Sequence record: NC_019517.1 | DNA: 64,000 nt | Strand: one strand, 5' to 3' | DNA from: Escherichia phage FV3 | In this document: positions 1 through 64,000 of the stretch, piece after piece | Position numbering within the stretch: position 1 is the first letter of the stretch | Layout: the number at the start of each line of letters is the position of its first letter | The notes under the pieces: model-generated | What the model was told of the DNA's origin: nothing | The model's input: only the letters and a program-made list of their open reading frames with translations | Database searches by the model: none | Translations under genes and position numbers: made by a program

Positions 1-114
1 TGAAAGCTCTTGTCTGAGAACTGTTAAAACGTGCGCCCAAGAAAACGCTGCACTTGGAATCTACCACAAACGGAAAAGATCAACAAAAAGCTCTCCAAGG
101 AAGACTAAAAAGTC

Positions 115-144
115 TTGACAAAAGTGTTATTAATCTGATATTAT
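115..144 (+). promoter_or_regulatory. sigma70-like promoter (TTGACA, 18-nt spacer, TATTAT)
   Basis: TTGACA at 115-120 and TATTAT at 139-144, ~35 nt upstream of the first ORF start. Confidence 0.45.
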
Positions 145-177
145 CGTTCAGATATTTATAAACCAGGAGAACTAGAT

Positions 178-486
178 ATGCTTAAAATTTTTATTGTTGA
201 AGATAAAGATATTGTCCAGTTGTATGCAAACGAGAATCATAAAGGTATGATCCTGAAGAAGGCAAGCAACCTTCATGAAAACACAATTCAACCTGGTGAT
301 GTAATTAAGATCTCTGGTTATCTGATACCAGACTCCTTGATGAAAATAACTCATCATTGGGGTTCCAATCCGTTCCTTTTTGAAAAGTATTGGGATGTTG
401 AGTCACTTATTGCAGAAAGTGATGATGCATTCCATTACAGCATCCAACCATCTTGCAGAATAACTAACAGGAGGGTCTTTGAGTAG
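178..486 (+). CDS. hypothetical protein
   Basis: 102-aa ORF with ATG start and AGGAGA-like RBS upstream. Confidence 0.5.
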   Translation: MLKIFIVEDKDIVQLYANENHKGMILKKASNLHENTIQPGDVIKISGYLIPDSLMKITHHWGSNPFLFEKYWDVESLIAESDDAFHYSIQPSCRITNRRVFE

Positions 487-1618
487 AGAATATCCACTTA
501 TTGAGTCCATAGATTGTCTTGCCGATCTTCTTGAACCTGACGCTATAGTCTATTATGACTTCGATCAGGTTGCATATCAAGCTGCAGCAAGTTGTGAAAA
601 AAGGACAATTGAGGTAACACATAAAGCCTCCGGACGTAAGAAGGTGTTCAAAACACGAACAGAGTTTTGGGGGAGGCAGAAGAACGCAGTTGGCGGTTGG
701 TTAAAGGCCGAGAACACCAACCGTGAAGCTGCATGTAAAAAAGCTGGCAAGGAGTTTATTCCGTGGACACGTGAAGATTTCGATGTCTTGGATATCCAAA
801 CCCCTGATCCTGTAGAGAACTGCTTGCACACAATTAAGTGTAAAGCTAACGCAGTCCTTAACTATCTTGGTATTCCTGAAGATCGGTGCGTAGGAGTGCT
901 TGGAGGCACAGGTAATTTCAGACTAGATCTTCCCATGCCGGAACGATATAAAGCCAACCGTAACAATACTCTTCGACCACTGTTGCTTGAAGATGCAAGA
1001 CAGTATCTCCAAAAGCAGTATAACGCTCAGGTGATCAACGGTATTGAAGCTGACGACTGGTTAGCTATCCAGCAATTTGAAGGTTGGAACCACTACCAGA
1101 AAACAGGTAAGTTCAACAAGTTTATTATCTCTATAGATAAGGACCAGCGAACACTTCCTGGGCTTGTATTCGATCCGATGAGGAACGATAAAGGTGATTT
1201 TGTAAGAGAAACTCCTATGCTTATTGATAACGGTATGGGTAACATATTCATGAAACCAAACGGAGATGTTGGTGGGTATGGAATGTTGTTCTTCGGTTAT
1301 CAAATGCTATGTGGTGACTCAGCTGACAATATTAAGCCTTACCAAGGTCTTATTGGTAAAGGAAAGTTTGGAGATGCATCTGCATTCTCCTTGCTGTCTC
1401 AGTGCAGCACACCGAAGGAGATGTGGTTAGCAATCATTGATCAGTATAAAAAATGGTTTCCGAAAGGTGCCGTTAAGTATACTGATTTCAATGGTATTGA
1501 CCGTAGGATTTCCGTAGGTCAGTGGATGAGTATAATTTTCGACTGTTTGTATATGAAGCGATCATTCAATGACCAAACAAAACTTGTTAATGTTCTTAGA
1601 AATGTTGGAGCAATTTGA
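479..1618 (+). CDS. 5'-3' exonuclease / flap endonuclease (FEN family, T4 RNase H / T5 D15-like)
   Basis: 379-aa ORF with FEN-family motifs YKANR and GIEADDW; TTG start after AGGAGG RBS, exact start uncertain. Confidence 0.65.
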   Translation: MSREYPLIESIDCLADLLEPDAIVYYDFDQVAYQAAASCEKRTIEVTHKASGRKKVFKTRTEFWGRQKNAVGGWLKAENTNREAACKKAGKEFIPWTREDFDVLDIQTPDPVENCLHTIKCKANAVLNYLGIPEDRCVGVLGGTGNFRLDLPMPERYKANRNNTLRPLLLEDARQYLQKQYNAQVINGIEADDWLAIQQFEGWNHYQKTGKFNKFIISIDKDQRTLPGLVFDPMRNDKGDFVRETPMLIDNGMGNIFMKPNGDVGGYGMLFFGYQMLCGDSADNIKPYQGLIGKGKFGDASAFSLLSQCSTPKEMWLAIIDQYKKWFPKGAVKYTDFNGIDRRISVGQWMSIIFDCLYMKRSFNDQTKLVNVLRNVGAI

Positions 1619-1941
1619 TGACTAAAAACTCTGTAGATAATGCAATTATGGAAGCTGTTTTTGAGGATGACCATACAACAGGCACCATTAAAACAAAAAA
1701 TACATTTATTGTTGCCACAGGTATGTGGCGGTTGTATGAAGATGACACTATTGCATACATCTTGTATACTGATGATTACGCAGATGATCGTGTATGGTCT
1801 GCTGTTTTAAAAGAGGACTGTGAGCTGATCGAGGGTGAGCGGTTATGCATGTTTACCAGTGTGGAAACAGATGTTAAGCTTTGCTCTCTTGTGTTGTTCA
1901 AAGACAAAGCTTATGCCCCAGATGAAGAGGAAACAGTATGA
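1615..1941 (+). CDS. hypothetical protein
   Basis: 108-aa ORF, start overlaps upstream stop (ATGA). Confidence 0.5.
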   Translation: MMTKNSVDNAIMEAVFEDDHTTGTIKTKNTFIVATGMWRLYEDDTIAYILYTDDYADDRVWSAVLKEDCELIEGERLCMFTSVETDVKLCSLVLFKDKAYAPDEEETV

Positions 1942-2567
1942 GAGAAAGACTGCTGTCTATAGACCAGTCTCTTACCCACACGGCCTGCGTTGTATGGGAC
2001 GATGGTAGGCCTGTTCATAAGGTTGTGTTACGAACCCAAAGCTCGTCTGCAAAAGAGAAGAAACCAGGGACGGTTTCTTTTGCAACAGCTGCTGAGCGTA
2101 TTGACTGGATCTGCAAACAGGTTAGATATTATATCCACACGCACCACGTTGACACCGTGGTCATGGAAGGGCTCTCCTTTGGATCGCGAGGAGATGCCAC
2201 ACGTGAACTGGCTGGGTTGTTTTACGGTCTTGAAGTTATGCTCTGGGATGCTTTAGCAGATTGTGAAAATGACGGCCTGTTTAAGGTCCACACAGTGACA
2301 CCAACAACTGCCAAAAAGTTTGCTCGTAGTCATCTTCCTGAAGAACTTGCTTTTGAGGAGAAGAAAAAGCTTGACAAAAAGACGGGTAAAGAGCATACTG
2401 TGAAGAAGCCTGTTACGATGGATAAAAAGTTGATGGTTAAGGCCTGTGAAGTATCTGAACCTGGGTTCCTAGATGGGATCAATTTGGTACAAGGTAAGGC
2501 CGATCTCGCAGATGCTTATTGGATAGGCAGGGCGCATCTGGAGGGATTATCGCAAAGCGTAAAATAA
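1938..2567 (+). CDS. RuvC-like Holliday junction resolvase (RNase H fold)
   Basis: 209-aa ORF; N-terminal SIDQS...TG..VW, central VVMEGLSFGSRGD and C-terminal ADLADAYWIG acidic motifs typical of RuvC-type resolvases. Confidence 0.55.
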   Translation: MRERLLSIDQSLTHTACVVWDDGRPVHKVVLRTQSSSAKEKKPGTVSFATAAERIDWICKQVRYYIHTHHVDTVVMEGLSFGSRGDATRELAGLFYGLEVMLWDALADCENDGLFKVHTVTPTTAKKFARSHLPEELAFEEKKKLDKKTGKEHTVKKPVTMDKKLMVKACEVSEPGFLDGINLVQGKADLADAYWIGRAHLEGLSQSVK

Positions 2568-3094
2568 GAAAGAAAGCTGTCAAAGCCCCCGTTCATAACG
2601 GGTGGCTAAAAGATTCTAAGGATATAGCCAACTTTCGGAAAGAATTGTCAGAAGAGCAGGATGGTCTTGATCCGATCTTGTGCGAACCACTTCGTAAGCC
2701 TTGTTTAGATCATGATCATCTGACTGGTCGTTGCAGGGGTGTTTTGTCCCAATGCACTAATACCTTTGAGGGGTATGTGCTTAAATACTGGATGAAATAC
2801 TGTAACGAGTATACAGATTGCAGTTTATCAGAGGCGTTGCGCCGGATGGCTGACTATCTGGAGAAAGACTACAGCGACTTCCCGCTCCACAAAAACTACA
2901 GGGACGATATGACAAAGTTCTTGAGGAGATGCTCTAAAGCTACGATTATTGCACGGGCAGAATCGGATCTCGATCTTGTCATTAATTCAGAGTACACCAA
3001 GCATGAGGCTATTGAGGCCTACATGCAGGAGTTTATAAAGAAAACTGAGGAGAGAGATTTCTATGGAGACGAAAAAGGTATTCAATCCTTGTGA
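2519..3094 (+). CDS. recombination endonuclease VII-like (T4 gp49 family)
   Basis: CLDHDHLTGRCRGVLSQCTN matches the endonuclease VII zinc/His-Me motif; no in-frame ATG, TTG start at 2519 overlaps upstream gene by 49 nt. Confidence 0.6.
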   Translation: MDRQGASGGIIAKRKIRKKAVKAPVHNGWLKDSKDIANFRKELSEEQDGLDPILCEPLRKPCLDHDHLTGRCRGVLSQCTNTFEGYVLKYWMKYCNEYTDCSLSEALRRMADYLEKDYSDFPLHKNYRDDMTKFLRRCSKATIIARAESDLDLVINSEYTKHEAIEAYMQEFIKKTEERDFYGDEKGIQSL

Positions 3095-3284
3095 TTCAGT
3101 TCTGATCAGGATGAAATACCGTAACTGGAAAGGTGTTGTTGCAGATCGCTGCGTTACTGAGCCTAGTTTATGGTTTGGCTCTACAGATTATCATAAAGAA
3201 GATCAGTGGTTGATGCATGCATTTGATGTAGACAAGGGCGAATATCGTGACTTCGCTTTAAAAGACATTCTTCAGTTTTACTAA
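3063..3284 (+). CDS. hypothetical protein
   Basis: 73-aa ORF, ATG with GAGGAGAGAG RBS. Confidence 0.45.
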   Translation: METKKVFNPCDSVLIRMKYRNWKGVVADRCVTEPSLWFGSTDYHKEDQWLMHAFDVDKGEYRDFALKDILQFY

Positions 3285-3296
3285 GGAATCTTAACG

Positions 3297-4280
3297 ATGA
3301 TGACAAAGTTAACTCTTGAGCAAATTTTAACACTAAAGCAACAGGGATACACCAATAGACAAATTGCTCGTGAATTTCTAGGTCGTGAGTCACGTGAGAG
3401 CTGGATCCGGCTACAGCTTAAACGTGCACAAGAGAATATGTCAGAGATTGTAGGAGAGGCAACGGAGCGCTTCCTTGAAGAACACAAAGGTGCTAAAGTT
3501 TGGGTGTATGATACAGAGACATCCCCAACAAACGGCTGGTTCTTTGGGCATTATAAGACCAACATTCAAACCTGCGGTATTGAAATTATGCCCTATATGC
3601 TAACTTTCGCAGGTAAATGGTTAGACAGCCCCAGTGTGGTTGACTGTGCTCTTCCTGATTACAAAATGTGGGGCGAGGATATCCACAACGATCTTGAGCT
3701 GATTCAAGATTTGTGGTATTATCTGGATAAATGTGATGTAGCAGTAGCACACAACTCTGGTTTTGACTGTGGGTGGGCCAACCAACGATTTGCATTTCAC
3801 GGTTTGCCGCCAACAAGCCCATACAAAGAGGTTGACACCCTCAAGATGATTAAAAAGGCATTCCGTTTGAATGCAAACACGTTAGAGTATGCATGTAAAT
3901 ACTTCCAACTGGCCCGACAGAAACTAATTGACCACACATTTGAAATGTGGATCAAGTGTGTTCATGGTGATCTTGAGGCGTTTAAACAGATGCGGGAGTA
4001 TAATGTTGGGGACATCTTGTCTCTGGAAGGCCTATATTTGCTGGCGCGTCCGTTTGCTAAGCAGCACCCCAACATGTCGTTGTACTACCAAGATGAGGAG
4101 TCAAAAGTTCGTTGCCCACGTTGTGGTGGAGAACACCTTCACGAGGAAGAGGCTTTGGCGTATACTCAACTGAGTGCATTTAAAACCTACCGCTGCGAAG
4201 GTTGTGGATCTGTTGTTCGTGATCGTAACAACATCCGTACCCGAGAAGAGATGAAAAACACCCTGATTCAGATAATCTGA
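3297..4280 (+). CDS. DnaQ-like 3'-5' exonuclease with N-terminal HTH and C-terminal zinc ribbon
   Basis: 327-aa ORF; HTH-like LKQQGYTNRQIAREF, exo motifs VYDTETS, AHNSGFDCGW, YNVGDIL, C-terminal CPRC...CEGC. Confidence 0.5.
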   Translation: MMTKLTLEQILTLKQQGYTNRQIAREFLGRESRESWIRLQLKRAQENMSEIVGEATERFLEEHKGAKVWVYDTETSPTNGWFFGHYKTNIQTCGIEIMPYMLTFAGKWLDSPSVVDCALPDYKMWGEDIHNDLELIQDLWYYLDKCDVAVAHNSGFDCGWANQRFAFHGLPPTSPYKEVDTLKMIKKAFRLNANTLEYACKYFQLARQKLIDHTFEMWIKCVHGDLEAFKQMREYNVGDILSLEGLYLLARPFAKQHPNMSLYYQDEESKVRCPRCGGEHLHEEEALAYTQLSAFKTYRCEGCGSVVRDRNNIRTREEMKNTLIQII

Positions 4281-4287
4281 CAAGTAG

Positions 4288-4310
4288 AGGGAGGCTTGCG
4301 CCTCCCTTTT
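4288..4310 (+). terminator. intrinsic terminator
   Basis: AGGGAGGC-TTGC-GCCTCCCT hairpin followed by TTTT. Confidence 0.5.
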
Positions 4311-4325
4311 CATTTTGGAGGCACC

Positions 4326-5132
4326 TTGAGCAAGAAAGAGTCCAACGACAAATATTACACAGACCCTGAGTATGCAGAATATCTTGTTGGTAAAGTAAAA
4401 GTTAGGTATGGGAATTGTGCATACGTTGAGCCTTCTGCTGGAAAGGGTTCTTTTTCAAAACTATTTTCAGAGATACTGTCGTACGATTTGGTACCAGATC
4501 CTGAATTTGAAGGCCCAACACCGTGTATTAAGGCAAACTTCTTAGAGGTGTACCCTAAGGCTGATGTCTTCATAGGTAATCCTCCATTCGGCAAAAATTC
4601 GTCTTTAGCTTGCAAGTTCTTTAACCACTGTGCATCATTGCTAGAGCCTGGCGGGGCTATAGCCTTCATCTTGCCACGGACATTTGAAAAAATATTTTTT
4701 GCAAACAAGCTGGACATGTCAATGCACCTTATCTACAGCGAAAGGTGCCCCAAGAACTCGTTTTTACTTAACGACAAACCTTATGACGTGCCATGTGTTT
4801 TCCAAATTTGGGAGAAAAAGGTGTGCAATAGGGATCCTGTAGAGATTGGGGAGAATAAGTTATTTTCTTTTAGCACACCAGATGACTACGACTTCTGCAT
4901 AAGACGTGTTGGGTATAATGCTGGAAAAGTATTGGGGGAGGATGACCCAAAATCTGAAGAATCAACATATTTCATAAAATCTTTAGTTGATGGTGTTGAC
5001 AGAGTGTTTGCTGAATGCTATTCTTCTTTTCAAGAAGAAGCAGGTAAGACTGCTGGAATGAAGAGTATAGGCAAGAAAGAACTACAATACATTTTGGAGA
5101 CTAGGTATGATCAAAAGTATAGACTTGACTAA
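4326..5132 (+). CDS. N6-adenine DNA methyltransferase (motif I then NPPF)
   Basis: EPSAGKGSF (motif I) and IGNPPFGK (motif IV); no in-frame ATG before the motifs, proposed TTG start at 4326 after GGAGG RBS. Confidence 0.6.
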   Translation: MSKKESNDKYYTDPEYAEYLVGKVKVRYGNCAYVEPSAGKGSFSKLFSEILSYDLVPDPEFEGPTPCIKANFLEVYPKADVFIGNPPFGKNSSLACKFFNHCASLLEPGGAIAFILPRTFEKIFFANKLDMSMHLIYSERCPKNSFLLNDKPYDVPCVFQIWEKKVCNRDPVEIGENKLFSFSTPDDYDFCIRRVGYNAGKVLGEDDPKSEESTYFIKSLVDGVDRVFAECYSSFQEEAGKTAGMKSIGKKELQYILETRYDQKYRLD

Positions 5133-5565
5133 AGAGCTTACTGATGCAAAGGCTTTTGGTGAGACAGCCGTGCAAAGGGGACAGGCTATGGGGCTGGCAC
5201 TACCTTTTGTCTTAAAAGAGCATTTTACAGATTTTCAGCTTATCCGGGGCGAAAAGGGGATGCTTATTCTGGAACATAAGCTGAGTAAGAAACGTTATAA
5301 AGTTGTTTTTAATTCTAAAGCTCCAACAAAACTTGGATTCAGAACTTACAATCTCAACCCTTCCTATACTAAGGGTGTTGGAAGAGTTGAACAGCAGCAT
5401 CTCAGTGCTAGAGCTTCTTTAGCCCCTTTGATGCTAAATTTCTCAGGTGTGGCTTTGGGATACCTGGATAAGAAAAGAGTTCTTCATGTTCGTTTTACAG
5501 ACTTTGTAACGCTTTTAGCTAACAACGAAGTAGATGAAAAGGGACGTGTAAAAACAAACTTCTAA
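5107..5565 (+). CDS. hypothetical protein
   Basis: 152-aa ORF. Confidence 0.45.
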   Translation: MIKSIDLTKELTDAKAFGETAVQRGQAMGLALPFVLKEHFTDFQLIRGEKGMLILEHKLSKKRYKVVFNSKAPTKLGFRTYNLNPSYTKGVGRVEQQHLSARASLAPLMLNFSGVALGYLDKKRVLHVRFTDFVTLLANNEVDEKGRVKTNF

Positions 5566-5580
5566 TAACGTGCAGTATGA

Positions 5581-5784
5581 TTGGAGACCGCAATGACACC
5601 AGAGTTAACAATTCCAGACAGCTTTTCAGAAAACTTTATCCCAGAAATGATGAATAAGATGCGATCATTGCTTGATCAGATTGAGGAGGCTGTTTGGGAA
5701 GACGATGCCGTAGTAGCTAACGAACTGGTAGATAAGTGTAAAAGTATTATTGATGCAGTTGAAGAATACCACGGAGGTTTTTAA
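5581..5784 (+). CDS. hypothetical acidic protein
   Basis: 67-aa ORF, ATG, stop overlaps next start. Confidence 0.4.
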   Translation: METAMTPELTIPDSFSENFIPEMMNKMRSLLDQIEEAVWEDDAVVANELVDKCKSIIDAVEEYHGGF

Positions 5785-6386
5785 TGGATATTATTGTTCT
5801 TAATGCTCCACCAAGTTCTGGAAAAGACCATATCGCAGATCTTTTGTTGGAAGCCATTCCAAACTCGCATCACCGCGAGGTAAAGGAAATGCTATTCAGT
5901 GTGGCAATTAAGGCAGCTGGTATTTCACCACAGTTGTGGAATGCACTCTATGATCGCCGCTACAAAGAAGAACCGTGCCCGTTCTTAATGATAGACGGCA
6001 AGCATGTTTCTCCGCGAGAATGGATGATCCATTGTAGTGAAAATCTGATCAAACCTATCTTTGGTGAAGATGCTTTCGGTAAGGCCGCAGTCGCATCCTT
6101 GAAGAAAGATTTCCCTGAAGGTAAAGGGGTTGTTGTTTACTCCGATGGTGGCTTCAAAGAGGAGCTGGCATGCCTTGGCGAGTACGCATCCATCACAGGT
6201 GGCGATCTTCTACTGTTCCGTATCCACCGTGAAGGATATGATTGGGGAAATGATTCCAGAACTTACCTTAGCCTAGAGAAGAACGGGATAAAAGGTATTG
6301 AGTTTGATGTTGTTAACCCAGAGGGAGCTCCTTGGGAGTGCGCATCTGAGATTGTGTGCAAGTATATTGATGCTAAAGAGGGCTGA
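5784..6386 (+). CDS. deoxynucleoside monophosphate kinase (phage dNMP kinase-like)
   Basis: 200-aa ORF, N-terminal P-loop IIVLNAPPSSGKDHIADLL resembling T4 gp1-type kinases. Confidence 0.6.
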   Translation: MDIIVLNAPPSSGKDHIADLLLEAIPNSHHREVKEMLFSVAIKAAGISPQLWNALYDRRYKEEPCPFLMIDGKHVSPREWMIHCSENLIKPIFGEDAFGKAAVASLKKDFPEGKGVVVYSDGGFKEELACLGEYASITGGDLLLFRIHREGYDWGNDSRTYLSLEKNGIKGIEFDVVNPEGAPWECASEIVCKYIDAKEG

Positions 6387-6391
6387 GAACA

Positions 6392-6985
6392 ATGCTGATC
6401 GGAATTGATGTAGATTTAACACTGGTAGACTCAGGAACAGCATGGTGGGAGTGGCTAGAGCGTTTATATGGTCCAGCCAGCAAGACAGTCGCTAAACCTT
6501 CTAACGGACTGATGTATTACGATCTGTCAAAGTATTGGCCTGATCGCCCCAAAGAAAACATCATAGGGCCTTTTGATTTCTGGAGTGACCCGTTCCTCTA
6601 CGACTTTCTTAAGCCTGAAGAGGGGGCTATTGAGGTTATGAAAGATTTGGTGGCTCGTGGTCACAAGCTTGCATTTATCTCTGTATGCAAGAAAGGTCAC
6701 CTTGCATCTAAATCAAGGTTCTTAAAGCGTTGGACCAGCGATTTTATGGATCTTGACGATCACACCCAGGGTCACGGCTTCTACGCCACACATTTCAAAG
6801 GTAATGTGGCTGTAGATGTTATAATTGACGACAGGCATGAATACCTGAACCAATTCGCTTCACGCCCTGAAGTTATTAAAATCTTAAAAGACACTCCTTA
6901 TGAGCAATTCGAGGAGTTGAAGGTTAGTGTTGACTATACCGCTAACAGCTGGTATAAAATAGGGAAGTTTTTAGAAGGTATTTGA
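6392..6985 (+). CDS. HAD-superfamily 5'(3')-deoxyribonucleotidase-like
   Basis: 197-aa ORF, N-terminal HAD motif I GIDVDLT. Confidence 0.45.
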   Translation: MLIGIDVDLTLVDSGTAWWEWLERLYGPASKTVAKPSNGLMYYDLSKYWPDRPKENIIGPFDFWSDPFLYDFLKPEEGAIEVMKDLVARGHKLAFISVCKKGHLASKSRFLKRWTSDFMDLDDHTQGHGFYATHFKGNVAVDVIIDDRHEYLNQFASRPEVIKILKDTPYEQFEELKVSVDYTANSWYKIGKFLEGI

Positions 6986-6986
6986 A

Positions 6987-7187
6987 ATGGGCAGATGTTC
7001 TAAAGGTGGCGATCCTGTAGTCAGATACGGTGACTGGCTAGAGGTGTATGATCTGGGTGGTAAGCTGGTGTACGCCTCTAGGATCACCCAAGATATGTGC
7101 TCCGATATGTTTAACAGATACCTTGCATTTAAGGCCAACATAAACCCAGACGAAATTTCCAAAATTAAAACAAGGAGAGCTAAATAA
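6987..7187 (+). CDS. hypothetical protein
   Basis: 66-aa ORF. Confidence 0.4.
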   Translation: MGRCSKGGDPVVRYGDWLEVYDLGGKLVYASRITQDMCSDMFNRYLAFKANINPDEISKIKTRRAK

Positions 7188-8170
7188 TGCTAAAACTGTG
7201 CACTGCAAAGATTATTGCCGACAGCATTTCCGAGAAAGGTAAGCGTATCACTACTTTTGAGCTAGAATATCCTCGAATTATTCACTCAGAGCTTATGACA
7301 CATCGAATGTTCAGCCGAAACGCTATGTCTTCTCGTGCAGTACCTGTCAGCAAGATGCTGCAGCAAATTGTGGAGAATCCGGCAATGCCAGTTCGCTTCG
7401 GTGTAAATAAGCGAGGAATGGAAGATGGAGGGGAACACGATCAAAAGATCCGTGTAGAATACACTGACATGGAGATGACCCCTGAAGAGTTTTGGAAAGA
7501 AGCTGCAAAAAACGCCGCTTGGCATGCAGAGAAGTTCGCCCTTGCTGGTTACCATAAGCAAGTATGTAACCGCTTAGTAGAGCCGTTTCAGCGCATGAAA
7601 ACAGTTGTAACAAGCACCGAGTGGAATAATTTTTTCCACCTGCGTTGCTGGCACGATGCGGATCCTACGATTCAGATGTTGGCTAATTGCATGCAGGATG
7701 CTATTATGAATAGCACTCCTGAAATCCTTAAACCGGGTCAATGGCACACCCCATATGTAGAGCATGTTTATTTGGACGGAGAGTTTAACTACGCTGTACG
7801 TGACACAGAAGGAAAGCTCTGCATTCTCGATACTAAAGAAGCTCTGTCTATTAGTGCTAGTTGCTGTGCACAAGTATCTTATCGAAATATTGACAGCACG
7901 TTTGAAAAGGCAGACAGTGTTGCTAAAAAATTGATTGGTGGGGATCGTATTCATGCAAGCCCTTACGAGCATCAGGCAACACCTATGGATCACGATAACG
8001 CAATGGAACGTTTAAACTACTACCTGTCTTCATGTGAAATCACACAGGACAGCTGTGTTTGGCAGGAAGGTGTAACCCATCAAGACCGCGACGGTAAATT
8101 CTGGTCTGCCAACTTTTGTGGGTGGGTTCAGCACAGACAGCTGCTTAATAACCACTTCATGAAAGGTTAA
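7187..8170 (+). CDS. thyX: flavin-dependent thymidylate synthase ThyX
   Basis: 327-aa ORF with ThyX signature THRMFSRNAMSSR (RHR-x7-S-x-R type, first Arg replaced); RBS AGGAGAG. Confidence 0.7.
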   Translation: MLKLCTAKIIADSISEKGKRITTFELEYPRIIHSELMTHRMFSRNAMSSRAVPVSKMLQQIVENPAMPVRFGVNKRGMEDGGEHDQKIRVEYTDMEMTPEEFWKEAAKNAAWHAEKFALAGYHKQVCNRLVEPFQRMKTVVTSTEWNNFFHLRCWHDADPTIQMLANCMQDAIMNSTPEILKPGQWHTPYVEHVYLDGEFNYAVRDTEGKLCILDTKEALSISASCCAQVSYRNIDSTFEKADSVAKKLIGGDRIHASPYEHQATPMDHDNAMERLNYYLSSCEITQDSCVWQEGVTHQDRDGKFWSANFCGWVQHRQLLNNHFMKG

Positions 8171-8171
8171 T

Positions 8172-8196
8172 CCTATCGCAGCGATAGGTAACTTTT
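8172..8196 (+). terminator. hairpin terminator after thyX
   Basis: CCTATCGC-A-GCGATAGG followed by TAACTTTT. Confidence 0.4.
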
Positions 8197-8199
8197 GTG

Positions 8200-8228
8200 T
8201 TGACTAATAGTATTAGATAATCTATAAT
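8200..8228 (+). promoter_or_regulatory. sigma70-like promoter (TTGACT-17-TATAAT)
   Basis: TTGACT 8200-8205, TATAAT 8223-8228. Confidence 0.5.
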
Positions 8229-8229
8229 A

Positions 8230-8730
8230 ATGGCTCACTTTGTTGGTGAGCCAGAAATGGAGACAGATATGAGTAATGTTATGATTCCTAAAAAGACATT
8301 TATTTCAGTTACTTTAGATTTCCTATCTACTGTTCCCGGGTTTAACGTTCGCACACGAAACGGTCTCCGAGCTGCACTCTTTGCTGTAGGGTTTGATTTA
8401 AAAAATATTGATGTTCTTCGTGGAAAAAACGTTAGATGCAAAAATAAGCCAACCCATTATCGAAAGGCAGATGTATTTGCTGGTGTCATGCGTGCAGACT
8501 TTAGATACCCGCAGATGTATAACGGTGTAGATATTTTAGATGTAGATAAAGCACCCGGTGAGGCAATGCTTGTTCAAGATCTTCCGTATGATATCCCCGT
8601 AGAAGATCGTGTTAATGTGAGAAAGTATACAAAACAATCTGAAAAGGCTGAAGATATTCATATTGTTGATGAACCTTTCAATTTTGAAGATCTGCATCGC
8701 CTGGAAAAATTATTCGGTATTGAAAGCTAA
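8230..8730 (+). CDS. hypothetical protein
   Basis: 166-aa ORF. Confidence 0.5.
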   Translation: MAHFVGEPEMETDMSNVMIPKKTFISVTLDFLSTVPGFNVRTRNGLRAALFAVGFDLKNIDVLRGKNVRCKNKPTHYRKADVFAGVMRADFRYPQMYNGVDILDVDKAPGEAMLVQDLPYDIPVEDRVNVRKYTKQSEKAEDIHIVDEPFNFEDLHRLEKLFGIES

Positions 8731-8740
8731 GGTGGTGAAG

Positions 8741-8971
8741 ATGAGTCATAACTCCAAGTGGAAGGATCTTGGTTTTGCAAGTCGGGCAGAGTATGTTGGT
8801 TGGCTTTGGTTCAACGGTCTGACAAACGATATTAAAATGTATGATGATGTTTATTATGATGAATATACAGGTAAAATTATAAATATCTCTGTAGAAGAGG
8901 ATACTTTTATCCAACAAGACACTGATACCTGCCTTGATAAATACGTTGATGAAGTGGAGGAAGCAAATTGA
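8741..8971 (+). CDS. hypothetical protein
   Basis: ATG at 8741 after GGTGGTGAAG RBS; 76 aa, ends overlapping nrdA start. Confidence 0.4.
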   Translation: MSHNSKWKDLGFASRAEYVGWLWFNGLTNDIKMYDDVYYDEYTGKIINISVEEDTFIQQDTDTCLDKYVDEVEEAN

Positions 8972-11283
8972 TCACCAAGGTAATTAAAAGCAACGGATGT
9001 GAAGTGGCATTCGATCCAGAACGTTTAAATAAGGCAGCTATTTTCGGTGACGACGGTAACGGCAATTGGTCACATATTGCACTTGATGCATACAAACGGC
9101 TGTATGATGGGTGTACAACCAAAGAAGTTAACCAAGCTATCATAGACTCCTGTGTTAGCCGTAAAGACGAAGCTCATTCTCGTATGGCTGGTCGTGTTCT
9201 TATCGGTCAGATTTATAAAGAGGCTTTTGGAGGATTTACAAAGATCCCTTCCTTACCCTCATTTTACAATACCATGGTTGATAAAGGGTATTGGGAGGAT
9301 ATGGGTTATAGCTTTACCGAGTTAAACACTTTAGACGCTGTTATTGATCACAGTAAAGATCTCGGTTATGGCTATGCAGTCCTTAAACAGTTTCGCGACA
9401 AATATGGGATCAAGGATACTCTTAAAGACACCCTGTTTGAATCTCCCCAGATGATGTTTATGGGGATAGCAATGGCTGTCATGAAGAATATGCCGAAAGA
9501 ACGTCGTATCAACGATGTTGTAAAATTATACACTTATCTGTCGGACTTGAAGATTAATGCCCCGACACCGTACTTAAACGGTCTACGCACAGGTAAGACA
9601 GGGTATGCATCTTGTTGCGTAATAAAAGCTGACGATACAGCAAAATCTATTGGTGTGGCACGTGAAGTTGCGTACACAATGACGGTTAACCAAGCAGGTA
9701 TTGGCTACTATCTATCATCAAGATCTGCAGGTGATGGTGTTCGTGGTAACACTATTAAACATATGGGCAAGCTTCCATATTATCGAGGCATTGATGCTGG
9801 GGTTAAGGAGAATAGACAACAATCACGCGGAGGTTCGGCAACGGTATCATTCCTTGCGCTAGATCCCCAGATTGATGAACTGATCCGTTTGAGAAACCCT
9901 ATGACTGTTGCTTCAAAAAGAATCAACACTATGGACTACTCTATAGGTATTAATAGATCATTTATCAACCGTGTGGCTAAGAATTTAGATTGGATGCTTG
10001 TTTCTTATAAGCACGCACCTCAACTGCACGAGGGTATCTTCACCATGTCTATGGATGAGTTTGATGCAGAGGTTGATCGTATCGCTAAAGATGACAGCAT
10101 TCCTAAAACATGGATCCGTGCTAGAGACCTTGCTGTTGAACTGATCACGCAGCGTACCGAGGTAGGCAGGCTGTATGTGTACTGGACAGATGAGATGAAT
10201 AGGCATACACCTTTTAAAGATGTAATCTATTCAAGTAATCTGTGTGCAGAGATAGCCCTTCCGACAAAAGGCTATTCAGATATGCGTAATATCTTCAAGT
10301 ACGATGCTGATGATGGTGAGGTTGCATTGTGCTTCCTATCATCCCTTGTAGCTGGAAGGGTTACCCCAGAGGAGTATGAGGATGTTGCATACTACACTGT
10401 GCTTATGATTGACAATGTTATGGAAATCATGACATATCCGTATGAAAATATGGAGAGCACTGTTAAAAAACGCAGATCCATCGGGGTTGGCCTTACCAAT
10501 ATTGCACATTTTATTGCCAGCCACAAGGTTGCTTACGGGTCTCCTGAAAGTAAACAGCTTGTTCACGATCTTGCAGAGCTTCACAGCTACAGCTTGCATA
10601 AGGCAAGTTTACGATTGGCAAAAGAGCGTGGTGTCTGCGAGTGGATGCATAAAACAAAATACCCAGAGGGTTGGTTACCAATCGACACTTATAACAAAGA
10701 GGTCGATAGTGTGGTGAAAGATCCTTCTCTTAAGCAGGATTGGGAAGGGTTACGTAAAGAAATTATTGAAAACGGTGGACTACGTAATAGCGTTCTTGAA
10801 GCATATATGCCTAATGAAAGCTCCTCGTTGGCAACAAACACAACTAACGGGGTTTATCCTGTCCGTGAGCACATTATCTTTAAAAAGTCGCCACAAGGAC
10901 AGGTGCTGTTTATCGTTCCTGAATATGATGAACTGAAAGAGTATTATACCTCGGCTTGGGACGTTGATACTAACGACATGATTGATATGTATGCTGTGAT
11001 TCAAAAATTCACAGGACAGGCAATCAGTGCTGACCTATATATTGATTACACCAAGTTGAAAGATGGTAAAATTTCAATGAAGGAGCAGCTTGGGTATCTT
11101 ATCCGTGCTACTAAATTCGGGATGAAGACATGGTATTACTTAAACTCTCGGGTTGGTGCTGGTGACTCTTTGACAGAGGAGCTTCACGCGAAGAAACAGG
11201 CTGAAGATGAAACCAGAAAGAACTATCCTTTGATTGCAGATAGTTCAGTTGAAGATCCGTATTGCGAAAGTTGTGCACTGTAA
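8968..11283 (+). CDS. nrdA: ribonucleotide reductase class I large subunit
   Basis: 771-aa ORF; N-terminal ATP-cone (VIKSNGCEVAFDPERL), active-site NLCAEIALP, C-terminal Cys pair. Confidence 0.9.
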   Translation: MITKVIKSNGCEVAFDPERLNKAAIFGDDGNGNWSHIALDAYKRLYDGCTTKEVNQAIIDSCVSRKDEAHSRMAGRVLIGQIYKEAFGGFTKIPSLPSFYNTMVDKGYWEDMGYSFTELNTLDAVIDHSKDLGYGYAVLKQFRDKYGIKDTLKDTLFESPQMMFMGIAMAVMKNMPKERRINDVVKLYTYLSDLKINAPTPYLNGLRTGKTGYASCCVIKADDTAKSIGVAREVAYTMTVNQAGIGYYLSSRSAGDGVRGNTIKHMGKLPYYRGIDAGVKENRQQSRGGSATVSFLALDPQIDELIRLRNPMTVASKRINTMDYSIGINRSFINRVAKNLDWMLVSYKHAPQLHEGIFTMSMDEFDAEVDRIAKDDSIPKTWIRARDLAVELITQRTEVGRLYVYWTDEMNRHTPFKDVIYSSNLCAEIALPTKGYSDMRNIFKYDADDGEVALCFLSSLVAGRVTPEEYEDVAYYTVLMIDNVMEIMTYPYENMESTVKKRRSIGVGLTNIAHFIASHKVAYGSPESKQLVHDLAELHSYSLHKASLRLAKERGVCEWMHKTKYPEGWLPIDTYNKEVDSVVKDPSLKQDWEGLRKEIIENGGLRNSVLEAYMPNESSSLATNTTNGVYPVREHIIFKKSPQGQVLFIVPEYDELKEYYTSAWDVDTNDMIDMYAVIQKFTGQAISADLYIDYTKLKDGKISMKEQLGYLIRATKFGMKTWYYLNSRVGAGDSLTEELHAKKQAEDETRKNYPLIADSSVEDPYCESCAL

Positions 11284-11290
11284 TTTAAAA

Positions 11291-11310
11291 GGGGCTTCGG
11301 CCCCATTTTA
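11291..11310 (+). terminator. intrinsic terminator
   Basis: GGGGC-TTCG-GCCCC followed by ATTTTA. Confidence 0.5.
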
Positions 11311-11321
11311 GAGGTAGAATA

Positions 11322-12410
11322 ATGTCCGTATTTAATACTGAGAACACTGCTCATAAAACTGGTGATTATCCGCTGTTTCTAGGACAGCAGATGGGGATGT
11401 ACGACTCTATTAACAAAAAGTATCCACAGCTGTTTGAACTATACAAAAAACAAAAAGAACAAGATTGGGCAGAGGACGAAGTAGATTTGTCACAGTCTAT
11501 TTCTGATTTCGTAACATGCTCAAAGTCAACTTACGATGTGATGGTGCAGACACTGATGTGGCAATGGGAGGCAGACAGTGTTGCAGCAAGATCTATCATT
11601 TGTCTGTTTTCACCATTTATCACCAACAGTGAGCTTTTCACCTTGTTGATGAAGCAGTCTGAGATTGAGGTTCTTCATGCACTAACTTACTCAGAGATTG
11701 TTAGACAATGCCTTCCTAATGCTCGCGAGATTATAGAAGAGATTCAGGAAAACCAGAACGTGCTGAGCAGATCTGGAATTATTGTCAAATATATGCAAGA
11801 GCTTGAGGTTATTGGTGCAAAATACCGACTGGATCCTTCCAGTGTTGAAGAAGATGTTGTACGGAAATGTATCCTTAGAGCACTTTTTGCACTTTTAGCG
11901 CTAGAAAGTATTGAGTTTATTGCAAGTTTTGCATGTACGTTCGCAGTAGCTGAGCAAGGTATTTTTGTTCAAGTGGCACAACTTGTTCAAAAAATTATGC
12001 TTGATGAAATGCTGCATTCGAAAGGTGATTTTGCTATCATCGATATCCTGCTTGATGATCCTGCATGGGAGCAAAGCTTCCTTGAGATTAAGGGTGAGTT
12101 AAAAGAAATTCTTGACGAAGTGCGGACCAAGGAGTACGGTTGGAGTGACTATATTTTCAGCGAAGGAAGAGCAATTATAGGTCTTAACTCACCATTACTT
12201 AAAGAATGGGTTGACTATAACTGCTCACCGATTTATGATTACTACAACATCGACAAAGACTTTGTGCCGCCAACAAAAGACCCGCTACCGTTTATGCAGG
12301 TGTGGATGAAACCTTCACTGCAACAGACGGCTAACCAGGAAATGTCTAACACTGACTACCGCGTCAACACAACTGTTAACGACGCTGAAGAAGAAATTTG
12401 GGAGTTTTAA
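11322..12410 (+). CDS. nrdB: ribonucleotide reductase class I small subunit
   Basis: 362-aa ORF directly after nrdA; ferritin-like protein with conserved acidic/His ligands. Confidence 0.8.
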   Translation: MSVFNTENTAHKTGDYPLFLGQQMGMYDSINKKYPQLFELYKKQKEQDWAEDEVDLSQSISDFVTCSKSTYDVMVQTLMWQWEADSVAARSIICLFSPFITNSELFTLLMKQSEIEVLHALTYSEIVRQCLPNAREIIEEIQENQNVLSRSGIIVKYMQELEVIGAKYRLDPSSVEEDVVRKCILRALFALLALESIEFIASFACTFAVAEQGIFVQVAQLVQKIMLDEMLHSKGDFAIIDILLDDPAWEQSFLEIKGELKEILDEVRTKEYGWSDYIFSEGRAIIGLNSPLLKEWVDYNCSPIYDYYNIDKDFVPPTKDPLPFMQVWMKPSLQQTANQEMSNTDYRVNTTVNDAEEEIWEF

Positions 12411-12413
12411 TAT

Positions 12414-12692
12414 ATGAGCTGCGAAAAATCTTTTTTCATCATCATTTACGGTAAGGATAACTGCCCACATTGTGTAAGAGCAAAAGAATTTGCAGTCAGT
12501 AAAGGCATACCTTTCGTATACAAGACGCTAGGTGAAGGATACACAAAAGAAGAGCTTATCGAGAAGTGTAGCCCATTTGTTCCCAGAACGTTGCCTCAGA
12601 TCTTCTTGGAAAGCAACCTTGACAGTATCCACATAGGTGGTGCTGACGATTTCATCTCTTTTGTTAAGAATGGTTTTGGAGAGAAAAAGTGA
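12414..12692 (+). CDS. glutaredoxin-like protein (phage NrdC-type)
   Basis: 92-aa ORF with CPHC active site and C-terminal PQIF...IGGADDF typical of glutaredoxins. Confidence 0.7.
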   Translation: MSCEKSFFIIIYGKDNCPHCVRAKEFAVSKGIPFVYKTLGEGYTKEELIEKCSPFVPRTLPQIFLESNLDSIHIGGADDFISFVKNGFGEKK

Positions 12693-13549
12693 AAGTTGTA
12701 AAACGGGACGGTAGAGAAGAGTTTTATAACGGAATTAAGGTGATCAAGGCGGCAGAGTCCGCCTTACTTGAGTCTGGACATACTGAAGAAGAAGCTTACC
12801 GGATTGCCTGTGCGGTTAATGAAGTTGTTGCCAACAATCTGCCAACTGACCAGTGCACGATCTCTGTAAAAAATATCCATATCCTTGTTGAAGATGCTCT
12901 TATGGATATGGGTTTAAAATGTGCAGCCAGAGAATACATCCAGTATAGACAGACAAGAGATAATAACAGAGAGGCAGGTGGAAAACTGCTTGCCGATATT
13001 AGTGGCTTCTTGGATCGTACTTGTGATGAATTTACAAAAGAAAACGCAAATAAGCCTACTAATCATGTACACACTCATCGTGACCTGCTTGCAGGAATCC
13101 TTAGCAAACATCTTGCATCAACACAGATCCTGCCAGACCGTGTCTCAGAAGAGCACAACAAAGGCTTCATCCATGTGCATGATCTTGACTACCTGATCAG
13201 TCCGTTAACAAACTGTTGTTTGGTGAATTATCCGGATATGCTGGAAAACGGATTCAACATTGGCAACGCCCATGTCAGTAAGCCGAAGTCAATAGGGGTT
13301 GCAACAACAATCCTTAGCCAAATCTCTAGTGCAGTAGCTAGTGCTCAATATGGCGGTCAGACCATGAGTCATATTGATCATTATTTGGCACAGTATGCTG
13401 AAGCAACTTATGAGAAGAACCTTAAATTTTGTCAGGAACATTGGTTGCCAGATGCTGAGACTGTTGCAATGCAAATGACAGATAAAGACGTGTTTGATAG
13501 TATGCAAACTTTGCTCTACCAAATCAATACGTTAACTTCTGTCAACGGT
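12689..13549 (+). CDS. nrdD: anaerobic ribonucleoside-triphosphate reductase, exon 1
   Basis: N-terminal ATP-cone (VVKRDGREEFY); reading frame stops 1 codon past proposed 5' splice site; exon ends in T. Confidence 0.75.
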
Positions 13550-14347
13550 TAACAAACTGGCCGTTGTAAAACTCTCCTAACCTCATAAGAGGGGTCGGTA
13601 AATCCGGCTAACGGGGAACGCTAAGGCGAAAGCTATGCCAATCCCGTGACTAGTTCTTACAGGAGTTGGAACGGTTGTAACGACTAACGAAAGGCAGAGA
13701 TGCTTGACAAACATTTCTGAACCGAGTAGTGTAGGGGTTAGTTGAAATACTAACTTCGAAAGGGAGAGACTCTATGAAAAAGATCATTCTTAATGGTGAA
13801 GAATCGAACTACGTGATTGATGAGGTGGGAAACGTATACGGAAAACGTGGAATGCTGCACCCCATATTGTGGGGAGGTTATGGAAAAGGTAACAAGCATG
13901 TTAAACGCCGCTATATGTATTCTTTCAACCACAAAGGTAAGAAGATTCGAATCCAAACTTCAAGGGTTGTTGCCTTGTATTGTTTGCCAGATGTCCCAGA
14001 AGACCCTGAAAACTGGGAAGTGAATCATAAAGATGGCAATACATTGAATGATCATCCGTCTAACCTAGAGTGGGTTTTGCCGGAAGATAATAAGAGACAT
14101 GCTTTCCGAACAGGGCTTTGTCCAGGCAAGTGCTACAGGAAAGTGCAGGCATACCAAGGGAAAACCTTGGTGGGTGAATATCCTTCACTCTATGCCTGTG
14201 CAAAAGCCTTAAATTTGAACGTAGGGAACGTCCATAGGGCTATCGAAGGAAATGCCGAAGGTAAGCATCTCACAATAAAGGGTTATTATCTTATTGAAGT
14301 AGAGTAAGAGATAGTCTGGCCCTGTGGAAACACAGGGGTGGAGACAG
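13550..14347 (+). mobile_element. group I intron in nrdD with 5' catalytic core and 3' HNH homing-endonuclease ORF
   Basis: Intervening ~0.8 kb between two NrdD halves; 13550-13773 is non-coding with group I-like elements (AATCCGGCTAACGGGGAACG, TAACGACTAACG R-like); 3' boundary uncertain by ~10 nt. Confidence 0.6.
13774..14307 (+). CDS. HNH homing endonuclease (intron-encoded)
   Basis: 177-aa ORF with VNHKDGNTLNDHPSNLEW HNH motif; RBS AGGGAGAG. Confidence 0.8.
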   Translation: MKKIILNGEESNYVIDEVGNVYGKRGMLHPILWGGYGKGNKHVKRRYMYSFNHKGKKIRIQTSRVVALYCLPDVPEDPENWEVNHKDGNTLNDHPSNLEWVLPEDNKRHAFRTGLCPGKCYRKVQAYQGKTLVGEYPSLYACAKALNLNVGNVHRAIEGNAEGKHLTIKGYYLIEVE

Positions 14348-15607
14348 CAGACTCCATTCATCACATTAAGTTTAGGGCTGGATACTTCGGTCTTTGGTAG
14401 AATGATTACCAAAAACTACTTGAAAGTTCACAAAATGGGTCTTGGTGAAGAACGGATCACACCTGTGTTCCCTAAAGTGCTGTTCTTCTTAGAGGAGGGT
14501 GTCAACATGAACCCTGGGGATCCTAACTACAATTTGAAACGATTGGCCCTAGAATGCTCTGCAGAGCGGATTTATCCTGACTTTGTTTCTGTTCCGCTAA
14601 ATCGTAAAGTGACAGGTTCAACAGACGGCAAAGTAACAAGCATGGGATGTAGGTCGTTCCTTGGCAAATACGTTACCCCGGAGGGTGATGAAAAATACCT
14701 TGGCAGATTCAACTTGGGTGTTGTTAGCCTTAACCTACCAATGATTGCGGCAAAAGCTAAGACGGAAGGTATTGATTTCTTTGCAGTTCTTGACGAATAC
14801 TTGGATCTTGCATACGAGGCTCACCTTGTAAGGGTTAACCGTCTAAAAGGAACAAAGGCAGGGCAGAACCCTATCATGTGGTGTGAAGGAGCTCTTGCTC
14901 GCCTGGATCCTGAAGAGAGTATCGATAAACTCTTCTATGACGGGTACGCTTCCATCAGTATTGGGTATATTGGTGTGTATGAAACCTGTCAGATTTTGGG
15001 CAGAGAGGGTGACAAGGCTTTAGCTCTTGGAATCCTTCAGCACATGAAAGATGCTTGTGATCGATATAAGAAGGAAAGTGGACTAGCATTTAGCTTGTAC
15101 GGCACACCTTCTGAGAGTTTATGCTATAAAGCTGCAACCTGTCTGGATCGTGAATACCCAGAAGTGTTGAAGCACGAGCATGAATACCTCACCAACAGTT
15201 TCCATCAGCCGGTATGGATCAATAGCTCGCCTTTTGATAAGTGGAAGTATGAGGAAGGTTTTGCTATGATCTCCTCTGGTGGCAACATTGGGGACATAGA
15301 GACACCGAATCTGAAAAACAACTTAGATGCTTTAGAAGCTCTTGTTGATTTCGGATATAAACATATTATGTATTTTGGTATTAACCAGCCTGTGGATAAA
15401 TGTCTTAAGTGTGGATTCTCTGGCGAGTTCAGTGCAACAGCTAAAGGCTTTGTATGCCCAGAGTGTGGAAACCATGAAGAAGGAACGATCAGTGTGATCA
15501 GACGCGTATCCGGGTATCTGTCCAGTCCAAACTCCCGCCCTTACAATAAGGGTAAGCAAGCTGAGGTTATAGAACGGGTTAAGCACTACGGAAGTTGTGG
15601 TTGCTGA
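14348..15607 (+). CDS. nrdD: anaerobic ribonucleoside-triphosphate reductase, exon 2
   Basis: Frame open from 14315; C-terminal zinc ribbon CLKCG...CPECG and glycyl-radical motif RVSGYL. Confidence 0.8.
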   Translation, partial: QTPFITLSLGLDTSVFGRMITKNYLKVHKMGLGEERITPVFPKVLFFLEEGVNMNPGDPNYNLKRLALECSAERIYPDFVSVPLNRKVTGSTDGKVTSMGCRSFLGKYVTPEGDEKYLGRFNLGVVSLNLPMIAAKAKTEGIDFFAVLDEYLDLAYEAHLVRVNRLKGTKAGQNPIMWCEGALARLDPEESIDKLFYDGYASISIGYIGVYETCQILGREGDKALALGILQHMKDACDRYKKESGLAFSLYGTPSESLCYKAATCLDREYPEVLKHEHEYLTNSFHQPVWINSSPFDKWKYEEGFAMISSGGNIGDIETPNLKNNLDALEALVDFGYKHIMYFGINQPVDKCLKCGFSGEFSATAKGFVCPECGNHEEGTISVIRRVSGYLSSPNSRPYNKGKQAEVIERVKHYGSCGC

Positions 15608-15619
15608 TACTTGACAAAA

Positions 15620-15635
15620 GCCACAAGGATGTGGC
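15620..15635 (+). promoter_or_regulatory. intercistronic stem-loop (copy 1 of 2)
   Basis: GCCACA-AGGA-TGTGGC hairpin just after nrdD stop; paralogous hairpin with compensatory changes at 22578-22594. Confidence 0.4.
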
Positions 15636-15670
15636 ATATTGTTGTCACACAGTAAACTAGGAGGTGCAGT

Positions 15671-15787
15671 ATGTCTACAGGTATTTATAAAATTTGCAAG
15701 TGTGGTTGTCATTGCAATCTTCGTTGGTGTAAGGCACTGGACGATTTTATTTGGCATTGTCCTAAATGCGACGCGGAGTATGTATGA
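15671..15787 (+). CDS. small Cys-rich protein (38 aa), putative zinc-binding
   Basis: ATG after AGGAGG RBS; MSTGIYKICKCGCHCNLRWCKALDDFIWHCPKCDAEYV; stop overlaps nrdG ATG (ATGA). Confidence 0.4.
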   Translation: MSTGIYKICKCGCHCNLRWCKALDDFIWHCPKCDAEYV

Positions 15788-16257
15788 ATATTGCCGGGTA
15801 TACAGAGATATCTTACACCGAGGGACCAGGTATTAGGACAGCTTTGTGGGTATCTGGGTGCCCACACGCTTGTCCTGGTTGCTTTAATCAAGCATTTTGG
15901 TCAAAAGATAAAGGAAGAGTGTTCACCGAAGAAGATTTGCAGAAAATTTTGTCGGATTTAGACAATGAATCTGTATGCGGTATTTCTTTACTAGGTGGAG
16001 AGCCTTTGGCTACTTATAATGAGCCAGGTATTATTGACCTTATGAGGAGAATTAAGGAAAAGTTTGGTGACAAGAAAACTATTCTTGTGTATACTGGGTT
16101 CACATTTGAGCATATCTCTAGTGATGTTCTTAAACTGGCTGATATCGTCATTGATGGAAAGTATGTAAAAGATTTACCAACCAAGAAACCATTCCGAGGC
16201 AGCGATAACCAAAGAATGTTTAAAAAGGTAGCAGGAGGTTGGGTTCAGGTTGACTAA
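15784..16257 (+). CDS. nrdG: anaerobic RNR activating protein (radical SAM)
   Basis: CPHACPGC cluster near N-terminus; ATG at 15784 chosen (ORF track start 15766). Confidence 0.8.
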   Translation: MNIAGYTEISYTEGPGIRTALWVSGCPHACPGCFNQAFWSKDKGRVFTEEDLQKILSDLDNESVCGISLLGGEPLATYNEPGIIDLMRRIKEKFGDKKTILVYTGFTFEHISSDVLKLADIVIDGKYVKDLPTKKPFRGSDNQRMFKKVAGGWVQVD

Positions 16258-16260
16258 TTG

Positions 16261-16290
16261 TTGACAAAGTCTTGTTAAGTTGGTTATAAT
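16261..16290 (+). promoter_or_regulatory. sigma70-like promoter (TTGACA-18-TATAAT)
   Basis: TTGACA 16261-16266, TATAAT 16285-16290. Confidence 0.55.
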
Positions 16291-16319
16291 TAGCGTAATG
16301 AAAGCAGAGGAGGTGCCAA

Positions 16320-16433
16320 ATGGCTAAAAAGGCCTTGAAGAAGGCGTACAAAAAAGAGATTGCGCTTGAGCTTAAGAAAAAACACAAGCGTGAAAAGAAA
16401 CATCATGAGGATGAAGAGGGGGTGCAACAGTGA
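16320..16433 (+). CDS. small lysine-rich basic protein (37 aa)
   Basis: ATG after AGAGGAGG RBS; MAKKALKKAYKKEIALELKKKHKREKKHHEDEEGVQQ; stop overlaps GTG of next ORF. Confidence 0.35.
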   Translation: MAKKALKKAYKKEIALELKKKHKREKKHHEDEEGVQQ

Positions 16434-16780
16434 CACAAGAACGTATCGATTTGGCTAATAAGTTTGTAGATCTCATTTTGCCACGGTTAGTTACTCAACA
16501 TGCGGACGCTATTTCTACTAATCTTGATGGCTTACGCCTGATGCTAAATCGCACAGATGACCCTCGTATCCGGGCTGATTTAGAAGCCTCTGCCAACAAA
16601 CTGGAAAAGTTCTTGCAAGTAGACACGCAAGAAGCCTTACACAAGATTATGGTGGAAGGTTTCTCTAAAGAATTTACCATTAAAGAGCTTAAGGAGCTGA
16701 TCCACCAAGAAGAGATGAATATCCGAGTTCAGGCTGTTGCAAGCAGCATGGAAGCGGCTATTGAAAAACTATTGCAGTAA
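16430..16780 (+). CDS. hypothetical protein
   Basis: 116-aa ORF, GTG start coupled to upstream micro-ORF. Confidence 0.45.
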   Translation: MTQERIDLANKFVDLILPRLVTQHADAISTNLDGLRLMLNRTDDPRIRADLEASANKLEKFLQVDTQEALHKIMVEGFSKEFTIKELKELIHQEEMNIRVQAVASSMEAAIEKLLQ

Positions 16781-16818
16781 AAGTACTTGGCACATCTCAA
16801 TCTGAAAGGAGTCCCAAC

Positions 16819-17607
16819 ATGGGTCGAGCTAAAGAAACAAAACGCATGCGTGATGAAGCTAGAGAGGCTCGCAAATCTGATCGCCTGCGTAAGGCTGCTG
16901 AAAAATTTGCTGACGAACGAGAGCACACCGCTCCAGCTCTCCGACCAATGAATAAAAAGCAGCAAAAGTATCTTGATTATCTAGGGTCGCGTAAGATTAT
17001 CATTGTAAACGGTGTGTTTGGATCCGGTAAGACATTCATGGCATCTGCATATGCAGGTGATCTTCTGCGCAAGAACGAGATTGATAAGATCATTGTTGCA
17101 CGTCCTTACGTTCAGACAGGAAAGACTTCAGGATTTAAACCTGGAAATGCAATGCAGAAACTGTGGCCCTATCTTCGAAGCATGATGGACACTATTTGTC
17201 GTCGTGTTGGCAAAGGTGCTTTTGCAGCAATGCTTGGGGACGGTCAGAACAGCCGTATCGAGATTTGTGAGGTTGAAAGCATTCGTGGTCGTAGTTTTGA
17301 TGAACGATGCTTTGTCCTTATTGATGAAGCACAGCAAACTAACCCTGAAGAAATGTTGTCAATTATCACAAGGATCTCTGATCAGGCCACCCTTGTAATT
17401 ATGGGCGATAACAGCCAACGTGACATCCCTGGTAAATCTGGCCTTGCATGGGTGACAGATTTCTTTACTCGTCATCCAGATCCTGAGGTTGGAATGATTA
17501 GCTTTGATAGTCCAGACGATGTCGTTCGTTCCGGGCTGGGTCGTCAGATTGCACTCAATCTTATTGAGGATCGTGCAAATCATATTTGGACTCCTGTTTC
17601 CGAGTAA
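16819..17607 (+). CDS. phoH: PhoH-like ATPase
   Basis: 262-aa ORF; Walker A GVFGSGKTF with PhoH-like context; RBS AAAGGAG. Confidence 0.85.
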   Translation: MGRAKETKRMRDEAREARKSDRLRKAAEKFADEREHTAPALRPMNKKQQKYLDYLGSRKIIIVNGVFGSGKTFMASAYAGDLLRKNEIDKIIVARPYVQTGKTSGFKPGNAMQKLWPYLRSMMDTICRRVGKGAFAAMLGDGQNSRIEICEVESIRGRSFDERCFVLIDEAQQTNPEEMLSIITRISDQATLVIMGDNSQRDIPGKSGLAWVTDFFTRHPDPEVGMISFDSPDDVVRSGLGRQIALNLIEDRANHIWTPVSE

Positions 17608-17612
17608 TACAG

Positions 17613-17640
17613 AAGGGTGGTTATTCCACCCTTAAATATC
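17613..17640 (+). terminator. hairpin, weak terminator
   Basis: AAGGGTGG-TTATT-CCACCCTT after phoH; weak T-tract. Confidence 0.3.
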
Positions 17641-17651
17641 TAAAACAGTTG

Positions 17652-17680
17652 TTGACAAACAGGTGAGCTTTAGATATTAT
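17652..17680 (+). promoter_or_regulatory. sigma70-like promoter (TTGACA-17-TATTAT)
   Basis: TTGACA 17652-17657, TATTAT 17675-17680. Confidence 0.45.
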
Positions 17681-18022
17681 TATTGGACAAAACAAGGAGA
17701 AGGACACAGTATGGCTACAATACAAGAGAGACTGAATAAAATATACTGCCTGTTTGTCTATAACGGTGAGACAATTTTGGCAAATAAGGGATCCAAGAGT
17801 GTGTGGACCAAGGACAGTGGTGGTAACATAATCAACTTAGCGTTGCTACGTGAGCGCAGACACAGATTCTTTATCGAGTCTCGGATTATTGAAAGCAGCA
17901 CCTGCTACAGAACAGGCGATAAAGTAATTGTTGACAATGATACGTGGTATGTGGTAGACTGGCAATCATTGAGCTGTGATGCTTCTGACAATCGTAAGTA
18001 TTCTATAGTGATTGCTAAATAA
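17663..18022 (+). CDS. hypothetical protein
   Basis: 119-aa ORF; alternative ATG at 17711 after AAGGAGAAGG. Confidence 0.4.
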   Translation: MSFRYYYWTKQGEGHSMATIQERLNKIYCLFVYNGETILANKGSKSVWTKDSGGNIINLALLRERRHRFFIESRIIESSTCYRTGDKVIVDNDTWYVVDWQSLSCDASDNRKYSIVIAK

Positions 18023-18082
18023 AGGTAAATGTGAATCAGGTTTAAATAAATAGCTTTCAACTTCCAATATTAAGGATTTCTC

Positions 18083-19132
18083 ATGAATTTAACACCTCGC
18101 AGCACCATGGTACACGGCATGAAAGAAAAACAGAACGGTTTCGAACCTATGAGTAACAAAATGTTTGGTATGCCTGGTGGTATTATGGAAACATACAGCT
18201 ACCCAACACCTGTTGTTGACCACGTTCTTTATATCGACGATTTGGACGACCTACAAGATCATATGTCTCGTCTACAGACGATCCGTATGGCTCAGCCAGA
18301 AGAAAGTATCCGTGTAATCATTAACAGCCCTGGTGGTTGCGTTCACATTGCTATGGCGTATTTGCAGGCATTCCGCGAGTCTCAGGCAAGCGTTGTTGTA
18401 CACGCTGAAGGGATGTGCTGTTCAGCAGGAACAATCTTATGGCTAGGTTGCAAAGAACGAACTGTGGCTCCGGACACAGAATTTATGTTCCACTATTATC
18501 AAGGTGGCACTTATGGTAACGGCGTGAACATGAATACCCAGGTCAACTACTGGAAGAAACGTTTTGAACGCCTGATCGAAAAATACTACGGTGGGGTGTT
18601 AACAGAAGATGAGATCGCATCCATCACAGCTGGCGGTGAAGTGTGGTTAGATGGAGAAGAGCTGGCATCTAGAACTGGTGCTATCATTCTGGACGATGAA
18701 AACATTCAGCGCATTCAGAATGGACAGAAACCGAAAAAGCTTTTGGCAAAAAGTGATGAAGAAGGTGTGCTAGGCGAAGCAGGCCTGCCAGAGATTCACC
18801 AATGCACATCTTTGGACGAGCTGGTTCATGCTGTTGAGTCTGCAAAAGAAAATGGTATGAAAGGTGATGTTCACACTGTGTTCCTGAATCTGCAGATGGA
18901 GAGTGGTGAGACCGTTAAGATTGCACTGGGTGAGATTACCTCGGAAGATCTGCAGCGATTCTCTGTGGTAGAGCTTCAGGACATTTTGTCCCAATTGAAA
19001 ACTACCCTGAACGGAGGTGAAGAAGTTCAGGTGAAAGATAAGACTCGCAAGCGTCTGGTGGACAATATTATTAAAACAGCAAAAGAGCTCAATGAAAAAA
19101 TCCTGGGCGCAGGAATTGTCGAAGAAGCTTAA
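18083..19132 (+). CDS. ClpP-like serine peptidase (S14 family) with C-terminal extension
   Basis: INSPGG, GMCCSAGT (catalytic Ser) and MFHYYQ (His) motifs; ~150-aa acidic C-terminal extension. Confidence 0.65.
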   Translation: MNLTPRSTMVHGMKEKQNGFEPMSNKMFGMPGGIMETYSYPTPVVDHVLYIDDLDDLQDHMSRLQTIRMAQPEESIRVIINSPGGCVHIAMAYLQAFRESQASVVVHAEGMCCSAGTILWLGCKERTVAPDTEFMFHYYQGGTYGNGVNMNTQVNYWKKRFERLIEKYYGGVLTEDEIASITAGGEVWLDGEELASRTGAIILDDENIQRIQNGQKPKKLLAKSDEEGVLGEAGLPEIHQCTSLDELVHAVESAKENGMKGDVHTVFLNLQMESGETVKIALGEITSEDLQRFSVVELQDILSQLKTTLNGGEEVQVKDKTRKRLVDNIIKTAKELNEKILGAGIVEEA

Positions 19133-19145
19133 ACATTAATTCTAA

Positions 19146-19168
19146 AGCCCTCTTCGGAGGGCTTTTAT
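19146..19168 (+). terminator. intrinsic terminator
   Basis: AGCCCTC-TTCG-GAGGGCT followed by TTTAT. Confidence 0.5.
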
Positions 19169-19183
19169 GATCTGGAGATTTGC

Positions 19184-19717
19184 ATGACTTGTGCTAGAAA
19201 ACCTGATGAACAACGTAACGCTTACGACGAGTATGTGACACCGGAGTGGTGTGCAGAAGGGCTGTATGACCTTATTCCGTTCCCAGAAGACTGGACCTAC
19301 TTAGAGCCTTGCAGGAATAGCGCTTCAGGTGTGTTCTACTCCCGTATGCCGTTAGGATCTGCATGGGGAGAAATTCAAGAAGGTGTTGACTATCTGAATA
19401 CAGAATACAACCATGTTGACTGTATTATCACCAACCCGCCGTACAGCCTGGCTCGTGAGTTTGTGGACAAGGCGTTGAAAGATGCCGACGTAGTTATTAT
19501 GCTTTTGCGTCTTAATTTTCTGGAAAGCAAGACCAGATTTGAATGGTGGCTTGATAATGCACCTACCACTGTGATCACAATATCTAAGCGTCCGTCATTC
19601 CAATCCAATGGTAGAACGGATGGGCAGGCATATGCCTATTTTGTATGGGACAAGAAAAACCGTCTAGGCTTGCCGCCATTTATGTGGTTGGCACCACCAG
19701 AGGCAGACTTGAAATGA
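19184..19717 (+). CDS. DNA methyltransferase (NPPY motif), probable N6-adenine
   Basis: 177-aa ORF with DCIITNPPYSLAREF. Confidence 0.5.
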   Translation: MTCARKPDEQRNAYDEYVTPEWCAEGLYDLIPFPEDWTYLEPCRNSASGVFYSRMPLGSAWGEIQEGVDYLNTEYNHVDCIITNPPYSLAREFVDKALKDADVVIMLLRLNFLESKTRFEWWLDNAPTTVITISKRPSFQSNGRTDGQAYAYFVWDKKNRLGLPPFMWLAPPEADLK

Positions 19718-19998
19718 AAATAAGTGCTAAGGACAAGTTGCACCAGTTAGCGCTAAAACGTCCTGTAACGCTTCCTGACGAGCTTAACTCTATTTATGAT
19801 GCGATTGTAGGGGAGATACAAAATAAAGCGTTAGCAGGCTTTCTGGGATGCGGATTTTCGATAAATCTTCCATCGCACCTCTCAGACTACTTCCCACACA
19901 TCGTTGGGGATTTGAGGGCAGGAGGTCTGCAGGTGGATGTTGTTGGCATCTCTCCGGAGAAAAATAACACGGTTGCCTACTTGACAGTAACCTGGTAG
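19714..19998 (+). CDS. hypothetical protein
   Basis: ATG at 19714 overlapping upstream stop (ATGA); 94 aa. Confidence 0.4.
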   Translation: MKISAKDKLHQLALKRPVTLPDELNSIYDAIVGEIQNKALAGFLGCGFSINLPSHLSDYFPHIVGDLRAGGLQVDVVGISPEKNNTVAYLTVTW

Positions 19999-20026
19999 TG
20001 GTGTATTTTGTTTTCAACAAGAGGGG

Positions 20027-20275
20027 GTGTCATCTATGTACAAGTCATTTTCAATCTACTCAAGACAGGCAAAACACTACACGGAGATTCTGATCACTCA
20101 GAAAAAGTCTGTAGAAGGTGAGTGGGAATATCATCATAAAATGTTGCGTCCAGACTGGGTTTTTGATAGACTTATTGCTATGATTCCTCTTGGAGAAGTA
20201 TACCCTCTGACAGGTCATAGGGATGCTTGGGATTTAATTGATTACATAGATTCATTTAAGGAGCCTGGTGTATGA
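20027..20275 (+). CDS. hypothetical protein
   Basis: 82-aa ORF. Confidence 0.45.
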   Translation: MSSMYKSFSIYSRQAKHYTEILITQKKSVEGEWEYHHKMLRPDWVFDRLIAMIPLGEVYPLTGHRDAWDLIDYIDSFKEPGV

Positions 20276-20670
20276 AGATTGAGATCACTAAAGAAGGTAA
20301 GAAAGTGTCTGGCGATTATGCAACAGTAATTCGGGATGTAATGTTTGAAGTAACCCAGATTGGTACGTCTAAGGTTGGTCAAACGGTAAGTGTGCAAGGT
20401 AATATTGCCACAGGTGAAAAGATAATCATTGTGATCAAAGGACAAGACCCTGTGGAAGGAACAGTGGGCCGAGGAGGCTACCTGTGCATTTCTGAAGAAC
20501 CGCGTATGCTGGTTGCTGATGACTCCACAGGTAAAAAGCGGGTATGTAACACGGACGAGGTGATGATTATCTATCCAGTCAACCCAGATGATCCGGCAAC
20601 ATGGATTGTGGGAAATGAAATCTTCTCTTTAGAAGAGTTATCCTTCCCAGCTCCGCGCTCTGTTCAGTAA
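20272..20670 (+). CDS. hypothetical protein (possible small acidic family member)
   Basis: 132-aa ORF starting MKIEIT. Confidence 0.45.
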   Translation: MKIEITKEGKKVSGDYATVIRDVMFEVTQIGTSKVGQTVSVQGNIATGEKIIIVIKGQDPVEGTVGRGGYLCISEEPRMLVADDSTGKKRVCNTDEVMIIYPVNPDDPATWIVGNEIFSLEELSFPAPRSVQ

Positions 20671-20709
20671 TAATTTATCTTACCAGGGACGGTAGAAGTA
20701 GGAGGTAGC

Positions 20710-20943
20710 ATGAAAGTTAAATTTCTTACAGATTTAGGGTACCCTTCCTTGGTTGACTGCGTTGGTAAAATTGTGGAAGCAAAACGACTATCTGCAAACG
20801 ATAATGTTGTCATGGTTAAGGGAAAAGATTTACTATCTGCAGGTGCAGAGTCTGGCAGGATCTCTCCTGACTATACGTATTACCTGTCTTTAAGTAATCT
20901 ACCAGAACGAGGCGGCAAAGGCCTTGAAGTTGTGGAGGAGTGA
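20710..20943 (+). CDS. small acidic protein, MKVK family
   Basis: 77 aa; MKVKFL... ending LEVVEE; RBS GGAGG. Confidence 0.5.
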   Translation: MKVKFLTDLGYPSLVDCVGKIVEAKRLSANDNVVMVKGKDLLSAGAESGRISPDYTYYLSLSNLPERGGKGLEVVEE

Positions 20944-21467
20944 CAGGTATGCTGCTAGTTGATTGGAAAGATTTTTATGGCGATAAAGACCCGAAAGCCT
21001 TTATATATAAACCTTGGAGATACTCAGAGAGTCAAATTGCTGCAATAAACCTTACAGCAAAGCGCCGAAAAATTATCGAAAGTAAATACAGGTACGCTCA
21101 GCTAGTGGCTGGTGTTTCTCCACAGGTAGAGAGTTTTGTGCTTAAACTGTACGAAAAGTTTATGAGTTACGATCTGTCATTCGTGAAGGTGGGTGAGGAT
21201 TTATCCCCTGGTAACAACGTAACACGTTGGAAAGTTTCATGCGACAAAAAACTTCCGGTAAGTATTGAGGTGTGTCGATACTGGGGGTATCATGAGTGTG
21301 GCTTTTATGACTACCATGATGTAGAAATAAAGCCACGCAATCATCTAAGCGACCCAGAAAAAGATTACTTGAAGCATGTGATTCTTTCCATGTTTGGAGG
21401 GTATATCACAGAGAAAAATAGCGAAGACAGAATATCCTTTCTTAACAGTTTGAACCGGGAGATGTAG
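20940..21467 (+). CDS. hypothetical protein
   Basis: 175-aa ORF. Confidence 0.5.
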   Translation: MTGMLLVDWKDFYGDKDPKAFIYKPWRYSESQIAAINLTAKRRKIIESKYRYAQLVAGVSPQVESFVLKLYEKFMSYDLSFVKVGEDLSPGNNVTRWKVSCDKKLPVSIEVCRYWGYHECGFYDYHDVEIKPRNHLSDPEKDYLKHVILSMFGGYITEKNSEDRISFLNSLNREM

Positions 21468-21468
21468 T

Positions 21469-21705
21469 ATGACTATAGACACTGTGCTGGTTTGGTATTG
21501 CGCATTGACCTTTCTGACAATGGTTGTTTTAGCAACTCTTTGCATCATATCTTGTAGAAAAATTAAGTTTGACGACTTTATAACTATAATCACTGCCGCA
21601 CCTTTTTGGCCTGTTGTTCTCTTCATTGCGGTTATGTGCTTGGTGGATCACTGTAAAACCGTCAGGAAAATGAAGGAGGCAGATAAGAATGGTAACAGTG
21701 ACTGA
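21469..21705 (+). CDS. small membrane protein
   Basis: 78 aa with two hydrophobic segments. Confidence 0.45.
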   Translation: MTIDTVLVWYCALTFLTMVVLATLCIISCRKIKFDDFITIITAAPFWPVVLFIAVMCLVDHCKTVRKMKEADKNGNSD

Positions 21706-21907
21706 AACTGTTTATACTGTTCTTAGGGAGATTGCATTCTATACAGACCTTAGTTCAGTATCTTCATGGGAAAAGAGTGTGTATTTAAAATGGTGCGTGA
21801 AATTAGAGGGGACCTTCTAATGTTTCAAGCCATGTTTATTGAAATGCTCTCCGGAGTATTACTGCTGGTAGCCATTTTGGGTGGTGCGGCGCTAATGTAT
21901 AATTATC

Positions 21908-22111
21908 TTGAAAAAGGGGACAGTAATGACAAAAAATAAATCCTTAGAACAGGCTGAAAACCTTCTCCACGAGCTGGTAAAGGAGTGGAAAGTTGAATAC
22001 TCAGATTTTAATGCAAGAGAGGGGGAAGATTATTGGCCTACGGAGCGCTCAGAGGGAGAGTGGTATCAAGATTTCATAGAATGGTTATATCAGACGTGCG
22101 ATGAGGGGTGA
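21908..22111 (+). CDS. hypothetical acidic protein
   Basis: 67-aa ORF; likely ATG start at 21926. Confidence 0.4.
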   Translation: MKKGTVMTKNKSLEQAENLLHELVKEWKVEYSDFNAREGEDYWPTERSEGEWYQDFIEWLYQTCDEG

Positions 22112-22569
22112 CGATGTTTGTTAAATATGTAAAAACGTGCCTCAACAACCTTGGTAGAGAGCATTGGTACACCTTGCTTGAAAAAGGAGAAATTTTAACA
22201 AAATCTGGAAAGATAACTCTGATACCTTTGGATGATAAAGACCCGTCACTACTTGTCATAGATGATTACGTTACAGGTGTGTCGTACGAGGTCTCTGTGG
22301 AGAGGTTAATACGCAGATCTGGAGGGCCTTATGACCGAAGAGAGTATGTTTTCGATTCTGTTACAGAGAAGGAGGATCCGTCTCTAATGTTTAGGATGGT
22401 AATCAGGGATATGAAATCATCTATAAATAGGATTGTAAAGGACATTAAGGAGCCTTTTAGGGTAAAAGTTAAGAAGTTTTTTGATTCTAAGATTAACATA
22501 CTCGCCGTTGTGCTAGGCGTAATTCAACTTCTGTTAATTTTGCACTATCTTGAACTGTTGTTCAAGTAG
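22108..22569 (+). CDS. hypothetical protein with C-terminal TM segment
   Basis: 153-aa ORF. Confidence 0.5.
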   Translation: MTMFVKYVKTCLNNLGREHWYTLLEKGEILTKSGKITLIPLDDKDPSLLVIDDYVTGVSYEVSVERLIRRSGGPYDRREYVFDSVTEKEDPSLMFRMVIRDMKSSINRIVKDIKEPFRVKVKKFFDSKINILAVVLGVIQLLLILHYLELLFK

Positions 22570-22577
22570 TGTGCAAC

Positions 22578-22594
22578 AAGGCACAAAGGATGTG
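22578..22594 (+). promoter_or_regulatory. intercistronic stem-loop (copy 2 of 2)
   Basis: GGCACA-AAGGA-TGTGCC immediately after stop of 22108..22569; compensatory to 15620-15635. Confidence 0.4.
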
Positions 22595-22629
22595 CCATGA
22601 TTAAATAAACTAAGAAAGAGGTAGAGAGA

Positions 22630-22977
22630 ATGCCAAAGATTAAGTCGATATTAATGTGGGCAGCTGTTGTGGCTTTTGTAGGATACTGGACTTGGGAAAC
22701 TGAATTAAAAGATATCGGGTATACCAGTCTTGAGAGCAAGGCATGCATTGGCATAACCGATGCATTCAGGCAAAATGCTATGGATCACGAATGTGTCGAT
22801 GCAGATATAGATGAGAAACTGTCTAAGGACAAGGATTTTTACCATGGTCATGCCTTGCTTGATAGTGGTGACACTGTAGAATTCTGGTCGTGGTTCCGTG
22901 AAGATGGAACAATAAAGACAGCAGTAAAGATTTCCAACAAAGAGTTAATGCTGTTGCAGCAGAAGGAGGTGCAATGA
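22630..22977 (+). CDS. hypothetical protein with N-terminal TM/signal segment
   Basis: 115-aa ORF; RBS AAGAGGTAGAGAG. Confidence 0.5.
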   Translation: MPKIKSILMWAAVVAFVGYWTWETELKDIGYTSLESKACIGITDAFRQNAMDHECVDADIDEKLSKDKDFYHGHALLDSGDTVEFWSWFREDGTIKTAVKISNKELMLLQQKEVQ

Positions 22978-23261
22978 TCTGGATATCCTACACTGATGGC
23001 ACCATGCTGTATACTGCAGGTACTAGGTATGAAGTTCAGGAGGACGATAAAAAATTTATCGTAAAAACATTTGACAAGGACGAAAACCTTTTGTTAGAAT
23101 TGACTTACAAGGTTGGGGAGGTATCTAGCATCCAATTGGATTGCGGTCATAAAGATAACCCACTCAAGAAACCTGGGGTAGGTAAAGCTTCAGAAGAACG
23201 CCTGTCTCGTATTGCAGAAAGCGTTTCTGCACAAAAATCTAAGAAGGGGACTAGAAAATGA
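22974..23261 (+). CDS. hypothetical protein
   Basis: 95-aa ORF. Confidence 0.45.
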   Translation: MIWISYTDGTMLYTAGTRYEVQEDDKKFIVKTFDKDENLLLELTYKVGEVSSIQLDCGHKDNPLKKPGVGKASEERLSRIAESVSAQKSKKGTRK

Positions 23262-23452
23262 AAAACTTACGTTTTAACACTTATTACTACAACACTTTGA
23301 ATGATTTGTATTATATTATTCGAAGTAAAAGTCCTGAAACAGTCCTATTCTGCCGCGAACCTTTCAAAGGGGAGGAAGTAGAGTCTGAGATGAATGTTAG
23401 CCATATTACCTCTTTGTTGCTCTCAGGTGCAATGGAAGAAGCAATATTCTAA
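23258..23452 (+). CDS. hypothetical protein
   Basis: 64-aa ORF. Confidence 0.4.
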   Translation: MKNLRFNTYYYNTLNDLYYIIRSKSPETVLFCREPFKGEEVESEMNVSHITSLLLSGAMEEAIF

Positions 23453-23470
23453 ACCAGGCGGGAGGGTTTT

Positions 23471-23656
23471 ATGAAGCACTATTGCCTGTTTGGTAGGATG
23501 GGTGTAGAGTGTGATTGGGTTTTCTTAAAACTTGTCAGCATCCGAGAGTCAATCCCAGAGGAAGAGCAAGAAAGTGAGCTGATGTCATGGATCAGCTATT
23601 ACGGCAACACTTTCCGGTATGTCAAAATGGAAGGGCTGCCAAGCGAGGATGATTGA
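23471..23656 (+). CDS. hypothetical protein
   Basis: 61-aa ORF. Confidence 0.4.
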   Translation: MKHYCLFGRMGVECDWVFLKLVSIRESIPEEEQESELMSWISYYGNTFRYVKMEGLPSEDD

Positions 23657-23751
23657 TTATGATTGCATCAATATTAACGTTTATGGGTGGCGTGGCGGTC
23701 GGATTCATTATTTGCCTGTTTATAGTGATTATGTCTATGCGAGGCTGACTT

Positions 23752-24036
23752 ATGAAACTGTTCGAGTGGTTTAAAAAGTTTAAATACCGGGCCGTTGCTG
23801 TATCGAAATGGACTGTCCGCTGGGTGGACAATGATGGAACACAAATTCCAGGTGATCAGGATACCGGATACTGGGTTATGATGGAGAACGGATTTGGGAA
23901 AAGGAAGTTTAAATGTGTTGGTGCTCCTACCCTTTTAAATGTTAGAAGTGTGCCAGGGTACAGCACTCTGGTTGTTTGGGAGCTATCCGGTGTTCCTCCT
24001 GCCAATGTGCAATACTTGCCAAATTCAGAAAAATAA
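23752..24036 (+). CDS. hypothetical protein
   Basis: 94-aa ORF. Confidence 0.45.
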   Translation: MKLFEWFKKFKYRAVAVSKWTVRWVDNDGTQIPGDQDTGYWVMMENGFGKRKFKCVGAPTLLNVRSVPGYSTLVVWELSGVPPANVQYLPNSEK

Positions 24037-24048
24037 AAGGAGAAAATA

Positions 24049-24333
24049 ATGAGCAATGGTATTAGCAACAATGCTGCAGAGTTTAAAGTGATCTGTAAAG
24101 GCACTTATTGGATAGTGAAACAGAAGGTGTACCTATTCGGTTTCATACCGTTTTGGCAGAGATTTTGCTGGGGAGCTAACGAGCTTAAGAGATACGCCAC
24201 CAAGGCTATGGCACTTATTGGTATAGCTGAATACATTGCTGCCAGGGACAGAGAGGGGAAAACTTGTTACTACACTGCTGACGAGATTCGTAACAGTGTT
24301 TACGTTCCACAACCGCCCGATGGAGACCGCTGA
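24049..24333 (+). CDS. hypothetical protein
   Basis: 94-aa ORF; RBS AAGGAG. Confidence 0.45.
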   Translation: MSNGISNNAAEFKVICKGTYWIVKQKVYLFGFIPFWQRFCWGANELKRYATKAMALIGIAEYIAARDREGKTCYYTADEIRNSVYVPQPPDGDR

Positions 24334-24557
24334 TGAAAGTGAAAGTTTTAGATTCAAACTTCTATATTGGTCAAGAGCCTTTAGTTGGAAAAGTGTTTAC
24401 CGCTATCCCTAACGAAGATTATCCTGACCTTTTAAAAATAAAAGGGGAAGATCTTATTGCCGCTGGCGCGTCTCAGGAATGCTTTGACAGTCAGTGGGCC
24501 TACAACTTTGCCCTAGGGGAGGATGTGGAGATAGTGGAGGACGATTATGAAGGTTAA
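24333..24557 (+). CDS. small acidic protein, MKVK family
   Basis: 74 aa, MKVKVLDSNFYIGQ...; tandem paralog of next gene. Confidence 0.5.
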   Translation: MKVKVLDSNFYIGQEPLVGKVFTAIPNEDYPDLLKIKGEDLIAAGASQECFDSQWAYNFALGEDVEIVEDDYEG

Positions 24558-24801
24558 AATTCTTGACTCTAACGTCTACTTGGGACAATCATTCCTGAAG
24601 GGAAAGGTAGTACCTGCTGTATACTTCGAAGGGTTGCCGTGGGATGATCCTGTGCGGCAAAATCACAGCTATGTAGGCCACAATGTGGTGTTCATTTTGG
24701 GATCAGACCTGATCGCGGCTGGTGCTCCGGAATATTATTTCGGAGAGGACTCGTATTATGCCTTTGGGGTAGGGTCAGATGCAGATATTTTAGAGCCGTG
24801 A
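24547..24801 (+). CDS. small acidic protein, MKVK family
   Basis: 84 aa, MKVKILDSNVYLGQ... Confidence 0.5.
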   Translation: MKVKILDSNVYLGQSFLKGKVVPAVYFEGLPWDDPVRQNHSYVGHNVVFILGSDLIAAGAPEYYFGEDSYYAFGVGSDADILEP

Positions 24802-25212
24802 TTGGGGACTGTTGTGAAAAATAAACTGTTCAAAGTTACAATGAAAATTCGCGGAGCTTGGAGCGTAAAGCAAGGGCGTATCCCGGAATTTGAGAAAGAC
24901 TTCTACGTAGTCTCCACCTCTGAAGAGGCTGCATGCTGGCAGGCTGGCTATGCCTATGCAAGAACTTGGTACGAAGGGTACCAAACTGGGGGCTATGACG
25001 GAGAAATTGTCAGTAAGGGTGTGGAAGAAATTAATGTGTTGACAAGTGAAAAAGTTTTTGTTATAGTGCATCCTGATTCCAGAGTGAAGCATTACTGGAA
25101 TGCCAGAACAAAAACCTGGACACCATTTGCAGATTCTGCTACACCACTTTTAAACCAGAAAGCTCTTGACTCTGCCCCGAGCTACGGGGTTGTTGAAGAA
25201 AAAATAAGCTGA
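24802..25212 (+). CDS. hypothetical protein (paralog of 27016..27411)
   Basis: Shares HP.S...YW....WTP motif with 27016..27411; start uncertain (ATG at 24841). Confidence 0.45.
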   Translation: MGTVVKNKLFKVTMKIRGAWSVKQGRIPEFEKDFYVVSTSEEAACWQAGYAYARTWYEGYQTGGYDGEIVSKGVEEINVLTSEKVFVIVHPDSRVKHYWNARTKTWTPFADSATPLLNQKALDSAPSYGVVEEKIS

Positions 25213-25229
25213 AATAGTGGGGTACTTAC

Positions 25230-25520
25230 ATGATGGATTTAGTTTTGGATACTGATAACACCGAATCGTTTAAAAAAGATGGTGTAATAAGCATGGACCA
25301 ATCCTGCCATGCCAAGATTGACTCAAAATGGACCTACAAGTTTGACGGTGAGATCTTCGCAAATGATGAGAAGGTTGTGGATGCTGTAGCCATTTTAAAC
25401 GCTTTAGGGTATGACCCTGTGAACTCATTGATCAAGGATCCTGTTGAGTTTGCAGAGTATGTTCGTAAAATGGCAGATCTTGCAGTAGATATTTTAAAAA
25501 CTATCGACGACAAGCTGTAA
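25230..25520 (+). CDS. hypothetical acidic protein
   Basis: 96-aa ORF. Confidence 0.45.
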   Translation: MMDLVLDTDNTESFKKDGVISMDQSCHAKIDSKWTYKFDGEIFANDEKVVDAVAILNALGYDPVNSLIKDPVEFAEYVRKMADLAVDILKTIDDKL

Positions 25521-25526
25521 AAACTG

Positions 25527-25555
25527 TTGACACAACATTTGATCTTTAGTATCAT
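25527..25555 (+). promoter_or_regulatory. sigma70-like promoter (TTGACA-17-TATCAT) upstream of hpf-like gene
   Basis: TTGACA 25527-25532, TATCAT 25550-25555; followed by hairpin 25564-25584 and RBS AAGGAG. Confidence 0.5.
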
Positions 25556-25602
25556 TATTTCCAAAGAGGGTTTGGTTCCCTCTTCTTTAAAAGGAGCACG
25601 TT

Positions 25603-25920
25603 ATGCAGATTGAAATTACTGGCAACGTAGAGATCACTGAAGGTATGGTGTCTTTCATTTCCCACAAAATGTCCAAACTGGAGCGTTTGCACCCATCTGC
25701 CAACTATGCACGTGTGAGTGTAAAAGTTGAAAATGATCACCAGGAAGTTATGGCTTTTATTTTTGACAATTCTGGGAAAGAAGTTATCGCCAAAGCTAAA
25801 GGTAGCGATGCTTACGAGGCAACTGACCGTATGGTGGATGTTGCAGCACGCCAGTTGGCTAAATGCGGTGGAAAGAAAGGTAAGGGAAAAGGTAAAGTAA
25901 AGATTGACTTTTGGGATTGA
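25603..25920 (+). CDS. hpf: ribosome hibernation promoting factor homolog (HPF/RaiA/YfiA family)
   Basis: 105 aa; MQIEITGNVEITE...KLERL...VSVKVE...AKAKGSDAYEATDRMVDVAARQLAK aligns along its length with bacterial HPF as recalled; Lys/Gly-rich tail. Confidence 0.75.
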   Translation: MQIEITGNVEITEGMVSFISHKMSKLERLHPSANYARVSVKVENDHQEVMAFIFDNSGKEVIAKAKGSDAYEATDRMVDVAARQLAKCGGKKGKGKGKVKIDFWD

Positions 25921-26057
25921 GGTGCTACAATGAGTATGATTAAGAAATTAGTCCCAAATGTAGAGATTGCATGCTTTGAAATTATGTTTGCAATCGCAGT
26001 TGTAGTTAATGTGTTAGGTTACGACTATTAATATCAAATAATTGAGGAGACCTCTAA

Positions 26058-26327
26058 ATGAAAATTAAATTATTCAAAACTGAGCTGGCAGACAAAAACT
26101 GCGGACTGGTTGAAGGCATGATCGTTGAAGCACAACCAGTGGACTACATGAAGGTGGTTCGTGATGCTCTGGGTGAAGGTTTTGATCTGATGGAGCCAGC
26201 TCTGCGAGAAGATGTCATCGAGATGGCTAAAAAGCACACACCTGAAGGCTTGGTAGTGTTTGTTGCTCCAGGTAACGGAGAAGAGTTGATTGTAACTCCG
26301 GATGTGTATGAGGTTGTAGAGGAGTAA
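26058..26327 (+). CDS. small acidic protein, MKVK family
   Basis: 89 aa, MKIKLF... ending YEVVEE; RBS GAGGAGA. Confidence 0.5.
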   Translation: MKIKLFKTELADKNCGLVEGMIVEAQPVDYMKVVRDALGEGFDLMEPALREDVIEMAKKHTPEGLVVFVAPGNGEELIVTPDVYEVVEE

Positions 26328-26415
26328 TCTTGGGTTAGCCATACTTCCTCGACAAGAAAGGTTTGTAATTATTTGTGGGAAAGGAATCCCCATCTCTTAC
26401 CAGAGGTGATACTGT

Positions 26416-26679
26416 ATGATTGTTTATTTTAAAACTTCAGGTGGATACCCTGATTCTCAAAGCTTGATTGGAAAAACGTGCACAGCATACTCGCCTCTTG
26501 ATGATGAGGTAAGTGATACCCTACGAAATATGTATCGGATTGATCCACAAGAAGCTTTTGATCAGAACCTTGTATTTGTCAAGGGCTCAGACATGAAGTC
26601 TTTGGGGGCATTTCCTGAAGCAGATGATAATGCTGTTTATTCGTTTATGACCCCTTTTGAAGCTATGGTTGTTGGGTGA
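26416..26679 (+). CDS. small acidic protein (probable family member)
   Basis: 87-aa ORF. Confidence 0.45.
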   Translation: MIVYFKTSGGYPDSQSLIGKTCTAYSPLDDEVSDTLRNMYRIDPQEAFDQNLVFVKGSDMKSLGAFPEADDNAVYSFMTPFEAMVVG

Positions 26680-26683
26680 GAAT

Positions 26684-27016
26684 ATGAAAGTACGCTTTAT
26701 TGGTGAAACAATTCCTGTGCATCTCCGGTCGCCTGAGGATTCTGCAGATCTTGCATCTCAAAAGGCCAGAGGGTATGATAAGAAAGTAATCTCAACCGAT
26801 GTAGAGCTTGAGGCTACCAGTCTGCCTGACCCTGCTGCATTCTTTAATCATTATGGATACTATTTCAGCAATCTGATGAATATCGGTGAGCTTGTGTTTA
26901 TTAGTGGTGGAGAAATAGTTAGCAAGCTTGGCGGCGATCCGGATGTCTTTCATGAAACCTGCCCTTTTGCATTTGTGGTAGGTTCAGATGTGGAAGTTAT
27001 TGAGGAGGTGCGGTAA
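26684..27016 (+). CDS. small acidic protein (probable family member)
   Basis: ATG at 26684 (MKVRFIGE...), ends VEVIEEVR. Confidence 0.45.
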   Translation: MKVRFIGETIPVHLRSPEDSADLASQKARGYDKKVISTDVELEATSLPDPAAFFNHYGYYFSNLMNIGELVFISGGEIVSKLGGDPDVFHETCPFAFVVGSDVEVIEEVR

Positions 27017-27411
27017 TGGTAAGTCTATACCGTGTTGAGTATAGCTCAGATACTGTATACAACGTAAGAAGCAAAGATCGTAGCGACAGAGTGCAAGAAA
27101 TGTATGTTCTTGCCGACAGTCCGTTATCTGCAGCGTTTAAGGCAGGAGCTCTTGCATCTCGTTGGAAATTCGAGGGTGGATCTTTCTATGAAGAAACTCT
27201 TGAAGATTCTGTTGTTATTTCTTCTGTAGAGGTTTCAACTGACTACGAAGGGAAAAAGTTCGTAATGCGGCACCCACACAGCAACATTGCGTACTACTGG
27301 GATGTTCTGAACAACGAGTGGACTCCAGATCTTCAGAAGGCCACTGTTCTGACTCCGTTCTTGGCAGATAAGTTCCCACCAGAAGGTAATTTATCTGCAC
27401 TGTTTCAGTAA
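27016..27411 (+). CDS. hypothetical protein (paralog of 24802..25212)
   Basis: 131 aa; shared HPHSNIAYYW...WTP motif. Confidence 0.5.
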   Translation: MVSLYRVEYSSDTVYNVRSKDRSDRVQEMYVLADSPLSAAFKAGALASRWKFEGGSFYEETLEDSVVISSVEVSTDYEGKKFVMRHPHSNIAYYWDVLNNEWTPDLQKATVLTPFLADKFPPEGNLSALFQ

Positions 27412-27429
27412 TTTTATTCTACACAGGTG

Positions 27430-27458
27430 TTGACAACACCAACCCTGTGTGCAATAAT
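27430..27458 (+). promoter_or_regulatory. sigma70-like promoter (TTGACA-17-AATAAT)
   Basis: TTGACA 27430-27435; TGTGCAATAAT resembles an extended -10. Confidence 0.4.
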
Positions 27459-27487
27459 ACCTTCATCTTAACAAGACAGGAGACTGA

Positions 27488-27748
27488 TTGATGAAGATTA
27501 AATTGAAAAACCTTGAAATGGCAGAGGTTCAGGAAGGTGTTGATTTCCGCTCTAAAGATGGCGACATCTTAGAGGCGAATATCCCGACCTATAAGTTGAT
27601 TAAAGGTTTTGGCAACGTTCCTGAAGAGGATATTACAGACATTCTTATGATGTTGATCCTTGACGGGACCGTGTTTGTAGGTGAAGGTGAGAACGCTATT
27701 GCAATCCCAGGCCATTTTTATGAAGTAGTTGACGAAGAGGTGCTGTAA
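27488..27748 (+). CDS. small acidic protein, MKVK family
   Basis: 86 aa, MMKIKLKNLE... ending YEVVDEEVL. Confidence 0.5.
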   Translation: MMKIKLKNLEMAEVQEGVDFRSKDGDILEANIPTYKLIKGFGNVPEEDITDILMMLILDGTVFVGEGENAIAIPGHFYEVVDEEVL

Positions 27749-28099
27749 ATGAAAGTAGAGATCACAGGTTTTGATATGAATGTGGTTCCGGAAGATATTT
27801 TAGCTAAACTTCCGGAAGGTTTTGGTAACGGTGTTGTGGTGGATGCTGTCCCTCCTACCAAAGACATTCTGCTGCAGTATGGTGTAGCAGAGGAAGATGT
27901 CGATAAAGTTCTTACAATGATGGCAATAGACCGTGTTGTCGTTGTTAAAGGTCTTGAAGGTTTTGATGACGATCCTCTGATTATTCGTGGTGATGACTAT
28001 CGCATCATCGACAACGAAGGCCAAGAGTTCTACGAACCTTCTGCTGAAGATGTTCTTAACTTACTACTGGAAGCAGGCACCGAAGAGGAGGAAGAATAA
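27749..28099 (+). CDS. small acidic protein, MKVK family
   Basis: 116 aa, MKVEITGFDM..., poly-Glu C-terminus. Confidence 0.5.
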   Translation: MKVEITGFDMNVVPEDILAKLPEGFGNGVVVDAVPPTKDILLQYGVAEEDVDKVLTMMAIDRVVVVKGLEGFDDDPLIIRGDDYRIIDNEGQEFYEPSAEDVLNLLLEAGTEEEEE

Positions 28100-28428
28100 T
28101 GAAAATTGATCCGTTACTAAAGGCTCGTGCAGAAAAAGCATACACTATCAAGCTGACCTCTCTGGTCCCTACTTGTCATCCGGATGTAGGTTGGCCTGAA
28201 GGCCTGGTAGAGGGGACTGTAACAGCTGCATACCTTCCTAACATCAAATACCTCATGGAGATCTTGGAGATGGATGAGGAAACGGCAGAACAGTTCCAGT
28301 TAGACATGAAGCAAAGTGGGACTCTGGTTATTCACGGGTGGTATAATACTAAAGATGCAGAAGATCCCCTGGTAACTTCTAATCTGGCATATGAAATCTT
28401 AGGACCTTTGAACTTGGGGGAAGACTAA
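28099..28428 (+). CDS. hypothetical acidic protein
   Basis: 109-aa ORF, ATGA-coupled to neighbours. Confidence 0.45.
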   Translation: MKIDPLLKARAEKAYTIKLTSLVPTCHPDVGWPEGLVEGTVTAAYLPNIKYLMEILEMDEETAEQFQLDMKQSGTLVIHGWYNTKDAEDPLVTSNLAYEILGPLNLGED

Positions 28429-28715
28429 TGAAAGGTTTGGTTAAGATCAAGATTAAAGACACCAAGGGAGAACTCAGCCATTTTGGAATTAACGATGGTG
28501 ACGAGCTGATCGCCCACCTGCCTACCAAGGAAGTTGTAAGCAAAGCTGTTGCCGGAGAAGAAGATGCAATGCAGGCTGCAGGTGTGGATGAAAACTATGT
28601 AGCAATGTGTATGTGCCGAGATCAGGTTGTTCTGTATAAAGCGTATCGACCAAATGGAGCACCTGAGTGGCTTGTTTTCCGACCCGAAGGGTATGAAATT
28701 TTAGAGACGCTATGA
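28428..28715 (+). CDS. hypothetical protein
   Basis: 95-aa ORF. Confidence 0.45.
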   Translation: MKGLVKIKIKDTKGELSHFGINDGDELIAHLPTKEVVSKAVAGEEDAMQAAGVDENYVAMCMCRDQVVLYKAYRPNGAPEWLVFRPEGYEILETL

Positions 28716-28804
28716 TAAATCTTGCCAAGGTTGCAACGGCACTGTTAATTATTTGCTGGATAGTGACCTTGGCACTATGTCTTGTATTTCATTAAGGGGG
28801 CTGT

Positions 28805-29068
28805 ATGAACATCCTGATGTGGGTTGTGGCAGTGGCGTTTGTTGCGTGCCTCTCTTGTTGGGTTGCTGTGAGGATTTCTATAGCCACTCTTCGGAAATTA
28901 GGGTTCTCAGAGTGGGATATTAATATCCTCTCTTTTCGCAATGAGACGATCTCAGCTGCCTTACTGTGCAAGAAGTTCAAGTGGAAACCTTGGGAGGTCA
29001 TGAGCTATCTAAGAACAGGGGATATTCCTGAGAGATTTAAAAAAGTTCTTGACGGCGAAGATAAATGA
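28805..29068 (+). CDS. small membrane protein
   Basis: 87 aa with N-terminal TM segment. Confidence 0.45.
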   Translation: MNILMWVVAVAFVACLSCWVAVRISIATLRKLGFSEWDINILSFRNETISAALLCKKFKWKPWEVMSYLRTGDIPERFKKVLDGEDK

Positions 29069-29096
29069 TAGTATAGTTACTAACAAGAGGTGAGGA

Positions 29097-29237
29097 ATGA
29101 CTGATTTTACTGAAGCTTTAATGATGGCCTTATCCGTTTTAGCGCTATCTGTGTGTTTTGGGGCGTTATTCACATCTCTGGTTAAAGTTTTACATACCAT
29201 ATTATCACCCAAGGAGCACAGTAATGACGAAGATTGA
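29097..29237 (+). CDS. micro-ORF encoding 46-aa hydrophobic peptide
   Basis: ATG after GAGGTGAGGA RBS; single TM-like segment; not in ORF track (<60 aa). Confidence 0.35.
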   Translation: MTDFTEALMMALSVLALSVCFGALFTSLVKVLHTILSPKEHSNDED

Positions 29238-29475
29238 CTTAAATGCTGGAGACCATGTTGTTGTCAAATGCATCGGAGATTATCTTGGATTCACAATCGG
29301 CAATACTTACGAGGCGGTAGTGGCGAAGGTTTACCATGATAAAGTCCTCAGCCTTGTATTTGACTGTGATGATGACGGAGATGACCGCTACGTCTGTGAG
29401 GTGCTGGCTCGTGACGATAGTGAAGACCAGAAATTCCTGGTTACCGAACTGAACGGTATTTTTGTAGAACGTTAA
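29224..29475 (+). CDS. hypothetical acidic protein
   Basis: ATG at 29224 after AAGGAG RBS (ORF track start 29158). Confidence 0.45.
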   Translation: MTKIDLNAGDHVVVKCIGDYLGFTIGNTYEAVVAKVYHDKVLSLVFDCDDDGDDRYVCEVLARDDSEDQKFLVTELNGIFVER

Positions 29476-29503
29476 TTTAAAACAATATAAGGAGACTCTT
29501 ACT

Positions 29504-29809
29504 ATGGCTAAATCTAAAGTTGAACTGTTCACCTCTCTTCCTTCTGACACTGCAGAGCGTGATCGCCTCCGTAAAACAATTGAAGAGCTGGTAGAACTTC
29601 AGCTTCAGATTAAAGATCTGAAAGACGCTATCAAGGATATTATTCTTGTCGAGAAACAGGATCACCTGTATTCTCCTAAGTTTATCAAGTCCTTGGTGGC
29701 TACCGAATTCGATATCCGCTACGAGGCTGAAAAACGTCGAGCTAAAATCGAAGAAGAGGTTGAGCACATGTCTGAAGCAGACATTCTGTTCAAACGCTCT
29801 GCAGAATAA
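29504..29809 (+). CDS. hypothetical coiled-coil protein
   Basis: 101-aa ORF; RBS AAGGAGA. Confidence 0.5.
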   Translation: MAKSKVELFTSLPSDTAERDRLRKTIEELVELQLQIKDLKDAIKDIILVEKQDHLYSPKFIKSLVATEFDIRYEAEKRRAKIEEEVEHMSEADILFKRSAE

Positions 29810-29814
29810 CGACA

Positions 29815-29840
29815 AAGAGGGGTCTTGGCCCCTCTTTTTA
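29815..29840 (+). terminator. intrinsic terminator
   Basis: AGAGGGG-TCTTG-GCCCCTCT followed by TTTTTAC. Confidence 0.55.
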
Positions 29841-29862
29841 CTATCTATGAAGGAGATCAGAA

Positions 29863-30189
29863 ATGCTAATGCCGATTACTGTAAAAGAGCTAAATGAACG
29901 TGATGCAGGGGGCCTATGGCCTGCGCGGAAAATACGCTGCGTTTATATGAAAGAGAATCTTGAGCACCTTGATCAACAGATTGCGGTGGGGGATATTTTC
30001 GAAGTTTTCTATTCTAATCGCCGCAACTGGGAAACCATTCAACCTTCAGGTTTTGTTCTTGCCAAACTTGATACCGGAGAAGTGATTATCCCTGGGCTGG
30101 ATATTGTCTTCGAAATTATCCAGGAGTGGGATCCTGATAAGATTAAATATGAAGAGTTATTCGGTGAAGGTATTATCAAGCCTGTGTGA
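29863..30189 (+). CDS. hypothetical protein
   Basis: 108-aa ORF; RBS GAAGGAGA. Confidence 0.5.
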   Translation: MLMPITVKELNERDAGGLWPARKIRCVYMKENLEHLDQQIAVGDIFEVFYSNRRNWETIQPSGFVLAKLDTGEVIIPGLDIVFEIIQEWDPDKIKYEELFGEGIIKPV

Positions 30190-30497
30190 GGTGGATTATG
30201 TCTACAACGACAGCTAAATACTCCTATATGCCAGCAACCTCCGCAGAAATAGACTTCAGTTTCGATGTGTTTCCATTGTTTGAGATAGTCCTGGCATACC
30301 CAACAACTATATCTACTCCTGAATCACTTGTGCCTATTAAGTTGCAGAACGCTATGCATTCCATGCACTACAACAATAAATGCAGGCACAGATGGTGTCA
30401 GGACGAGGAAAAAGATCTAGATAGTTTGAAAGATTTTGACAATCACCTTTTGACCCCTTTCAGCTACTCTAACCTGGACAAGCCCTCATGGGTATAG
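30186..30497 (+). CDS. hypothetical protein
   Basis: 103-aa ORF. Confidence 0.45.
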   Translation: MRWIMSTTTAKYSYMPATSAEIDFSFDVFPLFEIVLAYPTTISTPESLVPIKLQNAMHSMHYNNKCRHRWCQDEEKDLDSLKDFDNHLLTPFSYSNLDKPSWV

Positions 30498-30522
30498 CAA
30501 AATATCAAATTTAAGGCACCTA

Positions 30523-30548
30523 GGACGCTCTGTGGCGTCCTTTTCTTT
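30523..30548 (+). terminator. intrinsic terminator
   Basis: GGACGC-TCTGTG-GCGTCC followed by TTTTCTTT. Confidence 0.55.
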
Positions 30549-30710
30549 ATCTGGTGCACGATTGCATACCTTGGGTAGTTAATCTCATTACAGAGCGTTT
30601 AATAGCGGCCTGTAAACAGATCTCTATTTCGAGCGTAGCGAGAACGCACGTCCGTTTTGACCCAAATCACCATACGCTCGGATTTTAACCAAACCCTCGC
30701 GGCGTTTCTG

Positions 30711-30739
30711 TTGACACATTACCGCTCCTGTGATAGTAT
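30711..30739 (+). promoter_or_regulatory. sigma70-like promoter (TTGACA-17-TAGTAT)
   Basis: TTGACA 30711-30716, TAGTAT 30734-30739. Confidence 0.4.
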
Positions 30740-30857
30740 CCTCACATAGTTTGTAGAATATGAAATACGCAATGAAAACATTATCTGAGGTTTTAGTGGT
30801 GATCCTGATGATCATTACGTCCATAGCAGTTGTTGCCGGAATACTCACGGGTGGAAC

Positions 30858-31046
30858 ATGACCAACACACATGCACCTAAAGAGACATCTGAAGAAGCGA
30901 CTATAGAGAAAAACTTCAATTCTGAGGATTCTTTATCTCCGTCTCAGGTAGATCCTGAGGCTGATGACCTGACGTGGGAAGACATCGTAGACATCTGGTT
31001 CTCTATCATGCCTGAGCACGAAGAGTTCAGAGGTGGGAGACTATGA
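30858..31046 (+). CDS. hypothetical acidic protein
   Basis: 62-aa ORF. Confidence 0.4.
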   Translation: MTNTHAPKETSEEATIEKNFNSEDSLSPSQVDPEADDLTWEDIVDIWFSIMPEHEEFRGGRL

Positions 31047-31165
31047 AGCACCGAGCCCACATAAGTTTATCATGCTAAAGCATGGCCTGAAGAGGCAAAC
31101 GTGCATAATTCCAGTGCATTGGAACGTATAACCCTGTTCACACTCTCATTTCCAGAGGAGATTTT

Positions 31166-31381
31166 ATGAAGATAGAAATATTTGGTGGAGCTGACAACAC
31201 TCGTGGCCTGATTTACCTTGAATTCGATGAATCATACCTGCCAGAGGTGTTAAATATAGACTCTGTTGCTGAGGCTTTGGGAGTAAACCCTAAAGAACTC
31301 CACTCTTGTGCTGAGATCGATGGTTGGGAAGAGACCATGAACATTGATTTCAGTGAAGTAGAGGATGAACCGCTGGACTGA
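31166..31381 (+). CDS. small acidic protein, MKVK family
   Basis: 71 aa, MKIEIFGGADNT...; last rightward gene before strand switch. Confidence 0.5.
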   Translation: MKIEIFGGADNTRGLIYLEFDESYLPEVLNIDSVAEALGVNPKELHSCAEIDGWEETMNIDFSEVEDEPLD

Positions 31382-31593
31382 CACACAATTAGCTGCCCGG
31401 CTAAAGTGCTGGAAGCACCTATAACACATCTTTCAACTAAATTTCCTACCACCACAATCACTTACCTCCCACACATGACTGTTTGCTTGTTTAGTGAGCA
31501 GTCATTCCTTGACATTCTTGCCTATCCTGATAAAATTAAGTTCTTCTCTTTTCTTTTACCGAGTAATTCGGGTTTTCTGTTCTCTTCGGTTTG

Positions 31594-31810
31594 AAGGGGT
31601 ATGGAGATACACCTGAGTGAACAGGGTGAACAACCGAACCTTTAGCTATGGCATTAGCATGGCGAAGCGGACGGGTGACGAAAGAGGGGCCGGAGGACAC
31701 CAGTCACTGCCATATGGTATATGGGTGATAACCTGAAGAGTCTGAATAAGTGTTTAAGTACCAGTCAGAGGAAAAGGTGAATGGTAGCCGAAGGGGGAGG
31801 GGGGTTTCTT
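31594..31810. other. G/purine-rich non-coding segment, candidate structured RNA
   Basis: No ORF >=60 aa on either strand; composition unlike flanking AT-rich DNA; ends in G-run GGGGGAGGGGGG; strand undetermined. Confidence 0.3.
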
Positions 31811-32589
31811 GTATCTTTAATTTGTATACTTTATATACACTTGTAAACCAATTCAATTAGAATATGGATACCACACAAAGTGGATAGAGGCAAATATTCC
31901 CTATTAAACTTGAATTATTTATAGAAAATACCACAACACTGCTTAAGTCTTTGATTTTACACACAAATATTACAAATATCCTGCCTCTATATTTAACATA
32001 CCTGTAACATATTCCATACTCTCCCTGATTGATCAATTCCCCAACTACATCCCCATATTTTCCCTTCCTGTACTACCCCTGCCCCGCCGGGAGTCCCGTC
32101 ATATCTGGCTTTCCAGCAAATATCACACCCACAAATATCATTGCCTGAAGAGGGTTTCATCCCATAATACCTGCCTTACCCGAAGAGCGCTTCATACACC
32201 ACGTAAATTTTTTAATTGACCTGCAATTTTCCTGCAGACCCACCCCCTGCCCAGCCGGAGAGGTTGGCTTTTCCCACACAGGCCTGAAGAGTCAGCCAGA
32301 AATATCTGAAGGGGGTCCAGTTCTACCACGATTTTGACCTGACCTACAGGAGCGCTGCCAGGCGGACGAAATGGGAATACTTCTCATTCTTATAACAATT
32401 CTCAAATATCGGGGCAGTGAGGCAAATTAATAGGCGAGGCCGTTCACACAGTGGCACAACATTTGCAAGCTATTTTGCGGGGGTGAATGAGAATACCTAT
32501 CATTGTGAGAATAGTTATCATTACGGGCAATTTAACATAATACCCATTATGCGCACCACTGGCGATACATACAGGGATTGATAACATGG

Positions 32590-33230
32590 GTTACTGTTTA
32601 CGCATATAACAATTGTATTTCTTATTATTTGTGGGGGATATAGTTAGCAACCAATAGATTAGTTATTAACCTGCGGACTTCTGACCGTCTAGACGTCCAA
32701 ACGCCCACACCACAAGGATTATACATACACTCCTGCATGTAAACAGGGCCGCAAAAATGCTACCATACCAGTTTGTAAATTTTCCATGCAGCACTTGACA
32801 AAGAGGAGAAAAACTTGTCTGACACACTGGACACCTTATACACCTTATACACTTTCGATACAATAACGATTGTTATTATTTCATGTTTCACTGTTCACGT
32901 ATAGATTGTTCCTGCATAGACTGTTTACGCCTGGATAGTTTACACCTTGACAGTTTACGCAGATATGATAAGCCATGACATTCGTTTGCATAGTTGCCTT
33001 ATTGTTACAGGTAAAACAATTACATTGTTAACTATTTCTTATCTTTCTCTTAGTCATCTAATGATTCCAGTCAGTATAGTTATGTACAGTAAACATTAGA
33101 CGACTAAATATTTCTCTGATTATAGTAACCTATCGTGACAATTTCTAACTGTTTACGAAAAATGTTGACACCTGGGCAGGTTTATGTTATGCAGTTTGTA
33201 CGAATAATTATTTTGTACAGGTATTGACTA
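32590..33230. repeat. iteron-like degenerate direct repeats (TGTTTACGC family) in non-coding strand-switch region
   Basis: CTGTTTACGC / TGTTCACG / GTTTACAC / AGTTTACGC / TGTTTACG / GTTTGTACG copies, densest 32889-32960; AT-rich; no convincing ORFs. Confidence 0.4.
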
Positions 33231-33605
33231 TTCCGTTATTCTGTGGTTGGAATAAATACTTTGCAGGCTATAGAATGGTGATCGTACGTGGATTCTGAGA
33301 TCTGTCGGCTATAGTTACACCCGATTTTTCACGTAGGACACGCTTTTTGGTTTGTGTAAGTGTATGACTTATAAGGGTTTTTAATTGTTGACAGTATACT
33401 GAAGATGTGCATCAGGTTAAATTTTGTGCAATAGCTGCATTACGTGCAATTTTGGGAGAGAAAACGGGTAAAAATAGCACCGCTACCACACAATGAAAGG
33501 TTATGCAATAGCTATTTTACATGTATATTTGTACAGTGTGCGGGATTGATGGCTCGTCAATTATTCCACTTGTCAGGTAGGGCCGTTTATGGTAGGAAAA
33601 GAGCA

Positions 33606-33633
33606 GACAAAAAGAAAGGGGCCTAAGCCCCCT
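33606..33633 (-). terminator. intrinsic terminator (leftward transcripts)
   Basis: GGGGGC-TTA-GGCCCC hairpin followed by U-run on minus strand, just after stop of 33647..33910. Confidence 0.45.
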
Positions 33634-33646
33634 TGATAATGTTGTA

Positions 33647-33910
33647 TTATTTGTTGCTCATCCAGTTTTCCCAAGCTGCCTGATAATCTGCCTCACTGCG
33701 GCGGATCTCTTCTTGTTCTTCAAGCCGGATCTCTTCTTCCAGGTACCCAAGGATATCGGATTTTTTGGTCTGGCGTAACATCCAATCATCTTTTTTACGA
33801 GTAAAGATCTTGTACGCTTTCTCGCAAACCTCTTTTTTACTACCTTTTTGGACTTCAAGAACTTTGTAGGCCATGTACTGAACTAGTTTGAGCTGATCAA
33901 GACGTTTCAT
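33647..33910 (-). CDS. hypothetical protein
   Basis: 87-aa ORF. Confidence 0.5.
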   Translation of the reverse strand: MKRLDQLKLVQYMAYKVLEVQKGSKKEVCEKAYKIFTRKKDDWMLRQTKKSDILGYLEEEIRLEEQEEIRRSEADYQAAWENWMSNK

Positions 33911-33973
33911 GATGTTTACCTCTTTATGGGGTTCTGGTTTGGTGTGGGCCTTTTGGCCCGTGTCATTATCTTA

Positions 33974-34246
33974 TTACTTGCGGCGGCAAAATTCAAGCGT
34001 TTTTAATTGATAATCTTCCTCAGCCTGGAGTACAACCGCCTCGATCATTTCGTTGGCATTGGTGAAGCCATACCCTTTAGCGAACTCATCCGCGCCACCT
34101 TCGTGATCATGTTCTGCGTTCATCGCTTCCACAAAATGGAATTCCAGGTTATTGAGATAAGGGCTTGATGTTCCGTCCTCTTTTTCGATGAGATCCCAAA
34201 TAGCATTAAAACGTGATTCGACTTCTTGGTTAATCCAGCTTGACAC
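33974..34246 (-). CDS. hypothetical acidic protein
   Basis: 90-aa ORF. Confidence 0.5.
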   Translation of the reverse strand: MSSWINQEVESRFNAIWDLIEKEDGTSSPYLNNLEFHFVEAMNAEHDHEGGADEFAKGYGFTNANEMIEAVVLQAEEDYQLKTLEFCRRK

Positions 34247-34586
34247 GGCGTTTTCCTCTCTTCTGGTTGTTGTGTGGGCACTTTTGCCCCTTCAAGGTAA
34301 ATGCTACCCCACCACCCGGCAGATGTCAACGGTTTTTATAGTTTTTTATATAACGGGCACCCCTGGTGATTGTCTCCCCCCGTCGCCAGGTGCCGCCCGT
34401 GAAACAAGTATAACAAAAAACAGGACCATTGCAAGCCCTGTTTATTATCTTAAAACCAGGTGCCAACCGTTTCCAATAGATCACTGACTATCAGGACAAT
34501 ACTGATCAGCACATACCTAACCATAAAGGGAAAGATCGCCAACATTGCCGCCACGATCCCCATGGTGATAATTATCTTTCTCATGA

Positions 34587-34871
34587 TTAACGGGTCACGT
34601 AAGTTTTCCCGTTTACTGTTATCGGCAGATCCTCCAGGTCTGGATCTTCTTTAAGGTCGCGAGCAAGCTCACCGCACCGGATGCCCTCGAATCCGTAGTA
34701 CTCTGTTGTGCCGTCCTGGAAAGTTTTTGCGGCAAGGCATAACCGATAAGTAACACCGATTTGATTGACGGCATGGATATCAGTTAGATCTACCTCTTTT
34801 GCCAGCTCTTTAGCCATTACAGGCGCATTAAGTCCAATAACCAGGGCAACCACTGCGATCATCTTTTTCAT
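34587..34871 (-). CDS. small secreted protein with signal peptide
   Basis: 94 aa; N-terminal MKKMIAVVALVIGLNAPVMA. Confidence 0.5.
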   Translation of the reverse strand: MKKMIAVVALVIGLNAPVMAKELAKEVDLTDIHAVNQIGVTYRLCLAAKTFQDGTTEYYGFEGIRCGELARDLKEDPDLEDLPITVNGKTYVTR

Positions 34872-34960
34872 GTTGTCTATCCTCTTTCTGCTGCGTTTAA
34901 GGCGGTTACCGCCGCCTGTTTATGCTTTGTTAGTTAATGGGGCGTACGGTATAGATTAAA

Positions 34961-35185
34961 CTATGCTGTACGCTCAACTATAACAACGGCTTGAGGGATC
35001 TCACCTTCCACCACTATCAAGGCTTTTTTCTGCGTGATAGATATCTTTACCCGCTTCAGCGTGGCGGTAAAATCTTTCATTTCGTCACGTGGTGTTTTAG
35101 TGCAATACCAGATCTCAGGCTTACCTATTTGCAAGCCGCGTAAAAATTCCGTTTTGCCTGTTTTGTTCGTGATCATTTGTTTCAC
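34961..35185 (-). CDS. hypothetical protein
   Basis: 74-aa ORF. Confidence 0.45.
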   Translation of the reverse strand: MKQMITNKTGKTEFLRGLQIGKPEIWYCTKTPRDEMKDFTATLKRVKISITQKKALIVVEGEIPQAVVIVERTA

Positions 35186-35363
35186 CTTACCCGATACCGT
35201 GGGAAGATAGGATCATGTTAGCCATAGTTGCAACCACTCCAACCGATAATGCCATGCCAACTACTACAACCGTGAAAATTTTTTCTAACATGATTCCACC
35301 CTCATTAATGGGCGTTGCCTTATTGCCCCGCCCTATGTCGTACACTTTTCTTCTGATCCTCTG

Positions 35364-35627
35364 TTAGCATACGATAGCGATCACGCCGCCACAAATAAAA
35401 GGTAAATCAAAACTGTCTAACTTGCAAGCTATTTTTAAACGAAAGGCAACATAAAAGAAAAGTTGCAAACAATCGATCATTGTGTTAGCTGTTGAAACGC
35501 TGCCAGCATTAAACACCACCCCGCCCACGGCGTTAAACGTTGCGTTACTCACGAAAGTGAAAAGGCAAGCGATCACGGTGGCGATCATAATGTTGCGTTT
35601 TGTCAATCTGTAAATGATGTTTTTCAT
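35364..35627 (-). CDS. small membrane protein
   Basis: 87 aa, two hydrophobic segments. Confidence 0.45.
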   Translation of the reverse strand: MKNIIYRLTKRNIMIATVIACLFTFVSNATFNAVGGVVFNAGSVSTANTMIDCLQLFFYVAFRLKIACKLDSFDLPFICGGVIAIVC

Positions 35628-35696
35628 TCTGTCATGTTGGCGGCATCATTGCCGCCCTACGAAATACATTCTACCCGATTTGTAATTGTTGTCAAA

Positions 35697-35921
35697 CTAA
35701 TTTTTACAAGGGATCAGTAAACTTCTTGCTACTGCTTCGCGTAGTCCTTGACTTTTTATCAGATCTATTGTTGCAGGATGGCAAGTAAAAGCCTTTGACC
35801 ATTTTTGATCCCCTGGTTTACGGGCAAAAATGTAAACTTCCCCGTCGATTTCATCCCAACGAGTATTGCTTGTTAGTTTTTTAAGCGCCATGATGATTTC
35901 CCTTTTAGTTGTGAGCGGCAC
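35697..35921 (-). CDS. hypothetical protein
   Basis: 74-aa ORF. Confidence 0.45.
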   Translation of the reverse strand: MPLTTKREIIMALKKLTSNTRWDEIDGEVYIFARKPGDQKWSKAFTCHPATIDLIKSQGLREAVARSLLIPCKN

Positions 35922-35966
35922 TATTGCCGCCCTATGTGATACATCTTAAACTAATTTAAAACGTTG

Positions 35967-36200
35967 TCAACACTTTTCAAAAAATTTTTCTGCCGTGATA
36001 TTCTTCCCGGTAGGGTTCGCTACTTTCAAAATTTTATCATGCACTGGACGCCCAAAAGAATAAGCGCCGTACACAGTGCACCAATAATCGCCGTCAGGCT
36101 GTACTATTACCGCCGCATAGGGTACGCCTTTTTCGTTTTTGCTGACAAAATAGATCACATTGCCATTAATAGCCTCAGCGCGTTTAATTTGTTCCATCAT
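35967..36200 (-). CDS. hypothetical protein
   Basis: 77-aa ORF. Confidence 0.45.
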   Translation of the reverse strand: MMEQIKRAEAINGNVIYFVSKNEKGVPYAAVIVQPDGDYWCTVYGAYSFGRPVHDKILKVANPTGKNITAEKFFEKC

Positions 36201-36266
36201 GATGATTCACCTATCTTTATTTTTTTTTCATAGTTTCAGGAGGGGCCTTTTTCGGCCCCGCCAGGC

Positions 36267-36566
36267 TTATTTATTGATGGCGTGCAGCGGGAAAGGTACG
36301 CCAGGTTGATAGATAACTTTTACAACCTCATCGGGGCAAAAGAAATTACAAAATTCACCCCGATAAGCTTCATCTTCTTTTAATTCTTCATCAACATACT
36401 TAAAAAAGTAGTCGATGCTTGGATAATCCTGGCCGGGATTATAGTCGACCATTGTCAGGACTAGTTCAAGATCGTTGCGCAGGATATGCATACCCGCTTT
36501 TAAGTATTTTGCTTCCATTTCTACTACATCGCCAACGGTAACAATAGCCATGATTTTAACTCCCAT
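36267..36566 (-). CDS. hypothetical protein
   Basis: 99-aa ORF. Confidence 0.5.
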   Translation of the reverse strand: MGVKIMAIVTVGDVVEMEAKYLKAGMHILRNDLELVLTMVDYNPGQDYPSIDYFFKYVDEELKEDEAYRGEFCNFFCPDEVVKVIYQPGVPFPLHAINK

Positions 36567-36777
36567 CTATCCGGTTAATGATTGGGGGGCCGCCCCCCCT
36601 GGCACGTCCTATTATCCATATTGTAGGGCTTGATGCAAGTACTTCTTTAAAAATTTTTAAGCGCCTTGGGGGCCGCTGTAGCGCTAAAATAACAAAGGCC
36701 ATGCAACCGCATAGACTTTATGTGATTATGTCGCTGCAGGCCCCGCCACGGGCCTTATTTTGCATCATTTGCCGGAA

Positions 36778-37083
36778 TTATCTGGAGAAAACATCGTTCA
36801 CAATAGCGATCACAATGCCGCCCACCTTGTCACGGTCAACAATGCACAAATCACCATAGATCATGTGGTAGTCTGGATGATCTTTCACGGAATAGTCAAT
36901 GAGTGTCTTCTTATCGTCCAGCTTTTTGACTTCCATGGTCATTGTAATGAATTGATCGTTAAAGGCACTATTGCGGAAGACCATTACCTGGCCGCCTTGA
37001 CATCCAGTGATCTCAACTTCCACGCCGTCTACGATCTGACCATCAAAGAAATAAAGATTATTGGCGGGTATAAACATGATCAT
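36778..37083 (-). CDS. hypothetical protein
   Basis: ATG at 37083 (MIMFIP...) after AAGGAG RBS. Confidence 0.5.
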   Translation of the reverse strand: MIMFIPANNLYFFDGQIVDGVEVEITGCQGGQVMVFRNSAFNDQFITMTMEVKKLDDKKTLIDYSVKDHPDYHMIYGDLCIVDRDKVGGIVIAIVNDVFSR

Positions 37084-37121
37084 TGCTCCTTTTTGCACTG
37101 ATTATTTTAACAGGGTTTAAA

Positions 37122-37170
37122 TTTACTTTATTGATGGCCCTGGAGTCAAGGCCATCTAAAAATAAACTTT
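37122..37170 (-). promoter_or_regulatory. repeat copy 1 of 3: promoter-like element with -35 inside a palindrome
   Basis: On minus strand GATGGCC-TTGACTCCAG-GGCCATC then 17 nt then TAAA(C/T)T; ~47-bp core near-identical at 40841-40888 and 41463-41510. Confidence 0.5.
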
Positions 37171-37369
37171 ACAGGCCTACAATATCTTTAATTCGTTTTA
37201 CTGCTGCCTCAGCGCCTTGAGGGTAAAAATTATGGTAACCAATCACGCGGGTAATACTGATCGCCGCCTGATGATCTTCATAATACCCCTTGAATATTTC
37301 TTGACCATCAACCAGCACAGCAATTTTTTCTTCTTTTTTGAAGTTAATAACGCGGATATTGTTGCTCAT
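37169..37369 (-). CDS. hypothetical protein
   Basis: 66-aa ORF. Confidence 0.4.
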   Translation of the reverse strand: MSNNIRVINFKKEEKIAVLVDGQEIFKGYYEDHQAAISITRVIGYHNFYPQGAEAAVKRIKDIVGL

Positions 37370-37516
37370 TTTGTTTCTCCTTTTGGAACTTTGTCTGTGT
37401 GGTGGGGAGTGTCTCCCCGTTGATTGTTATTATCCATATTTTTGACCGGGTTGCAACACCCCGGAAGAAAAATTTTTTGAAAAAAGTTAGGCCCCCAGGG
37501 ATCGGGGGCCGTTATC

Positions 37517-37636
37517 AGTTACTTACAGCGATAAAATACATCCCTACGCCTAACAATATTTCAAGGGCGATGATCTCAAGCCATACCATAACACGGCGCG
37601 CCTTATCGGTGCGGGGCTTATCCTTGGGTGTCATCG
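37517..37636 (-). CDS. micro-ORF encoding 39-aa hydrophobic peptide
   Basis: ATG after AGGGGGAG RBS; MTPKDKPRTDKARRVMVWLEIIALEILLGVGMYFIAVSN. Confidence 0.3.
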
Positions 37637-37654
37637 TCTCCCCCTTTCCTCCTG

Positions 37655-37876
37655 TTAGTAGTGACGTGGTTTACAATGGTCCCCAGGAGTACTATCGCCA
37701 CGCACATTACGAGAAAAATTATTTCTTCCGTTGTTCGGTCCATTATTATAAAAGTCCTCAAGATCAGGCCTAAAAGTAAATCCTTCGTTATTGAATCCAT
37801 CCCGCCAGGCGGCTGGCCTCAAATCTTCACTAAATGGATTAATTAACGTGGCATTATTTAAACGGCTGGCCCACAT
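37655..37876 (-). CDS. hypothetical Asn-rich protein
   Basis: ATG at 37876 after GAGAGG RBS; overlaps end of next gene, low confidence. Confidence 0.3.
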   Translation of the reverse strand: MWASRLNNATLINPFSEDLRPAAWRDGFNNEGFTFRPDLEDFYNNGPNNGRNNFSRNVRGDSTPGDHCKPRHY

Positions 37877-38225
37877 ATTTTCTATTCCTCTCAAATAGGC
37901 GATCCGCCTCAGTTAAACAAATCTCATGGGCGTGATCTCTGGTTTTAGCTTCATCGAAAACCTGTTGTGCAAGGCTGCAACGTAGGGAGACTGGAAGATC
38001 GCTATAATAGGCGTTAACAAACGTTTGAGCGTCGTACAGGTCTGAAAATACTTTACCCTTTCTATTATTCCCCTTGTCAACAATTGCAAGGATAACCAAT
38101 ACAATAGTTGCAACCACCCCCAGGAAAATAGATATAATAAACCATAAAAAGGCGGATCTCCCCATCTTGCCAGCGATCCAGGCGTTAAACAAGGCAACCA
38201 ATATAGCCAAAATAATAAATTCCAT
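37854..38225 (-). CDS. membrane protein
   Basis: ATG at 38225 (MEFIILAILV...) after AGAGG RBS; two TM segments. Confidence 0.5.
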   Translation of the reverse strand: MEFIILAILVALFNAWIAGKMGRSAFLWFIISIFLGVVATIVLVILAIVDKGNNRKGKVFSDLYDAQTFVNAYYSDLPVSLRCSLAQQVFDEAKTRDHAHEICLTEADRLFERNRKYVGQPFK

Positions 38226-38289
38226 TCTATGTACCTCTTTTACAGTTCTGATCAACAATAAGGCGGCAAATATGCCGCCTGTTACCTGA

Positions 38290-38670
38290 TTAAAAATTAT
38301 CGCCGTAAATCTTTCCGCTTTCTACCCATACCACCACGCGAGGCATACTATCCCACACGTCTTGTTTTAGATTGAGCGCGTGCAATTCTTCGGTGGTGCT
38401 CATACCGGGCACGGGCTGATTGTATACTGCAAAACGACCACCCGCATAATCATAGGCCAGGGTTAAATCACACTGGATCATCTTTTTGATCATGGCATTA
38501 AGCATGGCGTTAGCCGCATACTGATCACGTTTTAAAGGCAACTCTTTGATTAGTTTGCGATAGTTTTCGATATGGTCGCACACTGTTTCACGCGGAAGAT
38601 CTTTCATATCTTCACGGAATGTAACCAGGTTAAACATAACGGTGTCAATAGCCTTGGTAGTGTTTTTCAT
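38290..38670 (-). CDS. hypothetical protein
   Basis: 126-aa ORF. Confidence 0.5.
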   Translation of the reverse strand: MKNTTKAIDTVMFNLVTFREDMKDLPRETVCDHIENYRKLIKELPLKRDQYAANAMLNAMIKKMIQCDLTLAYDYAGGRFAVYNQPVPGMSTTEELHALNLKQDVWDSMPRVVVWVESGKIYGDNF

Positions 38671-38758
38671 GATTTTATCCTCTTTGTTTTGTGTGGGGCA
38701 AGACGTTTGCCCCTTGAGTTTTAATATAGCAGGTTTTTAGATTATTGCAACACTTTAT

Positions 38759-39382
38759 TTATGAAAAACTCATCTCCCCATATTCATCCACATCAAACCT
38801 CCAATCATTGGCCTCAATAAGGCCGATCAGGTTTTCGGTAGTGAACTGTTCTAGATAGGCCTCCTCCAGGTCTACGTAAACCTTGCGGGATAGCTCCCGT
38901 ACCGTCTCGGTGATCAGCTCTTCCAGGTCTTCCACTTTGTTTTCTTGTTTAGCGGTCAGATCTAGCCATGTGGTATCAATGTACCCGCTTACAGTGTTTT
39001 CATGGCTGTAATGGCTGTACTTGTCGCGTTCAATACTGGCGGATAGTTCGCCATCGTGCATTGTGCCGAACAAGTGACGAATTGATCTGAACTTGGTCAG
39101 GGCCTTGACTTTACGCAAGAATTTTTCTAAGTCTACATTTTCAGCACTGATCGATGCGCCATCGCCTTGACACCAAAAGCCGGACCAATGTACTTCGGTA
39201 TCTTCAAGGCCGTACTCTGGAAAAACTTGTTCTTTATAGTATTCAATTACATTTTCTGCGAAAAAATCATCCCCGCTGCGTTCTTCTCTTTCGCGGACCA
39301 TTTCAATGGCTTTTTCTTTTTGTTCGTCGGTCAGCACGTCGAAAGATAAATTGTAACCTGTGGTAATGTTAACGGTGGTCAT
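38759..39382 (-). CDS. hypothetical acidic protein
   Basis: 207-aa ORF with HWSGFWCQGDGASI motif; family not recognised. Confidence 0.5.
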   Translation of the reverse strand: MTTVNITTGYNLSFDVLTDEQKEKAIEMVREREERSGDDFFAENVIEYYKEQVFPEYGLEDTEVHWSGFWCQGDGASISAENVDLEKFLRKVKALTKFRSIRHLFGTMHDGELSASIERDKYSHYSHENTVSGYIDTTWLDLTAKQENKVEDLEELITETVRELSRKVYVDLEEAYLEQFTTENLIGLIEANDWRFDVDEYGEMSFS

Positions 39383-39410
39383 GATATTTTCTCCTGTTTT
39401 CTTTGTTAGT

Positions 39411-39468
39411 GGCGGGAAGTTTTCCCGCCTATGTTTTTAATTATACTTATTGAGATCTACTTGTCAAC
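39411..39468 (-). promoter_or_regulatory. sigma70-like promoter (TTGACA-17-TATAAT) followed by GGCGGGAA/TTCCCGCC palindrome
   Basis: Minus-strand TTGACA (plus 39463-39468) and TATAAT (plus 39440-39445); perfect palindrome 39411-39429 between promoter and RBS. Confidence 0.5.
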
Positions 39469-39717
39469 ACTATTTTTTAAATTATTGTGGCGCAAAATGT
39501 TTAAAATCTCCTCAACGTCATCAACACGGCGGCAATTTTTAAACGCTACCAATTGCCCCATGATTTTAATCACTGGGCGGCCTTGCCAGTGCCCCTGAAG
39601 AAAGCGCGCCTTGACTTTATCGGTGGAACTATCACGCCACCAAATAGCCTTGTTGTTGCAGTAGTAAAAATTATTCAGGATAACATCAACTTTATCAAAA
39701 TTTTTTAATTTACGCAT
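39457..39717 (-). CDS. hypothetical protein
   Basis: 86-aa ORF. Confidence 0.45.
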   Translation of the reverse strand: MRKLKNFDKVDVILNNFYYCNNKAIWWRDSSTDKVKARFLQGHWQGRPVIKIMGQLVAFKNCRRVDDVEEILNILRHNNLKNSVDK

Positions 39718-39936
39718 GGCGTTTACTCCTTTCTCTCTTTGATGTGGTTAGTATAGCTAACCTGTTGACGATGTCAATGATATTTTTAACGCCATAAAAC
39801 GGCCCTAGGCGATGCTTTCAGGTTAAAGGGGGGCGATTGCATAGGTGGGGGCCTTTTTGGCGCTTACAGGGCCAACCAGGGGCGCTATTCGTAGGATAGA
39901 AATAAAAAGCCCCGCACAATGGCGGGGCGTTGGTTG

Positions 39937-40158
39937 TTATTTGTCTTTATGGCGGTATCGTTCTGCCTGTCGTTCACGTTCCAAAAGTAGGCCGGGCAAT
40001 TTACGATCATAATGATTCCGCCAGATCTTCCCAAACCTTTTTGGCTTATTCAGTTTATTGTTGCGCTGTCGGCGTTCTGGCAGCTCTTCGGAATCATGAG
40101 GGCGCTTTACAATTTTCTCGAAATTAATTTTCATATATTCCCCCCTTGCTAACTTCAA
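39937..40158 (-). CDS. small basic protein
   Basis: 73 aa, Arg/Lys-rich. Confidence 0.4.
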   Translation of the reverse strand: MKLARGEYMKINFEKIVKRPHDSEELPERRQRNNKLNKPKRFGKIWRNHYDRKLPGLLLERERQAERYRHKDK

Positions 40159-40477
40159 TATTGGCCTGAATAGCCCGGATACGGCGCTTTATAACTTCCT
40201 GATCTGTGTGGTCGTATCCCCAAAAGTCTACAATTTTTGCGCCCCCCGCCTCCAGGCGGTATAGTGTTTCCTGCATTTTGTAAGCCGGGATCGGTCGCGG
40301 TGTTACTTGGTCGCCTTCTTTATTTTTATACTTTATAATATAATCTTCGTTATCGTTGAATGTCCAAAATGGATATTCTGCAAGGGCGGTACTTCCTCTT
40401 TCCTTTTTATCCTGGATCTTGTTTACAATTAAAGCCGTAGCAATAGCGCCAATAATAAAACTAGCCCCGCTGATCAT
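40124..40477 (-). CDS. membrane-anchored protein
   Basis: 117 aa with N-terminal TM segment. Confidence 0.45.
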   Translation of the reverse strand: MISGASFIIGAIATALIVNKIQDKKERGSTALAEYPFWTFNDNEDYIIKYKNKEGDQVTPRPIPAYKMQETLYRLEAGGAKIVDFWGYDHTDQEVIKRRIRAIQANIEVSKGGIYEN

Positions 40478-40553
40478 GTGTACTTTCTCCTTTCATGGTG
40501 TTAATAAATTATCTTTATAGATGGCCCTGCAACCAGGACCACCGAAAAAATAA

Positions 40554-40799
40554 CTATTTCACAATGCCTACAAAACAGATCCCGCCTTCACCTATGTAAG
40601 CAATATCGGTAACTTTATAATTTGTCAAGATCTGCTTATTTAGTTCATTAATAAAATCGGTCATTGCGTTGGTGTAGTTGTCTTCCATGTCTAGGGAATA
40701 ATCCCAGGCGTAGACCTTTTTACGCCCGAAGCCTTTTACCATGATACGGGCGCTTTTGGTGTTGGTGGGCGCATAATATTTTGTGATTAGTGCTGCCAT
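40554..40799 (-). CDS. hypothetical protein
   Basis: 81-aa ORF; RBS GAGGAG. Confidence 0.5.
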   Translation of the reverse strand: MAALITKYYAPTNTKSARIMVKGFGRKKVYAWDYSLDMEDNYTNAMTDFINELNKQILTNYKVTDIAYIGEGGICFVGIVK

Positions 40800-40840
40800 G
40801 GGTTTTAACTCCTCATTAGTTCAGTGTTAACAGTGTAAAG

Positions 40841-40888
40841 TTTACTTTATTGATGGCCCTGGAGTCAAGGCCATCTAAAAATAAATTT
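40841..40888 (-). promoter_or_regulatory. repeat copy 2 of 3: promoter-like element with palindrome
   Basis: Near-identical to 37122-37170; immediately upstream of 40554..40799. Confidence 0.5.
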
Positions 40889-41229
40889 TACTCGTTTTCT
40901 TCCAGCTCTGAAAGCTCTTCTTTCACTTCTTCCAGCTCTGTCTGCAATTCCTGGTATTCTTCATCGTCCTCAATATCCAGGCTGTCGATGTAGTCGCTAA
41001 ATCCGCAGCGGTAAGCGATAGGATCTAACTCCTTGAGGATACGCGACGGAAGAAAAGAAATGTTTCCGATCATAATTTCGCCGTAGATCTCGTCTAGCCA
41101 TTCATCATAGTTTTCGTCGTACTTGTCCTCGTCGATTTCAAAGTTATCGATCTTGTTCTCAAGGTCTGCGATCTGTTTTTTCAGCGCGGCGATCTGCATA
41201 GCTTTTTCTGCGGCGGTCATAGTAGTCAT
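40888..41229 (-). CDS. hypothetical acidic coiled-coil protein
   Basis: 113-aa ORF; RBS AAAAGGAGAAAA. Confidence 0.5.
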   Translation of the reverse strand: MTTMTAAEKAMQIAALKKQIADLENKIDNFEIDEDKYDENYDEWLDEIYGEIMIGNISFLPSRILKELDPIAYRCGFSDYIDSLDIEDDEEYQELQTELEEVKEELSELEENE

Positions 41230-41253
41230 GGTGTTTTCTCCTTTTTTGTGTTT

Positions 41254-41308
41254 TGGGAAGTTTTCCCGTTTACGTGTTTAAGTATACCGATTTAGGTTAG
41301 CTTGTCAA
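41254..41308 (-). promoter_or_regulatory. sigma70-like promoter (TTGACA-16-TATACT) followed by GGGAA/TTCCC palindrome
   Basis: Minus-strand TTGACA (plus 41303-41308), TATACT (plus 41281-41286); palindrome GGGAAGTTTTCCC 41254-41266. Confidence 0.45.
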
Positions 41309-41428
41309 TTAAAAATTTAAGAAAAATTTTGCAAAACTGTTGGCGCTACTCATTAACATTTGCGCCAGGATGTAACCGACAACGCAAACGATAATAGTTA
41401 CCTTTGTGTATTGGCGTGTAGTGCTCAT
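41309..41428 (-). CDS. micro-ORF encoding 39-aa hydrophobic peptide
   Basis: ATG at 41428 after AAGGGGG RBS; downstream of repeat copy 3. Confidence 0.35.
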   Translation of the reverse strand: MSTTRQYTKVTIIVCVVGYILAQMLMSSANSFAKFFLNF

Positions 41429-41462
41429 CTTAAAGCCCCCTTTTTCGCTTAGTTGAGACTAG

Positions 41463-41510
41463 TTTACTTTATTGATGGCCCTGGAGTCAAGGCCATCTAA
41501 AAATAAACTT
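41463..41510 (-). promoter_or_regulatory. repeat copy 3 of 3: promoter-like element with palindrome
   Basis: Near-identical to 37122-37170. Confidence 0.5.
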
Positions 41511-41913
41511 AATAAGTTTTCAGTACTTTCCCGTCCAACCTGTCAAGCTGGATCTCGATAGCTGCAGAAAATCTATTGTACACCACGTCGCCCATAGAAT
41601 CCAACCAATCTATGACGTTATATACCTGCTCTTTATTCTTACAGGTCCGGATCCGTTTCATGATGTAAGCCGGATCAATATTGGTACTCTCGTTGGTGTT
41701 CCCCTGTACCTGGTTTGCCGTATTAGTTACATCTTTAATGGCCTTTACCACCACCTGGAATGGCTTTAAGGTGCCTTTTGCGTTCATCTCACGCGCTTTT
41801 GCGGCGCGGTTGTTGTATGTTACACAACGGCGGCAAATGTTGATCAAATGCATGTCAATAATTTTTTCATCGTTTGCCAGCTCGTTCATGATGCGGCGTA
41901 CGTTCTTATTCAT
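41509..41913 (-). CDS. hypothetical protein
   Basis: 134-aa ORF. Confidence 0.5.
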   Translation of the reverse strand: MNKNVRRIMNELANDEKIIDMHLINICRRCVTYNNRAAKAREMNAKGTLKPFQVVVKAIKDVTNTANQVQGNTNESTNIDPAYIMKRIRTCKNKEQVYNVIDWLDSMGDVVYNRFSAAIEIQLDRLDGKVLKTY

Positions 41914-41933
41914 GATCTTTTTCCTTTATGTTG

Positions 41934-41989
41934 GCGGGAAACATTCCCGCCTTTTGTGCCCAGTTTACTTGAATTTTGCAGCGTGTCAA
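41934..41989 (-). promoter_or_regulatory. promoter-like element (TTGACA-..-TAAACT) followed by GGCGGGAA/TTCCCGCC palindrome
   Basis: Palindrome GGCGGGAAACATTCCCGCC 41934-41952; minus-strand TTGACA at plus 41984-41989. Confidence 0.4.
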
Positions 41990-41995
41990 CAATTT

Positions 41996-42394
41996 TTATT
42001 CGTGGGCGCATGTTACAATGTGCTTTTTATAGCCCAGGCGGTCAGCAAGTGCCGCCAAAAACTCTTCTTCGTAGATCCAGCCGTCGGCAGTGATCCCCAT
42101 AGCATTTAATGCGCTCTCAAGTGCTGCGTTGGCTTTATCATAACCGTGACCGCTCGCCTTGCCGCCAGTATAGCCGTACTTATTGTTCTTGTTGTCGTGT
42201 ATCCAAAAAACGCAGTAGTAAGTGTTCCCGCTGGCGGCGGCATAATACCGGATCTCAGCTACTTCGTGCAAATTATTGTCATCGTCCAGGCCCACCAGAT
42301 TATAGGCCTTGTAAAATCCACGATCACGGCGGCAGTTCTTGACATCAGAAAAAGAAAAGTCCGCATTATCAAAATTAAAGGTGGTGGTTTTCAT
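41996..42394 (-). CDS. hypothetical protein
   Basis: 132-aa ORF. Confidence 0.5.
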   Translation of the reverse strand: MKTTTFNFDNADFSFSDVKNCRRDRGFYKAYNLVGLDDDNNLHEVAEIRYYAAASGNTYYCVFWIHDNKNNKYGYTGGKASGHGYDKANAALESALNAMGITADGWIYEEEFLAALADRLGYKKHIVTCAHE

Positions 42395-42458
42395 GATTTT
42401 ATCCTCTCAGTGTCTTTTGTGCTTTTAGTGTATTTGGTGTCGGCCTATATGTCAATAC

Positions 42459-42656
42459 TTATTTTTTATTAAACCAGTGGTTGATCTGGCCTTTTGTCAG
42501 GGCGCAACGATTAAGCTGTTGCCGGGTATAGCTCTGACCGCGACGGAATTTATAAAGGCCTTGCCCGTTGTTGATGGTCACATCCACCTGGCAAATCATT
42601 TGATCGGTGACCACCTGGCGAGTGCTGCGACGTACTTTAATTCCGTAGGCGTTCAT
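42459..42656 (-). CDS. hypothetical basic protein
   Basis: 65 aa; RBS GAGAGG. Confidence 0.45.
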   Translation of the reverse strand: MNAYGIKVRRSTRQVVTDQMICQVDVTINNGQGLYKFRRGQSYTRQQLNRCALTKGQINHWFNKK

Positions 42657-42741
42657 GATTTTTTATCCTCTCTGTTAATTAGTGTGGTGTTGTTCACCTT
42701 GCGAGGATAAGAATAACAAAAACTGTCCGAGCTGTCAACCA

Positions 42742-42920
42742 CTAGTTAAAATTATTTTTTGGGTAGAATTCTCCAGCCGCCGCCCCTGCCAGGTTGACCA
42801 TCATTTTTTCGTACTCTTCTTTATGTTCCAACGCTTCCGCCATAGCCTTTTCAACCAGGGCGATAGCCTCAGCGTTATTAATAGCTACATTTTCCAGGGG
42901 GATCCTATTACCTTTCATTT
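42742..42920 (-). CDS. small protein (~58 aa)
   Basis: ATG at 42920 after GAGGAGG RBS; not in ORF track. Confidence 0.4.
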
Positions 42921-43083
42921 TTGTACCTCCTCTTCAATTGTTACCTATCCTATAACATAGGCCCACCAGGCTGGCCCCGCCAGGTTGCAGCGGTTAGCGC
43001 ATCAGGTTAGAATTTTTTTTTTTTTGAAAAGTGTTGACAGCGGCCCCGCCAGGTGGCACAATATACATATCGAAAGGACGGCA

Positions 43084-43290
43084 GGCACCGGTGACGGGGG
43101 AGACAACCACCGGGGATGGGCGCTGCATGAAATGAGAACGATTATCATTATCGTCTAAAAATTTATGCAAAAACTTCTTGCTTTCTTTGTCCTGTGTGAT
43201 ACTATAATAACAAGCCGGGGCAGTAGGGGCCGGGAGACAATCACCGGGGGTGCCCGTTATTCTGCAAACGAGAATGATTATCATTCAAAA
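43084..43290. repeat. imperfect ~70-bp direct repeat pair
   Basis: Both copies share GGGAGACAA(C/T)CACCGGGG and GAGAA(C/T)GATTATCATT. Confidence 0.4.
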
Positions 43291-43399
43291 TTCTAAATGA
43301 GAACTTTTCGCATTTCATAAATTTAGTTAGCATGCTAATTACCTACCGTGACAATTCTATATAAAATAATACCTCATAAAATATTCCCATATAGAAATT

Positions 43400-43600
43400 T
43401 TAAAAATCCATTTCTGAAAACGAAAAATCGCTTTCGTTCCCAAAAATTTTAGATCTGGTGCTGGACCAATTTCAAGAAAATCCGATTCAGAAAACGAAAA
43501 ACAGATCGAGTACCGAAAAATTTATCGAGAAAAATTTTCAGAAAATCCAATCTTTGAAATGAAAAACAGATCGAGTACTGAGAGAGATGTATCAAAACTT
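43400..43600. repeat. tandem imperfect direct repeats (~65-75 bp period, three copies)
   Basis: Units begin AAAATCC(A/G)(T/A)T..GAAA(A/T)(C/G)GAAAAA; two units also share CAGATCGAGTAC; further AAATCCATTTT motifs at 43750-43860. Confidence 0.45.
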
Positions 43601-43891
43601 ACTGATAATAATTAACTTATTGTCATAAAAGGCCGAAAGTAAGTTGGGAAAGTTCTGGTAGAAGGGTGAGAGTGTGTGCGGAAAATCTGGAACGGTGATT
43701 TGAAGTACGGTGCGAACGATAGGATGATCAGCACAGCTTATCGTGCCTGTCTTGAAAAAATCCATTTTAGTTTTCGATCCATTTTCTGATTTTCTAAGAA
43801 TTTTAAAATATCCGGCCAGGTAAAATATCAAAAGGAGGAAATCCATTTTAGAAATCCTCCTTATGTTTGATGTGCCAGGGATTTTCAAGTA

Positions 43892-44221
43892 TCAACTATC
43901 TTTGTTTTTAGGCTTGTACATGCGTAGAGGTATAGTTTTTATAACATTCCATCTCCCCAACCCTTCCCAGTTCCAGTTGTGGGCGTGATACCCAGTTATG
44001 CATGCACTGCTGGAGTGATCATAGGCATAGGAGAACGCTATGCGTAACAGATGAGGCCAGTCTTTCCACGGCTGTGGTCCGTAAGCCTTTCTCCAACACC
44101 GACACAAACTAAATGTCTCAAGAATAGGCAGGATAACAAATCCATACACCACCACCAAGATGATCAGCGCAATGATTGTCAGGAATACATACCCTGCAGT
44201 TGAAATGATGATCTCTGTCAT
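43892..44221 (-). CDS. membrane protein
   Basis: 109 aa, N-terminal TM segment. Confidence 0.5.
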   Translation of the reverse strand: MTEIIISTAGYVFLTIIALIILVVVYGFVILPILETFSLCRCWRKAYGPQPWKDWPHLLRIAFSYAYDHSSSACITGYHAHNWNWEGLGRWNVIKTIPLRMYKPKNKDS

Positions 44222-44421
44222 TTGTCATCCCCTTTACGAATATAGATGTGTGAGCCTGCCTGTATATAAATTTCTCGACCATCTTCTGCAAAAATATGGA
44301 ATACACGGTCACCTTCGTATTCAATACGGGATATCTTCATAACGGTCTTCCCACCCGGAATGCGGATCTCATCGCCTACAGCAATGTTCCATGCAGATTT
44401 AAGCTTAAACATCAGCACCAT
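44218..44421 (-). CDS. hypothetical protein
   Basis: 67-aa ORF. Confidence 0.45.
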   Translation of the reverse strand: MVLMFKLKSAWNIAVGDEIRIPGGKTVMKISRIEYEGDRVFHIFAEDGREIYIQAGSHIYIRKGDDK

Positions 44422-44650
44422 CCTTTGGTAGCTTGAACTCTGGCATAGCCATATACGCTACAACAGGGTTGTGATCAAAGTAGAACTGACCATTAATTAC
44501 CCCAGTTTTGTGCACATAGCCACCAGATCCTGCAAGAACAATCTCGCAAGCTCCGAAATCTACATTGCCATTCTTGTCAGCCATGGCTACGATATACTTT
44601 CCGAGAGGCATGTTTTCAACGCCGTCTACGAATGTCCACCCTTTGTTCAT
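44405..44650 (-). CDS. hypothetical protein
   Basis: 81-aa ORF. Confidence 0.45.
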   Translation of the reverse strand: MNKGWTFVDGVENMPLGKYIVAMADKNGNVDFGACEIVLAGSGGYVHKTGVINGQFYFDHNPVVAYMAMPEFKLPKDGADV

Positions 44651-44670
44651 ACTTTATCTCCTGCACTTTC

Positions 44671-45003
44671 TTAAGGTAACCAGTAAACAATCTCGCCTTT
44701 CAGCTTCATGTCGTTTCCAACATAAATTTCCCAGCCATCCATCTTAGCAACTGCAGGCCCAAAGTCATCAGCACCCCTTACTTCTTTCCAGGTACCGTAG
44801 TCAGGCTGCCAGATATAAAAACCGCCTTCCTTATCCCATGCACCTGCAACTACGCCCAGTAGACTGCCCATTGCAACAATGGTGGGCCGTGGGAATAATA
44901 CATCTACAGATGCGCCGCAATATCGGGTATCTTTTAAATTACAATCCCAAAAGATGTCTGCCAGTGTAGCGGCAATAGCTTTACGTCTTTCTAATGTTAC
45001 CAT
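44671..45003 (-). CDS. hypothetical protein
   Basis: 110-aa ORF. Confidence 0.5.
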   Translation of the reverse strand: MVTLERRKAIAATLADIFWDCNLKDTRYCGASVDVLFPRPTIVAMGSLLGVVAGAWDKEGGFYIWQPDYGTWKEVRGADDFGPAVAKMDGWEIYVGNDMKLKGEIVYWLP

Positions 45004-45010
45004 ATCATAC

Positions 45011-45202
45011 TCACTTGTTGTTAATAAGTTCTAAAACTTTCTGTCTTACTTTGTCAAGGTCTGTTGATTCAAAAACTGTGCGATATCCCCAACTTTGCCC
45101 ATAGGAGTGACTGCAATCCCCGTAGCACCATTGCTCAATTTGATAGTATTCAAGGAACGGGTGCTGTCTAACTATGATACCATCCCGGTTAAAAATTACC
45201 AT
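45011..45202 (-). CDS. hypothetical protein
   Basis: 63-aa ORF. Confidence 0.4.
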   Translation of the reverse strand: MVIFNRDGIIVRQHPFLEYYQIEQWCYGDCSHSYGQSWGYRTVFESTDLDKVRQKVLELINNK

Positions 45203-45265
45203 AATACATCGCTCTCTGTTAGTTTATGAGTATATTATACACTGCAGTTTTCAGATGTCAACCTC

Positions 45266-45517
45266 TTACAGATTGCTCCAGTACAATCGGCATTTACATT
45301 TTGGGCAATGAGGTTCTTTTATGTAATAACCGTCAGTCTTTGGAACACTTTTTGGTGCAGTTTTAATATTGTACCTGGTAAAACATCGGAAGCAGGTTAC
45401 CTCTCCGATCTGCTGATCGTTGATCCACTCGCCAGAGTAAAGCTCTTTCTTGTTTCTCATAATTCTCTCCCAAATCCTCTGCAATCTTATACCAAAATCT
45501 CCAGCCAGAAAGCACAC
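45266..45517 (-). CDS. small zinc-ribbon protein
   Basis: 83 aa; CFRC...CPKCKC. Confidence 0.45.
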   Translation of the reverse strand: MCFLAGDFGIRLQRIWERIMRNKKELYSGEWINDQQIGEVTCFRCFTRYNIKTAPKSVPKTDGYYIKEPHCPKCKCRLYWSNL

Positions 45518-45711
45518 GGGAACACTTTGAGGATTGAATCTTTACTTGGCTCGGAAGTTCTTTTTCCGTATGGTAGGTAGAAATACCCTCCTGCAGATTC
45601 GAATATAGCTCCTTCGGTTGTATCTACCACAGCAAGAATTAAGATTTTAGTCTCCACAGTGCTCTCCTCTCTTAGTTGTTGTGGAAACTATATCACCTCA
45701 GAAGATGGTCG

Positions 45712-46269
45712 TCAACACTTTTTGTACTCCACCACAATCACATCAATGTCTGTGGTGGCAAGATTAATGACGTCTTCCACGTGTTCCCACTTTAGACCAC
45801 CAATACCGCATCCGATTTTAGGAATGTAGAACGGTAATGACATACCTTTGAATACCTCGTTGACTCGCTCAAAGCCTTTCATGATTGAGAAGTATTCAGC
45901 ATTGGGCCCTGGGTAGAACTGGGTATACAGGTTGATTCCATATACGACCCTGTTCTTGGCAAAATGCTCCCAACAAGAAAACATGCCCAGCTTGTCTAGA
46001 TTACCATAAGCAGTCTCTTTGTCGGCTGCCAGTGCTTGAGGGAACTCACGGGCAATATCTTTCGCTATACCTGCACCCATTGTGTGAAAGCAGTTACAAC
46101 CGTGGATCATGTGGCCTGACCCTTTCTTGAAAATGGAGATTAGATCTCCACCTATAGTATCAATAATCACGGTATGCCAGCTCCTCTTCCGCAATTTCAA
46201 AAAACTCAGTCCAGCACTGTGGCATATTGGAGTTACCGAAGTGGCTTTCATAGTAAAGGTTCTCACCAC
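45712..46269 (-). CDS. macro-domain protein (ADP-ribose binding/processing)
   Basis: IIDTIGGDL...MIHGCNCFHTMGAGIAKDI and IPKIGCGIGGL match macro-domain Gly-rich motifs; N-terminus overlaps upstream ORF, start uncertain. Confidence 0.6.
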   Translation of the reverse strand: MVRTFTMKATSVTPICHSAGLSFLKLRKRSWHTVIIDTIGGDLISIFKKGSGHMIHGCNCFHTMGAGIAKDIAREFPQALAADKETAYGNLDKLGMFSCWEHFAKNRVVYGINLYTQFYPGPNAEYFSIMKGFERVNEVFKGMSLPFYIPKIGCGIGGLKWEHVEDVINLATTDIDVIVVEYKKC

Positions 46270-46585
46270 TCGGAAGATAGAAATCTGTTACCTCGTAGAA
46301 TCCACAATCGTCGCACTCACCTTCTTCAAACTTGGCCTCAACCTTGATACCGAGGAAGGTGAAAAGTTTATGGATATCTTCAGTTTCGAACTCCCAGTGA
46401 ATGTTGTTTTCCGCATCGGTGTAGAACTGGATCAGCAGACCATTGTCCAGTTTACCAAAATACTCTGTGAAGTAACTTCCTTCCCAGAAATCTTTATGAC
46501 AAATAATATCCATGCGTTTGCCCATAATAATGGTGTGAGCGTTTTGGGCATCGTCACGAATCAGTTTTGGCATTTCATAGGTCAT
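46160..46585 (-). CDS. hypothetical acidic protein
   Basis: 141-aa ORF. Confidence 0.45.
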   Translation of the reverse strand: MTYEMPKLIRDDAQNAHTIIMGKRMDIICHKDFWEGSYFTEYFGKLDNGLLIQFYTDAENNIHWEFETEDIHKLFTFLGIKVEAKFEEGECDDCGFYEVTDFYLPSGENLYYESHFGNSNMPQCWTEFFEIAEEELAYRDY

Positions 46586-46653
46586 CTTAGTTCTCCGGGT
46601 TCAACAGGTGGTGGCGCTATAGGAAGATCATAAAACATGGCTATCACATCCTC

Positions 46654-46851
46654 TTACACAGGAATTGCTTCAAATAGACCGTTATCTATACCGTCCTTCA
46701 GATAGAGATTATATTCTATGTCGGTATCTGTATAAAGGGCAGCATCCAGCATTCTATCTGTGAGTCCATCCATCGGGTGGAGAAACCACCACCCACGCCA
46801 GTCAAAGTAACAGCCTGGTGCATCTTCTCTTACACGTATTCGATAAATCAT
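46654..46851 (-). CDS. hypothetical protein
   Basis: 65-aa ORF. Confidence 0.4.
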   Translation of the reverse strand: MIYRIRVREDAPGCYFDWRGWWFLHPMDGLTDRMLDAALYTDTDIEYNLYLKDGIDNGLFEAIPV

Positions 46852-46947
46852 GGGCAGTGGCCTCCTGTTAGTTATACATCCCAGTTTTCTTCGTTCATCA
46901 CGTCCTCCCGTTCTATGAAGTTATAATTGCACACCTTTCAATCTGTG

Positions 46948-47364
46948 TCAACAGAAAACTTCAACAAATTCTTCCACAGTTTTAATGTCGTGGGAAAAAG
47001 GTTTACGGCTATAACGGGCAATAGCACTATCAACCATCGCCCGGTACTCCAAATCTTCAGAATATTTCATGAAGCATTGTAGCGTCTCTGGACAGATAGC
47101 TAAATAGCTCCACCACCCCTCTTCAGATTGGTAGTCGAATCCCATACTCTCCAACCATGAAGCATATACGCCTGCACCCTCAAGCCAGTGAGTATTTTCA
47201 TCCAGAAACTTGTTAATAGACATGTGAGCTTCTAAGCATTTATCCAGCTCTTTCCCGTTAACCAGCCACGCACTGACAGTGGCGCATCCAAGGTCCACAG
47301 ATTGAGTTGATAGATTGTATTGGTCATAGTTCTCAGGTTTAACAATGATATCTTCTAATGTCAT
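46948..47364 (-). CDS. hypothetical protein
   Basis: 138 aa; RBS AAGGAGA. Confidence 0.5.
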   Translation of the reverse strand: MTLEDIIVKPENYDQYNLSTQSVDLGCATVSAWLVNGKELDKCLEAHMSINKFLDENTHWLEGAGVYASWLESMGFDYQSEEGWWSYLAICPETLQCFMKYSEDLEYRAMVDSAIARYSRKPFSHDIKTVEEFVEVFC

Positions 47365-47382
47365 TTTTCAGATCTCCTTATA

Positions 47383-47411
47383 CAAAAATGCCCCACCCTT
47401 TCGGGCAGGGC
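47383..47411 (-). terminator. intrinsic terminator after SSB-like gene (repeat of 58383-58410)
   Basis: Minus-strand GCCCTGCCC-GAAA-GGGTGGGGC hairpin followed by U-run. Confidence 0.5.
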
Positions 47412-47426
47412 TATGTTAACTAGATG

Positions 47427-48653
47427 TTAAAAAGGAATGTCATCATCAAAGGCGTATTGTGCCGGATTCTGATCCATCGGGTCATCTCCGTCATCATCTA
47501 CAGGAGGGGCGTCTACAGTGTTTTGCTGTGGAGTGGCTTCCTGTTTGGCAGCTTGAGGTTCTTGATGCTCAGTAGTCCCCGCACCATTCTTGATCCAATC
47601 GTACAACGGTTCAGCAAGATTAGTCAAGACATCTTTTGCCTCTGCAGTAATTGCTGCTGCAAAATCATCAACTTTCGTTTTCTTGTCAATACGGCGACAA
47701 GCGTTCAATACCGCGTTACCAACACTGGCACCTACTTCATCTTCAGTCCGGTTGGTGGCTTGAGCGTACTCTTTCTTAAGCTCGATGGTGACCACGTGCA
47801 ATGTTTTAGCCACATCTAAAGGGCTGTCAATCTTAAACCCGCGATCCAGAATGATCTGCAACGCATTGATACTGTGCCCTGTCTCTACACCAATGGGGTC
47901 GTAAGAGGATTTACGCTTACCACCAGAACCTTGTGTACCGTTCTCTGCTTTAGGCGGGTAGGCCTTGAAGCCGCTGATAATATTCCCGGTGTCTTTGTCA
48001 ACAATAGCTGCAACACGACCGCCAACCACCAGGTCTTTAAGCTGCTCATCGGAGACAACCATAGCACCTTCGCCAATCTTGTGGTCATTGACAGTAACCA
48101 CGTTACCAACAATCTGAGTCACATCACCATAGATGCGTAAAACGTCCTGATTGGCATTCTGCTGAGGTTTCTGCTTTTGGCCTTGTGATTGTGTGCCTTG
48201 TTGCTGTTTTTGTTGCTGTGGAGCTGCTGGAGCCTCTCCTGCCCCCAGCTTAACCATTTTAGCCAATGAGCCTTTGTAGTAGGTCTTACCGTTATGCTCA
48301 TTTGCCTTTAAAGGGATATTTACGATCCATCCTGGCGTTACTGTTTCCCACTTGTCATCAATTTTAACAGAGACGGAATCTTGATGACCAGGTTTGAGCA
48401 ATTTATCACCCATGCTGATCCAAACTTCTTCACCACCTTGAAGTAGGTTATCAGAAGAATCCAGTTCAGAAATCAGTAAAGAGATGGTGTGACTGGACTC
48501 GATTTTCTTACCTTGCCACACAGTGGTTTTAATACCTGTTGTAGGATCAGCACCTTTGATAGGTTTGATGCTGACACGTTTAATCATGCCGTGAGCCAGT
48601 AAAACAGTTTCACGCGGATTCATCGGGTTGGCAAATTGTTGAATAACGCTCAT
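47427..48653 (-). CDS. single-stranded DNA-binding protein-like, C-terminal DDDIPF tail
   Basis: ATG at 48653 (MSVIQQ...) after AGGAGA RBS; Gln-rich linker; last six residues DDDIPF as in bacterial SSB. Confidence 0.6.
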   Translation of the reverse strand: MSVIQQFANPMNPRETVLLAHGMIKRVSIKPIKGADPTTGIKTTVWQGKKIESSHTISLLISELDSSDNLLQGGEEVWISMGDKLLKPGHQDSVSVKIDDKWETVTPGWIVNIPLKANEHNGKTYYKGSLAKMVKLGAGEAPAAPQQQKQQQGTQSQGQKQKPQQNANQDVLRIYGDVTQIVGNVVTVNDHKIGEGAMVVSDEQLKDLVVGGRVAAIVDKDTGNIISGFKAYPPKAENGTQGSGGKRKSSYDPIGVETGHSINALQIILDRGFKIDSPLDVAKTLHVVTIELKKEYAQATNRTEDEVGASVGNAVLNACRRIDKKTKVDDFAAAITAEAKDVLTNLAEPLYDWIKNGAGTTEHQEPQAAKQEATPQQNTVDAPPVDDDGDDPMDQNPAQYAFDDDIPF

Positions 48654-49018
48654 TATTTGTCTCCTTGTTCTTCGTTGGTGTTTGCTGTGTGTGCAAACCC
48701 TGCTTGAATTAATTTGTCCTGCACTTGAGCCAACAGGCCCATTGCAAAACTTGTCGTCCCAGAAAGGGCCATTAGCATATCTCGTTGCTGAGCTACCCAA
48801 CCTAAGGCATAATCCAAACGACGATATTTTTCTTCTTCGCGCAGAGCCTGAAATAATTGTTCAGCCTCTGGTTGTTGTGTGAGCTCCTGAAGTCTCCCCA
48901 TGAAAGAAGAGAGCACTAGCAGGAGAGACACCTGATCTTTGCTTAACCCTAAGAAAAATTCTTGAGGTTGTTCTTGCTCGTTCATCGCAACCGACGCTTG
49001 ATCGTTCATTTGTTCCAT
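48653..49018 (-). CDS. hypothetical acidic protein
   Basis: Probable start MEQMNDQ; stop overlaps SSB start (TAATG). Confidence 0.45.
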   Translation of the reverse strand: MEQMNDQASVAMNEQEQPQEFFLGLSKDQVSLLLVLSSFMGRLQELTQQPEAEQLFQALREEEKYRRLDYALGWVAQQRDMLMALSGTTSFAMGLLAQVQDKLIQAGFAHTANTNEEQGDK

Positions 49019-49100
49019 TATGGAATCTCCGATTTTATTTGAACAACATAAAGGAGACACCATTTTAGCATCTCCTTCTGTAAATTACAACAGATATTTG

Positions 49101-49346
49101 TTAGCCAATTACTTCGAAAGTACCCCAACTCCCGTTCAGCAGGCAGGTGATCGGATCACCATCATCATCAATTATTTCAAAGTTTTCAACATCCAGAATA
49201 TGGTCATCGAACACAATACTTTCGTCACCACCGCCAGAAACAACAGTGTATTCCTTACCTTGAGTCAAGTTTTGACACCCTTTGCCACCAAAACCCACTT
49301 CAACACAACGCACTTTCTGTCCTGCACGAGCAACTACTTCAGCCAT
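49101..49346 (-). CDS. hypothetical protein
   Basis: 81-aa ORF. Confidence 0.45.
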   Translation of the reverse strand: MAEVVARAGQKVRCVEVGFGGKGCQNLTQGKEYTVVSGGGDESIVFDDHILDVENFEIIDDDGDPITCLLNGSWGTFEVIG

Positions 49347-49363
49347 CTTAAGGTCTCCTGATA

Positions 49364-49666
49364 TTAATCGTCAAGTTCAAAATAGATTTTAACAGCTTCA
49401 TCAAAGATTGGAATCCCGATGTTGTTGATAAGCTGCCAAACTACCATATCTTTACCGGGATCTGGGAGAATGTCAACCTTTCTCCATGCACTGTAGACCC
49501 AGTTTGGACCACCTTCTGCGCTAATTGGAAGATTTTCACCAGCTTCCTGCAGATACTTATACAGCAAAAGATATTCTGGGTACTCTAGAACACTATCCTC
49601 TGTGGTATACAATAGTTCACGGTATACTTTCAGGAATCCTTCTGGTGTAATGTTTTCAGTCTTCAT
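49364..49666 (-). CDS. hypothetical protein
   Basis: ATG at 49666 (MKTENI...) after AGGAGA RBS. Confidence 0.45.
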   Translation of the reverse strand: MKTENITPEGFLKVYRELLYTTEDSVLEYPEYLLLYKYLQEAGENLPISAEGGPNWVYSAWRKVDILPDPGKDMVVWQLINNIGIPIFDEAVKIYFELDD

Positions 49667-50060
49667 TTGCTGCTTCTCCTGCATTCATCAGATCTGCCAT
49701 AGCGTCACCCACGAATAGGACAACCACGTCGTTGACAGCGTCAGCATCATCTTTATTAATGTTGCTGAATTTGGGGCACACTGCAATGACCATATATACC
49801 CCGTTGCCCAACTGAACAGTGCGTGTAGTGCACATCAGTGTGGTGTTTGTGCCTTCTTTAAAGGCAAATCCTTGCAGACGTTCTTCCAGAGAGTCGCCTG
49901 TTGATTTCAACAAGGCAAGATCGCCCAATGCGTAGGTAGTGTCCTCATAGGTCAGTCCAGAGGTCAGTGTTGCCTTTCCATCAGAAACTATAATAACCCC
50001 ATCGGCACCGTCAAGCTCAGAGGCTTCAAAGATATTGATATCCCAAATGTTTTTCATCAC
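49656..50060 (-). CDS. hypothetical protein
   Basis: 134-aa ORF. Confidence 0.5.
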   Translation of the reverse strand: MMKNIWDINIFEASELDGADGVIIVSDGKATLTSGLTYEDTTYALGDLALLKSTGDSLEERLQGFAFKEGTNTTLMCTTRTVQLGNGVYMVIAVCPKFSNINKDDADAVNDVVVLFVGDAMADLMNAGEAANED

Positions 50061-50389
50061 TCTGCCTCATCATCTAAGTAATCATCAAGAGAGGTGAAGA
50101 TTTCACCGAAGTATTCTAAGATTTCTAGCTCGCGTGTGGTGCAGCAAACATAATCTCCCTGGTCGTCCTTGATAGTAGCCTCTTTACCCAGCACATCCAC
50201 TTCAAATTCGTCGTTCAACAGGACGGCCCCTGTGTAAACTTTGTCAGCTGTGCAGTCCCGAAAAGCAGAGTCCTTTTCCAGATAGTCTGGCTTAACCTTG
50301 GCTTTAATTCGTTGATATTGTTTGGTCATTGCTGTGGTCCCCTTTCGTTTTGATAGGGCCATTATATTAGGCCCCATCACTGTTGTCAA
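50057..50389 (-). CDS. hypothetical protein (paralog of 50393..50647)
   Basis: Shares KxKP..L..D.AF(R/K)DCT motif with neighbour. Confidence 0.5.
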   Translation of the reverse strand: MTTVMGPNIMALSKRKGTTAMTKQYQRIKAKVKPDYLEKDSAFRDCTADKVYTGAVLLNDEFEVDVLGKEATIKDDQGDYVCCTTRELEILEYFGEIFTSLDDYLDDEAE

Positions 50390-50392
50390 GTA

Positions 50393-50647
50393 TTAATGTT
50401 CAGGTTTTACAAAAACTACTTCATTAACAGTGCACCAGACAGAGTCTCCTTCATCATCTTTAAAGGTAAGGCACTGGGCTGAGTTTTCCAGCTCATCAAT
50501 CTCTTCTTGTGATAAAGGGGCCCCTTCTTCCAGAAGGGCTTTTACCAGAGGGTTCTCACAAAACTCTGCTTCATAAATTGCACCGACTGTGCAATCCTTA
50601 AAAGCTCGGTCATTTGCAACGCATTCTGGCTTCAAAGTAATTTTCAT
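50393..50647 (-). CDS. hypothetical protein (paralog of 50057..50389)
   Basis: 84-aa ORF. Confidence 0.5.
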   Translation of the reverse strand: MKITLKPECVANDRAFKDCTVGAIYEAEFCENPLVKALLEEGAPLSQEEIDELENSAQCLTFKDDEGDSVWCTVNEVVFVKPEH

Positions 50648-50723
50648 CTTGGCAGTCTCCTTAGTTATTTAAAAATCAACGCTCTGTTTGTGTGAAGCAT
50701 CTTATATCCAATCTTACTTCTTG

Positions 50724-51122
50724 TCAATGGCTATTTTCAATCATCCACACAGGGTCGAGGTAAATTTGTTGGCGTTTTGCCCAATGACAAACTTCATTGT
50801 ACATCTGAATCTCTTTATCTGTCAATTCACGAATAGGCTCATCTATGCCCTCATTTTTGTGGTAATCCCAGTCGGCATCGATTTCCCACAACCATGACTT
50901 ATGATCTTCACGCTTACGCACACAGAAGTCCCCAGGACGGCCTGCCAGTGCATTTAAGAACTCGTTCTCCGCTCGCTCCTGGAGAATACTGAGGAGCAAA
51001 ACGTTGGAGCACGACCGTAAGATATGCTTCAGCTCACAATCATCAATCTCAACTTCAATACGTTGCTTGACTGTGTGGGTACCTTTTACTAACATTCTGC
51101 CTCCTCTAGACAAACTCTGCAA
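50724..51122 (-). CDS. hypothetical protein
   Basis: 132-aa ORF. Confidence 0.5.
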   Translation of the reverse strand: MQSLSRGGRMLVKGTHTVKQRIEVEIDDCELKHILRSCSNVLLLSILQERAENEFLNALAGRPGDFCVRKREDHKSWLWEIDADWDYHKNEGIDEPIRELTDKEIQMYNEVCHWAKRQQIYLDPVWMIENSH

Positions 51123-51300
51123 GGGTTGTGTTGTTCACTGCACCGCAGTAGATGGAATACCCCAACCCATTATGGTGCAGAAACCACGGCACACCTTGGT
51201 CATCCTTCACGTATACATCTCCATTTTCCGTAAAGGGCCAATACTCCTCTCCGATGGTAAAATACCTACTCATACCTTCAGCCAGATACTTTACTTTCAT
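51106..51300 (-). CDS. small protein, member of three-gene tandem paralog set
   Basis: 64 aa; shared VKDDQG.PWFL-type motif. Confidence 0.45.
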   Translation of the reverse strand: MKVKYLAEGMSRYFTIGEEYWPFTENGDVYVKDDQGVPWFLHHNGLGYSIYCGAVNNTTLAEFV

Positions 51301-51524
51301 AGATCCTCTTCAACAGCTACAAACTTGGCAAGTAGGGTGGTTCCATAGATATGATACTCACCATTTGCCAGATGGGAGATAAACCAGGCAACACCTTCCT
51401 CGTCTTCGATCATATTGTTCCTGCGATCCTTATCGTAGTAAACCTTGTAGACCTTACCTTCTTCAAAGAATGACAGGTCTGTCATCTTTTCTTCTACAAA
51501 CGTCGCTTTAACCAAAGTTGTCAT
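51297..51524 (-). CDS. small protein, member of three-gene tandem paralog set
   Basis: 75 aa; shared IEDEEGVAWFI motif. Confidence 0.45.
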   Translation of the reverse strand: MTTLVKATFVEEKMTDLSFFEEGKVYKVYYDKDRRNNMIEDEEGVAWFISHLANGEYHIYGTTLLAKFVAVEEDL

Positions 51525-51805
51525 TGATCTGCCTCCTTCTTGTTGAGCCGGAACACTGCAATAATAGCATTTCCAAGATGCAGTGTCAAATCATTTCCCA
51601 GATACCATAACATTCCACGGTCATCTTTAATGAAAGGGTAACAATCCGGTGCCTTCCAGACATTATACACTTTGCCGACCTGAAAGAAATCAGGCCCTGT
51701 TGGAATTTTAGTACCTGGCCACACTTGAGACACCTGAACGCACTCTACCTGCATAATAACAGGAATAGTCATGGAGGTAAATGTTTTTGTCGGTTCTACT
51801 ACCAT
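51521..51805 (-). CDS. small protein, member of three-gene tandem paralog set
   Basis: ATG at 51805 after GAGAGGAG RBS; IKDDRGMLWYL motif. Confidence 0.45.
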   Translation of the reverse strand: MVVEPTKTFTSMTIPVIMQVECVQVSQVWPGTKIPTGPDFFQVGKVYNVWKAPDCYPFIKDDRGMLWYLGNDLTLHLGNAIIAVFRLNKKEADQ

Positions 51806-51854
51806 AAAAGTCTCCTCTCTATCTAACAACACTTCCGTGTGTTGATAGTTTACA

Positions 51855-52208
51855 TTAGTGACAATCGCCCCAGTTACGACCACACAAGTATTCACCTGTG
51901 ATCTGGAACGGAACGCCCATCATTTTAGAAGCTTGCCAGAAGCAATGCACCACCATTTCGCCCACAGGGCTCCAGATAAGTTCAAGCTTTCCGTCCTCGT
52001 TCAAGATAGGATCGTATACCGTATTTCCATCCTTGTCAACCACTTCGTTTCCGTCCTCATCCTTGCGTGCCTTTTTGTACTTATGACCGTCGAACACATG
52101 AAGTTTGGCCTCCTGCTCTGCCTTAAATGCTTCCAGTTCTTCGATTGTGTCGAAGGTGTACACAGTCTTATACTTCGGTGTGTCAGGTACTTGAAGTTGG
52201 TACTCATC
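51855..52208 (-). CDS. DNA polymerase (family A), exon 2
   Basis: Begins DEYQLQV (motif C continuation) and ends GRNWGDCH, matching the T7 gp5 C-terminus (DEIQVG...GPNWAICH) as recalled. Confidence 0.75.
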   Translation of the reverse strand, partial: DEYQLQVPDTPKYKTVYTFDTIEELEAFKAEQEAKLHVFDGHKYKKARKDEDGNEVVDKDGNTVYDPILNEDGKLELIWSPVGEMVVHCFWQASKMMGVPFQITGEYLCGRNWGDCH

Positions 52209-53050
52209 CAACAGTTCAGGTAGGTCGTTAAGCTACCCCGCACCATTACGTGCATAGCCATACAGTTTCCCGTATGGATCGGACTATCTCACTGCCTTGT
52301 TACCAAGGCACCTCTCATTTCGACCGCACTTGCTGGCCTACTCTACTCGCTTCTTCACACCAAACTATGTTGGAGCTATGCTTTCGATAGTCTCTGAACG
52401 TTACTACCAGGTGTAGTTTTTAGAGATATGTTTCCACTGTCTTCTTTGCTTTATGGCCCTGACCGTTTCATAAGGATACCCAAGATCCCTAATCTCACAT
52501 TGTCGTAGACCGCTCTGTAACAGTTCGCAAATCTCAATTACCTCATCCTCGGTCAGCACAGCATTGGCATTATACTCGCCGACTGGCCTTACTCTGAGGT
52601 CATTATCGTAGGCGTGTTTGATATTTCCACCAGGGGTGGTCCACTCCAGGTTCCAGTATGCATTGTTGTACTTATTTCCATCCTTATGGTTCACCCATGT
52701 GAGCCTTTCAGGATCAGGGTTTGATACAAAGCATTCGGCAACTAAGTGGTGGACACCTTTTGTGTACTGCTTCCCCTCTATGAACATGGTCACGCAAAGG
52801 TAACCTCGACCATTATCAAAACAAAACATTGTTGTATGATCACGTTTCGATAAAGGTATTGTTCCATCATCAAACACGGTATACCCGTGATAATCAGCTG
52901 ATCTAGCCATTTTAACTACACCCCTTTAGTCTTCGCTGCGGATTAGCATATTGAGCTTTTACCATGTTTAGGTGTAAAAGTCAACTTAGCCTTCCCGTCA
53001 ATTAAAGAGGTTTTCGACGTGCATCACTGCACGAAGCCACAATGTTATTT
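52209..53050 (-). mobile_element. group I intron with HNH homing-endonuclease ORF, inserted in DNA polymerase motif C
   Basis: Exon 1 ends ...YYH with T before the intron and an immediate stop; intron ends in G before GAT GAG; 5' part has AATTGACGGGAAGGC (Tetrahymena AAUUGCGGGAAAGG-like), 3' part has GTTCAGAGACTATCG and GAGATAGTCCGATCC (R/S-like P7 elements). Confidence 0.8.
52404..52910 (-). CDS. HNH homing endonuclease (intron-encoded)
   Basis: 168 aa; WVNHKDGNKYNNAYWNLEW; paralogous to the nrdD intron endonuclease. Confidence 0.8.
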   Translation of the reverse strand: MARSADYHGYTVFDDGTIPLSKRDHTTMFCFDNGRGYLCVTMFIEGKQYTKGVHHLVAECFVSNPDPERLTWVNHKDGNKYNNAYWNLEWTTPGGNIKHAYDNDLRVRPVGEYNANAVLTEDEVIEICELLQSGLRQCEIRDLGYPYETVRAIKQRRQWKHISKNYTW

Positions 53051-55474
53051 ATGGTAATAAATAATACGACGAACACCTTCATCGTACCACCCACGCTTCA
53101 CCATTTGGTGGTGCATGAGTATCCCAACTAAATCACACAACGATGCACCGCCATTTTGTTGGTATGCATTAAGTAAAGAGTGTTTAGATCGGGTCCAGAT
53201 GGCATGACCATCAAAAGAGTAGATAAACTTCTTACCAGTTGCTTCCCAGAATTTCTCCAGATCCTCTTTACGCCCCTTAAGACCGGGGTTGGCATCCCAA
53301 AGCGCATCGATTACCCTTTGCCCCAACTCTGGAGAGATATCCAGCATGTCTGCAACTTTATCTTTTTGTGCCCCGTACATAACCCCATACGTGATAGGTT
53401 TACCGTCGTTACGAGACACCTCTCTGCCTGCTACTTTTGTATATGCCTCAGCATTGTTTTGGTGTGCGTCCCCGTTACTTACAACATCATAATACAGGCC
53501 GTTGTCAAACTCAAAGGCACCCCAAGCCCCGATAAGCTGCTCTAAGTTAGACCCGTCAATACCGATCTCAAAGTATCCTGGAGGAACACCCCACAGACTA
53601 CGCATCTCTTTACCCATAACCACTTTAGGAGATGGTTTAGGCATGTTTGCACAAATACTGTGTTTCTGTCTGGAAGTGTTTGTTAATCCAGAACTTTTAG
53701 CAGGAAGCTTATGGTCAATCTTCAAACGTGGGTGATTAAGAAGACCAGTATCAACCTTATCCTCCTTGATTGGATCAAGTACCGATCTACGGTTTCGCAA
53801 TGATAACCACAAAACGATATCTTTAGCCATCTCTCCGTTCAATTTTTCAAGATTAGGGCATAGGTGCCCAAACGTGTCTTTCAGTTGTGGAGAGGTAATA
53901 AGTGCTCTGGCCTTTCTACGTATCTTCCCAAACACTTCCTTTTTAACCCTTTCTGAGTTAGGGAAGCTTCGGAACTTATGCACAGTTGTCTGAAACTTGG
54001 CATCAGTTTTGTTCCAGAAGTTGATAATTAGGTCACAATACTCTGACTCCAAAAGCTCGTCCATATATGCATATACTCGTGCATCAACATCTGCATCAGG
54101 TAAAGCTTTCTTCTTGCTGTCTTTAGTTACATCCTTAGTTCTCCACATTGTTGGGAGCCAACCAGCACTGATCAGGTATCTCTTAATATCGTCCTGGTTG
54201 CTGATCTTCATAGGTATCTTGCAGTCAGGCATCCGCTTCTGCTGTAGATCACTTATTGCCTGGTCCATTAGCTCTTTAGGTAAAGGATGTGGTGTAGAGG
54301 TCCCTTTAATATACCCCCTTAAGAAATCAGCCATCTTATCGGGATCTTTGCAGCCCATCTCTTCACACCATTTTATCCCCATTTTGCTGACATCCCCTGT
54401 GGAGGTAAATGCTCGCTTAGGAGGAGCTTTGAACTCTAAAGCGCTCATGTCCACAGGATAGCCAAGCTTGTCTTTTAACCATTTCCAACCATTATTGGAG
54501 ATTGTCCCATCCTGGTTAAACGGCTTTTCAGGGAACTTAGGCCGCTGAGACATTGATAACTCTTTTAAAGGAAGTTGTGGTTCAACACGATCAGCGATCT
54601 CTTTCATCCACGCATCGCAGCGGTCACGTAAAGCAATAGCCCCATCTATGTCGAAATACACACCCTGTCGAGCCTGCAGCTCCATCAGGAAATGCTGCAG
54701 CATGCCTCGGCGTAATGCATTCTTCCAGGTAATCTTCTTGAATCCTTTAGGCTTCTCTTTGGCAGGGTCATACATAAAGTTCTGCATGTCAGATTTGCCG
54801 TAGAATACACCTTTTGATTCCGCTACCAACTCTTTCCAGAGCAACTCCTGGATGATAACGTCCTCGAACACACGATCCACATATTTCCACAGCGGAAGCT
54901 CACGCCAGTCATCGATTTGAACTTTCTGGTTACCAAGGGCGTAGCCCCATGCCATAAGGCCATGAGGCCCAACAGGCTGCATTTTCTTGGTAACTGGATT
55001 AAATACTGCGTCCGGACAACCTTTTGGCAAAGGTCGGTCAGGCCACAAGATTCGACTCATAGCCAACGTATCAAACAGATTAACCTGGTGGTCGTTGATA
55101 GTTCCCATACATTTAGGGTCACGGAACATATCAAAATGAACACCGGATAATCTTTCCATCAGCATAAAGTCATAGCTGTAGCAGTTATGGCAGTTCAAAG
55201 CTGTAGGTGACCAGTCTGAGTTACCTGTAAGCCAACCTTCCAACTCTGAAAAATCTGCTATGCGAACATCAAAATCTGTATAAAGGGTCTTCTTTGCCAG
55301 GATGAAGTTCTTAGCCTTCTCTACATCCTCTTCAGAGTAGTGTGTGCGGTCATTTAGAGGAAGGAACAGCATAAAACGGTTCTTATTCAACTCTTTAAAC
55401 AAACCGCAGTGATAATAAAGATCTGGGTCTTCCAGCAAGCCAGAGGCCTCAAAATCGAACGACCACATGCTCAT
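53051..55474 (-). CDS. DNA polymerase (family A), exon 1 (3'-5' exonuclease and polymerase motifs A/B)
   Basis: Exo I FDFEASG; motif A GIDGSNLEQL; motif B RNDGKPITYGVMYG; FDGHAIWTRSKHSLLNAYQQNGGASLCDL parallels T7 gp5; frame stops one codon after H of the HDE motif. Confidence 0.85.
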
Positions 55475-55532
55475 ATACAGTTCTCCTTAAAGGGGAGGCG
55501 GTTGTACTACCCCTCCCACTCTTGGTTAAACA

Positions 55533-57596
55533 TTAAAAAGGTGTTTCGTCGTCTTCAAAACCGGGGACGTGGTTAGAGGACGGATCATCATACTGAGGAT
55601 CTTCCTGCGTGTCAACTGGGGTAACAGTAGGAGTTACAACCTTATCAGCCACAACCTTACCCATGGGGGTTTCCACAACTGCATGATCCTGATCCTCAAA
55701 CATAGCCTGAGGTCTCCAAACAACCTCCCCACCTTCTCCGTCTGTAAACATCTGCATTTCTTTATCCCAATACCAATTGCTGGCATCGTGGAACTTGCCT
55801 GTGTGAGGATCCATAACCAAAGTGTCCGCAATACCTAACGTTTTTGCTGGGCGGTTTTTAAGACCTACTAGACGGACACGTCCACGGGAACGATCCACCA
55901 TCTCTTCTGCCTCTACCCCAACAACTACCCAGCTAAGTTGCTCCAATCCGGCGCTACCACGAAGGTTCTCTTTTCGTACAGGATACCAGAAAGGCAACGG
56001 ATTCCCATCCTTATCCTTAGGAGGTATAATCTCTGTGCGCTTCAGGTGAGCAATAACCAAGATAAACACATTAAACTGCTTACAGAACGCAGCTAGTTGA
56101 GTCATAGCCATGTCAAGTTCTTTGCGCTCATCCTTAACATTAAGCCCTGAAATCACCATGGACAGGTGATCCAGCACAATGTAACGGCAGTGATACAGGC
56201 ACACCATTTGTTTAAGCTTAGTGATCAGCTCATCCACAGGGATGGAGCCGAAATGCTTGAACACTTTGATTTTTCCGGCCTTGGCCCAAGATTGATGAAT
56301 CTCAGCGTGCTCCTGGTCGGTCAGGAACTGACTGGGGTCTTCAACAAACTCTTTAACATCAAACCCCAACTGGTTAGCGTATAGAGAGTTGATTGCTTCC
56401 TCCGGATCCTCTTCAAGGTGAATCAGGCACAGGCGATCATCCTCTTCATAATCATCAGCTTTAGGGCATGTTGGATCCATCAAGTATCTTGCAATGCAGT
56501 GCTCCAGCTTCTTGGCTACAGTTGTTTTACCACCGCCAGATGGGCCTGTCAGCATCATCAAGGTGCCTTTGTGGAGTCCTTTCAGCATCTTCTGCAGTTT
56601 AGGGAACTCTGCGCTGATATCTACGCCATTGGAAGTCTTCTTACGAAGGGATTCAATAGAGAAGTCTTCTAAATCAGATACAGCATCAGGCACATATTTG
56701 ACTGGGTGACGGAACATGTTGACAATATCTTCCAGCTTTTTAGCCTTCAGCATGTCACGGATATCTTTTACACCATCAGGGTCGTTTACCTCACCTGGGT
56801 ATTCCACGTGGTAAACGTTATCAGCCATCAAAAATGCTGCGATATTATGTGTGGCTTCAACACCTTTGATAACGTGTTTTTGCTTCTCTATCTCGTTAGC
56901 TGCATCGTTGTCCATTGCAAGGACTACTGTTCCATAGCTACGGATAAATTTCTCATTGTTCGCAAAAGTGTCTACGGCGTTTGCACACCCGCAGTTAATT
57001 CCAACAAAAGGTAGGCAGGGTTTTCCTGCCAGATCGCCGCCGTTGATAACTGCATCGATCCCATCCTGAACTTCTTTAGCCCACTGCTTCACCTTTGCGG
57101 GGGCTTTAGCATTGGTGAGAATACTTTTTACTTGTATCTGATATGCAGCCTGCCATGCTGCAATAACATCTCCTTCCCCCTCACAAACGTTAATCTGCTT
57201 GCGGTTGTTGGAAGATGCACACAGCTTTTGACCAAACATCTGGGAGTTGGCCTTTACTATGCCAACAACCGAGAAATGGCCCCTTTGCTCTTTAGGGATT
57301 GTCCAGTCACGCTTTTTAAAGCCAGATAGATTACCGTAGCGGTCATAATACGGGAAGTAGGTGGCAGTAACAGTTACACCATCCTCTTGAGATAGCGATG
57401 ATCGTACACCAAAATATTGTGCAGCCATCAGTCCAATATTTTGTTGTGGAACAGGGACAATTTTAGTATTTTCTAAAACAGTCTCTACAGTTTCAACTTC
57501 TTTTTCATCACGATAGTCTCGTTTCACACTTCCCCCACTTTTATATTTGGTTGCTTTCGGGTTTGGCTCACCGAAACGGTTGTATGCAGATGCCAT
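55533..57596 (-). CDS. primase-helicase (T7 gp4-like)
   Basis: TOPRIM-like CEGEGDVIAAW; Walker A MMLTGPSGGGKTT; DnaB-family helicase region; acidic C-terminus ending DDETPF; ATG at 57596. Confidence 0.8.
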   Translation of the reverse strand: MASAYNRFGEPNPKATKYKSGGSVKRDYRDEKEVETVETVLENTKIVPVPQQNIGLMAAQYFGVRSSLSQEDGVTVTATYFPYYDRYGNLSGFKKRDWTIPKEQRGHFSVVGIVKANSQMFGQKLCASSNNRKQINVCEGEGDVIAAWQAAYQIQVKSILTNAKAPAKVKQWAKEVQDGIDAVINGGDLAGKPCLPFVGINCGCANAVDTFANNEKFIRSYGTVVLAMDNDAANEIEKQKHVIKGVEATHNIAAFLMADNVYHVEYPGEVNDPDGVKDIRDMLKAKKLEDIVNMFRHPVKYVPDAVSDLEDFSIESLRKKTSNGVDISAEFPKLQKMLKGLHKGTLMMLTGPSGGGKTTVAKKLEHCIARYLMDPTCPKADDYEEDDRLCLIHLEEDPEEAINSLYANQLGFDVKEFVEDPSQFLTDQEHAEIHQSWAKAGKIKVFKHFGSIPVDELITKLKQMVCLYHCRYIVLDHLSMVISGLNVKDERKELDMAMTQLAAFCKQFNVFILVIAHLKRTEIIPPKDKDGNPLPFWYPVRKENLRGSAGLEQLSWVVVGVEAEEMVDRSRGRVRLVGLKNRPAKTLGIADTLVMDPHTGKFHDASNWYWDKEMQMFTDGEGGEVVWRPQAMFEDQDHAVVETPMGKVVADKVVTPTVTPVDTQEDPQYDDPSSNHVPGFEDDETPF

Positions 57597-57600
57597 GAAT

Positions 57601-58362
57601 TTACTGCCCATTAATTCTGCTCCTTACTGCAGGCTCGTTTGCTAAGAATACAGCTTTAGCCCAGCCACGTGGTGTAAGGCTTCGAATCATCTTCGTCCTT
57701 GCACTCTTTCCACCTAGCTTAGCGTGTTGCATAGAATAACCACTGACCGCATCCACTATTTGCGGGACAGGTTTTGTGGCTGGGATTATAAAGCCATTGC
57801 CTATCCAACCGCAAGTTATTTTTGGGTAGGCATCACGTGGAGCTATAAATTCAGGAAACCACGGGTTTACATCATCTTCTGGTAAATAACCGCCATAATC
57901 CGAAGGATGAAAACGATAATCAGGTTTACGCCACAGCGTTGACATAACCCCTACAGGGTTCTCTACATGCCACGGGCAATCATAAATCTCTCCCAACTCT
58001 TCTGCAACCCGAGCATCTTTTACAGCATTAATTTGGATCAGAGGGTCTTTAGCCAGCTTTTTCTTAAAATGTGCAGCACCTGATACCGCCAAATGCGTGC
58101 ACGGAGGAAACGCAAGAATAAAGTCTGGAGCAGGATACATGCAAAAAGTTTCCTGAGGGAACCACGGATCAATCCAATAATCCACATAGTGAATATTGGG
58201 GTGATCGGTTATCACCTCCGCATAACTGCCGTGGTCAGCACCTTCTGCATTAAAGCACAGGCACAGATACCCAGCTTTTGCCCAGTCAATGACTGCACCA
58301 CCAGACCCATCAAATAGACTCCACACAACACCTTTGTGGTGGTGTTCTTTGTAGATAAATTT
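57601..58362 (-). CDS. minimal C5-cytosine methyltransferase-like protein (no obvious target-recognition domain)
   Basis: Motif I-like LFDGSGG, motif IV-like FPPCTHLAVSGA (PC), motif VI-like WHVENPVG; ~254 aa; TTG start at 58362 after AGGAGA RBS. Confidence 0.45.
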   Translation of the reverse strand, partial: KFIYKEHHHKGVVWSLFDGSGGAVIDWAKAGYLCLCFNAEGADHGSYAEVITDHPNIHYVDYWIDPWFPQETFCMYPAPDFILAFPPCTHLAVSGAAHFKKKLAKDPLIQINAVKDARVAEELGEIYDCPWHVENPVGVMSTLWRKPDYRFHPSDYGGYLPEDDVNPWFPEFIAPRDAYPKITCGWIGNGFIIPATKPVPQIVDAVSGYSMQHAKLGGKSARTKMIRSLTPRGWAKAVFLANEPAVRSRINGQ

Positions 58363-58382
58363 CAATTTGCTGTCTCCTAATG

Positions 58383-58410
58383 CAAAAAGCCCCACCCTTT
58401 CGGGCAGGGC
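58383..58410 (-). terminator. intrinsic terminator (repeat of 47383-47411)
   Basis: Same GCCCTGCCC-GAAA-GGGTGGGGC hairpin plus U-run, after stop of 58417..58899. Confidence 0.5.
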
Positions 58411-58416
58411 CTAGTG

Positions 58417-58899
58417 TTAAACCCGGATACCTATTGTATACTCAGTAGATACCAATGTCAAATCTAAATTTAAAATTTCTTGCATCTCATAGTATGCGTC
58501 CAGGGTGAGATACATTTCCCCATCCTTTTCCACATACTTGTCAAGGTGTTTGAGGCACTTTGGATAACTATCAAGAGCCGCCTTTAAGCACTCAAACTCT
58601 GTGCTGTTGATAAATCCTTCCATCTTGGCTACCCGTTCTGGGGTAACGATAGCACTGTAGTGAGATTTAGCTTCCTGAATGCAATGGGTCCAAGCATCGA
58701 CTTTCTCTTCGAAAAGTCCGAAGAACTTCTTCTTGGTGAGCTTCAGATTCTTTAAGTGCTTAAGCACTCGGTTGCCGATCACAGACACATCACGAAACTT
58801 AAGGATCACTTTGTCAATATCCTCGCGGCCTATTTTCACAAAGCAAGCCTCACACATTTCAGGAGAGGCATAGCCTACCTTCCACATAAAATCTGACAT
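58417..58899 (-). CDS. hypothetical protein
   Basis: 160-aa ORF. Confidence 0.5.
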   Translation of the reverse strand: MSDFMWKVGYASPEMCEACFVKIGREDIDKVILKFRDVSVIGNRVLKHLKNLKLTKKKFFGLFEEKVDAWTHCIQEAKSHYSAIVTPERVAKMEGFINSTEFECLKAALDSYPKCLKHLDKYVEKDGEMYLTLDAYYEMQEILNLDLTLVSTEYTIGIRV

Positions 58900-58911
58900 A
58901 ACACTCTCCCC

Positions 58912-59310
58912 TTATTCCTGAAAAGCAACGATATCATATGAACTTGCAGACGAGCCTGGTGAAGAGTGACTCCAGTCTAGGTCATCAGAGTAGTCGGCAT
59001 ACTGTGCACCACTCCTCAGTTTGTATTTTACCCACTTACCTGGCGCAGGGTTTTCACCACCTTCCCATGCTTCCCAGCCTTCTGGCAAACCGTTGTCTTG
59101 AGAGTAGTCGTCCACCTCACTAATAATCTTAGGGTTTGGCACCAAGATTCCTGCTGGTTCTTCCTTCTTAGCAAGTGTCCACACAATGTATGTGTCTGAA
59201 CAGGAACATGTCAGTAAAGTATACCCACTGTTCAGAACTTCTGCAAGCTCTTTTTCAGCATCTTCCAATTTGGTTAAGTGGTATTGGATAATCTTCACAT
59301 CTGTAATCAT
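58912..59310 (-). CDS. hypothetical protein
   Basis: 132-aa ORF. Confidence 0.5.
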   Translation of the reverse strand: MITDVKIIQYHLTKLEDAEKELAEVLNSGYTLLTCSCSDTYIVWTLAKKEEPAGILVPNPKIISEVDDYSQDNGLPEGWEAWEGGENPAPGKWVKYKLRSGAQYADYSDDLDWSHSSPGSSASSYDIVAFQE

Positions 59311-59612
59311 TAGAAGCCCCCTACTTCTTCAGCAAATGCTGCTGCTGTTGTCGCTGCATCCAGATATGATTCTAATTCACGGGCTGCACGTTTGTAAATC
59401 GAGTGTCGCAGATTGTTTGGTAGTTGATGAAAGTCCACCTCTTCTCCGTTGTGGTAGACATGTAAATCGGTAATTTGTCTAAATCCATAATAATCAACAT
59501 CAGAATCACGGCACTCCGGATCTGGCAACTGGACAACTGCCTGAGCCTCTACAGTGAGCATATCGTCAAGTTCGAAATCGATTTCAAAAGTGTATGGTTT
59601 ATAACGCTTCAT
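59310..59612 (-). CDS. hypothetical protein
   Basis: 100-aa ORF. Confidence 0.5.
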   Translation of the reverse strand: MKRYKPYTFEIDFELDDMLTVEAQAVVQLPDPECRDSDVDYYGFRQITDLHVYHNGEEVDFHQLPNNLRHSIYKRAARELESYLDAATTAAAFAEEVGGF

Positions 59613-59671
59613 TATTCGGTGTTCTCCTTATCTTGTGTGGAGAGTAGACCTCCCCTTCAATGTTTTAAATA

Positions 59672-61015
59672 TTACTCTAAATCTTCTTCTGAGTCAAACT
59701 TATCTTTCACAACCAAGTTCGGGGCAAGTTTATAATAGCGAAAGCCCCCGCCACCGTGCCAGTTTACAGATTTAGAAATACCACTTTGATCTTCGCCATC
59801 GATCACTTTTTGCAAGCGCGGGATGATATGGGTATGACAATGATCACCTAGCTCGACCGAAATCCAACGTCTTTTCATCTTGTGAGCTACAGCAGCAGTA
59901 GTTCCTGAACCGCCGAACGAATCCAAGACTAAATCCCCTTCTCGCGTACACATTTCGAAAATCCGCTTTAAAAGCGCTTCGGGTTTTTTCCCATTTTTGA
60001 AACTAACGCCTCCTTCATTTGCTATTCCATTCCAACTAATGTCAGTCCAAACATCAGTTATTAGTTCAGCAGGCTGCATCTCACCGTCAATTTCCAAAAG
60101 CCTATTAGAGTAAAATACCATTTGCCTGCCATTTACAATATAAAAGCCTTCGACATCCTCATTTGGATGTACATAAACCTTATCCCTATCTTTCTTTGAC
60201 TTCTCGATAGTTTCTTTTCTCTTTATCTTAGCACCACCGCCAATTGCAACGGATTGAAATACACGTTCTGCATTATCAATTGCAAATTGTGCTAATTCAT
60301 CATCAAATGTATCAGGCAGTTTTTTCTTGGCCTCTTTTGTATCTTTATAGCCATTGGCCTTTGCAAACGCATCGGCAATACCGCACCACGTCCAACTTTT
60401 ATAATGGTCATCCGGGTTTAATAGATATTTGTTATATCCCGTATCATATCCTTTAGGTATATAGATTTTGTTAAGCGGCTTCTTGGTACGATCTTTTGCA
60501 TATACAAGCAAAAAGTTTGCTGTGGAGAAAACTGTAGTTCCTGTTGCCTTAAAGCCCGAAGGACAGTTTGTGGTCATCGATATGGTATTTAACTGATTTG
60601 CACGACCAAAAATCTCGTCCATCAAAACTTTTAAATAAGCCATTTCGCAGTCATCTAAGTGAACAAATATTACTCCATCATCGCTTAGCAGATTACGAAT
60701 TATTTCTAACCTGTCCCGCATTAAGCCCAGCCAAATGGAGTGCTCCAGGCTATCATCGTAGTGCTCAAAATCCCTTCCGGTATTGAATGGCGGGTCTATG
60801 TAAACACACTTCACTTTGCCTGCATACTCTTGCTCTAGTGCCTTCAATGCCAGTAAGTTATCGCCAAAAATCAGTTTATTATCAAAAATATCGTTTTCGG
60901 TCACCTTTTTACTGGCGTGATAAGACTTGCTCGTGTCTTCTAACAAAATGCACGGATCTAACTTTTTTCGCTCGTTTTTGCCTGTCCAGGTAAGCTCTAA
61001 TTTGGTTTTGCTCAT
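59672..61015 (-). CDS. DNA methyltransferase, N6-adenine/N4-cytosine beta class (Type III Mod-like)
   Basis: LIFGDNLLALKAL, VKCVYIDPPFNTG (DPPF), C-terminal VLDSFGGSGTT (motif I); ATG at 61015 after GGGGAGAG RBS. Confidence 0.7.
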   Translation of the reverse strand: MSKTKLELTWTGKNERKKLDPCILLEDTSKSYHASKKVTENDIFDNKLIFGDNLLALKALEQEYAGKVKCVYIDPPFNTGRDFEHYDDSLEHSIWLGLMRDRLEIIRNLLSDDGVIFVHLDDCEMAYLKVLMDEIFGRANQLNTISMTTNCPSGFKATGTTVFSTANFLLVYAKDRTKKPLNKIYIPKGYDTGYNKYLLNPDDHYKSWTWCGIADAFAKANGYKDTKEAKKKLPDTFDDELAQFAIDNAERVFQSVAIGGGAKIKRKETIEKSKKDRDKVYVHPNEDVEGFYIVNGRQMVFYSNRLLEIDGEMQPAELITDVWTDISWNGIANEGGVSFKNGKKPEALLKRIFEMCTREGDLVLDSFGGSGTTAAVAHKMKRRWISVELGDHCHTHIIPRLQKVIDGEDQSGISKSVNWHGGGGFRYYKLAPNLVVKDKFDSEEDLE

Positions 61016-61079
61016 CGTTTGGTGCTCTCCCCAGTTTTGTGGGGAGGAGTTCCTCCCCTTTATACTCACGTCTTACTAA

Positions 61080-61418
61080 CTACTGAAGATCTTCAGAGTC
61101 AAGCTCAAAAAGAATCAAACTGTGCATGTTTGCAGAGAGCTCAACACACTCCGCAACGATAAGGGTCTGATAGTAAGGTTCAGCACCCTCGATGTCTTCG
61201 TTAAAATCCACAACAAGGTAGTCACCTTTGTTAAAGGTGTATTTGTCAGATGTAAACGCAAACCCTGCCCAGTCCCCTACAGGGTCTTTATCGATCACCT
61301 TTGTTAGCAGGAGGTCTTTTTCACGAGATCTTTTAGTAAAATCGTGAATCACAACAGCCTTCTCTTCAGGATTTGGATTGCCACACACGTAGTTAACTAT
61401 ATTTCTCCACAAACTCAT
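61080..61418 (-). CDS. hypothetical protein
   Basis: 112-aa ORF. Confidence 0.5.
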   Translation of the reverse strand: MSLWRNIVNYVCGNPNPEEKAVVIHDFTKRSREKDLLLTKVIDKDPVGDWAGFAFTSDKYTFNKGDYLVVDFNEDIEGAEPYYQTLIVAECVELSANMHSLILFELDSEDLQ

Positions 61419-62785
61419 ACGTCCCCCTTTTCCACTCTAGTTTCAAAATCTTTCCTGACTTTCTCGTCTAAGCCAGGGAAAGTTGTATTATAAAACTCTA
61501 CGACTCGCGGGTCAACAATAATATCCACCTCTCTTAATGGACGCAACAAGTTTATTCCTTGTATCGTCTTAACCCGACTCAAGGCAACATACGTCATTCC
61601 GGGAGAGAAAGCTCCGTTCTTTCCGAGGTCCAGGTTGTAACAATCTAGCGTAAGTCCTTGACTTTTATGCGATGTTACTGCGTACCCCGATTTCAAAGGG
61701 AGTTGCTCATAAGACCCGATCACAACCCTCTCTATGAACTTCTCCATCTTCCTTTCGGCAATATTGTACCTCTGGGAAGGTTTGTACTCGTTATTCTCCC
61801 ACAATCTCGGCTCAATTTCGACCTGTGTCCCGTCTTCTAGCTCAACTACCACGGATTTGGTCTTGAATTTTACCACTGTGGCACGTGTCCCGTTGACATA
61901 ATACGGAACTTTGTGAGTAGGGTCAACATCGTTTGAGGTTATCATAACCTTCATCCCTATCTTCAGCCTCATTTCCTGCTCCACAGGCAGTGTGGAAGGG
62001 AACTTGCCCTTCATTTTACCAATGTAGGTCTTCTCTGGGGCCTTGATGGCATCATAGAAACGTCTGTTCACCTCCTCTGCTTGCTTATTGGTGGCACAGA
62101 TGGTCAAGGCATCTGTTGGAACACCGCCATGATAGCAACGAGTGTTAAGCTCTGCTACAACCTCTTTTATGCGACGACCTTCACGAACACAGTTCAACAT
62201 TGTGGCGAAGCGAACAGATTCCTGACGGAACTGGTCTACTAAGGCTATATTGTGAAGATTAAGATCCTCCCAAGATTCTGTATAGCAACACAGATCTGTG
62301 TGGTAGAAGTTGAAGTAGGCTTCTTTCTCCATGGAAGAGACAACTGGAGGTGCTTGGTAGAAATCTCCAAACAATAATACCTGAATGCCTCCGAAAGGTT
62401 TGTCATTTTTCCGAAGAAAGCGGAGTTTTCTGTCCATCTCTATGAACTTGTCAGCACGGATCATGGAGATTTCATCGATAATTAGGATGGTAAATGCCTT
62501 GCTTTTCAGAGGCTTTGCTGTTTTTGCCCTTATTGCTGTCCAGTCTGACTCCATGCTCACACCTGCGGCAAGATCGAAAGTTCGGTGCGCTGTTGCTCCA
62601 TTAACGTTTAAAGCGGCTACCCCTGTCGGGGCAACCGTTATGCAAGAGTCTCCATACATGGACTGGATCATGTTGATAAGATATGTCTTCCCGGTTCCAC
62701 CCGGTCCACTTACGAAGACATTCTCACCACTCATAATTGCAACAAGGGCAGCATCTGTGCCTACATCGTACTGCCCTTTTTCCAT
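61415..62785 (-). CDS. Dda/RecD-like SF1 DNA helicase
   Basis: Walker A VSGPGGTGKT, Walker B IIDEISM, motif YAVTSHKSQGLTLD, C-terminal SH3-like region. Confidence 0.75.
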   Translation of the reverse strand: MEKGQYDVGTDAALVAIMSGENVFVSGPGGTGKTYLINMIQSMYGDSCITVAPTGVAALNVNGATAHRTFDLAAGVSMESDWTAIRAKTAKPLKSKAFTILIIDEISMIRADKFIEMDRKLRFLRKNDKPFGGIQVLLFGDFYQAPPVVSSMEKEAYFNFYHTDLCCYTESWEDLNLHNIALVDQFRQESVRFATMLNCVREGRRIKEVVAELNTRCYHGGVPTDALTICATNKQAEEVNRRFYDAIKAPEKTYIGKMKGKFPSTLPVEQEMRLKIGMKVMITSNDVDPTHKVPYYVNGTRATVVKFKTKSVVVELEDGTQVEIEPRLWENNEYKPSQRYNIAERKMEKFIERVVIGSYEQLPLKSGYAVTSHKSQGLTLDCYNLDLGKNGAFSPGMTYVALSRVKTIQGINLLRPLREVDIIVDPRVVEFYNTTFPGLDEKVRKDFETRVEKGDV

Positions 62786-63990
62786 TACGCCTCCTCGTAG
62801 ATAATGTCGATAGTGTTGCCGTCGCGGTCAACCACGTACTCGATTGGGTCTCCATCTTTGCGCGATTCTGGAGCTACTACGATTTCGTAGCGGCATGCAC
62901 GGCACTTAGCGCTGTTGTGTTGGTAAGGTACACTGACTACATCGGCAGGGTCAACCATAACCGTCATCACAGTGCCGTAGCTCTTTGCATACTCTTTGCT
63001 GGCACAGTGCAGGCCATAAGAGCATGCAGCTTCCGGATCATCCTCTACAAAGTTACGAGGCATGGATACAAAAGCTCCCTGGTATTGTGGGACTTTACCA
63101 CTGTGCCAATCCACCCACTTGTCGCCGTTAAACTGAACCCCTTTGTAGCAAATGATTCGACCATCTTCTGCAACCTGAATGTCGTTTGCCTGCATAAAAT
63201 CGTAGAGCATGTTTACAGATTTTGCAGACGGATTGCGTAACAGGCGAACTAGGAATTTCACATAGCGGTCATCCAGTGTTCCATCTGCATAATCTTTCTC
63301 AATTTTCTTTGCAATGGTAGATCGCATCTCTACACCGTAGTAGTAGAGCTTACCATCTTTCATGATCAGGTTGTCTGCCAGTGTAGTGAACTCATTCTTG
63401 CGTTCCAGCCAGATAAGGATTTCACCAATTGCCTCGTCATATTCCTGAACAGAGATATGGTCGAAGACTTTCTGGTAAACTTCCTCACTTTCGCTACGGC
63501 GAATTTCAAAAATACCTTCGTTGCAGGTGATCTGGAGGAGTTCTCCGCAAATAACTACCAAAGGCTCGATGCTTCGAGTCTGCTGCTGAGACACACTGCT
63601 CACCACCTCCAGCACCGGGTCTTTGACTTCTACCGAAGGTTCTTCTGACTTAACTGCTACCCCAGTGAACCCCACACCGTGAACAACACACAGTGGGTAT
63701 ACCACGCCCCAACGTTTAACGGAACCTTCGCCTAAGTCTAAGATCATGGCGTACTTACCGTTATCTTCCAGCCCATATCGAAATAAACGGGCCTCTTCAC
63801 GGGTTTCAAAATCCTCACGGGTGTAGCAGACGCTGTCACGGTCAGGATCGAACAACTCTGGAGCACCCACTGCCAGTGTCCAGGTTGTGTCACCTTTCTC
63901 AATGGCGCATGTGAAACCTTTCTTCTCAAGTTCTGCACGGCGGTCTCGTGCTTCTTTACGGGTTTTGAAATGTTCGTAGATGAAAATCAT
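62785..63990 (-). CDS. hypothetical protein with N-terminal tandem ~35-aa repeats
   Basis: 401-aa ORF; two N-terminal repeats (FKTRKEARDRRAELEKKGF... / FETREEARLFRYGLEDNGK...). Confidence 0.5.
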   Translation of the reverse strand: MIFIYEHFKTRKEARDRRAELEKKGFTCAIEKGDTTWTLAVGAPELFDPDRDSVCYTREDFETREEARLFRYGLEDNGKYAMILDLGEGSVKRWGVVYPLCVVHGVGFTGVAVKSEEPSVEVKDPVLEVVSSVSQQQTRSIEPLVVICGELLQITCNEGIFEIRRSESEEVYQKVFDHISVQEYDEAIGEILIWLERKNEFTTLADNLIMKDGKLYYYGVEMRSTIAKKIEKDYADGTLDDRYVKFLVRLLRNPSAKSVNMLYDFMQANDIQVAEDGRIICYKGVQFNGDKWVDWHSGKVPQYQGAFVSMPRNFVEDDPEAACSYGLHCASKEYAKSYGTVMTVMVDPADVVSVPYQHNSAKCRACRYEIVVAPESRKDGDPIEYVVDRDGNTIDIIYEEA

Positions 63991-64000
63991 CTTGGTCTCC

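Follow-up and report, generated by a model that had tools for sequence, protein, structure and literature searches.

Upstream of nrdG, and again upstream of the gene that precedes phoH, the genome of Escherichia phage FV3 carries a very short open reading frame, here called ORF-A (38 aa) and ORF-B (37 aa), and comparative sequence data identify both as genuine, conserved protein-coding genes of rV5-like coliphages. The window analysed, a 64,000-nucleotide stretch of record NC_019517.1, is that of a Vequintavirus, an rV5-like E. coli myovirus, and 120 Vequintavirus records are 93–99% identical to it. The reading that we favour, and regard as probable, is that both are ordinary micro-genes at the head of short units, that ORF-A specifies an autonomous zinc-ribbon microprotein and that ORF-B is made together with the 116-aa protein encoded next to it.

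ORF-A (15671..15787; all features described here are on the plus strand) lies between the 3′ exon of nrdD (14347..15607), which encodes the glycyl-radical motif RRVSGY and, at the C-terminus, a zinc ribbon of its own (CLKCG...CPECG), and nrdG (15784..16257), which encodes the radical-SAM activase of class III ribonucleotide reductase (RNR; Pfam Fer4_12, 6.8e-43, and Radical_SAM; phrog_626). ORF-B (16320..16433) is followed by the GTG-initiated gene of the 116-aa protein (16430..16780) and, 3′ of this pair, by a phoH-like ATPase gene (16819..17607) recognised from annotations in relatives. Both micro-ORFs are present at the coordinates given in the initial annotation, which called them unannotated; that description holds for the track of ORFs of at least 60 aa from which it was made, but both are annotated CDSs in related GenBank/RefSeq records and both belong to PHROG families, and the two genes are thus already known, as hypothetical proteins. 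Public CDSs for ORF-A include YP_008530353.1 (ORF108 of JES2013), XRA40531.1 and QXV82697.1, which share the position and nrdG overlap seen in the window, show no structural difference and represent the same gene; the peptide is also 100% identical to those of phages YP-6 and NHEP1. The match of ORF-A to phrog_20137 is full-length (HMM E 6.3e-30, residues 1–38 on profile positions 1–38 of 38). This 38-position family is labelled 'ribonucleotide reductase', a label that appears to derive from adjacency and propagated annotation rather than from homology to an RNR subunit, since there is no Pfam or NCBIfam match and an hhalign comparison with the NrdD ribbon is not significant.

That ORF-A and ORF-B might be chance ORFs that are never translated is suggested by their small size only, and the comparative data effectively refute it. 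When the whole 64-kb window was scanned for ATG ORFs of 20–59 aa that have a Shine-Dalgarno (SD) sequence of at least 5 nt and a stop codon overlapping the start of a longer ORF (90 aa or more), exactly two were found, ORF-A and ORF-B, against a mean of 0.02 in 50 mononucleotide shuffles of the window. Both have PHROG family matches, and the conservation of their reading frames in related phages, the lack of which was to count towards refutation, is borne out by purifying selection, by indels that occur only in multiples of 3 and by the retention of SD sequences and junctions. For ORF-A, whose product is MSTGIYKICKCGCHCNLRWCKALDDFIWHCPKCDAEYV and whose relatives were aligned with the 41-aa form of phage TP14 in the lead, nearly all pairs give a dN/dS of 0.04–0.2 (maximum 0.38; 0.15 within Vectrevirus), and synonymous sites are saturated between clades. 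Variable sites are distributed 14/8/27 over codon positions 1/2/3, 15 codon columns vary synonymously only, and every length variant differs by a multiple of 3. The between-clade pN of ORF-A is about 0.135 versus 0.354 for NrdG, and by this measure the micro-gene is conserved more strongly than the enzyme gene that it precedes. A 61-aa version of ORF-A in phage Alma was set aside as evidence because it carries a 1-nt shift in its last codons that may be a sequencing error; it keeps all seven cysteines.

The anatomy of the sequence shows that both micro-genes are arranged for translational coupling. The strong ribosome-binding sites ascribed to them are found as the same 8-nt element, AGGAGGTG, 4 nt before each ATG (15659..15666 for ORF-A, 16308..16315 for ORF-B). 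Its (T)AGGAG core is kept in ORF-A homologues preceded by nrdD or by an inserted endonuclease gene, one of them reading TATGAGG, and is replaced by GAGGA in the Vectrevirus copies. The stop-start overlaps are likewise as first described: the TGA of ORF-A (15785–15787) overlaps the nrdG start at 15784 to give ATGA, and that of ORF-B (16431–16433) overlaps the GTG at 16430 of the 116-aa ORF, the gene before phoH, to give GTGA. Each downstream gene has an SD-like element of its own, GGAG at 15775–15778 within Ala-Glu codons of ORF-A for nrdG and GAGGGGGTG in the last codons of ORF-B for the 116-aa gene. An ATGA or GTGA junction is found in most of the loci compared; the exceptions are two loci (L023 and L024) in which ORF-A ends in TAA and an 81-aa gene is inserted, the Seunavirus ORF-B, which is separated by an 8-nt gap, and an ORF-B (L008) with a 14-nt overlap. 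Ribosomes that terminate on a micro-ORF could re-initiate on the next gene, because an SD-like element lies in the last codons and the stop codon overlaps the downstream start.

The conserved overlaps and SD-like sequences within the last codons, and the fact that nrdG is likewise coupled to nrdD in sister genera, would also fit micro-ORFs that are mere translated leaders, which bring ribosomes to the two downstream genes, nrdG and the 116-aa gene, and yield functionless peptides. This we consider very improbable, given that the amino-acid sequences have been kept although synonymous sites are saturated, that ORF-A has seven invariant cysteines and is conserved above the enzyme downstream, and that the N-terminal motif of ORF-B is kept across genera even where the 8-nt gap takes the place of an overlap.

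Upstream of ORF-B, the promoter reported at 16261..16290 was recovered in a consensus scan as a perfect sigma-70 candidate, TTGACA-18-TATAAT (12/12), with hexamers that are invariant and a spacer that varies among Vequintaviruses; an uncultured clade has TTGACA-17-TATGAT at this point, and Seunavirus lacks the element. The same scan gives a sigma-70-like candidate ahead of ORF-A at 15611..15640 (TTGACA-18-CATATT with an upstream, extended TG), which is kept in Vequintavirus relatives and missing in the uncultured clade and TP14, and whose spacer palindrome GCCACAAGGATGTGGC (15620–15635) is also picked up as a terminator-like hairpin following nrdD. Each micro-ORF would then head a short, early-looking unit of sigma-70 type, running from the candidate at 15611 through ORF-A to nrdG and from that at 16261 through ORF-B and the 116-aa gene to phoH. 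A scan of positions 12000–18200 against Rfam found no family at gathering score, so that no known RNA family accounts for conservation at the locus. Our literature search returned no expression data (Ribo-seq, MS, RNA-seq) and no functional data on Vequintavirus micro-ORFs.

The ORF-A peptide had been credited with eight cysteines; there are seven, at positions 9, 11, 13, 15, 20, 30 and 33, and all seven are invariant in 13 cluster representatives, so the conservation of the Cys pattern that was to be looked for in relatives is indeed found. They include two knuckles present in all members, C9-x-C11-G and C30-P-x-C33, the first of which is CxC in most members and reads CxxCG both in TP14 and in the uncultured clade. 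The AF2 model, of moderate confidence (mean pLDDT 69), places strands at residues 16–20, 25–30 and 35–37, and its top Foldseek matches in the PDB are nearly all zinc ribbons (Rpb9, the NUDIX N-terminal domain, ZifS) with TMq of about 0.7 and rmsd of 1.1–1.5 Å, but with E values of at least 0.4, which are not significant for a 38-mer. At the sequence level, Pfam and NCBIfam scans gave nothing usable for either peptide, the sole match being to the eL43/L37ae knuckle (E 1.8), with whose zinc-ribbon knuckle the ORF-A heptamer IWHCPKC is identical, and a PDB sequence search with the ORF-A profile found no significant match (best E 0.15). Metal binding by ORF-A is plausible on the strength of the seven invariant cysteines, the CxC/CxxC and CPxC knuckles and the zinc-ribbon-like model.

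ORF-A would accordingly be pictured as a free-standing zinc-ribbon microprotein of 4.5 kDa, in which Cys9/Cys11 and Cys30/Cys33 are the presumed zinc ligands and Cys13, Cys15 and Cys20, also invariant, could build a second metal site or a shared one. It resembles small one-domain zinc-ribbon/C(P)XCG micro-proteins (the Haloferax HVO_ protein of PDB 8q5b, Thermus ZifS of PDB 8yoz and Rpb9/TFIIS-type ribbons) in its size and in having a CxC or CxxC-G knuckle followed, some 18 residues on, by a CPxC knuckle; its moderately confident model adds a three-stranded sheet, and zinc ribbons are its best structural matches. It differs from them in having no significant sequence homology and a first knuckle that is mostly CxC, and from the canonical Cys4 ribbon in its three further invariant cysteines.

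The family is an orphan of narrow distribution, known from Vequintavirus-like phages and a few Vectrevirus podoviruses only. ORF-A was detected in about 120 of 50,697 phage records, only two of which are not Vequintavirus, and an HMM search of 1.84 billion representatives with its profile recovered only its own two genuine 50%-identity clusters, a third match (P0062) being a spurious repeat protein. No relative was found in the bacterial genome collection scanned. Two further candidate loci were rejected, one lying inside a tail-fibre gene (L012) and the other off-frame on a high-GC bacterial contig (L026), as were tblastn matches in Acidithiobacillus AcaML1 (E 0.6, inside terminase).

The Vectrevirus copies (ACG-C91, L007 and P0004) occur in genomes that have no nrd genes. 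In ACG-C91 and L007, ORF-A sits between a T7 gp1.7-like kinase gene and the DNA ligase gene, with an ATGA overlap as in the window, and it exactly replaces the unrelated CxxC...CxxC 38-mer of K1E or the 57-aa ORF of vB_EcoP_B. The exchange junctions, TATG.CT and GTATGAATAT, are microhomologies near the start codon and near the stop-start overlap. The K1E-type peptide (AQY55013.1), encoded upstream of the Vectrevirus DNA ligase, is like ORF-A in length class, slot, 4-nt ligase overlap and the 18 residues that separate the second Cys of knuckle 1 from the first Cys of knuckle 2; it has four cysteines where ORF-A has seven, and it gives weak Lar, ECs_2282 and GDCCVxC matches where ORF-A gives none. 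Homology between the two is not claimed, as hhalign aligns only eight columns, not significantly. ORF-A thus looks portable: an ORF-for-ORF exchange would have put it in front of the DNA ligase gene of Vectrevirus podoviruses. In the Vequintavirus lineage it would be a lineage-restricted accessory gene that entered the nrdD-nrdG interval and there took over the stop-start coupling by which, in sister genera, nrdD is linked to nrdG.

This distribution bears directly on the suggestion that ORF-A is a zinc-binding partner of the anaerobic RNR system, of which the metal-binding part is plausible and the specific partnership with NrdG or NrdD is unsupported, given the Vectrevirus copies in nrd-less genomes. 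Small cofactor-binding proteins are encoded in class I RNR operons, namely the 2Fe-2S ferredoxin YfaE and the flavodoxin NrdI, which have ferredoxin or flavodoxin folds and 80–130 aa, and these would be the analogy behind the suggestion. Like them, ORF-A is small, putatively binds a cofactor and has its gene within an RNR operon; unlike them, it also occurs outside such operons, and it shows no similarity to either. In its strongest form, the proposal would make ORF-A a metal-binding protein dedicated to the phage class III enzyme and produced 1:1 with NrdG by translational coupling; such an accessory might aid the activase, for example in electron or metal delivery, or might mimic or contact the C-terminal zinc ribbon of NrdD. 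ORF-A does occupy the nrdD-nrdG interval at every Vequintavirus-type locus examined, still adjoins nrdG where homing-endonuclease-like genes are inserted upstream, and keeps the ATGA overlap in 12 of 14 loci checked that contain nrdG; its seven invariant cysteines and its conservation above that of NrdG point the same way, as does an hhalign pairing, knuckle to knuckle, with the NrdD C-terminal ribbon, although at a probability of 9% this is not significant and homology is not claimed. We nevertheless judge a dedicated accessory unlikely. Co-occurrence with nrdG fails in both directions, ORF-A being found without nrd genes in Vectrevirus, where it is under purifying selection and coupled to DNA ligase, and nrdG being found without ORF-A in Seunavirus and Justusliebigvirus, sister genera whose NrdG is 52–61% identical and in which nrdD runs directly into nrdG by a stop-start overlap. 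Some 2,000 phage records have an NrdG-like match, against about 120 with ORF-A; an 81-aa gene separates ORF-A from nrdG in L023, L024 and Alma; and NrdG and NrdD have complete cluster and ribbon motifs, so that no domain is missing.

An obligate partnership with NrdG is therefore poorly supported on sequence grounds, since ORF-A is present in nrd-less podoviruses, absent from sister genera and sometimes separated from nrdG. The podovirus context is not a strict refutation of an NrdG-directed role, because the Vectrevirus host has its own NrdDG, and a facultative link to class III RNR is possible because ORF-A stands directly upstream of nrdG in most of the Vequintavirus-type genomes examined. 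Being portable, ORF-A would most likely work on its own, as a small module that binds some macromolecule of host or phage, and not as an obligate NrdG subunit.

A more speculative reading, which we hold to be quite improbable, is that the seven cysteines bind more than one metal, in a Cys4 ribbon plus a Cys13/15/20 site that a partner possibly completes, and that ORF-A docks on the nucleotide-metabolism enzymes encoded downstream of it or mimics the C-terminal zinc ribbon of NrdD to tune the contact between activase and reductase. The docking targets would be the radical-SAM activase NrdG in the myoviruses and the ATP-dependent DNA ligase in the podoviruses. If this were true, ORF-A would represent a new class of phage enzyme modulator, spread by ORF-for-ORF cassette exchange.

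Portability would also suit a moron-like effector directed at the host, that is, an anti-restriction, anti-defence or host-takeover zinc-ribbon peptide carried in interchangeable early/middle operon slots. In sister phages the Vectrevirus slot is filled by other, unrelated small ORFs, and its K1E occupant is weakly Lar-like, at a sub-threshold level (TIGR03655, E 3.7e-4, 20.7 bits against a cut-off of 39.6; phrog_599, E 0.022); the orphan status, narrow distribution and cross-family transfer of ORF-A, and the early-type promoter candidate of its own, are also in keeping with such a role. ORF-A itself, however, has no match at E ≤ 10 to the Lar family (TIGR03655/phrog_599) and matches no anti-defence or any other Pfam/NCBIfam model, and a gene so very highly conserved and so fixed in position across more than 100 Vequintaviruses does not look like a typical, fast-evolving counter-defence gene. 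We regard a host-directed effector as doubtful, and the autonomous zinc-ribbon microprotein remains our preferred reading of ORF-A.

ORF-B, whose relatives were gathered by locus-based extraction and a protein database search, is a basic amphipathic-helix microprotein (MAKKALKKAYKKEIALELKKKHKREKKHHEDEEGVQQ; pI 9.8, with a basic N-terminus and an acidic tail) and a core gene of Vequintavirinae that is constantly paired with the 116-aa gene. A conserved N-terminal motif, M[SA]KKxL[RK]KAYxKE[LI]A[LM]xL, is common to 41 protein clusters, and a comparison of the window with a related locus (L010) shows 8 synonymous and 2 non-synonymous changes. The peptide matches phrog_7670 (E 2e-20, residues 1–37 on profile positions 1–37 of 46), as does the 46-aa Seunavirus orthologue (E 1.4e-28), the Vequintavirus form being shorter than others in this family (37 versus 46–49 aa) and without their C-terminal tail. 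The neighbouring 116-aa protein matches phrog_7650 (E 2.5e-57); both families are labelled 'unknown function'. It is acidic (pI 5.2) with four predicted helices, and its AF2 model is helical and confident (pLDDT 83), with Foldseek matches that are non-specific helical bundles; PDB sequence searches with the ORF-B and 116-aa profiles gave no significant matches. The two genes are adjacent in Vequintavirus, in the uncultured clade, in Seunavirus and in two lineages that lack nrdDG, and ORF-B would always be made together with its acidic four-helix neighbour. Synteny and opposite charge suggest that the two proteins are likely to form a complex.

Overlap with a downstream gene is standard in phage gene packing, and the finding is of modest weight. 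In practice it shows that an ORF cut-off of 60 aa conceals real, strongly selected genes. Of modest interest for these phages are a 38-aa orphan with seven cysteines, conserved above the adjacent enzyme and moved ORF-for-ORF between myovirus and podovirus families, and, beside phoH, a conserved two-gene Vequintavirinae module formed by ORF-B and the 116-aa gene, and both may offer cheap targets for functional work on microproteins.

On the evidence of their sequence, two short open reading frames on the forward strand of the FV3 window, ORF-A (38 aa, 15671..15787) and ORF-B (37 aa, 16320..16433), are both real genes. Each lies where the initial annotation placed it, with the Shine–Dalgarno (SD) sequence AGGAGGTG 4 nt ahead of its ATG, and each ends on the start of its neighbor: the TGA of ORF-A overlaps the nrdG ATG (ATGA) and that of ORF-B overlaps the GTG (GTGA) of a 116-aa ORF (16430..16780) upstream of phoH. 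A search of both strands of the whole window for ATG ORFs 20–59 aa long that have an SD match of 5 nt or more, and whose stop overlaps the start of a reading frame of 90 aa or longer, yields ORF-A and ORF-B and no others; in 50 shuffles the mean was 0.02. They had been described as unannotated, but both are annotated as CDS in phages EPFV3 and MaxBurger and in the JES2013 RefSeq record; they were absent from the first-stage ORF track only because it listed ORFs of at least 60 aa. Full-length matches were found to phrog_20137 for ORF-A (E 6e-30) and phrog_7670 for ORF-B (E 2e-20).

The ORF-A comparison covers thirteen distinct DNA sequences, drawn from Vequintavirus, two Vectreviruses and an uncultured sister clade. 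In nearly all pairs dN/dS falls at 0.04–0.2 (maximum 0.38), with synonymous sites saturated between clades; variable sites at codon positions 1/2/3 number 14/8/27, all variation in fifteen of the codon columns is synonymous, and every observed length (111, 117, 126, 162 and 165 nt) is a multiple of three. The peptide contains seven Cys rather than the eight originally counted, and the expected conservation of the Cys pattern in relatives holds, all seven being invariant together with L17, R18, W19, L23, D24, D25, I27, W28, P31, E36 and Y37. ORF-A is the most conserved protein of its neighborhood, pN between the two myovirus clades being about 0.135, as compared to 0.354 for NrdG and 0.48 for the 116-aa protein. 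ORF-B differs between the window and relative locus L010 by 8 synonymous and 2 non-synonymous changes, and its family forms 41 clusters at 90% identity, with length variants that are all multiples of three and an N-terminus conserved as M[SA]KKxL[RK]KAYxKE[LI]A[LM]xL, ahead of a variable tail that is first basic, then acidic. In two database variants (P0051 and P0052) the reading moves into +1 past the A-run AAGAAAAAACAC (window 16360-16458), perhaps through homopolymer sequencing error or as a product of slippage.

The gene order at this locus is glutaredoxin, nrdD, ORF-A, nrdG, ORF-B, the 116-aa gene, phoH and a ClpP-like protease, and region 15300-17000 is matched at 93–99% identity by 120 phage records, almost all of them Vequintavirus (rV5-like E. 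coli myoviruses), the closest being phage EPFV3-03/2025 at 98.7%. About 19 “Campylobacter phage” records (GenBank MG0656xx; matches H17-H19, H25, H26 and others), with C. jejuni as host, are ~93% identical to the E. coli Vequintaviruses here, and probably either carry a wrong host label or derive from contaminated preparations. Compared with the gene of JES2013, which has no intron, the nrdD of the window is split by a 798-nt insert (13549-14346) coding for an HNH_3 / I-HmuI-NUMOD-like endonuclease (ORF 13774-14307) and containing a sub-threshold Rfam group I intron match (14192-14337; 25 bits, E 4e-4); no Rfam family reached threshold in region 12000-18200. The insert probably represents a group I intron carrying a homing endonuclease, in keeping with the join annotated in MaxBurger.

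As to what ORF-A encodes, it is an orphan family: no sequence relatives were found in Pfam, NCBIfam or the PDB, its profile, searched exhaustively against 1.84 billion representative proteins, retrieved no more than the family's two clusters at 50% identity, and a word-indexed search gave 14 clusters at 90% identity. An AF2 model made from the family alignment is moderately confident (pLDDT 69; strands 16-20, 25-30 and 35-37), and almost all of its best Foldseek hits in the PDB are zinc ribbons (Rpb9, a NUDIX N-terminal ribbon and ZifS) with TMq ~0.7 and rmsd 1.1–1.5 Å, although the E-values, with a query this short, are non-significant. Most members have CxC-G as their first knuckle; typing phage 14 and the uncultured clade have the canonical CxxC-G. 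The heptamer IWHCPKC recurs unchanged as the second knuckle of ribosomal protein eL43. The knuckle motifs, the model and the zinc-ribbon matches together point to C9/C11 and C30/C33 as a putative Cys4 zinc site, in addition to which Cys 13, 15 and 20 are invariant. ORF-A may thus work like a one-domain zinc-ribbon microprotein, though membership in any curated zinc-finger family could not be demonstrated.

The initial annotation proposed a partnership with NrdG/NrdD, and its position speaks for this. ORF-A lies within the nrdD-nrdG interval at all Vequintavirus-type loci examined, directly 5′ of nrdG in most, and does so in the uncultured clade as well, where NrdG is only ~52% identical to that of Vequintavirus and ORF-A is 53-54 aa with a Lys/Glu-rich N-terminal extension. 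It also keeps adjoining nrdG where homing-endonuclease-like genes have inserted upstream, in typing phage 14 (L005 279-1439, DUF723+DUF4379+T5orf172) and at locus L008 (3279-3971, DUF723+HNH_3); such free-standing genes land in the nrdD/ORF-A intergenic space. However, in L023, L024 and phage Alma the ORF-A stop is a TAA without overlap, and a divergent nrdG allele lies ~380 nt away across a spacer containing an 81-aa gene (with a 34-aa ORF, L024 2617-3014; also L023; Alma L020 2070-2306). Database protein P0014 fuses the N-terminus of ORF-A with the 81-aa protein, a chimera that indicates recombination inside the micro-gene. Seunavirus (same subfamily) and Justusliebigvirus (sister subfamily) lack ORF-A altogether, the nrdD stop directly overlapping the nrdG start, and ~2,000 phage records have an NrdG-like match, versus ~120 of 50,697 with detectable ORF-A, all but two of them Vequintavirus. 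NrdD ends in KHV in Seunavirus and KHF in Justusliebigvirus, both stops overlapping nrdG; that of the window has an extra Cys-containing tail, KHYGSCGC (15587-15607). The cluster, ribbon and glycyl-radical motifs of the window's NrdG and NrdD are already complete, and when ORF-A was aligned with the NrdD C-terminal ribbon by hhalign the knuckles lined up but non-significantly (probability 9%). The “ribonucleotide reductase” label in PHROG and RefSeq appears to stem from adjacency and propagated annotation.

The co-occurrence test fails in the other direction too. Homologues 74–80% identical to ORF-A were found by tblastn and metagenome look-ups in Vectrevirus podoviruses (ACG-C91, L007 and P0004) that have no nrd genes, where ORF-A is flanked by a T7 gp1.7-like nucleotide kinase and an ATP-dependent DNA ligase and overlaps the latter by ATGA; ACG-C91 leaves it unannotated (L004 2998-3108 = NC_019403 18871-18981). 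Between the two Vectrevirus copies there are 6 synonymous and 5 non-synonymous differences, and this dN/dS of 0.15 indicates that ORF-A is maintained there. Their E. coli host has its own NrdDG, so these phages are compatible with a facultative link to class III ribonucleotide reductase. Sister Vectreviruses carry in this slot a 38-aa CxxC...CxxC peptide (K1E) or an unrelated 57-aa protein (vB_EcoP_B). Comparison of L004 2998-3108 with L013 673-789 and L014 673-846 revealed three unrelated small alleles upstream of the ligase between flanks ~98% identical, an exact ORF-for-ORF swap bounded by the microhomologies TATG.CT and GTATGAATAT. This is a cassette exchange between a myovirus family and the Vectrevirus podoviruses, with microhomology near the start codon at one end and near the stop-start overlap at the other.

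Overall, a partnership with NrdG or a facultative link to the reductase system is unlikely, and an anti-defence or host-takeover role is about as doubtful, its sole hint being a weak Lar-like score that belongs to the K1E slot-mate and not to ORF-A. The most economical reading is that the Vequintavirus lineage would have gained ORF-A by insertion between nrdD and nrdG, and that ORF-A would have inherited the coupling that nrdD has to nrdG elsewhere and would act as an autonomous small zinc-ribbon module.

SD-like elements for the downstream genes are embedded in the last codons of both micro-ORFs (GGAG for nrdG within Ala-Glu of ORF-A; GAGGGGGTG for the 116-aa gene in ORF-B), which makes translational coupling plausible from the sequence but not necessarily obligatory; this element may partly explain the conserved C-terminal A-E-Y of ORF-A. 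The promoter proposed ahead of ORF-B is borne out as a candidate (16261-16290, + strand), a perfect TTGACA-18-TATAAT with both hexamers invariant and the spacer variable among Vequintaviruses, the uncultured clade having TTGACA-17-TATGAT. A TG-extended candidate precedes ORF-A (15611-15640, + strand), and its spacer holds the palindrome GCCACAAGGATGTGGC (15620-15635). The palindrome is shared by the Vequintaviruses, EPFV3 having G-T in place of G-C; it also scores on both strands as a weak terminator-like hairpin after nrdD and could be an nrdD terminator, an operator, or both.

ORF-B (pI 9.8) has 13 K+R within residues 1-29; its tail, EDEEGVQQ, is acidic. The gene after it always encodes a homologue of the 116-aa protein (phrog_7650; pI 5.2), for which AF2 gives a four-helix model (pLDDT 83) and for which fold and sequence searches were uninformative. 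The pair overlaps by GTGA in Vequintavirus and by ATGA or 14 nt in the uncultured clade; in Seunavirus an 8-nt gap separates the two genes, ORF-B abuts the stop of nrdG and there is no promoter, and in two lineages without nrdDG it lies after nrdAB-glutaredoxin and before endolysin and phoH. Its presence in all these lineages marks it as a conserved two-gene module of the Vequintavirinae, and the basic helix of ORF-B may well form a complex with the acidic bundle.

Both ORFs are already known features, belonging to existing PHROG families and identical or near-identical to deposited CDS, and a literature search found no expression or functional work on either. The main lesson is that real genes were hidden by a 60-aa cut-off. 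Beyond that, the locus offers two curiosities: a seven-Cys orphan, more conserved than the neighboring enzyme, that has crossed between phage families, and the conserved pairing of a microprotein with a helical protein.

Follow-up and report, generated by a model that had tools for sequence, protein, structure and literature searches.

The ClpP-like protein of rV5-like Escherichia coli phages as a candidate stand-alone peptidase encoded among replication genes

The window, which is the whole 64,000-nucleotide stretch of phage DNA that was analysed, contains a gene for a ClpP-fold protein homologous to gp122 of phage rV5. The reading given here a little better than an even chance is that this protein is a stand-alone, probably active Ser-His(-Glu) peptidase which is non-structural, is made in the replication phase, does without canonical ClpX or ClpA docking, and takes its specificity from its own C-terminal tail and/or from a 103-aa protein encoded just upstream. 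The genome context supports well the conclusion that the rV5 gp122-type protein is not the prohead protease. By sequence the protein is nearer to phage maturation proteases, but by genome context it belongs with replication and auxiliary genes.

The open reading frame lies exactly where the first-pass annotation had placed it, with the strand and length given there:
18083-19132, + strand: ClpP-like serine peptidase ORF (rV5 gp122 homologue, PHROG 5410), 349 aa plus stop

The start codon (ATG) of this ORF is preceded by AAGGA. The window is from a Vequintavirus (an rV5-like E. coli myovirus). Over 5 kb around the gene, the sequence is 94-98% identical to the genomes of more than 100 phages, and the protein itself is 96-99.7% identical to the copies in more than 100 Vequintavirus genomes. 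These copies are labelled 'ClpP ATP-dependent protease subunit', 'ATP-dependent protease' or 'ClpP-like protease' in the databases. The rV5 protein gp122 has 349 aa, a mass of 38.5 kDa and a pI of 5.0 (PMC3606486 Table S3). The long form of the phage 'ATP-dependent protease', PHROG 5410, is matched over the full length of the protein, including the C-terminal region (E=2.9e-155, residues 24-345 against profile positions 4-322 of 323). Since the tail falls within this catalogued profile, the C-terminal extension is not peculiar to the window. Database annotation of the gene goes back to 2013, the year of the rV5 genome paper, and the gene is therefore no discovery. A literature search found no functional literature on any member of the rV5 gp122 family; the protein is a long-annotated, never characterised 'ClpP' of rV5-like E. 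coli phages.

The protein can be divided into the following regions:
18083-18214, + strand: N-terminal region, residues 1-44, predicted to be disordered (pLDDT 33-44)
18215-18682, + strand: ClpP-fold catalytic core, residues 45-200 (AlphaFold, Foldseek and hhalign)
18422-18424, 18491-18493 and 18638-18640, + strand: codons of Ser114, His137 and Glu186, respectively
18683-18853, + strand: linker, residues 201-257, a short, conserved NIxRxQxGQ helix followed by a variable segment of low confidence (alignment and AlphaFold)
18854-19129, + strand: family-private C-terminal domain, residues 258-349, predicted to form a beta-hairpin, a short helix and a helix-loop-long helix

The core matches Pfam CLP_protease (PF00574) with 50 bits against a cutoff of 20.2, with partial coverage of the profile (positions 32-143 of 182). 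In a single-chain AlphaFold (AF2) model made from 40 homologues, residues 45-220 are modelled with a pLDDT of about 90. The top Foldseek matches of the model in the PDB are all ClpP (E about 1e-9, target-normalised TM 0.65-0.72 over ~165 residues). The motifs GMCCSAGT (residues 110-117) and MFHYYQ (residues 135-140), which had been read earlier as the serine and histidine motifs of ClpP, are present as claimed. They align with Ser97 and His122 of ClpP both in a phmmer search against solved structures and in an hhalign comparison with E. coli ClpP (probability 95.8%). Each of 40 family members has S114 and H137. The serine and histidine are also invariant in seven phage lineages which are just 24-27% identical (ICP1, H101, CB7, PaP1, T5-like and KVP40-like phages among them), and the GG motif of the oxyanion region (G84, G85) is likewise invariant across very divergent lineages.

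The third residue of the triad is less constant. The position of ClpP Asp171 is occupied by Glu186 and varies between D, E and Q across the family; it is Asp in ICP1, a T5-like phage and VH7D, and Gln in the Seunavirus and Hena1-like clades. On alignment, the serine and histidine of the first-pass annotation are borne out, and the acid of the triad is Glu in place of Asp here and Gln in many relatives. As far as the alignments go, the Ser-His pair is conserved and the triad acid is not strictly so. Since the third residue is Gln in many relatives, the catalytic strength of the protein is open to doubt. A catalytically weak or inactive ClpP-fold protein, acting in the manner of ClpR as a scaffold or chaperone, would fit the unconserved acid and also the low scores against curated protease models. 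However, the invariance of Ser114, His137, G84 and G85 across such divergent lineages is what purifying selection on catalysis would give, and it is very improbable that the protein is of this weak or inactive kind. The rV5 gp122-type protein is probably an active ClpP-fold serine peptidase.

The protein resembles bacterial ClpP (MEROPS S14, e.g. that of E. coli) in its alpha/beta fold, its GxxxSAG and MxH motifs and its handle helix; the handle strand and helix E (150-169) are kept in the single-chain model. It differs from bacterial ClpP in having only about 20% identity, Glu186 in place of Asp171, no conservation of the axial loops and helix A, charged residues in the IGF/ADEP pocket, and an additional C-terminal linker and domain of about 150 residues. 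The sequence used for the comparison, which we take to be that of E. coli ClpP, has 207 aa and carries S97, H122, D171 and the pocket positions on the expected residues. The ADEP/IGF-loop pocket residues of E. coli ClpP are listed in bioRxiv 10.1101/2023.03.01.530711. Of 16 such residues, 15 were mapped, with L189 beyond the end of the alignment; the mapping comes from the hhalign profile alignment (95.8% probability) and not from the structure of an assembled ring. The correspondences in this alignment are:
18311: ClpP Y60 to R77, invariant
ClpP Y62 to I79
18377: ClpP F82 to E99, invariant
18401: ClpP I90 to H107, invariant
18407: ClpP M92 to E109, invariant
ClpP F112 to T127, invariant
ClpP L114 to A129
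ClpP L48, F49, E51 and A52 to positions within a 5-residue deletion
ClpP V28 to V48 and F30 to Y50, the only conservative pairs

Only two of the 15 mapped residues are therefore conservative, while four are deleted; at four further positions, which hold key hydrophobic residues in ClpP, the family has invariant R, E, H and E. The N-terminal axial-loop and helix A segment of ClpP has no match in the protein: residues 1-41 have a pLDDT below 50 and the Pfam match starts at profile position 32. ClpP residues 20-27 are paired by hhalign with YPTPVVDH. In ClpP, the Arg that follows the catalytic Asp serves as a ring-ring sensor. This Arg is absent from the rV5 gp122-type protein, in which the sequence at this place is GGEVWL.

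These features bear on whether the protein is a true ClpP subunit. Such a subunit would form a tetradecamer, alone or mixed with host ClpP, and would be driven by ClpX or ClpA, so that the host AAA+ proteins would be redirected to substrates chosen by the phage. The ClpP fold and the Pfam CLP_protease match, the retained handle strand and helix E, the canonical Asp of the ICP1 and T5-like homologues and the annotation used in many GenBank records are all consistent with this. The altered pocket, the unmatched and predicted disordered axial-loop/helix A segment and the missing Arg argue against it. The scores do so as well, as every ClpP model of NCBIfam failed, including TIGR00493 (33.5 bits against a cutoff of 308.6) and PRK00277 (38.1 against 249). 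It is improbable that the protein is a true ClpP subunit. With invariant charged residues in place of the pocket that docks the IGF loops, the partnership with host ClpX or ClpA raised in the first-pass annotation is doubtful; judged from the alignment, the protein probably does not work with them in the canonical way.

Residues N25, G29, Y40 and P41 of the N-terminal region are conserved within the family. The extension beyond the ClpP fold is about 150 residues long (201-349) and is present in 39 of 39 full-length homologues. It had been described as acidic, and although the extension itself is real, its acidity is mild and no greater than that of the core. The tail has a net charge of -10 and a pI of 4.81, the core has the same pI of 4.81, and the pI of the tail ranges from 4.2 to 6.7 over the family; acidity is therefore not a defining property of the tail. 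In the linker, N207, I208 and G214 are invariant, the pLDDT is 38-57 at residues 221-260, and the family alignment confines the linker insert to the rV5 clade.

The C-terminal domain modelled by itself reaches a pLDDT of 84.5 and a pTM of 0.74, and F293, E297 and R322 are invariant in it. It has no match in Pfam and no sequence match in the PDB (best E 0.59). An exhaustive search of its profile against 1.84 billion representative proteins gave six hits, none of which was outside the family except for an LRR false positive. Against predicted viral structures, the sole significant match was a 303-aa protein, which was taken to be a family member. The tail thus appears from its sequence and model to end in a small alpha/beta domain that is confined to this family.

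The features that surround the gene in the window are:
16819-17607, + strand: PhoH-like P-loop ATPase of 262 aa, the upstream neighbour (Pfam PhoH 160.9 bits)
17652-17680, + strand: predicted sigma70-type promoter-like site, TTGACA-17-TATTAT, 11 of 12 matches in a consensus scan
17711-18022, + strand: 103-aa ORF (rV5 gp121 homologue, PHROG 5456, E=1e-38)
19147-19169, + strand: intrinsic terminator-like hairpin, GCCCTC-TTCG-GAGGGC, followed by TTTTAT
19184-19717, + strand: N6-adenine-methyltransferase-like protein of 177 aa with an NPPY motif (PHROG 799, E=4e-67)

The gene had been placed between phoH and a methyltransferase gene. The methyltransferase-like gene does follow it, but the 103-aa ORF separates it from phoH. 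A GGGTGG-TTATT-CCACCC hairpin lies 3' of the phoH stop codon. The promoter-like site corresponds to promoter P121 predicted for rV5, and the hairpin at 19147-19169 corresponds to the rV5 terminator t122 (both PMC3606486 Table S4). The 56-nt stretch 19130-19185, which includes the terminator-like hairpin, folds at -14.9 kcal/mol. The predicted promoter and terminator bracket a two-gene unit made up of the 103-aa ORF and the ClpP-like gene, and the two are probably co-transcribed. The 103-aa ORF has a good ribosome-binding site (AAGGAG) and gives no match in Pfam or NCBIfam; 14 Vequintavirinae-type loci keep it just 5' of the long-form ClpP-like gene. The methyltransferase-like protein matches Pfam EcoRI_methylase and Dam weakly. 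In nearly all long-form loci, including CB7, the gene with the NPPY motif lies -3 to 49 bp 3' of the ClpP-like gene; the exception is L018/L019, where the distance is 671 bp.

The setting among nucleotide-metabolism or replication genes is common to the homologues in ICP1, H101, CB7, PaP1, T5-like and KVP40-like phages. The rV5 gp122-type protein shares its core, with invariant Ser and His, with the products of short stand-alone PHROG 1827 genes (PaP1 gp041, T5-like DevonBitter CDS0113 and VH7D). These genes also have a non-head context beside nucleotide-metabolism genes, often with PhoH upstream. The PHROG 1827 proteins differ in having 180-260 aa, no C-terminal domain and a core that is 24-27% identical. 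ICP1 gp211 and gp124 of Pseudoalteromonas phage H101 are encoded in the same gene order: PhoH is followed by one or two small ORFs, and these by a ClpP-like gene of the long kind, with 326 or 351 aa. In the core, ICP1 gp211 is 36% identical to the rV5 gp122-type protein, and ICP1 keeps the canonical Asp. The long tails of ICP1 gp211 and H101 gp124 show no detectable homology to the rV5 gp122-type tail (hhalign probability 0.3%, no BLASTP match).

The association with PhoH was followed in 80 viral-contig loci with relatives of the gene, which were searched with a PhoH HMM made from four phage PhoH proteins. Of the 80 loci, 41 had PhoH, in each case upstream of the gene, on its strand and 115-4245 bp away. 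By form, it was present in 16/16 long-form and 25/62 short-form loci. After de-duplication at 75% identity, PhoH was found in 18 of 28 evaluable clusters, and the other 10 clusters had no PhoH within 6 kb. The same upstream order occurs in ICP1, H101 and CB7. A Pfam census covered the 240 proteins with 150 aa or more that are encoded within 6 kb of the gene at 31 de-duplicated representative (metagenomic) loci. PhoH was the most frequent family (16/240), followed by the ribonucleotide reductase (RNR) large subunit (12) and small subunit (10), RNase H / 5'-3' exonuclease (8), gp59 (7), gp32 (6), ThyX (4) and NrdD (3). In neither half of the census did a portal, capsid or terminase family rank among the top 25. 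For a genome of ~130 kb, the probability that PhoH would by chance lie within 6 kb on a given side and on the same strand is estimated at only a few percent.

The upstream PhoH-like ATPase could be the energy-dependent component of the peptidase or its partner in a shared pathway. The recurrent same-strand order, the first rank of PhoH among the neighbours and the low estimate for chance co-location favour such a coupling. However, the adjacency may be an inherited gene block of related replication modules, and more than a third of the evaluable clusters lack PhoH within 6 kb. In the window, a terminator-like hairpin and a predicted promoter lie between PhoH and the protease unit. PhoH is also a RecA/SF1-like P-loop ATPase and not an AAA+ unfoldase with IGF loops. 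A coupled machine is given a small chance. An equally small chance is given to a wider proposal, in which the PhoH-like ATPase and the ClpP-derived peptidase would form a conserved two-gene auxiliary unit of large virulent phages, for phage-autonomous, energy-dependent degradation or remodelling directed against host or defence proteins in the replication phase. Under this proposal, the ClpX/ClpA pocket would have been traded for a conserved charged surface, and some lineages would have gained a recognition domain of their own.

By sequence, the nearest curated models are those of head maturation. Among the NCBIfam models, NF045542, 'head maturation protease, ClpP-related', scores highest, with 62.8 bits against a cutoff of 120, and the second best is a model of a ClpP-like prohead protease/MCP fusion. 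The PHROG head-maturation families match too (E 1.5e-23 to 1e-7), and the alignment with phrog_1684 extends as far as residue 259. Since the protein falls below the cutoffs of both NF045542 and the NCBIfam ClpP models, it appears to be a third kind of ClpP-fold protein. The higher score for head maturation than for ClpP (62.8 against 33.5 bits) keeps a morphogenetic ancestry or accessory role in play. Proteins of NF045542 and of PHROGs 1684, 94, 2976 and 133 (e.g. the K312 protease) resemble it in being phage-encoded, of ClpP fold and without a dedicated ATPase. NF045542-type proteases are the closest curated sequence family and often have C-terminal extensions, as rV5 gp122 does. The rV5 gp122-type protein differs from them in lying in a replication and nucleotide-metabolism region and not between portal and MCP, in the presence of a separate XkdF-type protease and in its private tail.

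The position of the head genes was established in MaxBurger, a complete relative. Its head module lies at 3.2-7.7 kb and comprises portal, protease, scaffold, decoration protein and MCP. The ClpP-like gene of MaxBurger is at 105.8-106.8 kb on the opposite strand, with the head genes about 33 kb away (circularly). A 139-aa head-module protein adjoining the scaffold gene is a Peptidase_S78_2 (XkdF-type) prohead protease (Pfam 65 bits against a cutoff of 24). No head genes were found within the 64-kb window. The statement that the gene is not beside capsid genes is borne out by this arrangement. Its companion, that the product is not a prohead protease, agrees with the XkdF-type protease of the MaxBurger head module and with the PhoH, RNR and replication neighbours in 31 lineages. 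In Vibrio phage K312, which served as a positive control, the annotated ClpP-type head protease is found in the order TerL-portal-protease-MCP.

In rV5, the late (T4-late-like) promoter motif was found only 5' of the structural genes 27-66 (PMC3606486), and the ClpP-like gene is within the transcription unit of genes 82-163. The protein gp122 was not among the 19 proteins detected in rV5 virions, but this counts for little, since prohead proteases do not usually stay in the capsid. Expression of the ICP1 genes gp176-gp211, a block that ends with the ClpP-like homologue, is highest at 12 min, a timing given for the range and not for gp211 singly (PMC7567579). The ICP1 capsid genes gp122-126 form a cluster that is expressed late and includes a predicted protease of its own, gp125 (PMC7567579).

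An accessory morphogenetic protease of the ClpP-related head-maturation type, encoded away from the head genes and acting with or instead of the XkdF-type protease, would explain the ranking of the NCBIfam models and the PHROG matches. Its tail would be scaffold-like or capsid-targeting. ClpP-type prohead proteases commonly bear C-terminal targeting or scaffold extensions, and an acidic pI (4.7) is also seen for the scaffold protein in the head module of the relative. However, the NF045542 score is just half of the cutoff, and a protease and scaffold are already present in the head module. PhoH, RNR and replication genes are the neighbours in every lineage examined, and the genuine ClpP-type head protease is between portal and MCP. 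The predicted promoter is of sigma70 type and not the late motif, the homologous ICP1 block has middle timing, and the tail is a family-private alpha/beta domain with no long coiled coil. An accessory morphogenetic role is considered unlikely, though it is the alternative given the most weight.

In the favoured reading of a stand-alone, non-structural peptidase, the gene would be expressed in the early or middle (replication) phase of infection. Catalysis would be by Ser114 and His137, with Glu186 in place of the ClpP Asp; the residues and the fold are seen, and the activity is presumed from them. The retained head and handle elements suggest that the protein may assemble into ClpP-like rings. 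The charged residues aligned with the hydrophobic IGF-loop pocket would leave it without canonical docking to host ClpX or ClpA, and the choice of substrates or partners may lie with the private C-terminal domain and/or the co-transcribed 103-aa protein. Since its gene is constantly found with those for PhoH, ribonucleotide reductase and replication, the peptidase would most likely serve to process or remove specific host or phage proteins during the conversion of the cell to phage DNA synthesis. The regulatory protease put forward in the first-pass annotation, with host or phage proteins as its targets, is a hypothesis.

Many large lytic phages carry stand-alone ClpP-like genes, among them rV5-like, ICP1, T5-like, Pakpunavirus, KVP40-like and numerous marine phages, and these genes are usually labelled 'ATP-dependent Clp protease proteolytic subunit' or 'head maturation protease'. 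The replication-gene context, together with the missing surface that makes ClpP ATP-dependent through ClpX or ClpA, suggests that neither label is justified for the rV5 gp122 family. Vequintavirus and ICP1 serve in therapy and in studies of the phage-host arms race. If the protein is an autonomous mid-infection protease, its substrates would offer a new way into the study of host takeover or counter-defence. The repeated linkage to PhoH also gives a lead that can be tested on the enigmatic PhoH of phages, whose gene is a widespread marker; if the PhoH/peptidase unit is true, it would provide a function for both phage PhoH and phage 'ClpP'.

Besides the long ClpP-like gene of FV3 (18083-19132, + strand), two protease annotations in other phages were noted.

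Protease genes in other phages
MaxBurger bas54_0006 (L001, 4838-5257): Vequintavirus head-module prohead protease, 139 aa, with a clear Pfam match to XkdF-type Peptidase_S78_2
Pseudoalteromonas phage H101 gp124 (L009, 4962-6017): long ClpP-like protein, labelled 'head maturation protease' in RefSeq

The top PHROG match of bas54_0006 is phrog_1530, which is labelled 'DNA methyltransferase'. Since this disagrees with the Pfam assignment, the phrog_1530 label looks mistaken or derived from a fusion. The H101 gp124 gene is flanked by PhoH on one side and by a phosphatase and a methyltransferase on the other. Because it lies outside any head module, its label is probably a similarity-based mis-annotation.

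The window also contains an anaerobic ribonucleotide reductase gene, nrdD, in two pieces (12689-15607).

Components of the split nrdD
12689-13552: N-terminal piece, with the ATP-cone and NRDD profile positions 1-154
13774-14307: HNH endonuclease ORF, inside the insert dividing the two pieces
14324-15607: C-terminal piece, with NRDD profile positions 155-562 and the glycyl-radical domain

In MaxBurger the nrdD CDS is annotated as a two-piece join with a homing endonuclease within, an arrangement consistent with an intron.

A stretch of ~2 kb at about 30500-32500 is poor in ORFs. Transcription switches there from the + to the - strand and the cumulative GC skew is at its peak. Searches of this stretch for Rfam families and tRNAs found none, and its repeats are short ones that are possible by chance. 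The MaxBurger counterpart is an unannotated gap of ~2.5 kb (92.8-95.3 kb). The rV5 genome map also carries a 'non-coding' box (PMC3606486), which may correspond to the ORF-poor stretch.

Three features surround the ClpP-like gene.

Features flanking the ClpP-like gene
17614-17631: hairpin GGGTGG-TTATT-CCACCC, directly 3' of the PhoH stop codon and just 5' of a sigma70-like promoter
17711-18022: basic 103-aa ORF, rV5 gp121, PHROG 5456
19184-19717: NPPY methyltransferase-like gene, directly 3' of the ClpP-like gene

Lying between the PhoH stop codon and the promoter, the hairpin points to separate transcripts for PhoH and the protease unit in FV3, though their adjacency is conserved. A small NPPY methyltransferase-like gene (177-226 aa) directly follows the long ClpP-like gene across Vequintavirinae (the window and loci L014-L027 and L007). 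The match of the FV3 protein to PHROG 799 is confined to the C-terminal half of that profile, and Pfam MTase models hit the protein below threshold. The two genes abut or overlap in several genera (-3 to 0 bp), which suggests translational coupling in those genera; in the window a predicted terminator stands between them. The 103-aa ORF had no match in Pfam and NCBIfam searches; together with the ClpP-like gene it seems to make up a bicistronic unit. Vequintavirinae-type loci keep the ORF 5' of the ClpP-like gene, which marks its product as a candidate for a partner, an adaptor or an inhibitor of the ClpP-like protein.

Follow-up and report, generated by a model that had tools for sequence, protein, structure and literature searches.

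Several very short open reading frames (ORFs) in Escherichia phage FV3 (NC_019517.1) raise the question of whether they are genuine genes for membrane proteins and, if so, what such proteins might do during infection. The window, that is, the whole 64,000-nucleotide stretch analysed here, derives from a Vequintavirus (rV5-like) E. coli myophage and shares 97.5% identity with phage HMD-6. An earlier note had singled out five ORFs (ORF1–ORF5) as hidden hydrophobic micro-proteins with good ribosome-binding sites. All five are present, but ORF4 had been placed at 37517–37636 without a strand and really occupies 37515–37634 on the minus strand, a displacement of 2 nt. ORF5, also on the minus strand, falls outside the end given for the group in that note. 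The ORFs are hardly hidden, being found already in GenBank records, the rV5 paper and PHROGs, where each has its own family. Indeed, Table S3 of the rV5 study (2013) lists the homologues of ORF1, ORF2, ORF4 and ORF5 (ORF131, ORF156, ORF181 and ORF193, respectively) as "membrane protein, 1 TMD", the single transmembrane domain having been predicted with TMHMM and Phobius. The five ORFs are thus already known, and the observation is correct but ordinary.

The five ORFs lie in genus-restricted arrays of small accessory genes on either side of the ORF-free centre of rV5-like (Vequintavirus) genomes, and consensus matching locates sigma-70-type promoters within these arrays. The designation of the region as early is one that this promoter consensus suggests. 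Three neighbouring gene products were detected as structural proteins in the rV5 virion proteome (rV5 paper, 2013). In the annotation of phage AlexBoehm, transmembrane-like products are encoded by 9 of 15 coding sequences (CDSs) under 60 aa versus 6 of 62 larger ones; transmembrane-like small CDSs are a general trait of the region. The arrangement of the five ORFs within the arrays varies: ORF2 and ORF3 each stand first behind a consensus sigma-70 promoter, ORF4 is the final cistron ahead of an intrinsic terminator, ORF5 forms a short stand-alone unit, and ORF1 sits inside a long operon, where it is translationally coupled.

Each of the five encodes one strongly hydrophobic segment, with a best 19-residue Kyte-Doolittle mean of 2.0–3.1, in agreement with the single transmembrane-like segment first noticed. 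Hydrophobicity by itself nevertheless carries no weight, as the same cut-off is passed by 31 of 174 six-frame ORFs measuring 25–59 aa. The ribosome-binding sites described as good are indeed found in four of the five, with anti-SD duplex energies of -7.1 to -10.7 kcal/mol (median of 31 longer genes, -8.2), values that only 4–11% of all start-codon positions reach, but not in ORF3 (+0.5 kcal/mol). An open frame likewise proves little by itself, since the relatives compared are all at least about 90% identical. What sets the five apart from this background is their intactness in relatives, together with a synonymous excess in four of them. Pooled across all five, synonymous and nonsynonymous substitutions number 64:42 (p=2e-17); the excess persists after exclusion of the parts overlapping neighbouring genes, and shifted frames of the same ORFs display the opposite pattern. 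The few amino-acid substitutions within the helices leave these hydrophobic in all five, being mostly V/I, A/V and S/G exchanges, with G27V in ORF3. Each ORF occurs in 112–119 phage records, all of them Vequintavirus. At least four of the five are conserved genes, predicted to encode one-helix membrane proteins of the rV5-like phage; ORF2 is less certain as a gene than the other four.

ORF1 (21820–21939, plus strand; 39 aa, MFQAMFIEMLSGVLLLVAILGGAALMYNYLEKGDSNDKK) corresponds to rV5 ORF131 (rv5_gp126; phrog_15251). A hydrophobic helix at residues 7–25 (best mean 2.21) is followed by a charged C-tail, and the start ATG overlaps the stop codon of an upstream 43-aa ORF (TAATG), with an anti-SD duplex energy of -8.2 kcal/mol. 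Found in 116 phage records, ORF1 has a substitution ratio of 19:4 (p=5e-10); it is intact in six of the seven relatives that carry it and broken in the remaining one. The viable phage EduardKellenberger lacks ORF1, which is thus not required for plaque formation. Downstream, a 61-aa gene (MTKNK...; 21926–22111, plus strand; pN/pS 0.03) has its ribosome-binding site and start embedded in the last 14-nt region of ORF1.

ORF2 (29097–29237, plus strand; 46 aa, MTDFTEALMMALSVLALSVCFGALFTSLVKVLHTILSPKEHSNDED) corresponds to rV5 ORF156 (rv5_gp151; phrog_16755). The sigma-70-type promoter ahead of it, TTGACG-17-TATAGT (29049–29077, plus strand), agrees with 10 of the 12 consensus positions, and the ribosome-binding site GAGGTGAGG scores -7.1 kcal/mol. 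All 116 records have the frame open, starting at ATG or GTG, and each of the eight fetched relatives keeps it intact; in a set of 1.84 billion representative proteins, ORF2 makes up one cluster. The substitution ratio of 5:12 (p=0.32) indicates no significant purifying selection on ORF2. By part, the ratio is 3:2 in the helix core and 1:8 in the tail; the hydrophobic core (best mean 2.34) is almost invariant, and the tail evolves freely. The 83-aa gene that follows (MTKIDL...; 29224–29475, plus strand; pN/pS 0.04) overlaps ORF2 by 14 nt and precedes a conserved 101-aa "transcriptional regulator" (29504–29809).

The C-terminal tails of ORF1 (SNDKK) and ORF2 (SNDED), combined with these 14-nt overlaps, had been read as a repeated arrangement. 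Both tails and both overlaps are present as described, but they are nothing special. Overlaps of 14 nt account for 3 of 18 in AlexBoehm, and comparison of the ORF1 and ORF2 peptides reveals no similarity; the two are not homologous. Moreover, in the rV5 lineage the ORF1 tail is SNGKK because the 61-aa gene there starts with MAK or MVK, in place of the MTKNK start seen here. The SND tails and 14-nt overlaps do not make up a functional motif of the peptides: they are the ribosome-binding site, spacer and ATGAC(A/G)AA start of the next gene, translated in the overlapping frame. Most overlapping junctions have a comparable C-tail, rich in G, E, R and K, where the peptide is read through an embedded ribosome-binding site.

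ORF3 (30760–30861, plus strand; 33 aa, MKYAMKTLSEVLVVILMIITSIAVVAGILTGGT), which corresponds to bas56_0133, follows a sigma-70-type promoter, TTGACA-17-TAGTAT (30711–30739, plus strand), that agrees with 10 of the 12 consensus positions and carries an extended -10 TG. The ORF overlaps the next gene (30858–31046) via ATGA. No ribosome-binding site precedes the copy in the window; in relatives, GGAG lies just 3 nt ahead of the ATG. The profile of its family, phrog_34195, begins at the second Met. ORF3 has the highest hydrophobicity of the set (best mean 3.08), is present in 112 records, survives intact in all eight relatives and has a substitution ratio of 14:9 (p=4e-4). It is annotated in BASEL phages and unannotated in rV5 itself. 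An antisense 82-aa ORF, considered as the rival coding frame, is intact in just one of eight relatives.

ORF4 (39 aa, MTPKDKPRTDKARRVMVWLEIIALEILLGVGMYFIAVSN; rV5 ORF181, rv5_gp176; phrog_13629) combines a basic N-tail with a C-terminal helix that includes two Glu (best mean 2.15), and is preceded by the ribosome-binding site AGGAGG...GGGGGAG (-10.7 kcal/mol). All eight fetched relatives keep the ORF intact, and its ratio is 14:9 (p=6e-5), which becomes 16:11 (p=3e-5) with 15 distinct sequences; of 119 matching records, 118 cover at least 80% of the ORF. An opposite-strand 124-aa rival is intact in none of eight relatives. An intrinsic terminator, GGCCCCCGATCCCTGGGGGCC plus a T-run (37490–37510, minus strand), lies 4 nt past the ORF4 stop.

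ORF5 (41309–41428, minus strand; 39 aa, MSTTRQYTKVTIIVCVVGYILAQMLMSSANSFAKFFLNF) corresponds to rV5 ORF193 (rv5_gp188; phrog_16391) and is labelled "putative membrane protein" in HMD-6. With a GGGGG ribosome-binding site (-10.7 kcal/mol) and a best mean of 2.03, it is present in 115 records, intact in 8 of 8 relatives and has a ratio of 13:12 (p=4e-4). Its last codons lie within an A/T tract upstream of the next sigma-70-type promoter, TTGACA-16-TATACT (41281–41308, minus strand; consensus 11 of 12), which begins 1 nt past the ORF5 stop, drives the gene after ORF5 and is annotated as P192 in rV5.

At least five further small one-helix ORFs in the window had been overlooked. A 33-aa ORF (25930–26031, plus strand; MSMIKKLVPNVEIACFEIMFAIAVVVNVLGYDY) and a 44-aa hydrophobic ORF (34450–34584, minus strand; MRKIIITMGIVAAMLAIFPFMVRYVLISIVLIVSDLLETVGTWF) correspond to rV5 ORF145 and ORF170, each listed as "membrane protein, 1 TMD"; the former is unbroken in all eight relatives, which vary too little to test selection. 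The 29-aa ORF equivalent to bas56_0157 (23659–23748, plus strand; MIASILTFMGGVAVGFIICLFIVIMSMRG) varies in presence, being absent from HMD-6, YP-6, nom and EduardKellenberger. A 34-aa ORF related to rV5 ORF173 (35187–35291, minus strand; MLEKIFTVVVVGMALSVGVVATMANMILSSHGIG) shares just 53% identity with the AlexBoehm allele, and its segment is common to phi92-like phages, with 85–92% nucleotide identity to their genomes. Two one-helix candidates are unannotated. The first, of 27 aa (28712–28795, plus strand; MINLAKVATALLIICWIVTLALCLVFH), overlaps the upstream stop via ATGA, has a best mean of 2.80 and remains open in all eight relatives, the ratio being 8:8 (p=0.02); none of eight annotated records has a CDS at this position. 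The second, of 41 aa (37618–37743, minus strand; MDRTTEEIIFLVMCVAIVLLGTIVNHVTTNRRKGGDDDTQG), ends 17 nt into ORF4 and is an alternative frame of an annotated 73–81-aa CDS. Its ATG is conserved, its frame is open in 15 of 15 distinct sequences, and its ratio is 14:16 (p=0.008); for the annotated frame, the same positions give 6:24 (p=0.67).

No homologue of any of the five proteins was found outside the genus, and function thus cannot be transferred; there is likewise no Pfam match and no homologue of known function. In the papers searched, we found neither ribosome profiling or whole-cell proteomics for Vequintavirus nor experimental data on these five proteins. The ORFs would be transcribed by the host RNA polymerase, and their products, too short for co-translational targeting, would be inserted post-translationally via SRP and YidC or SecYEG, a route reviewed for proteins under ~45–50 aa (PMC12648545). 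The positive-inside rule predicts an N-out/C-in topology for ORF1 and ORF2 and the reverse, N-in/C-out, for ORF3, ORF4 and ORF5. Rather than serving as enzymes or essential lysis factors, the proteins may, by analogy with bacterial small membrane proteins, bind host or phage membrane proteins through helix-helix contacts and so tune envelope functions during infection. As a joint explanation, we hold it moderately probable that the five are genuine genes for mutually unrelated single-pass inner-membrane proteins of 33–46 aa that act on such membrane partners. Analogy also makes plausible the role proposed at the outset, that of inhibitors of host membrane proteins or toxins; most likely, these proteins would act as small inner-membrane modulators.

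Five short ORFs of phage FV3 had been put forward as membrane micro-proteins hidden below an annotation cut-off: ORF1 (21820-21939, plus strand, 39 aa), ORF2 (29097-29237, plus strand, 46 aa), ORF3 (30760-30861, plus strand, 33 aa), ORF4 (39 aa) and ORF5 (41309-41428, minus strand, 39 aa). All five are present, although ORF4 had been placed 2 nt off and without its strand; its position is 37515-37634 on the minus strand. The single transmembrane-like segment ascribed to each was borne out: the best 19-residue Kyte-Doolittle mean is 2.0-3.1 in all five, well above the usual cut-off of 1.6, and the rV5 orthologues of ORF1, ORF2, ORF4 and ORF5 were each assigned one transmembrane domain by TMHMM and Phobius (Kropinski et al., 2013; PMC3606486). 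Summed Hessa free energies are negative for ORF1-3 and slightly positive for ORF4 (+2.1) and ORF5 (+1.6), the helices of which contain Glu or Gln. At 33-46 aa with one hydrophobic segment, the peptides belong, by length and hydrophobicity, among the small membrane proteins (50 aa or less, single pass). Hydrophobicity alone is no evidence, since small hydrophobic ORFs often arise by chance: of 174 ORFs of 25-59 aa counted in six frames from 19.5 to 45 kb, 31 passed the cut-off.

Good ribosome-binding sites, likewise claimed for the whole set, were found for ORF1, ORF2, ORF4 and ORF5, with anti-SD duplex energies of -8.2, -7.1, -10.7 and -10.7 kcal/mol, respectively (median of 31 longer genes in the region, -8.2 kcal/mol), values that only 4-11% of all start-codon positions reach. 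ORF3, in contrast, has no such site in the window (+0.5 kcal/mol); in several relatives, GGAG lies just 3 nt 5' of its ATG. A consensus-like sigma-70 promoter precedes ORF2 (TTGACG-17-TATAGT) and another precedes ORF3 (TTGACA-17-TAGTAT), each ORF being the first cistron behind its promoter; ORF1 starts on the stop codon of a 43-aa ORF (TAATG) inside a long operon. ORF4 is the final cistron of a unit that is headed by a 123-aa protein with two N-terminal helices and ends in a strong intrinsic terminator. ORF5 forms a short unit of its own, with the -35 box of the next promoter beginning 1 nt past its stop codon. The last seven codons of ORF5 (AKFFLNF) lie within an A/T tract, AAAATTTTTCTT, further copies of which precede other promoters (6 matches with at most one mismatch, against 1.55 expected). 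At the two copies inspected, the tract sits 8-10 nt upstream of a -35 box; because the C-terminus of ORF5 is encoded by one of the copies, its sequence is doubly constrained. Copies of the tract occur on the minus strand at 37465-37476, 41319-41330, 43527-43538 and 48951-48962. Promoter-like sites in the minus-strand array occur at about twice the frequency seen in shuffled sequence, with the best of them located without exception on the coding strand. The promoter consensus would point to the early expression that had been suggested for these genes; three products of the same region were detected in the rV5 virion proteome (PMC3606486).

The description of these ORFs as hidden did not hold. 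Four orthologues were published in 2013, in Table S3 of the rV5 study (Kropinski et al., 2013, Virol J 10:76, PMC3606486), where ORF131 (39 aa), ORF156 (46 aa), ORF181 (39 aa) and ORF193 (39 aa) are each listed as 'membrane protein, 1 TMD'; they occupy positions orthologous to ORF1, ORF2, ORF4 and ORF5, respectively. ORF3 carries no annotation in rV5 and is annotated in BASEL phages as bas56_0133 and bas59_0133, the BASEL counterparts of ORF1-5 being bas56_0164, 0139, 0133, 0112 and 0102. The rV5 and BASEL orthologues agree with ORF1-5 in length, position, neighbours and overlaps, with 85-100% amino-acid identity; ORF1 and ORF2 start with ATG in the window but with GTG in several lineages. Annotation tables place same-length CDS at syntenic positions beside the same neighbours in HMD-6, YP-6, AlexBoehm, rV5 and others. 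Moreover, each peptide has its own PHROG family and matches it over the whole profile: 15251 for ORF1 (1.4e-30), 16755 for ORF2 (1.3e-35), 34195 for ORF3 (1.6e-19), 13629 for ORF4 (7.3e-32) and 16391 for ORF5 (3.8e-31). Searches of Pfam gave nothing above threshold for the five ORFs, and the literature on Vequintavirus small proteins gave nothing specific on function, transcriptomics or ribosome profiling. The five are thus already known, as published small membrane proteins without an assigned function; with the genes in GenBank since 2008 and labelled as membrane proteins in 2013, they carry little weight as a discovery. The new items are two unannotated candidates and a frame conflict upstream of ORF4, and nothing else.

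The distribution of the peptides is narrow. Megablast searches with 21000-31500 and 20000-43000 matched more than 110 nearly collinear phage genomes, and all fetched matches with a taxonomy line belong to Vequintavirus, the rV5-like E. coli myophages. HMD-6 (97.5% identical) and YP-6 (96%) are closest to the window; rV5 itself is about 91% identical. When each peptide was compared by tblastn with 50,697 phage records, 112-119 records were found, some of them 'Campylobacter phage' entries, and outside these 112-119 records the searches yielded only noise (E of about 7). About 18 records so named match the window at about 90% identity over the aligned parts; the one fetched, C9, is flagged UNVERIFIED and classified as Vequintavirus. 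Mislabelling or co-isolation of rV5-like E. coli phages is the most likely origin of these records. When ORF2 served as the HMMER query in an exhaustive search of 1.84 billion representative proteins, its own cluster was returned along with one spurious match, to an 843-aa protein. Back-translated degenerate patterns of ORF4 and ORF2 found two contigs in IMG/VR, both rV5-like, so this resource adds almost no diversity. Mydovirus, Seunavirus and Certrevirus share the conserved 101-aa 'transcriptional regulator' encoded downstream of ORF2; a small hydrophobic ORF upstream of the regulator operon is absent in these three genera, and ORF2 is therefore genus-specific.

Conservation in related genomes, one of the points on which the earlier note would have its proposal judged, was confirmed within the genus. 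Across eight relatives aligned at 91-97% identity (HMD-6, YP-6, AlexBoehm, rV5, EduardKellenberger, 12A_SA_NWU, nom and O157 typing phage 14), ORF2-5 are intact in all eight and ORF1 in six of its seven carriers, the exception being O157 typing phage 14, in which a deletion joins ORF1 to a downstream gene. Each distinct nucleotide change was counted once and compared with an expected non-synonymous fraction of 0.74-0.80. Synonymous and non-synonymous changes numbered 19 and 4 in ORF1 (p=5e-10), 14 and 9 in ORF3 (p=4e-4), 14 and 9 in ORF4 (p=6e-5), 13 and 12 in ORF5 (p=4e-4), and 64 and 42 in all five pooled (p=2e-17). This excess persists with codons overlapping neighbouring genes removed, and the pattern is reversed in shifted frames over the same spans. 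Because antisense frames of genuine genes can score as false positives in this test, each target had its opposite strand checked separately, and the rival ORFs there proved to be broken: that at 30624-30872 (minus strand) is intact in one of eight relatives and that at 37399-37773 (plus strand) in none of the eight. Amino-acid changes within the helices preserve hydrophobicity, being mostly V/I, A/V and S/G, with G27V in ORF3. Judged from these substitutions, ORF1, ORF3, ORF4 and ORF5 can be regarded as coding with high confidence, and all four are very likely real membrane micro-proteins. One addition of the analysis is evidence of purifying selection on the peptide for four of the five ORFs, which hence are not annotation noise.

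For ORF2, the synonymous excess is not significant (5:12, p=0.32, from 14 loci with 11 distinct alleles). Changes in its helix core (residues 7-29) comprise three synonymous ones plus A16V and V29I, and the tail (residues 30-46) has one synonymous and eight non-synonymous changes. ORF2 is probably coding, and the balance tips modestly towards a real membrane micro-protein.

The C-termini of ORF1 and ORF2 received a separate explanation. As the earlier note had observed, each of the two ORFs extends 14 nt into the next gene, and their last residues are SNDKK and SNDED, respectively; its interpretation of a repeated arrangement, in the sense of a paralogous module, fails on the lack of peptide similarity, a junction that is not conserved between lineages and an overlap class that is common. 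BLASTP of ORF1 against ORF2 gave no alignment at E of 100 or below, and the downstream proteins, of 61 and 83 aa, have only their first three residues, MTK, in common. The 11-mer ACAGTAATGAC is found solely at these two junctions, the rV5 lineage has ACAGCAATGG instead, and the element is thus lineage-specific rather than kept across lineages. Read one base out of frame, the spacer and start of the next gene (A-ATG-AC) yield the tail codons AGT AAT GAC, and the G, E and K residues ahead of SND correspond to its ribosome-binding site (GGGG or GGAG). Where the next gene starts with ATGGCA or ATGGTA, as in the rV5 lineage, the ORF1 tail reads SNGKK. Likewise, most overlapping junctions of AlexBoehm give the upstream protein a G/E/R/K/D-rich tail because the initiation signals of the next gene are read in the overlapping frame; overlaps in this phage measure 1 nt (4 cases), 4 nt (6), 11 nt (3), 14 nt (3), 17 nt (1) and 23 nt (1). 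Paralogy of ORF1 and ORF2 was rejected on the missing BLASTP alignment, the different rV5-lineage tail and the embedded signals. As read from these junctions, the SND tail arises incidentally from translation-initiation signals and represents no motif of the peptide and no duplicated module, which provides a simple account of an apparent common C-terminal motif.

Among the explanations that compete with functional membrane peptides, one holds that ORF2 and ORF3 are leader or coupling ORFs, translated mainly to bring ribosomes to the overlapping gene or to shape the mRNA, with the peptide incidental. Each comes immediately after a consensus promoter and runs past the next start, with an overlap of 14 nt for ORF2 and 4 nt for ORF3; the small ORF also contains the ribosome-binding site of the downstream gene. 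The regulator operon of other Vequintavirinae genera has no such upstream ORF, so one is not generally needed there. ORF2, with its 1:8 tail and no significant purifying selection, is the ORF that a pure leader or coupling role fits best; yet its core is almost invariant over the 11 distinct alleles. Further counting against this explanation are the significant synonymous excess of ORF3, the 33-46 uniformly hydrophobic codons, which exceed what coupling needs, and the recurrence of the hydrophobic design at other operon positions (ORF1, ORF4 and ORF5). A leader role is considered unlikely.

A second possibility is that the peptides are membrane-damaging toxins, of a type I-like or host shut-off kind, that would oligomerise in the inner membrane, depolarise or permeabilise it, and halt host metabolism or exclude competitors. 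Hok, TisB and Ldr are small hydrophobic toxins that the peptides resemble in size and single helix. Charged flanks around that helix extend the likeness to this class (review PMC12648545), and the acidic residues in the ORF4 helix and the Gln in the ORF5 helix could line a pore. However, at least ten such peptides per genome, expressed from strong promoters, are hard to square with a productive lytic cycle if each is strongly toxic. A promoter consensus scan found no antisense promoter scoring at least 10/12 inside the five ORFs, and Rfam gave no match in the window; an antisense-RNA partner may yet exist. Toxicity is considered an improbable role.

Lysis timing is a still more doubtful assignment, in which ORF1 and/or ORF4, with neighbouring membrane proteins, would be part of a holin, antiholin or pinholin machinery. 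[quoted passage not shown] Holins and antiholins are small membrane proteins with a charged C-terminus, and ORF1 and ORF4 adjoin the tentative holins of two teams: ORF129 (78 aa, 2 TMD), proposed by the rV5 authors, has its homologue at 21469-21705, two genes upstream of ORF1, and the 123-aa two-helix protein proposed by the BASEL annotators (37854-38225) shares a transcription unit with ORF4. The C-tail of ORF1 is charged, and two Glu lie within the ORF4 helix. Both peptides nevertheless differ from holins and antiholins, being just 39 aa long with one helix, and neither is beside the endolysin: both the endolysin, which in rV5 is the lysozyme gp89 (71575-72045), and the spanins, gp65 and gp66 of LL12, map to other parts of the genome and outside the window. 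Known holins are as a rule larger than these peptides or contain two or more helices. The two holin assignments were each based solely on transmembrane prediction, and the promoters of the units are of the sigma-70 type rather than of the late type for which a motif has been described in rV5. Charged C-tails are present in ORF1 and ORF2, where they are encoded by the ribosome-binding site and start of the next gene; ORF3, ORF4 and ORF5 have almost none. In addition, the viable, plaque-forming BASEL phage EduardKellenberger (Bas59) is without the block 21155-25126 (about 4 kb), so that ORF1 is dispensable, for lysis as well, and the ORF129 homologue in the same block is unlikely to be an essential holin. 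The location of the rV5 "putative holin" ORF129 in a block missing from a viable relative is an addition of this analysis. The block also holds ORF133, a protein detected in rV5 virions. No lipobox ([LVI][ASTVI][GAS]C) occurs in any of the five, as ORF1, ORF3 and ORF4 lack Cys and ORF2 (LSVC) and ORF5 (IIVC) have Val before Cys, a residue that the consensus does not allow there; hence, they are not o-spanins.

That the five are not genes at all, but chance ORFs kept open by the close kinship of the genomes and propagated by automatic annotation, is very improbable: although the relatives are all 90-97% identical, small hydrophobic ORFs are frequent, ORF2 substitutions are compatible with neutrality and antisense frames can imitate a synonymous excess, the excess in the other four is strong and frame-specific, no intact opposite-strand gene is there to cause a mirror effect, the ribosome-binding sites of four of the five match those of accepted genes in strength, and the ORFs exactly fill gaps in the gene map beside promoters and the terminator.

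What the comparisons demonstrate, at the level of predicted proteins, is a set of small, unrelated, genus-restricted one-helix proteins with selection apparently acting mainly on the helix. Insertion into the membrane would be post-translational, via SRP with YidC or SecYEG, the route described for proteins under about 45-50 aa (review PMC12648545). By the positive-inside rule, ORF1 and ORF2 are predicted to be N-out/C-in, and ORF3, ORF4 and ORF5 N-in/C-out. The peptides might then act through helix-helix contacts with host or phage membrane proteins. Most plausibly, by analogy, they would work like the bacterial small membrane proteins, which they resemble in having fewer than 50 aa, one transmembrane helix and no catalytic domain; the likeness is one of class only, there being no sequence similarity, and the phage peptides differ in being phage-encoded and confined to one genus. 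MgrB, for example, acts via a periplasmic Cys pair, whereas the phage peptides have no equivalent.

Other short, membrane-anchored phage products include T4 Ac, Imm, Sp and rI, and the lysis peptides phiX174 E, MS2 L and phage M LysM (37 aa). These act either on host envelope proteins or in superinfection and lysis timing, and most are dispensable in the laboratory. None is homologous to ORF1-5; T4 Imm, Sp and rI are larger than these (83-97 aa) and have defined phenotypes. The genomes that encode single-gene lysis peptides have no holin-endolysin system, in contrast to rV5-like phages with their endolysin and spanins. For the FV3 peptides, any particular mode of action is at best tentative, and sequence analysis gave no pointer to a particular target for any of the five.

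Homologues of four further transmembrane-like small CDS of AlexBoehm, overlooked in the earlier note, lie in the window at 23659-23748, 25930-26031, 34450-34584 and 35187-35291. The first (29 aa, one helix) varies in presence among relatives. In carriers such as rV5, a 10-nt repeat, GCGAGGCTGA, stands on both flanks, the upstream copy in the window being degenerate (GCGAGGATGA); in HMD-6, YP-6 and nom, exactly this interval is missing, with one repeat copy kept. The last two are carried by 34365-36208, a mosaic piece that crosses genus boundaries. At 85-92% identity it matches phi92-like (Justusliebigvirus) phages, which have no other nucleotide-level match in the region; the ORF at 35187-35291 is only 53% identical to its AlexBoehm allele.

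Two candidates are absent from current annotation. The first, a 27-aa one-helix ORF at 28712-28795 on the plus strand (MINLAKVATALLIICWIVTLALCLVFH), shows ATGA coupling to the upstream gene. It is open in all eight relatives, no CDS is annotated for it in any of the eight fetched records, and its 8 synonymous and 8 non-synonymous changes (p=0.02) lend weak support to selection. The second, a 41-aa hydrophobic ORF at 37618-37743 on the minus strand, is an alternative frame of a 73-81-aa CDS upstream of ORF4 (37618-37876, minus strand) that is annotated in many GenBank records, the gap being left empty in some. The 15 distinct sequences all keep this alternative frame open, and its ATG is conserved. 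Over the stretch common to both frames, the annotated frame has 6 synonymous and 24 non-synonymous changes (p=0.67), against 14 and 16 in the hydrophobic frame (p=0.008), so the 3' half of the annotated CDS has no coding signature. The locus may represent a frame mis-annotation or overprinting, and the widely copied CDS may accordingly be misframed. A longer, 60-aa version (37618-37800) was rejected as a gene: its first ATG is ACG in five of eight relatives, and its 5' part is without coding signal. With its failure, only the 41-aa version from the conserved internal ATG stays a candidate.

The gene arrays that carry these ORFs run on the plus strand up to about 31.6 kb and on the minus strand from about 34 kb on, converging on an ORF-free stretch of about 2.4 kb (roughly 31600-34000) that the rV5 paper terms 'non-coding' (PMC3606486). 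Scans of the whole window for tRNA genes and Rfam families came back empty, this stretch included. The stretch contains ACTGTTTACGC-like direct repeats at 32593 and, with 30-nt spacing, at 32890, 32920 and 32950, as well as several long inverted repeats, and could be an origin or iteron region.

Together with the two unannotated candidates (28712-28795 and the 41-aa ORF at 37618-37743), the ten annotated in the window would make up a set of about twelve one-helix micro-proteins unrelated to one another. It is possible, if rather unlikely, that at least one of them inhibits or modulates a host inner-membrane complex, or that the 123-aa protein and the 41-aa/ORF4 pair are the holin and antiholin of the genus. 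Should any peptide turn out to have a specific host membrane protein as its target, it would make a useful small tool or antibacterial lead. A wider census was taken in AlexBoehm, where 15 of the 77 CDS in the region encode fewer than 60 aa, and transmembrane-like segments occur in 9 of these 15, compared with 6 of the 62 larger proteins. By this count, small one-helix proteins recur systematically in the accessory gene arrays of the genus.
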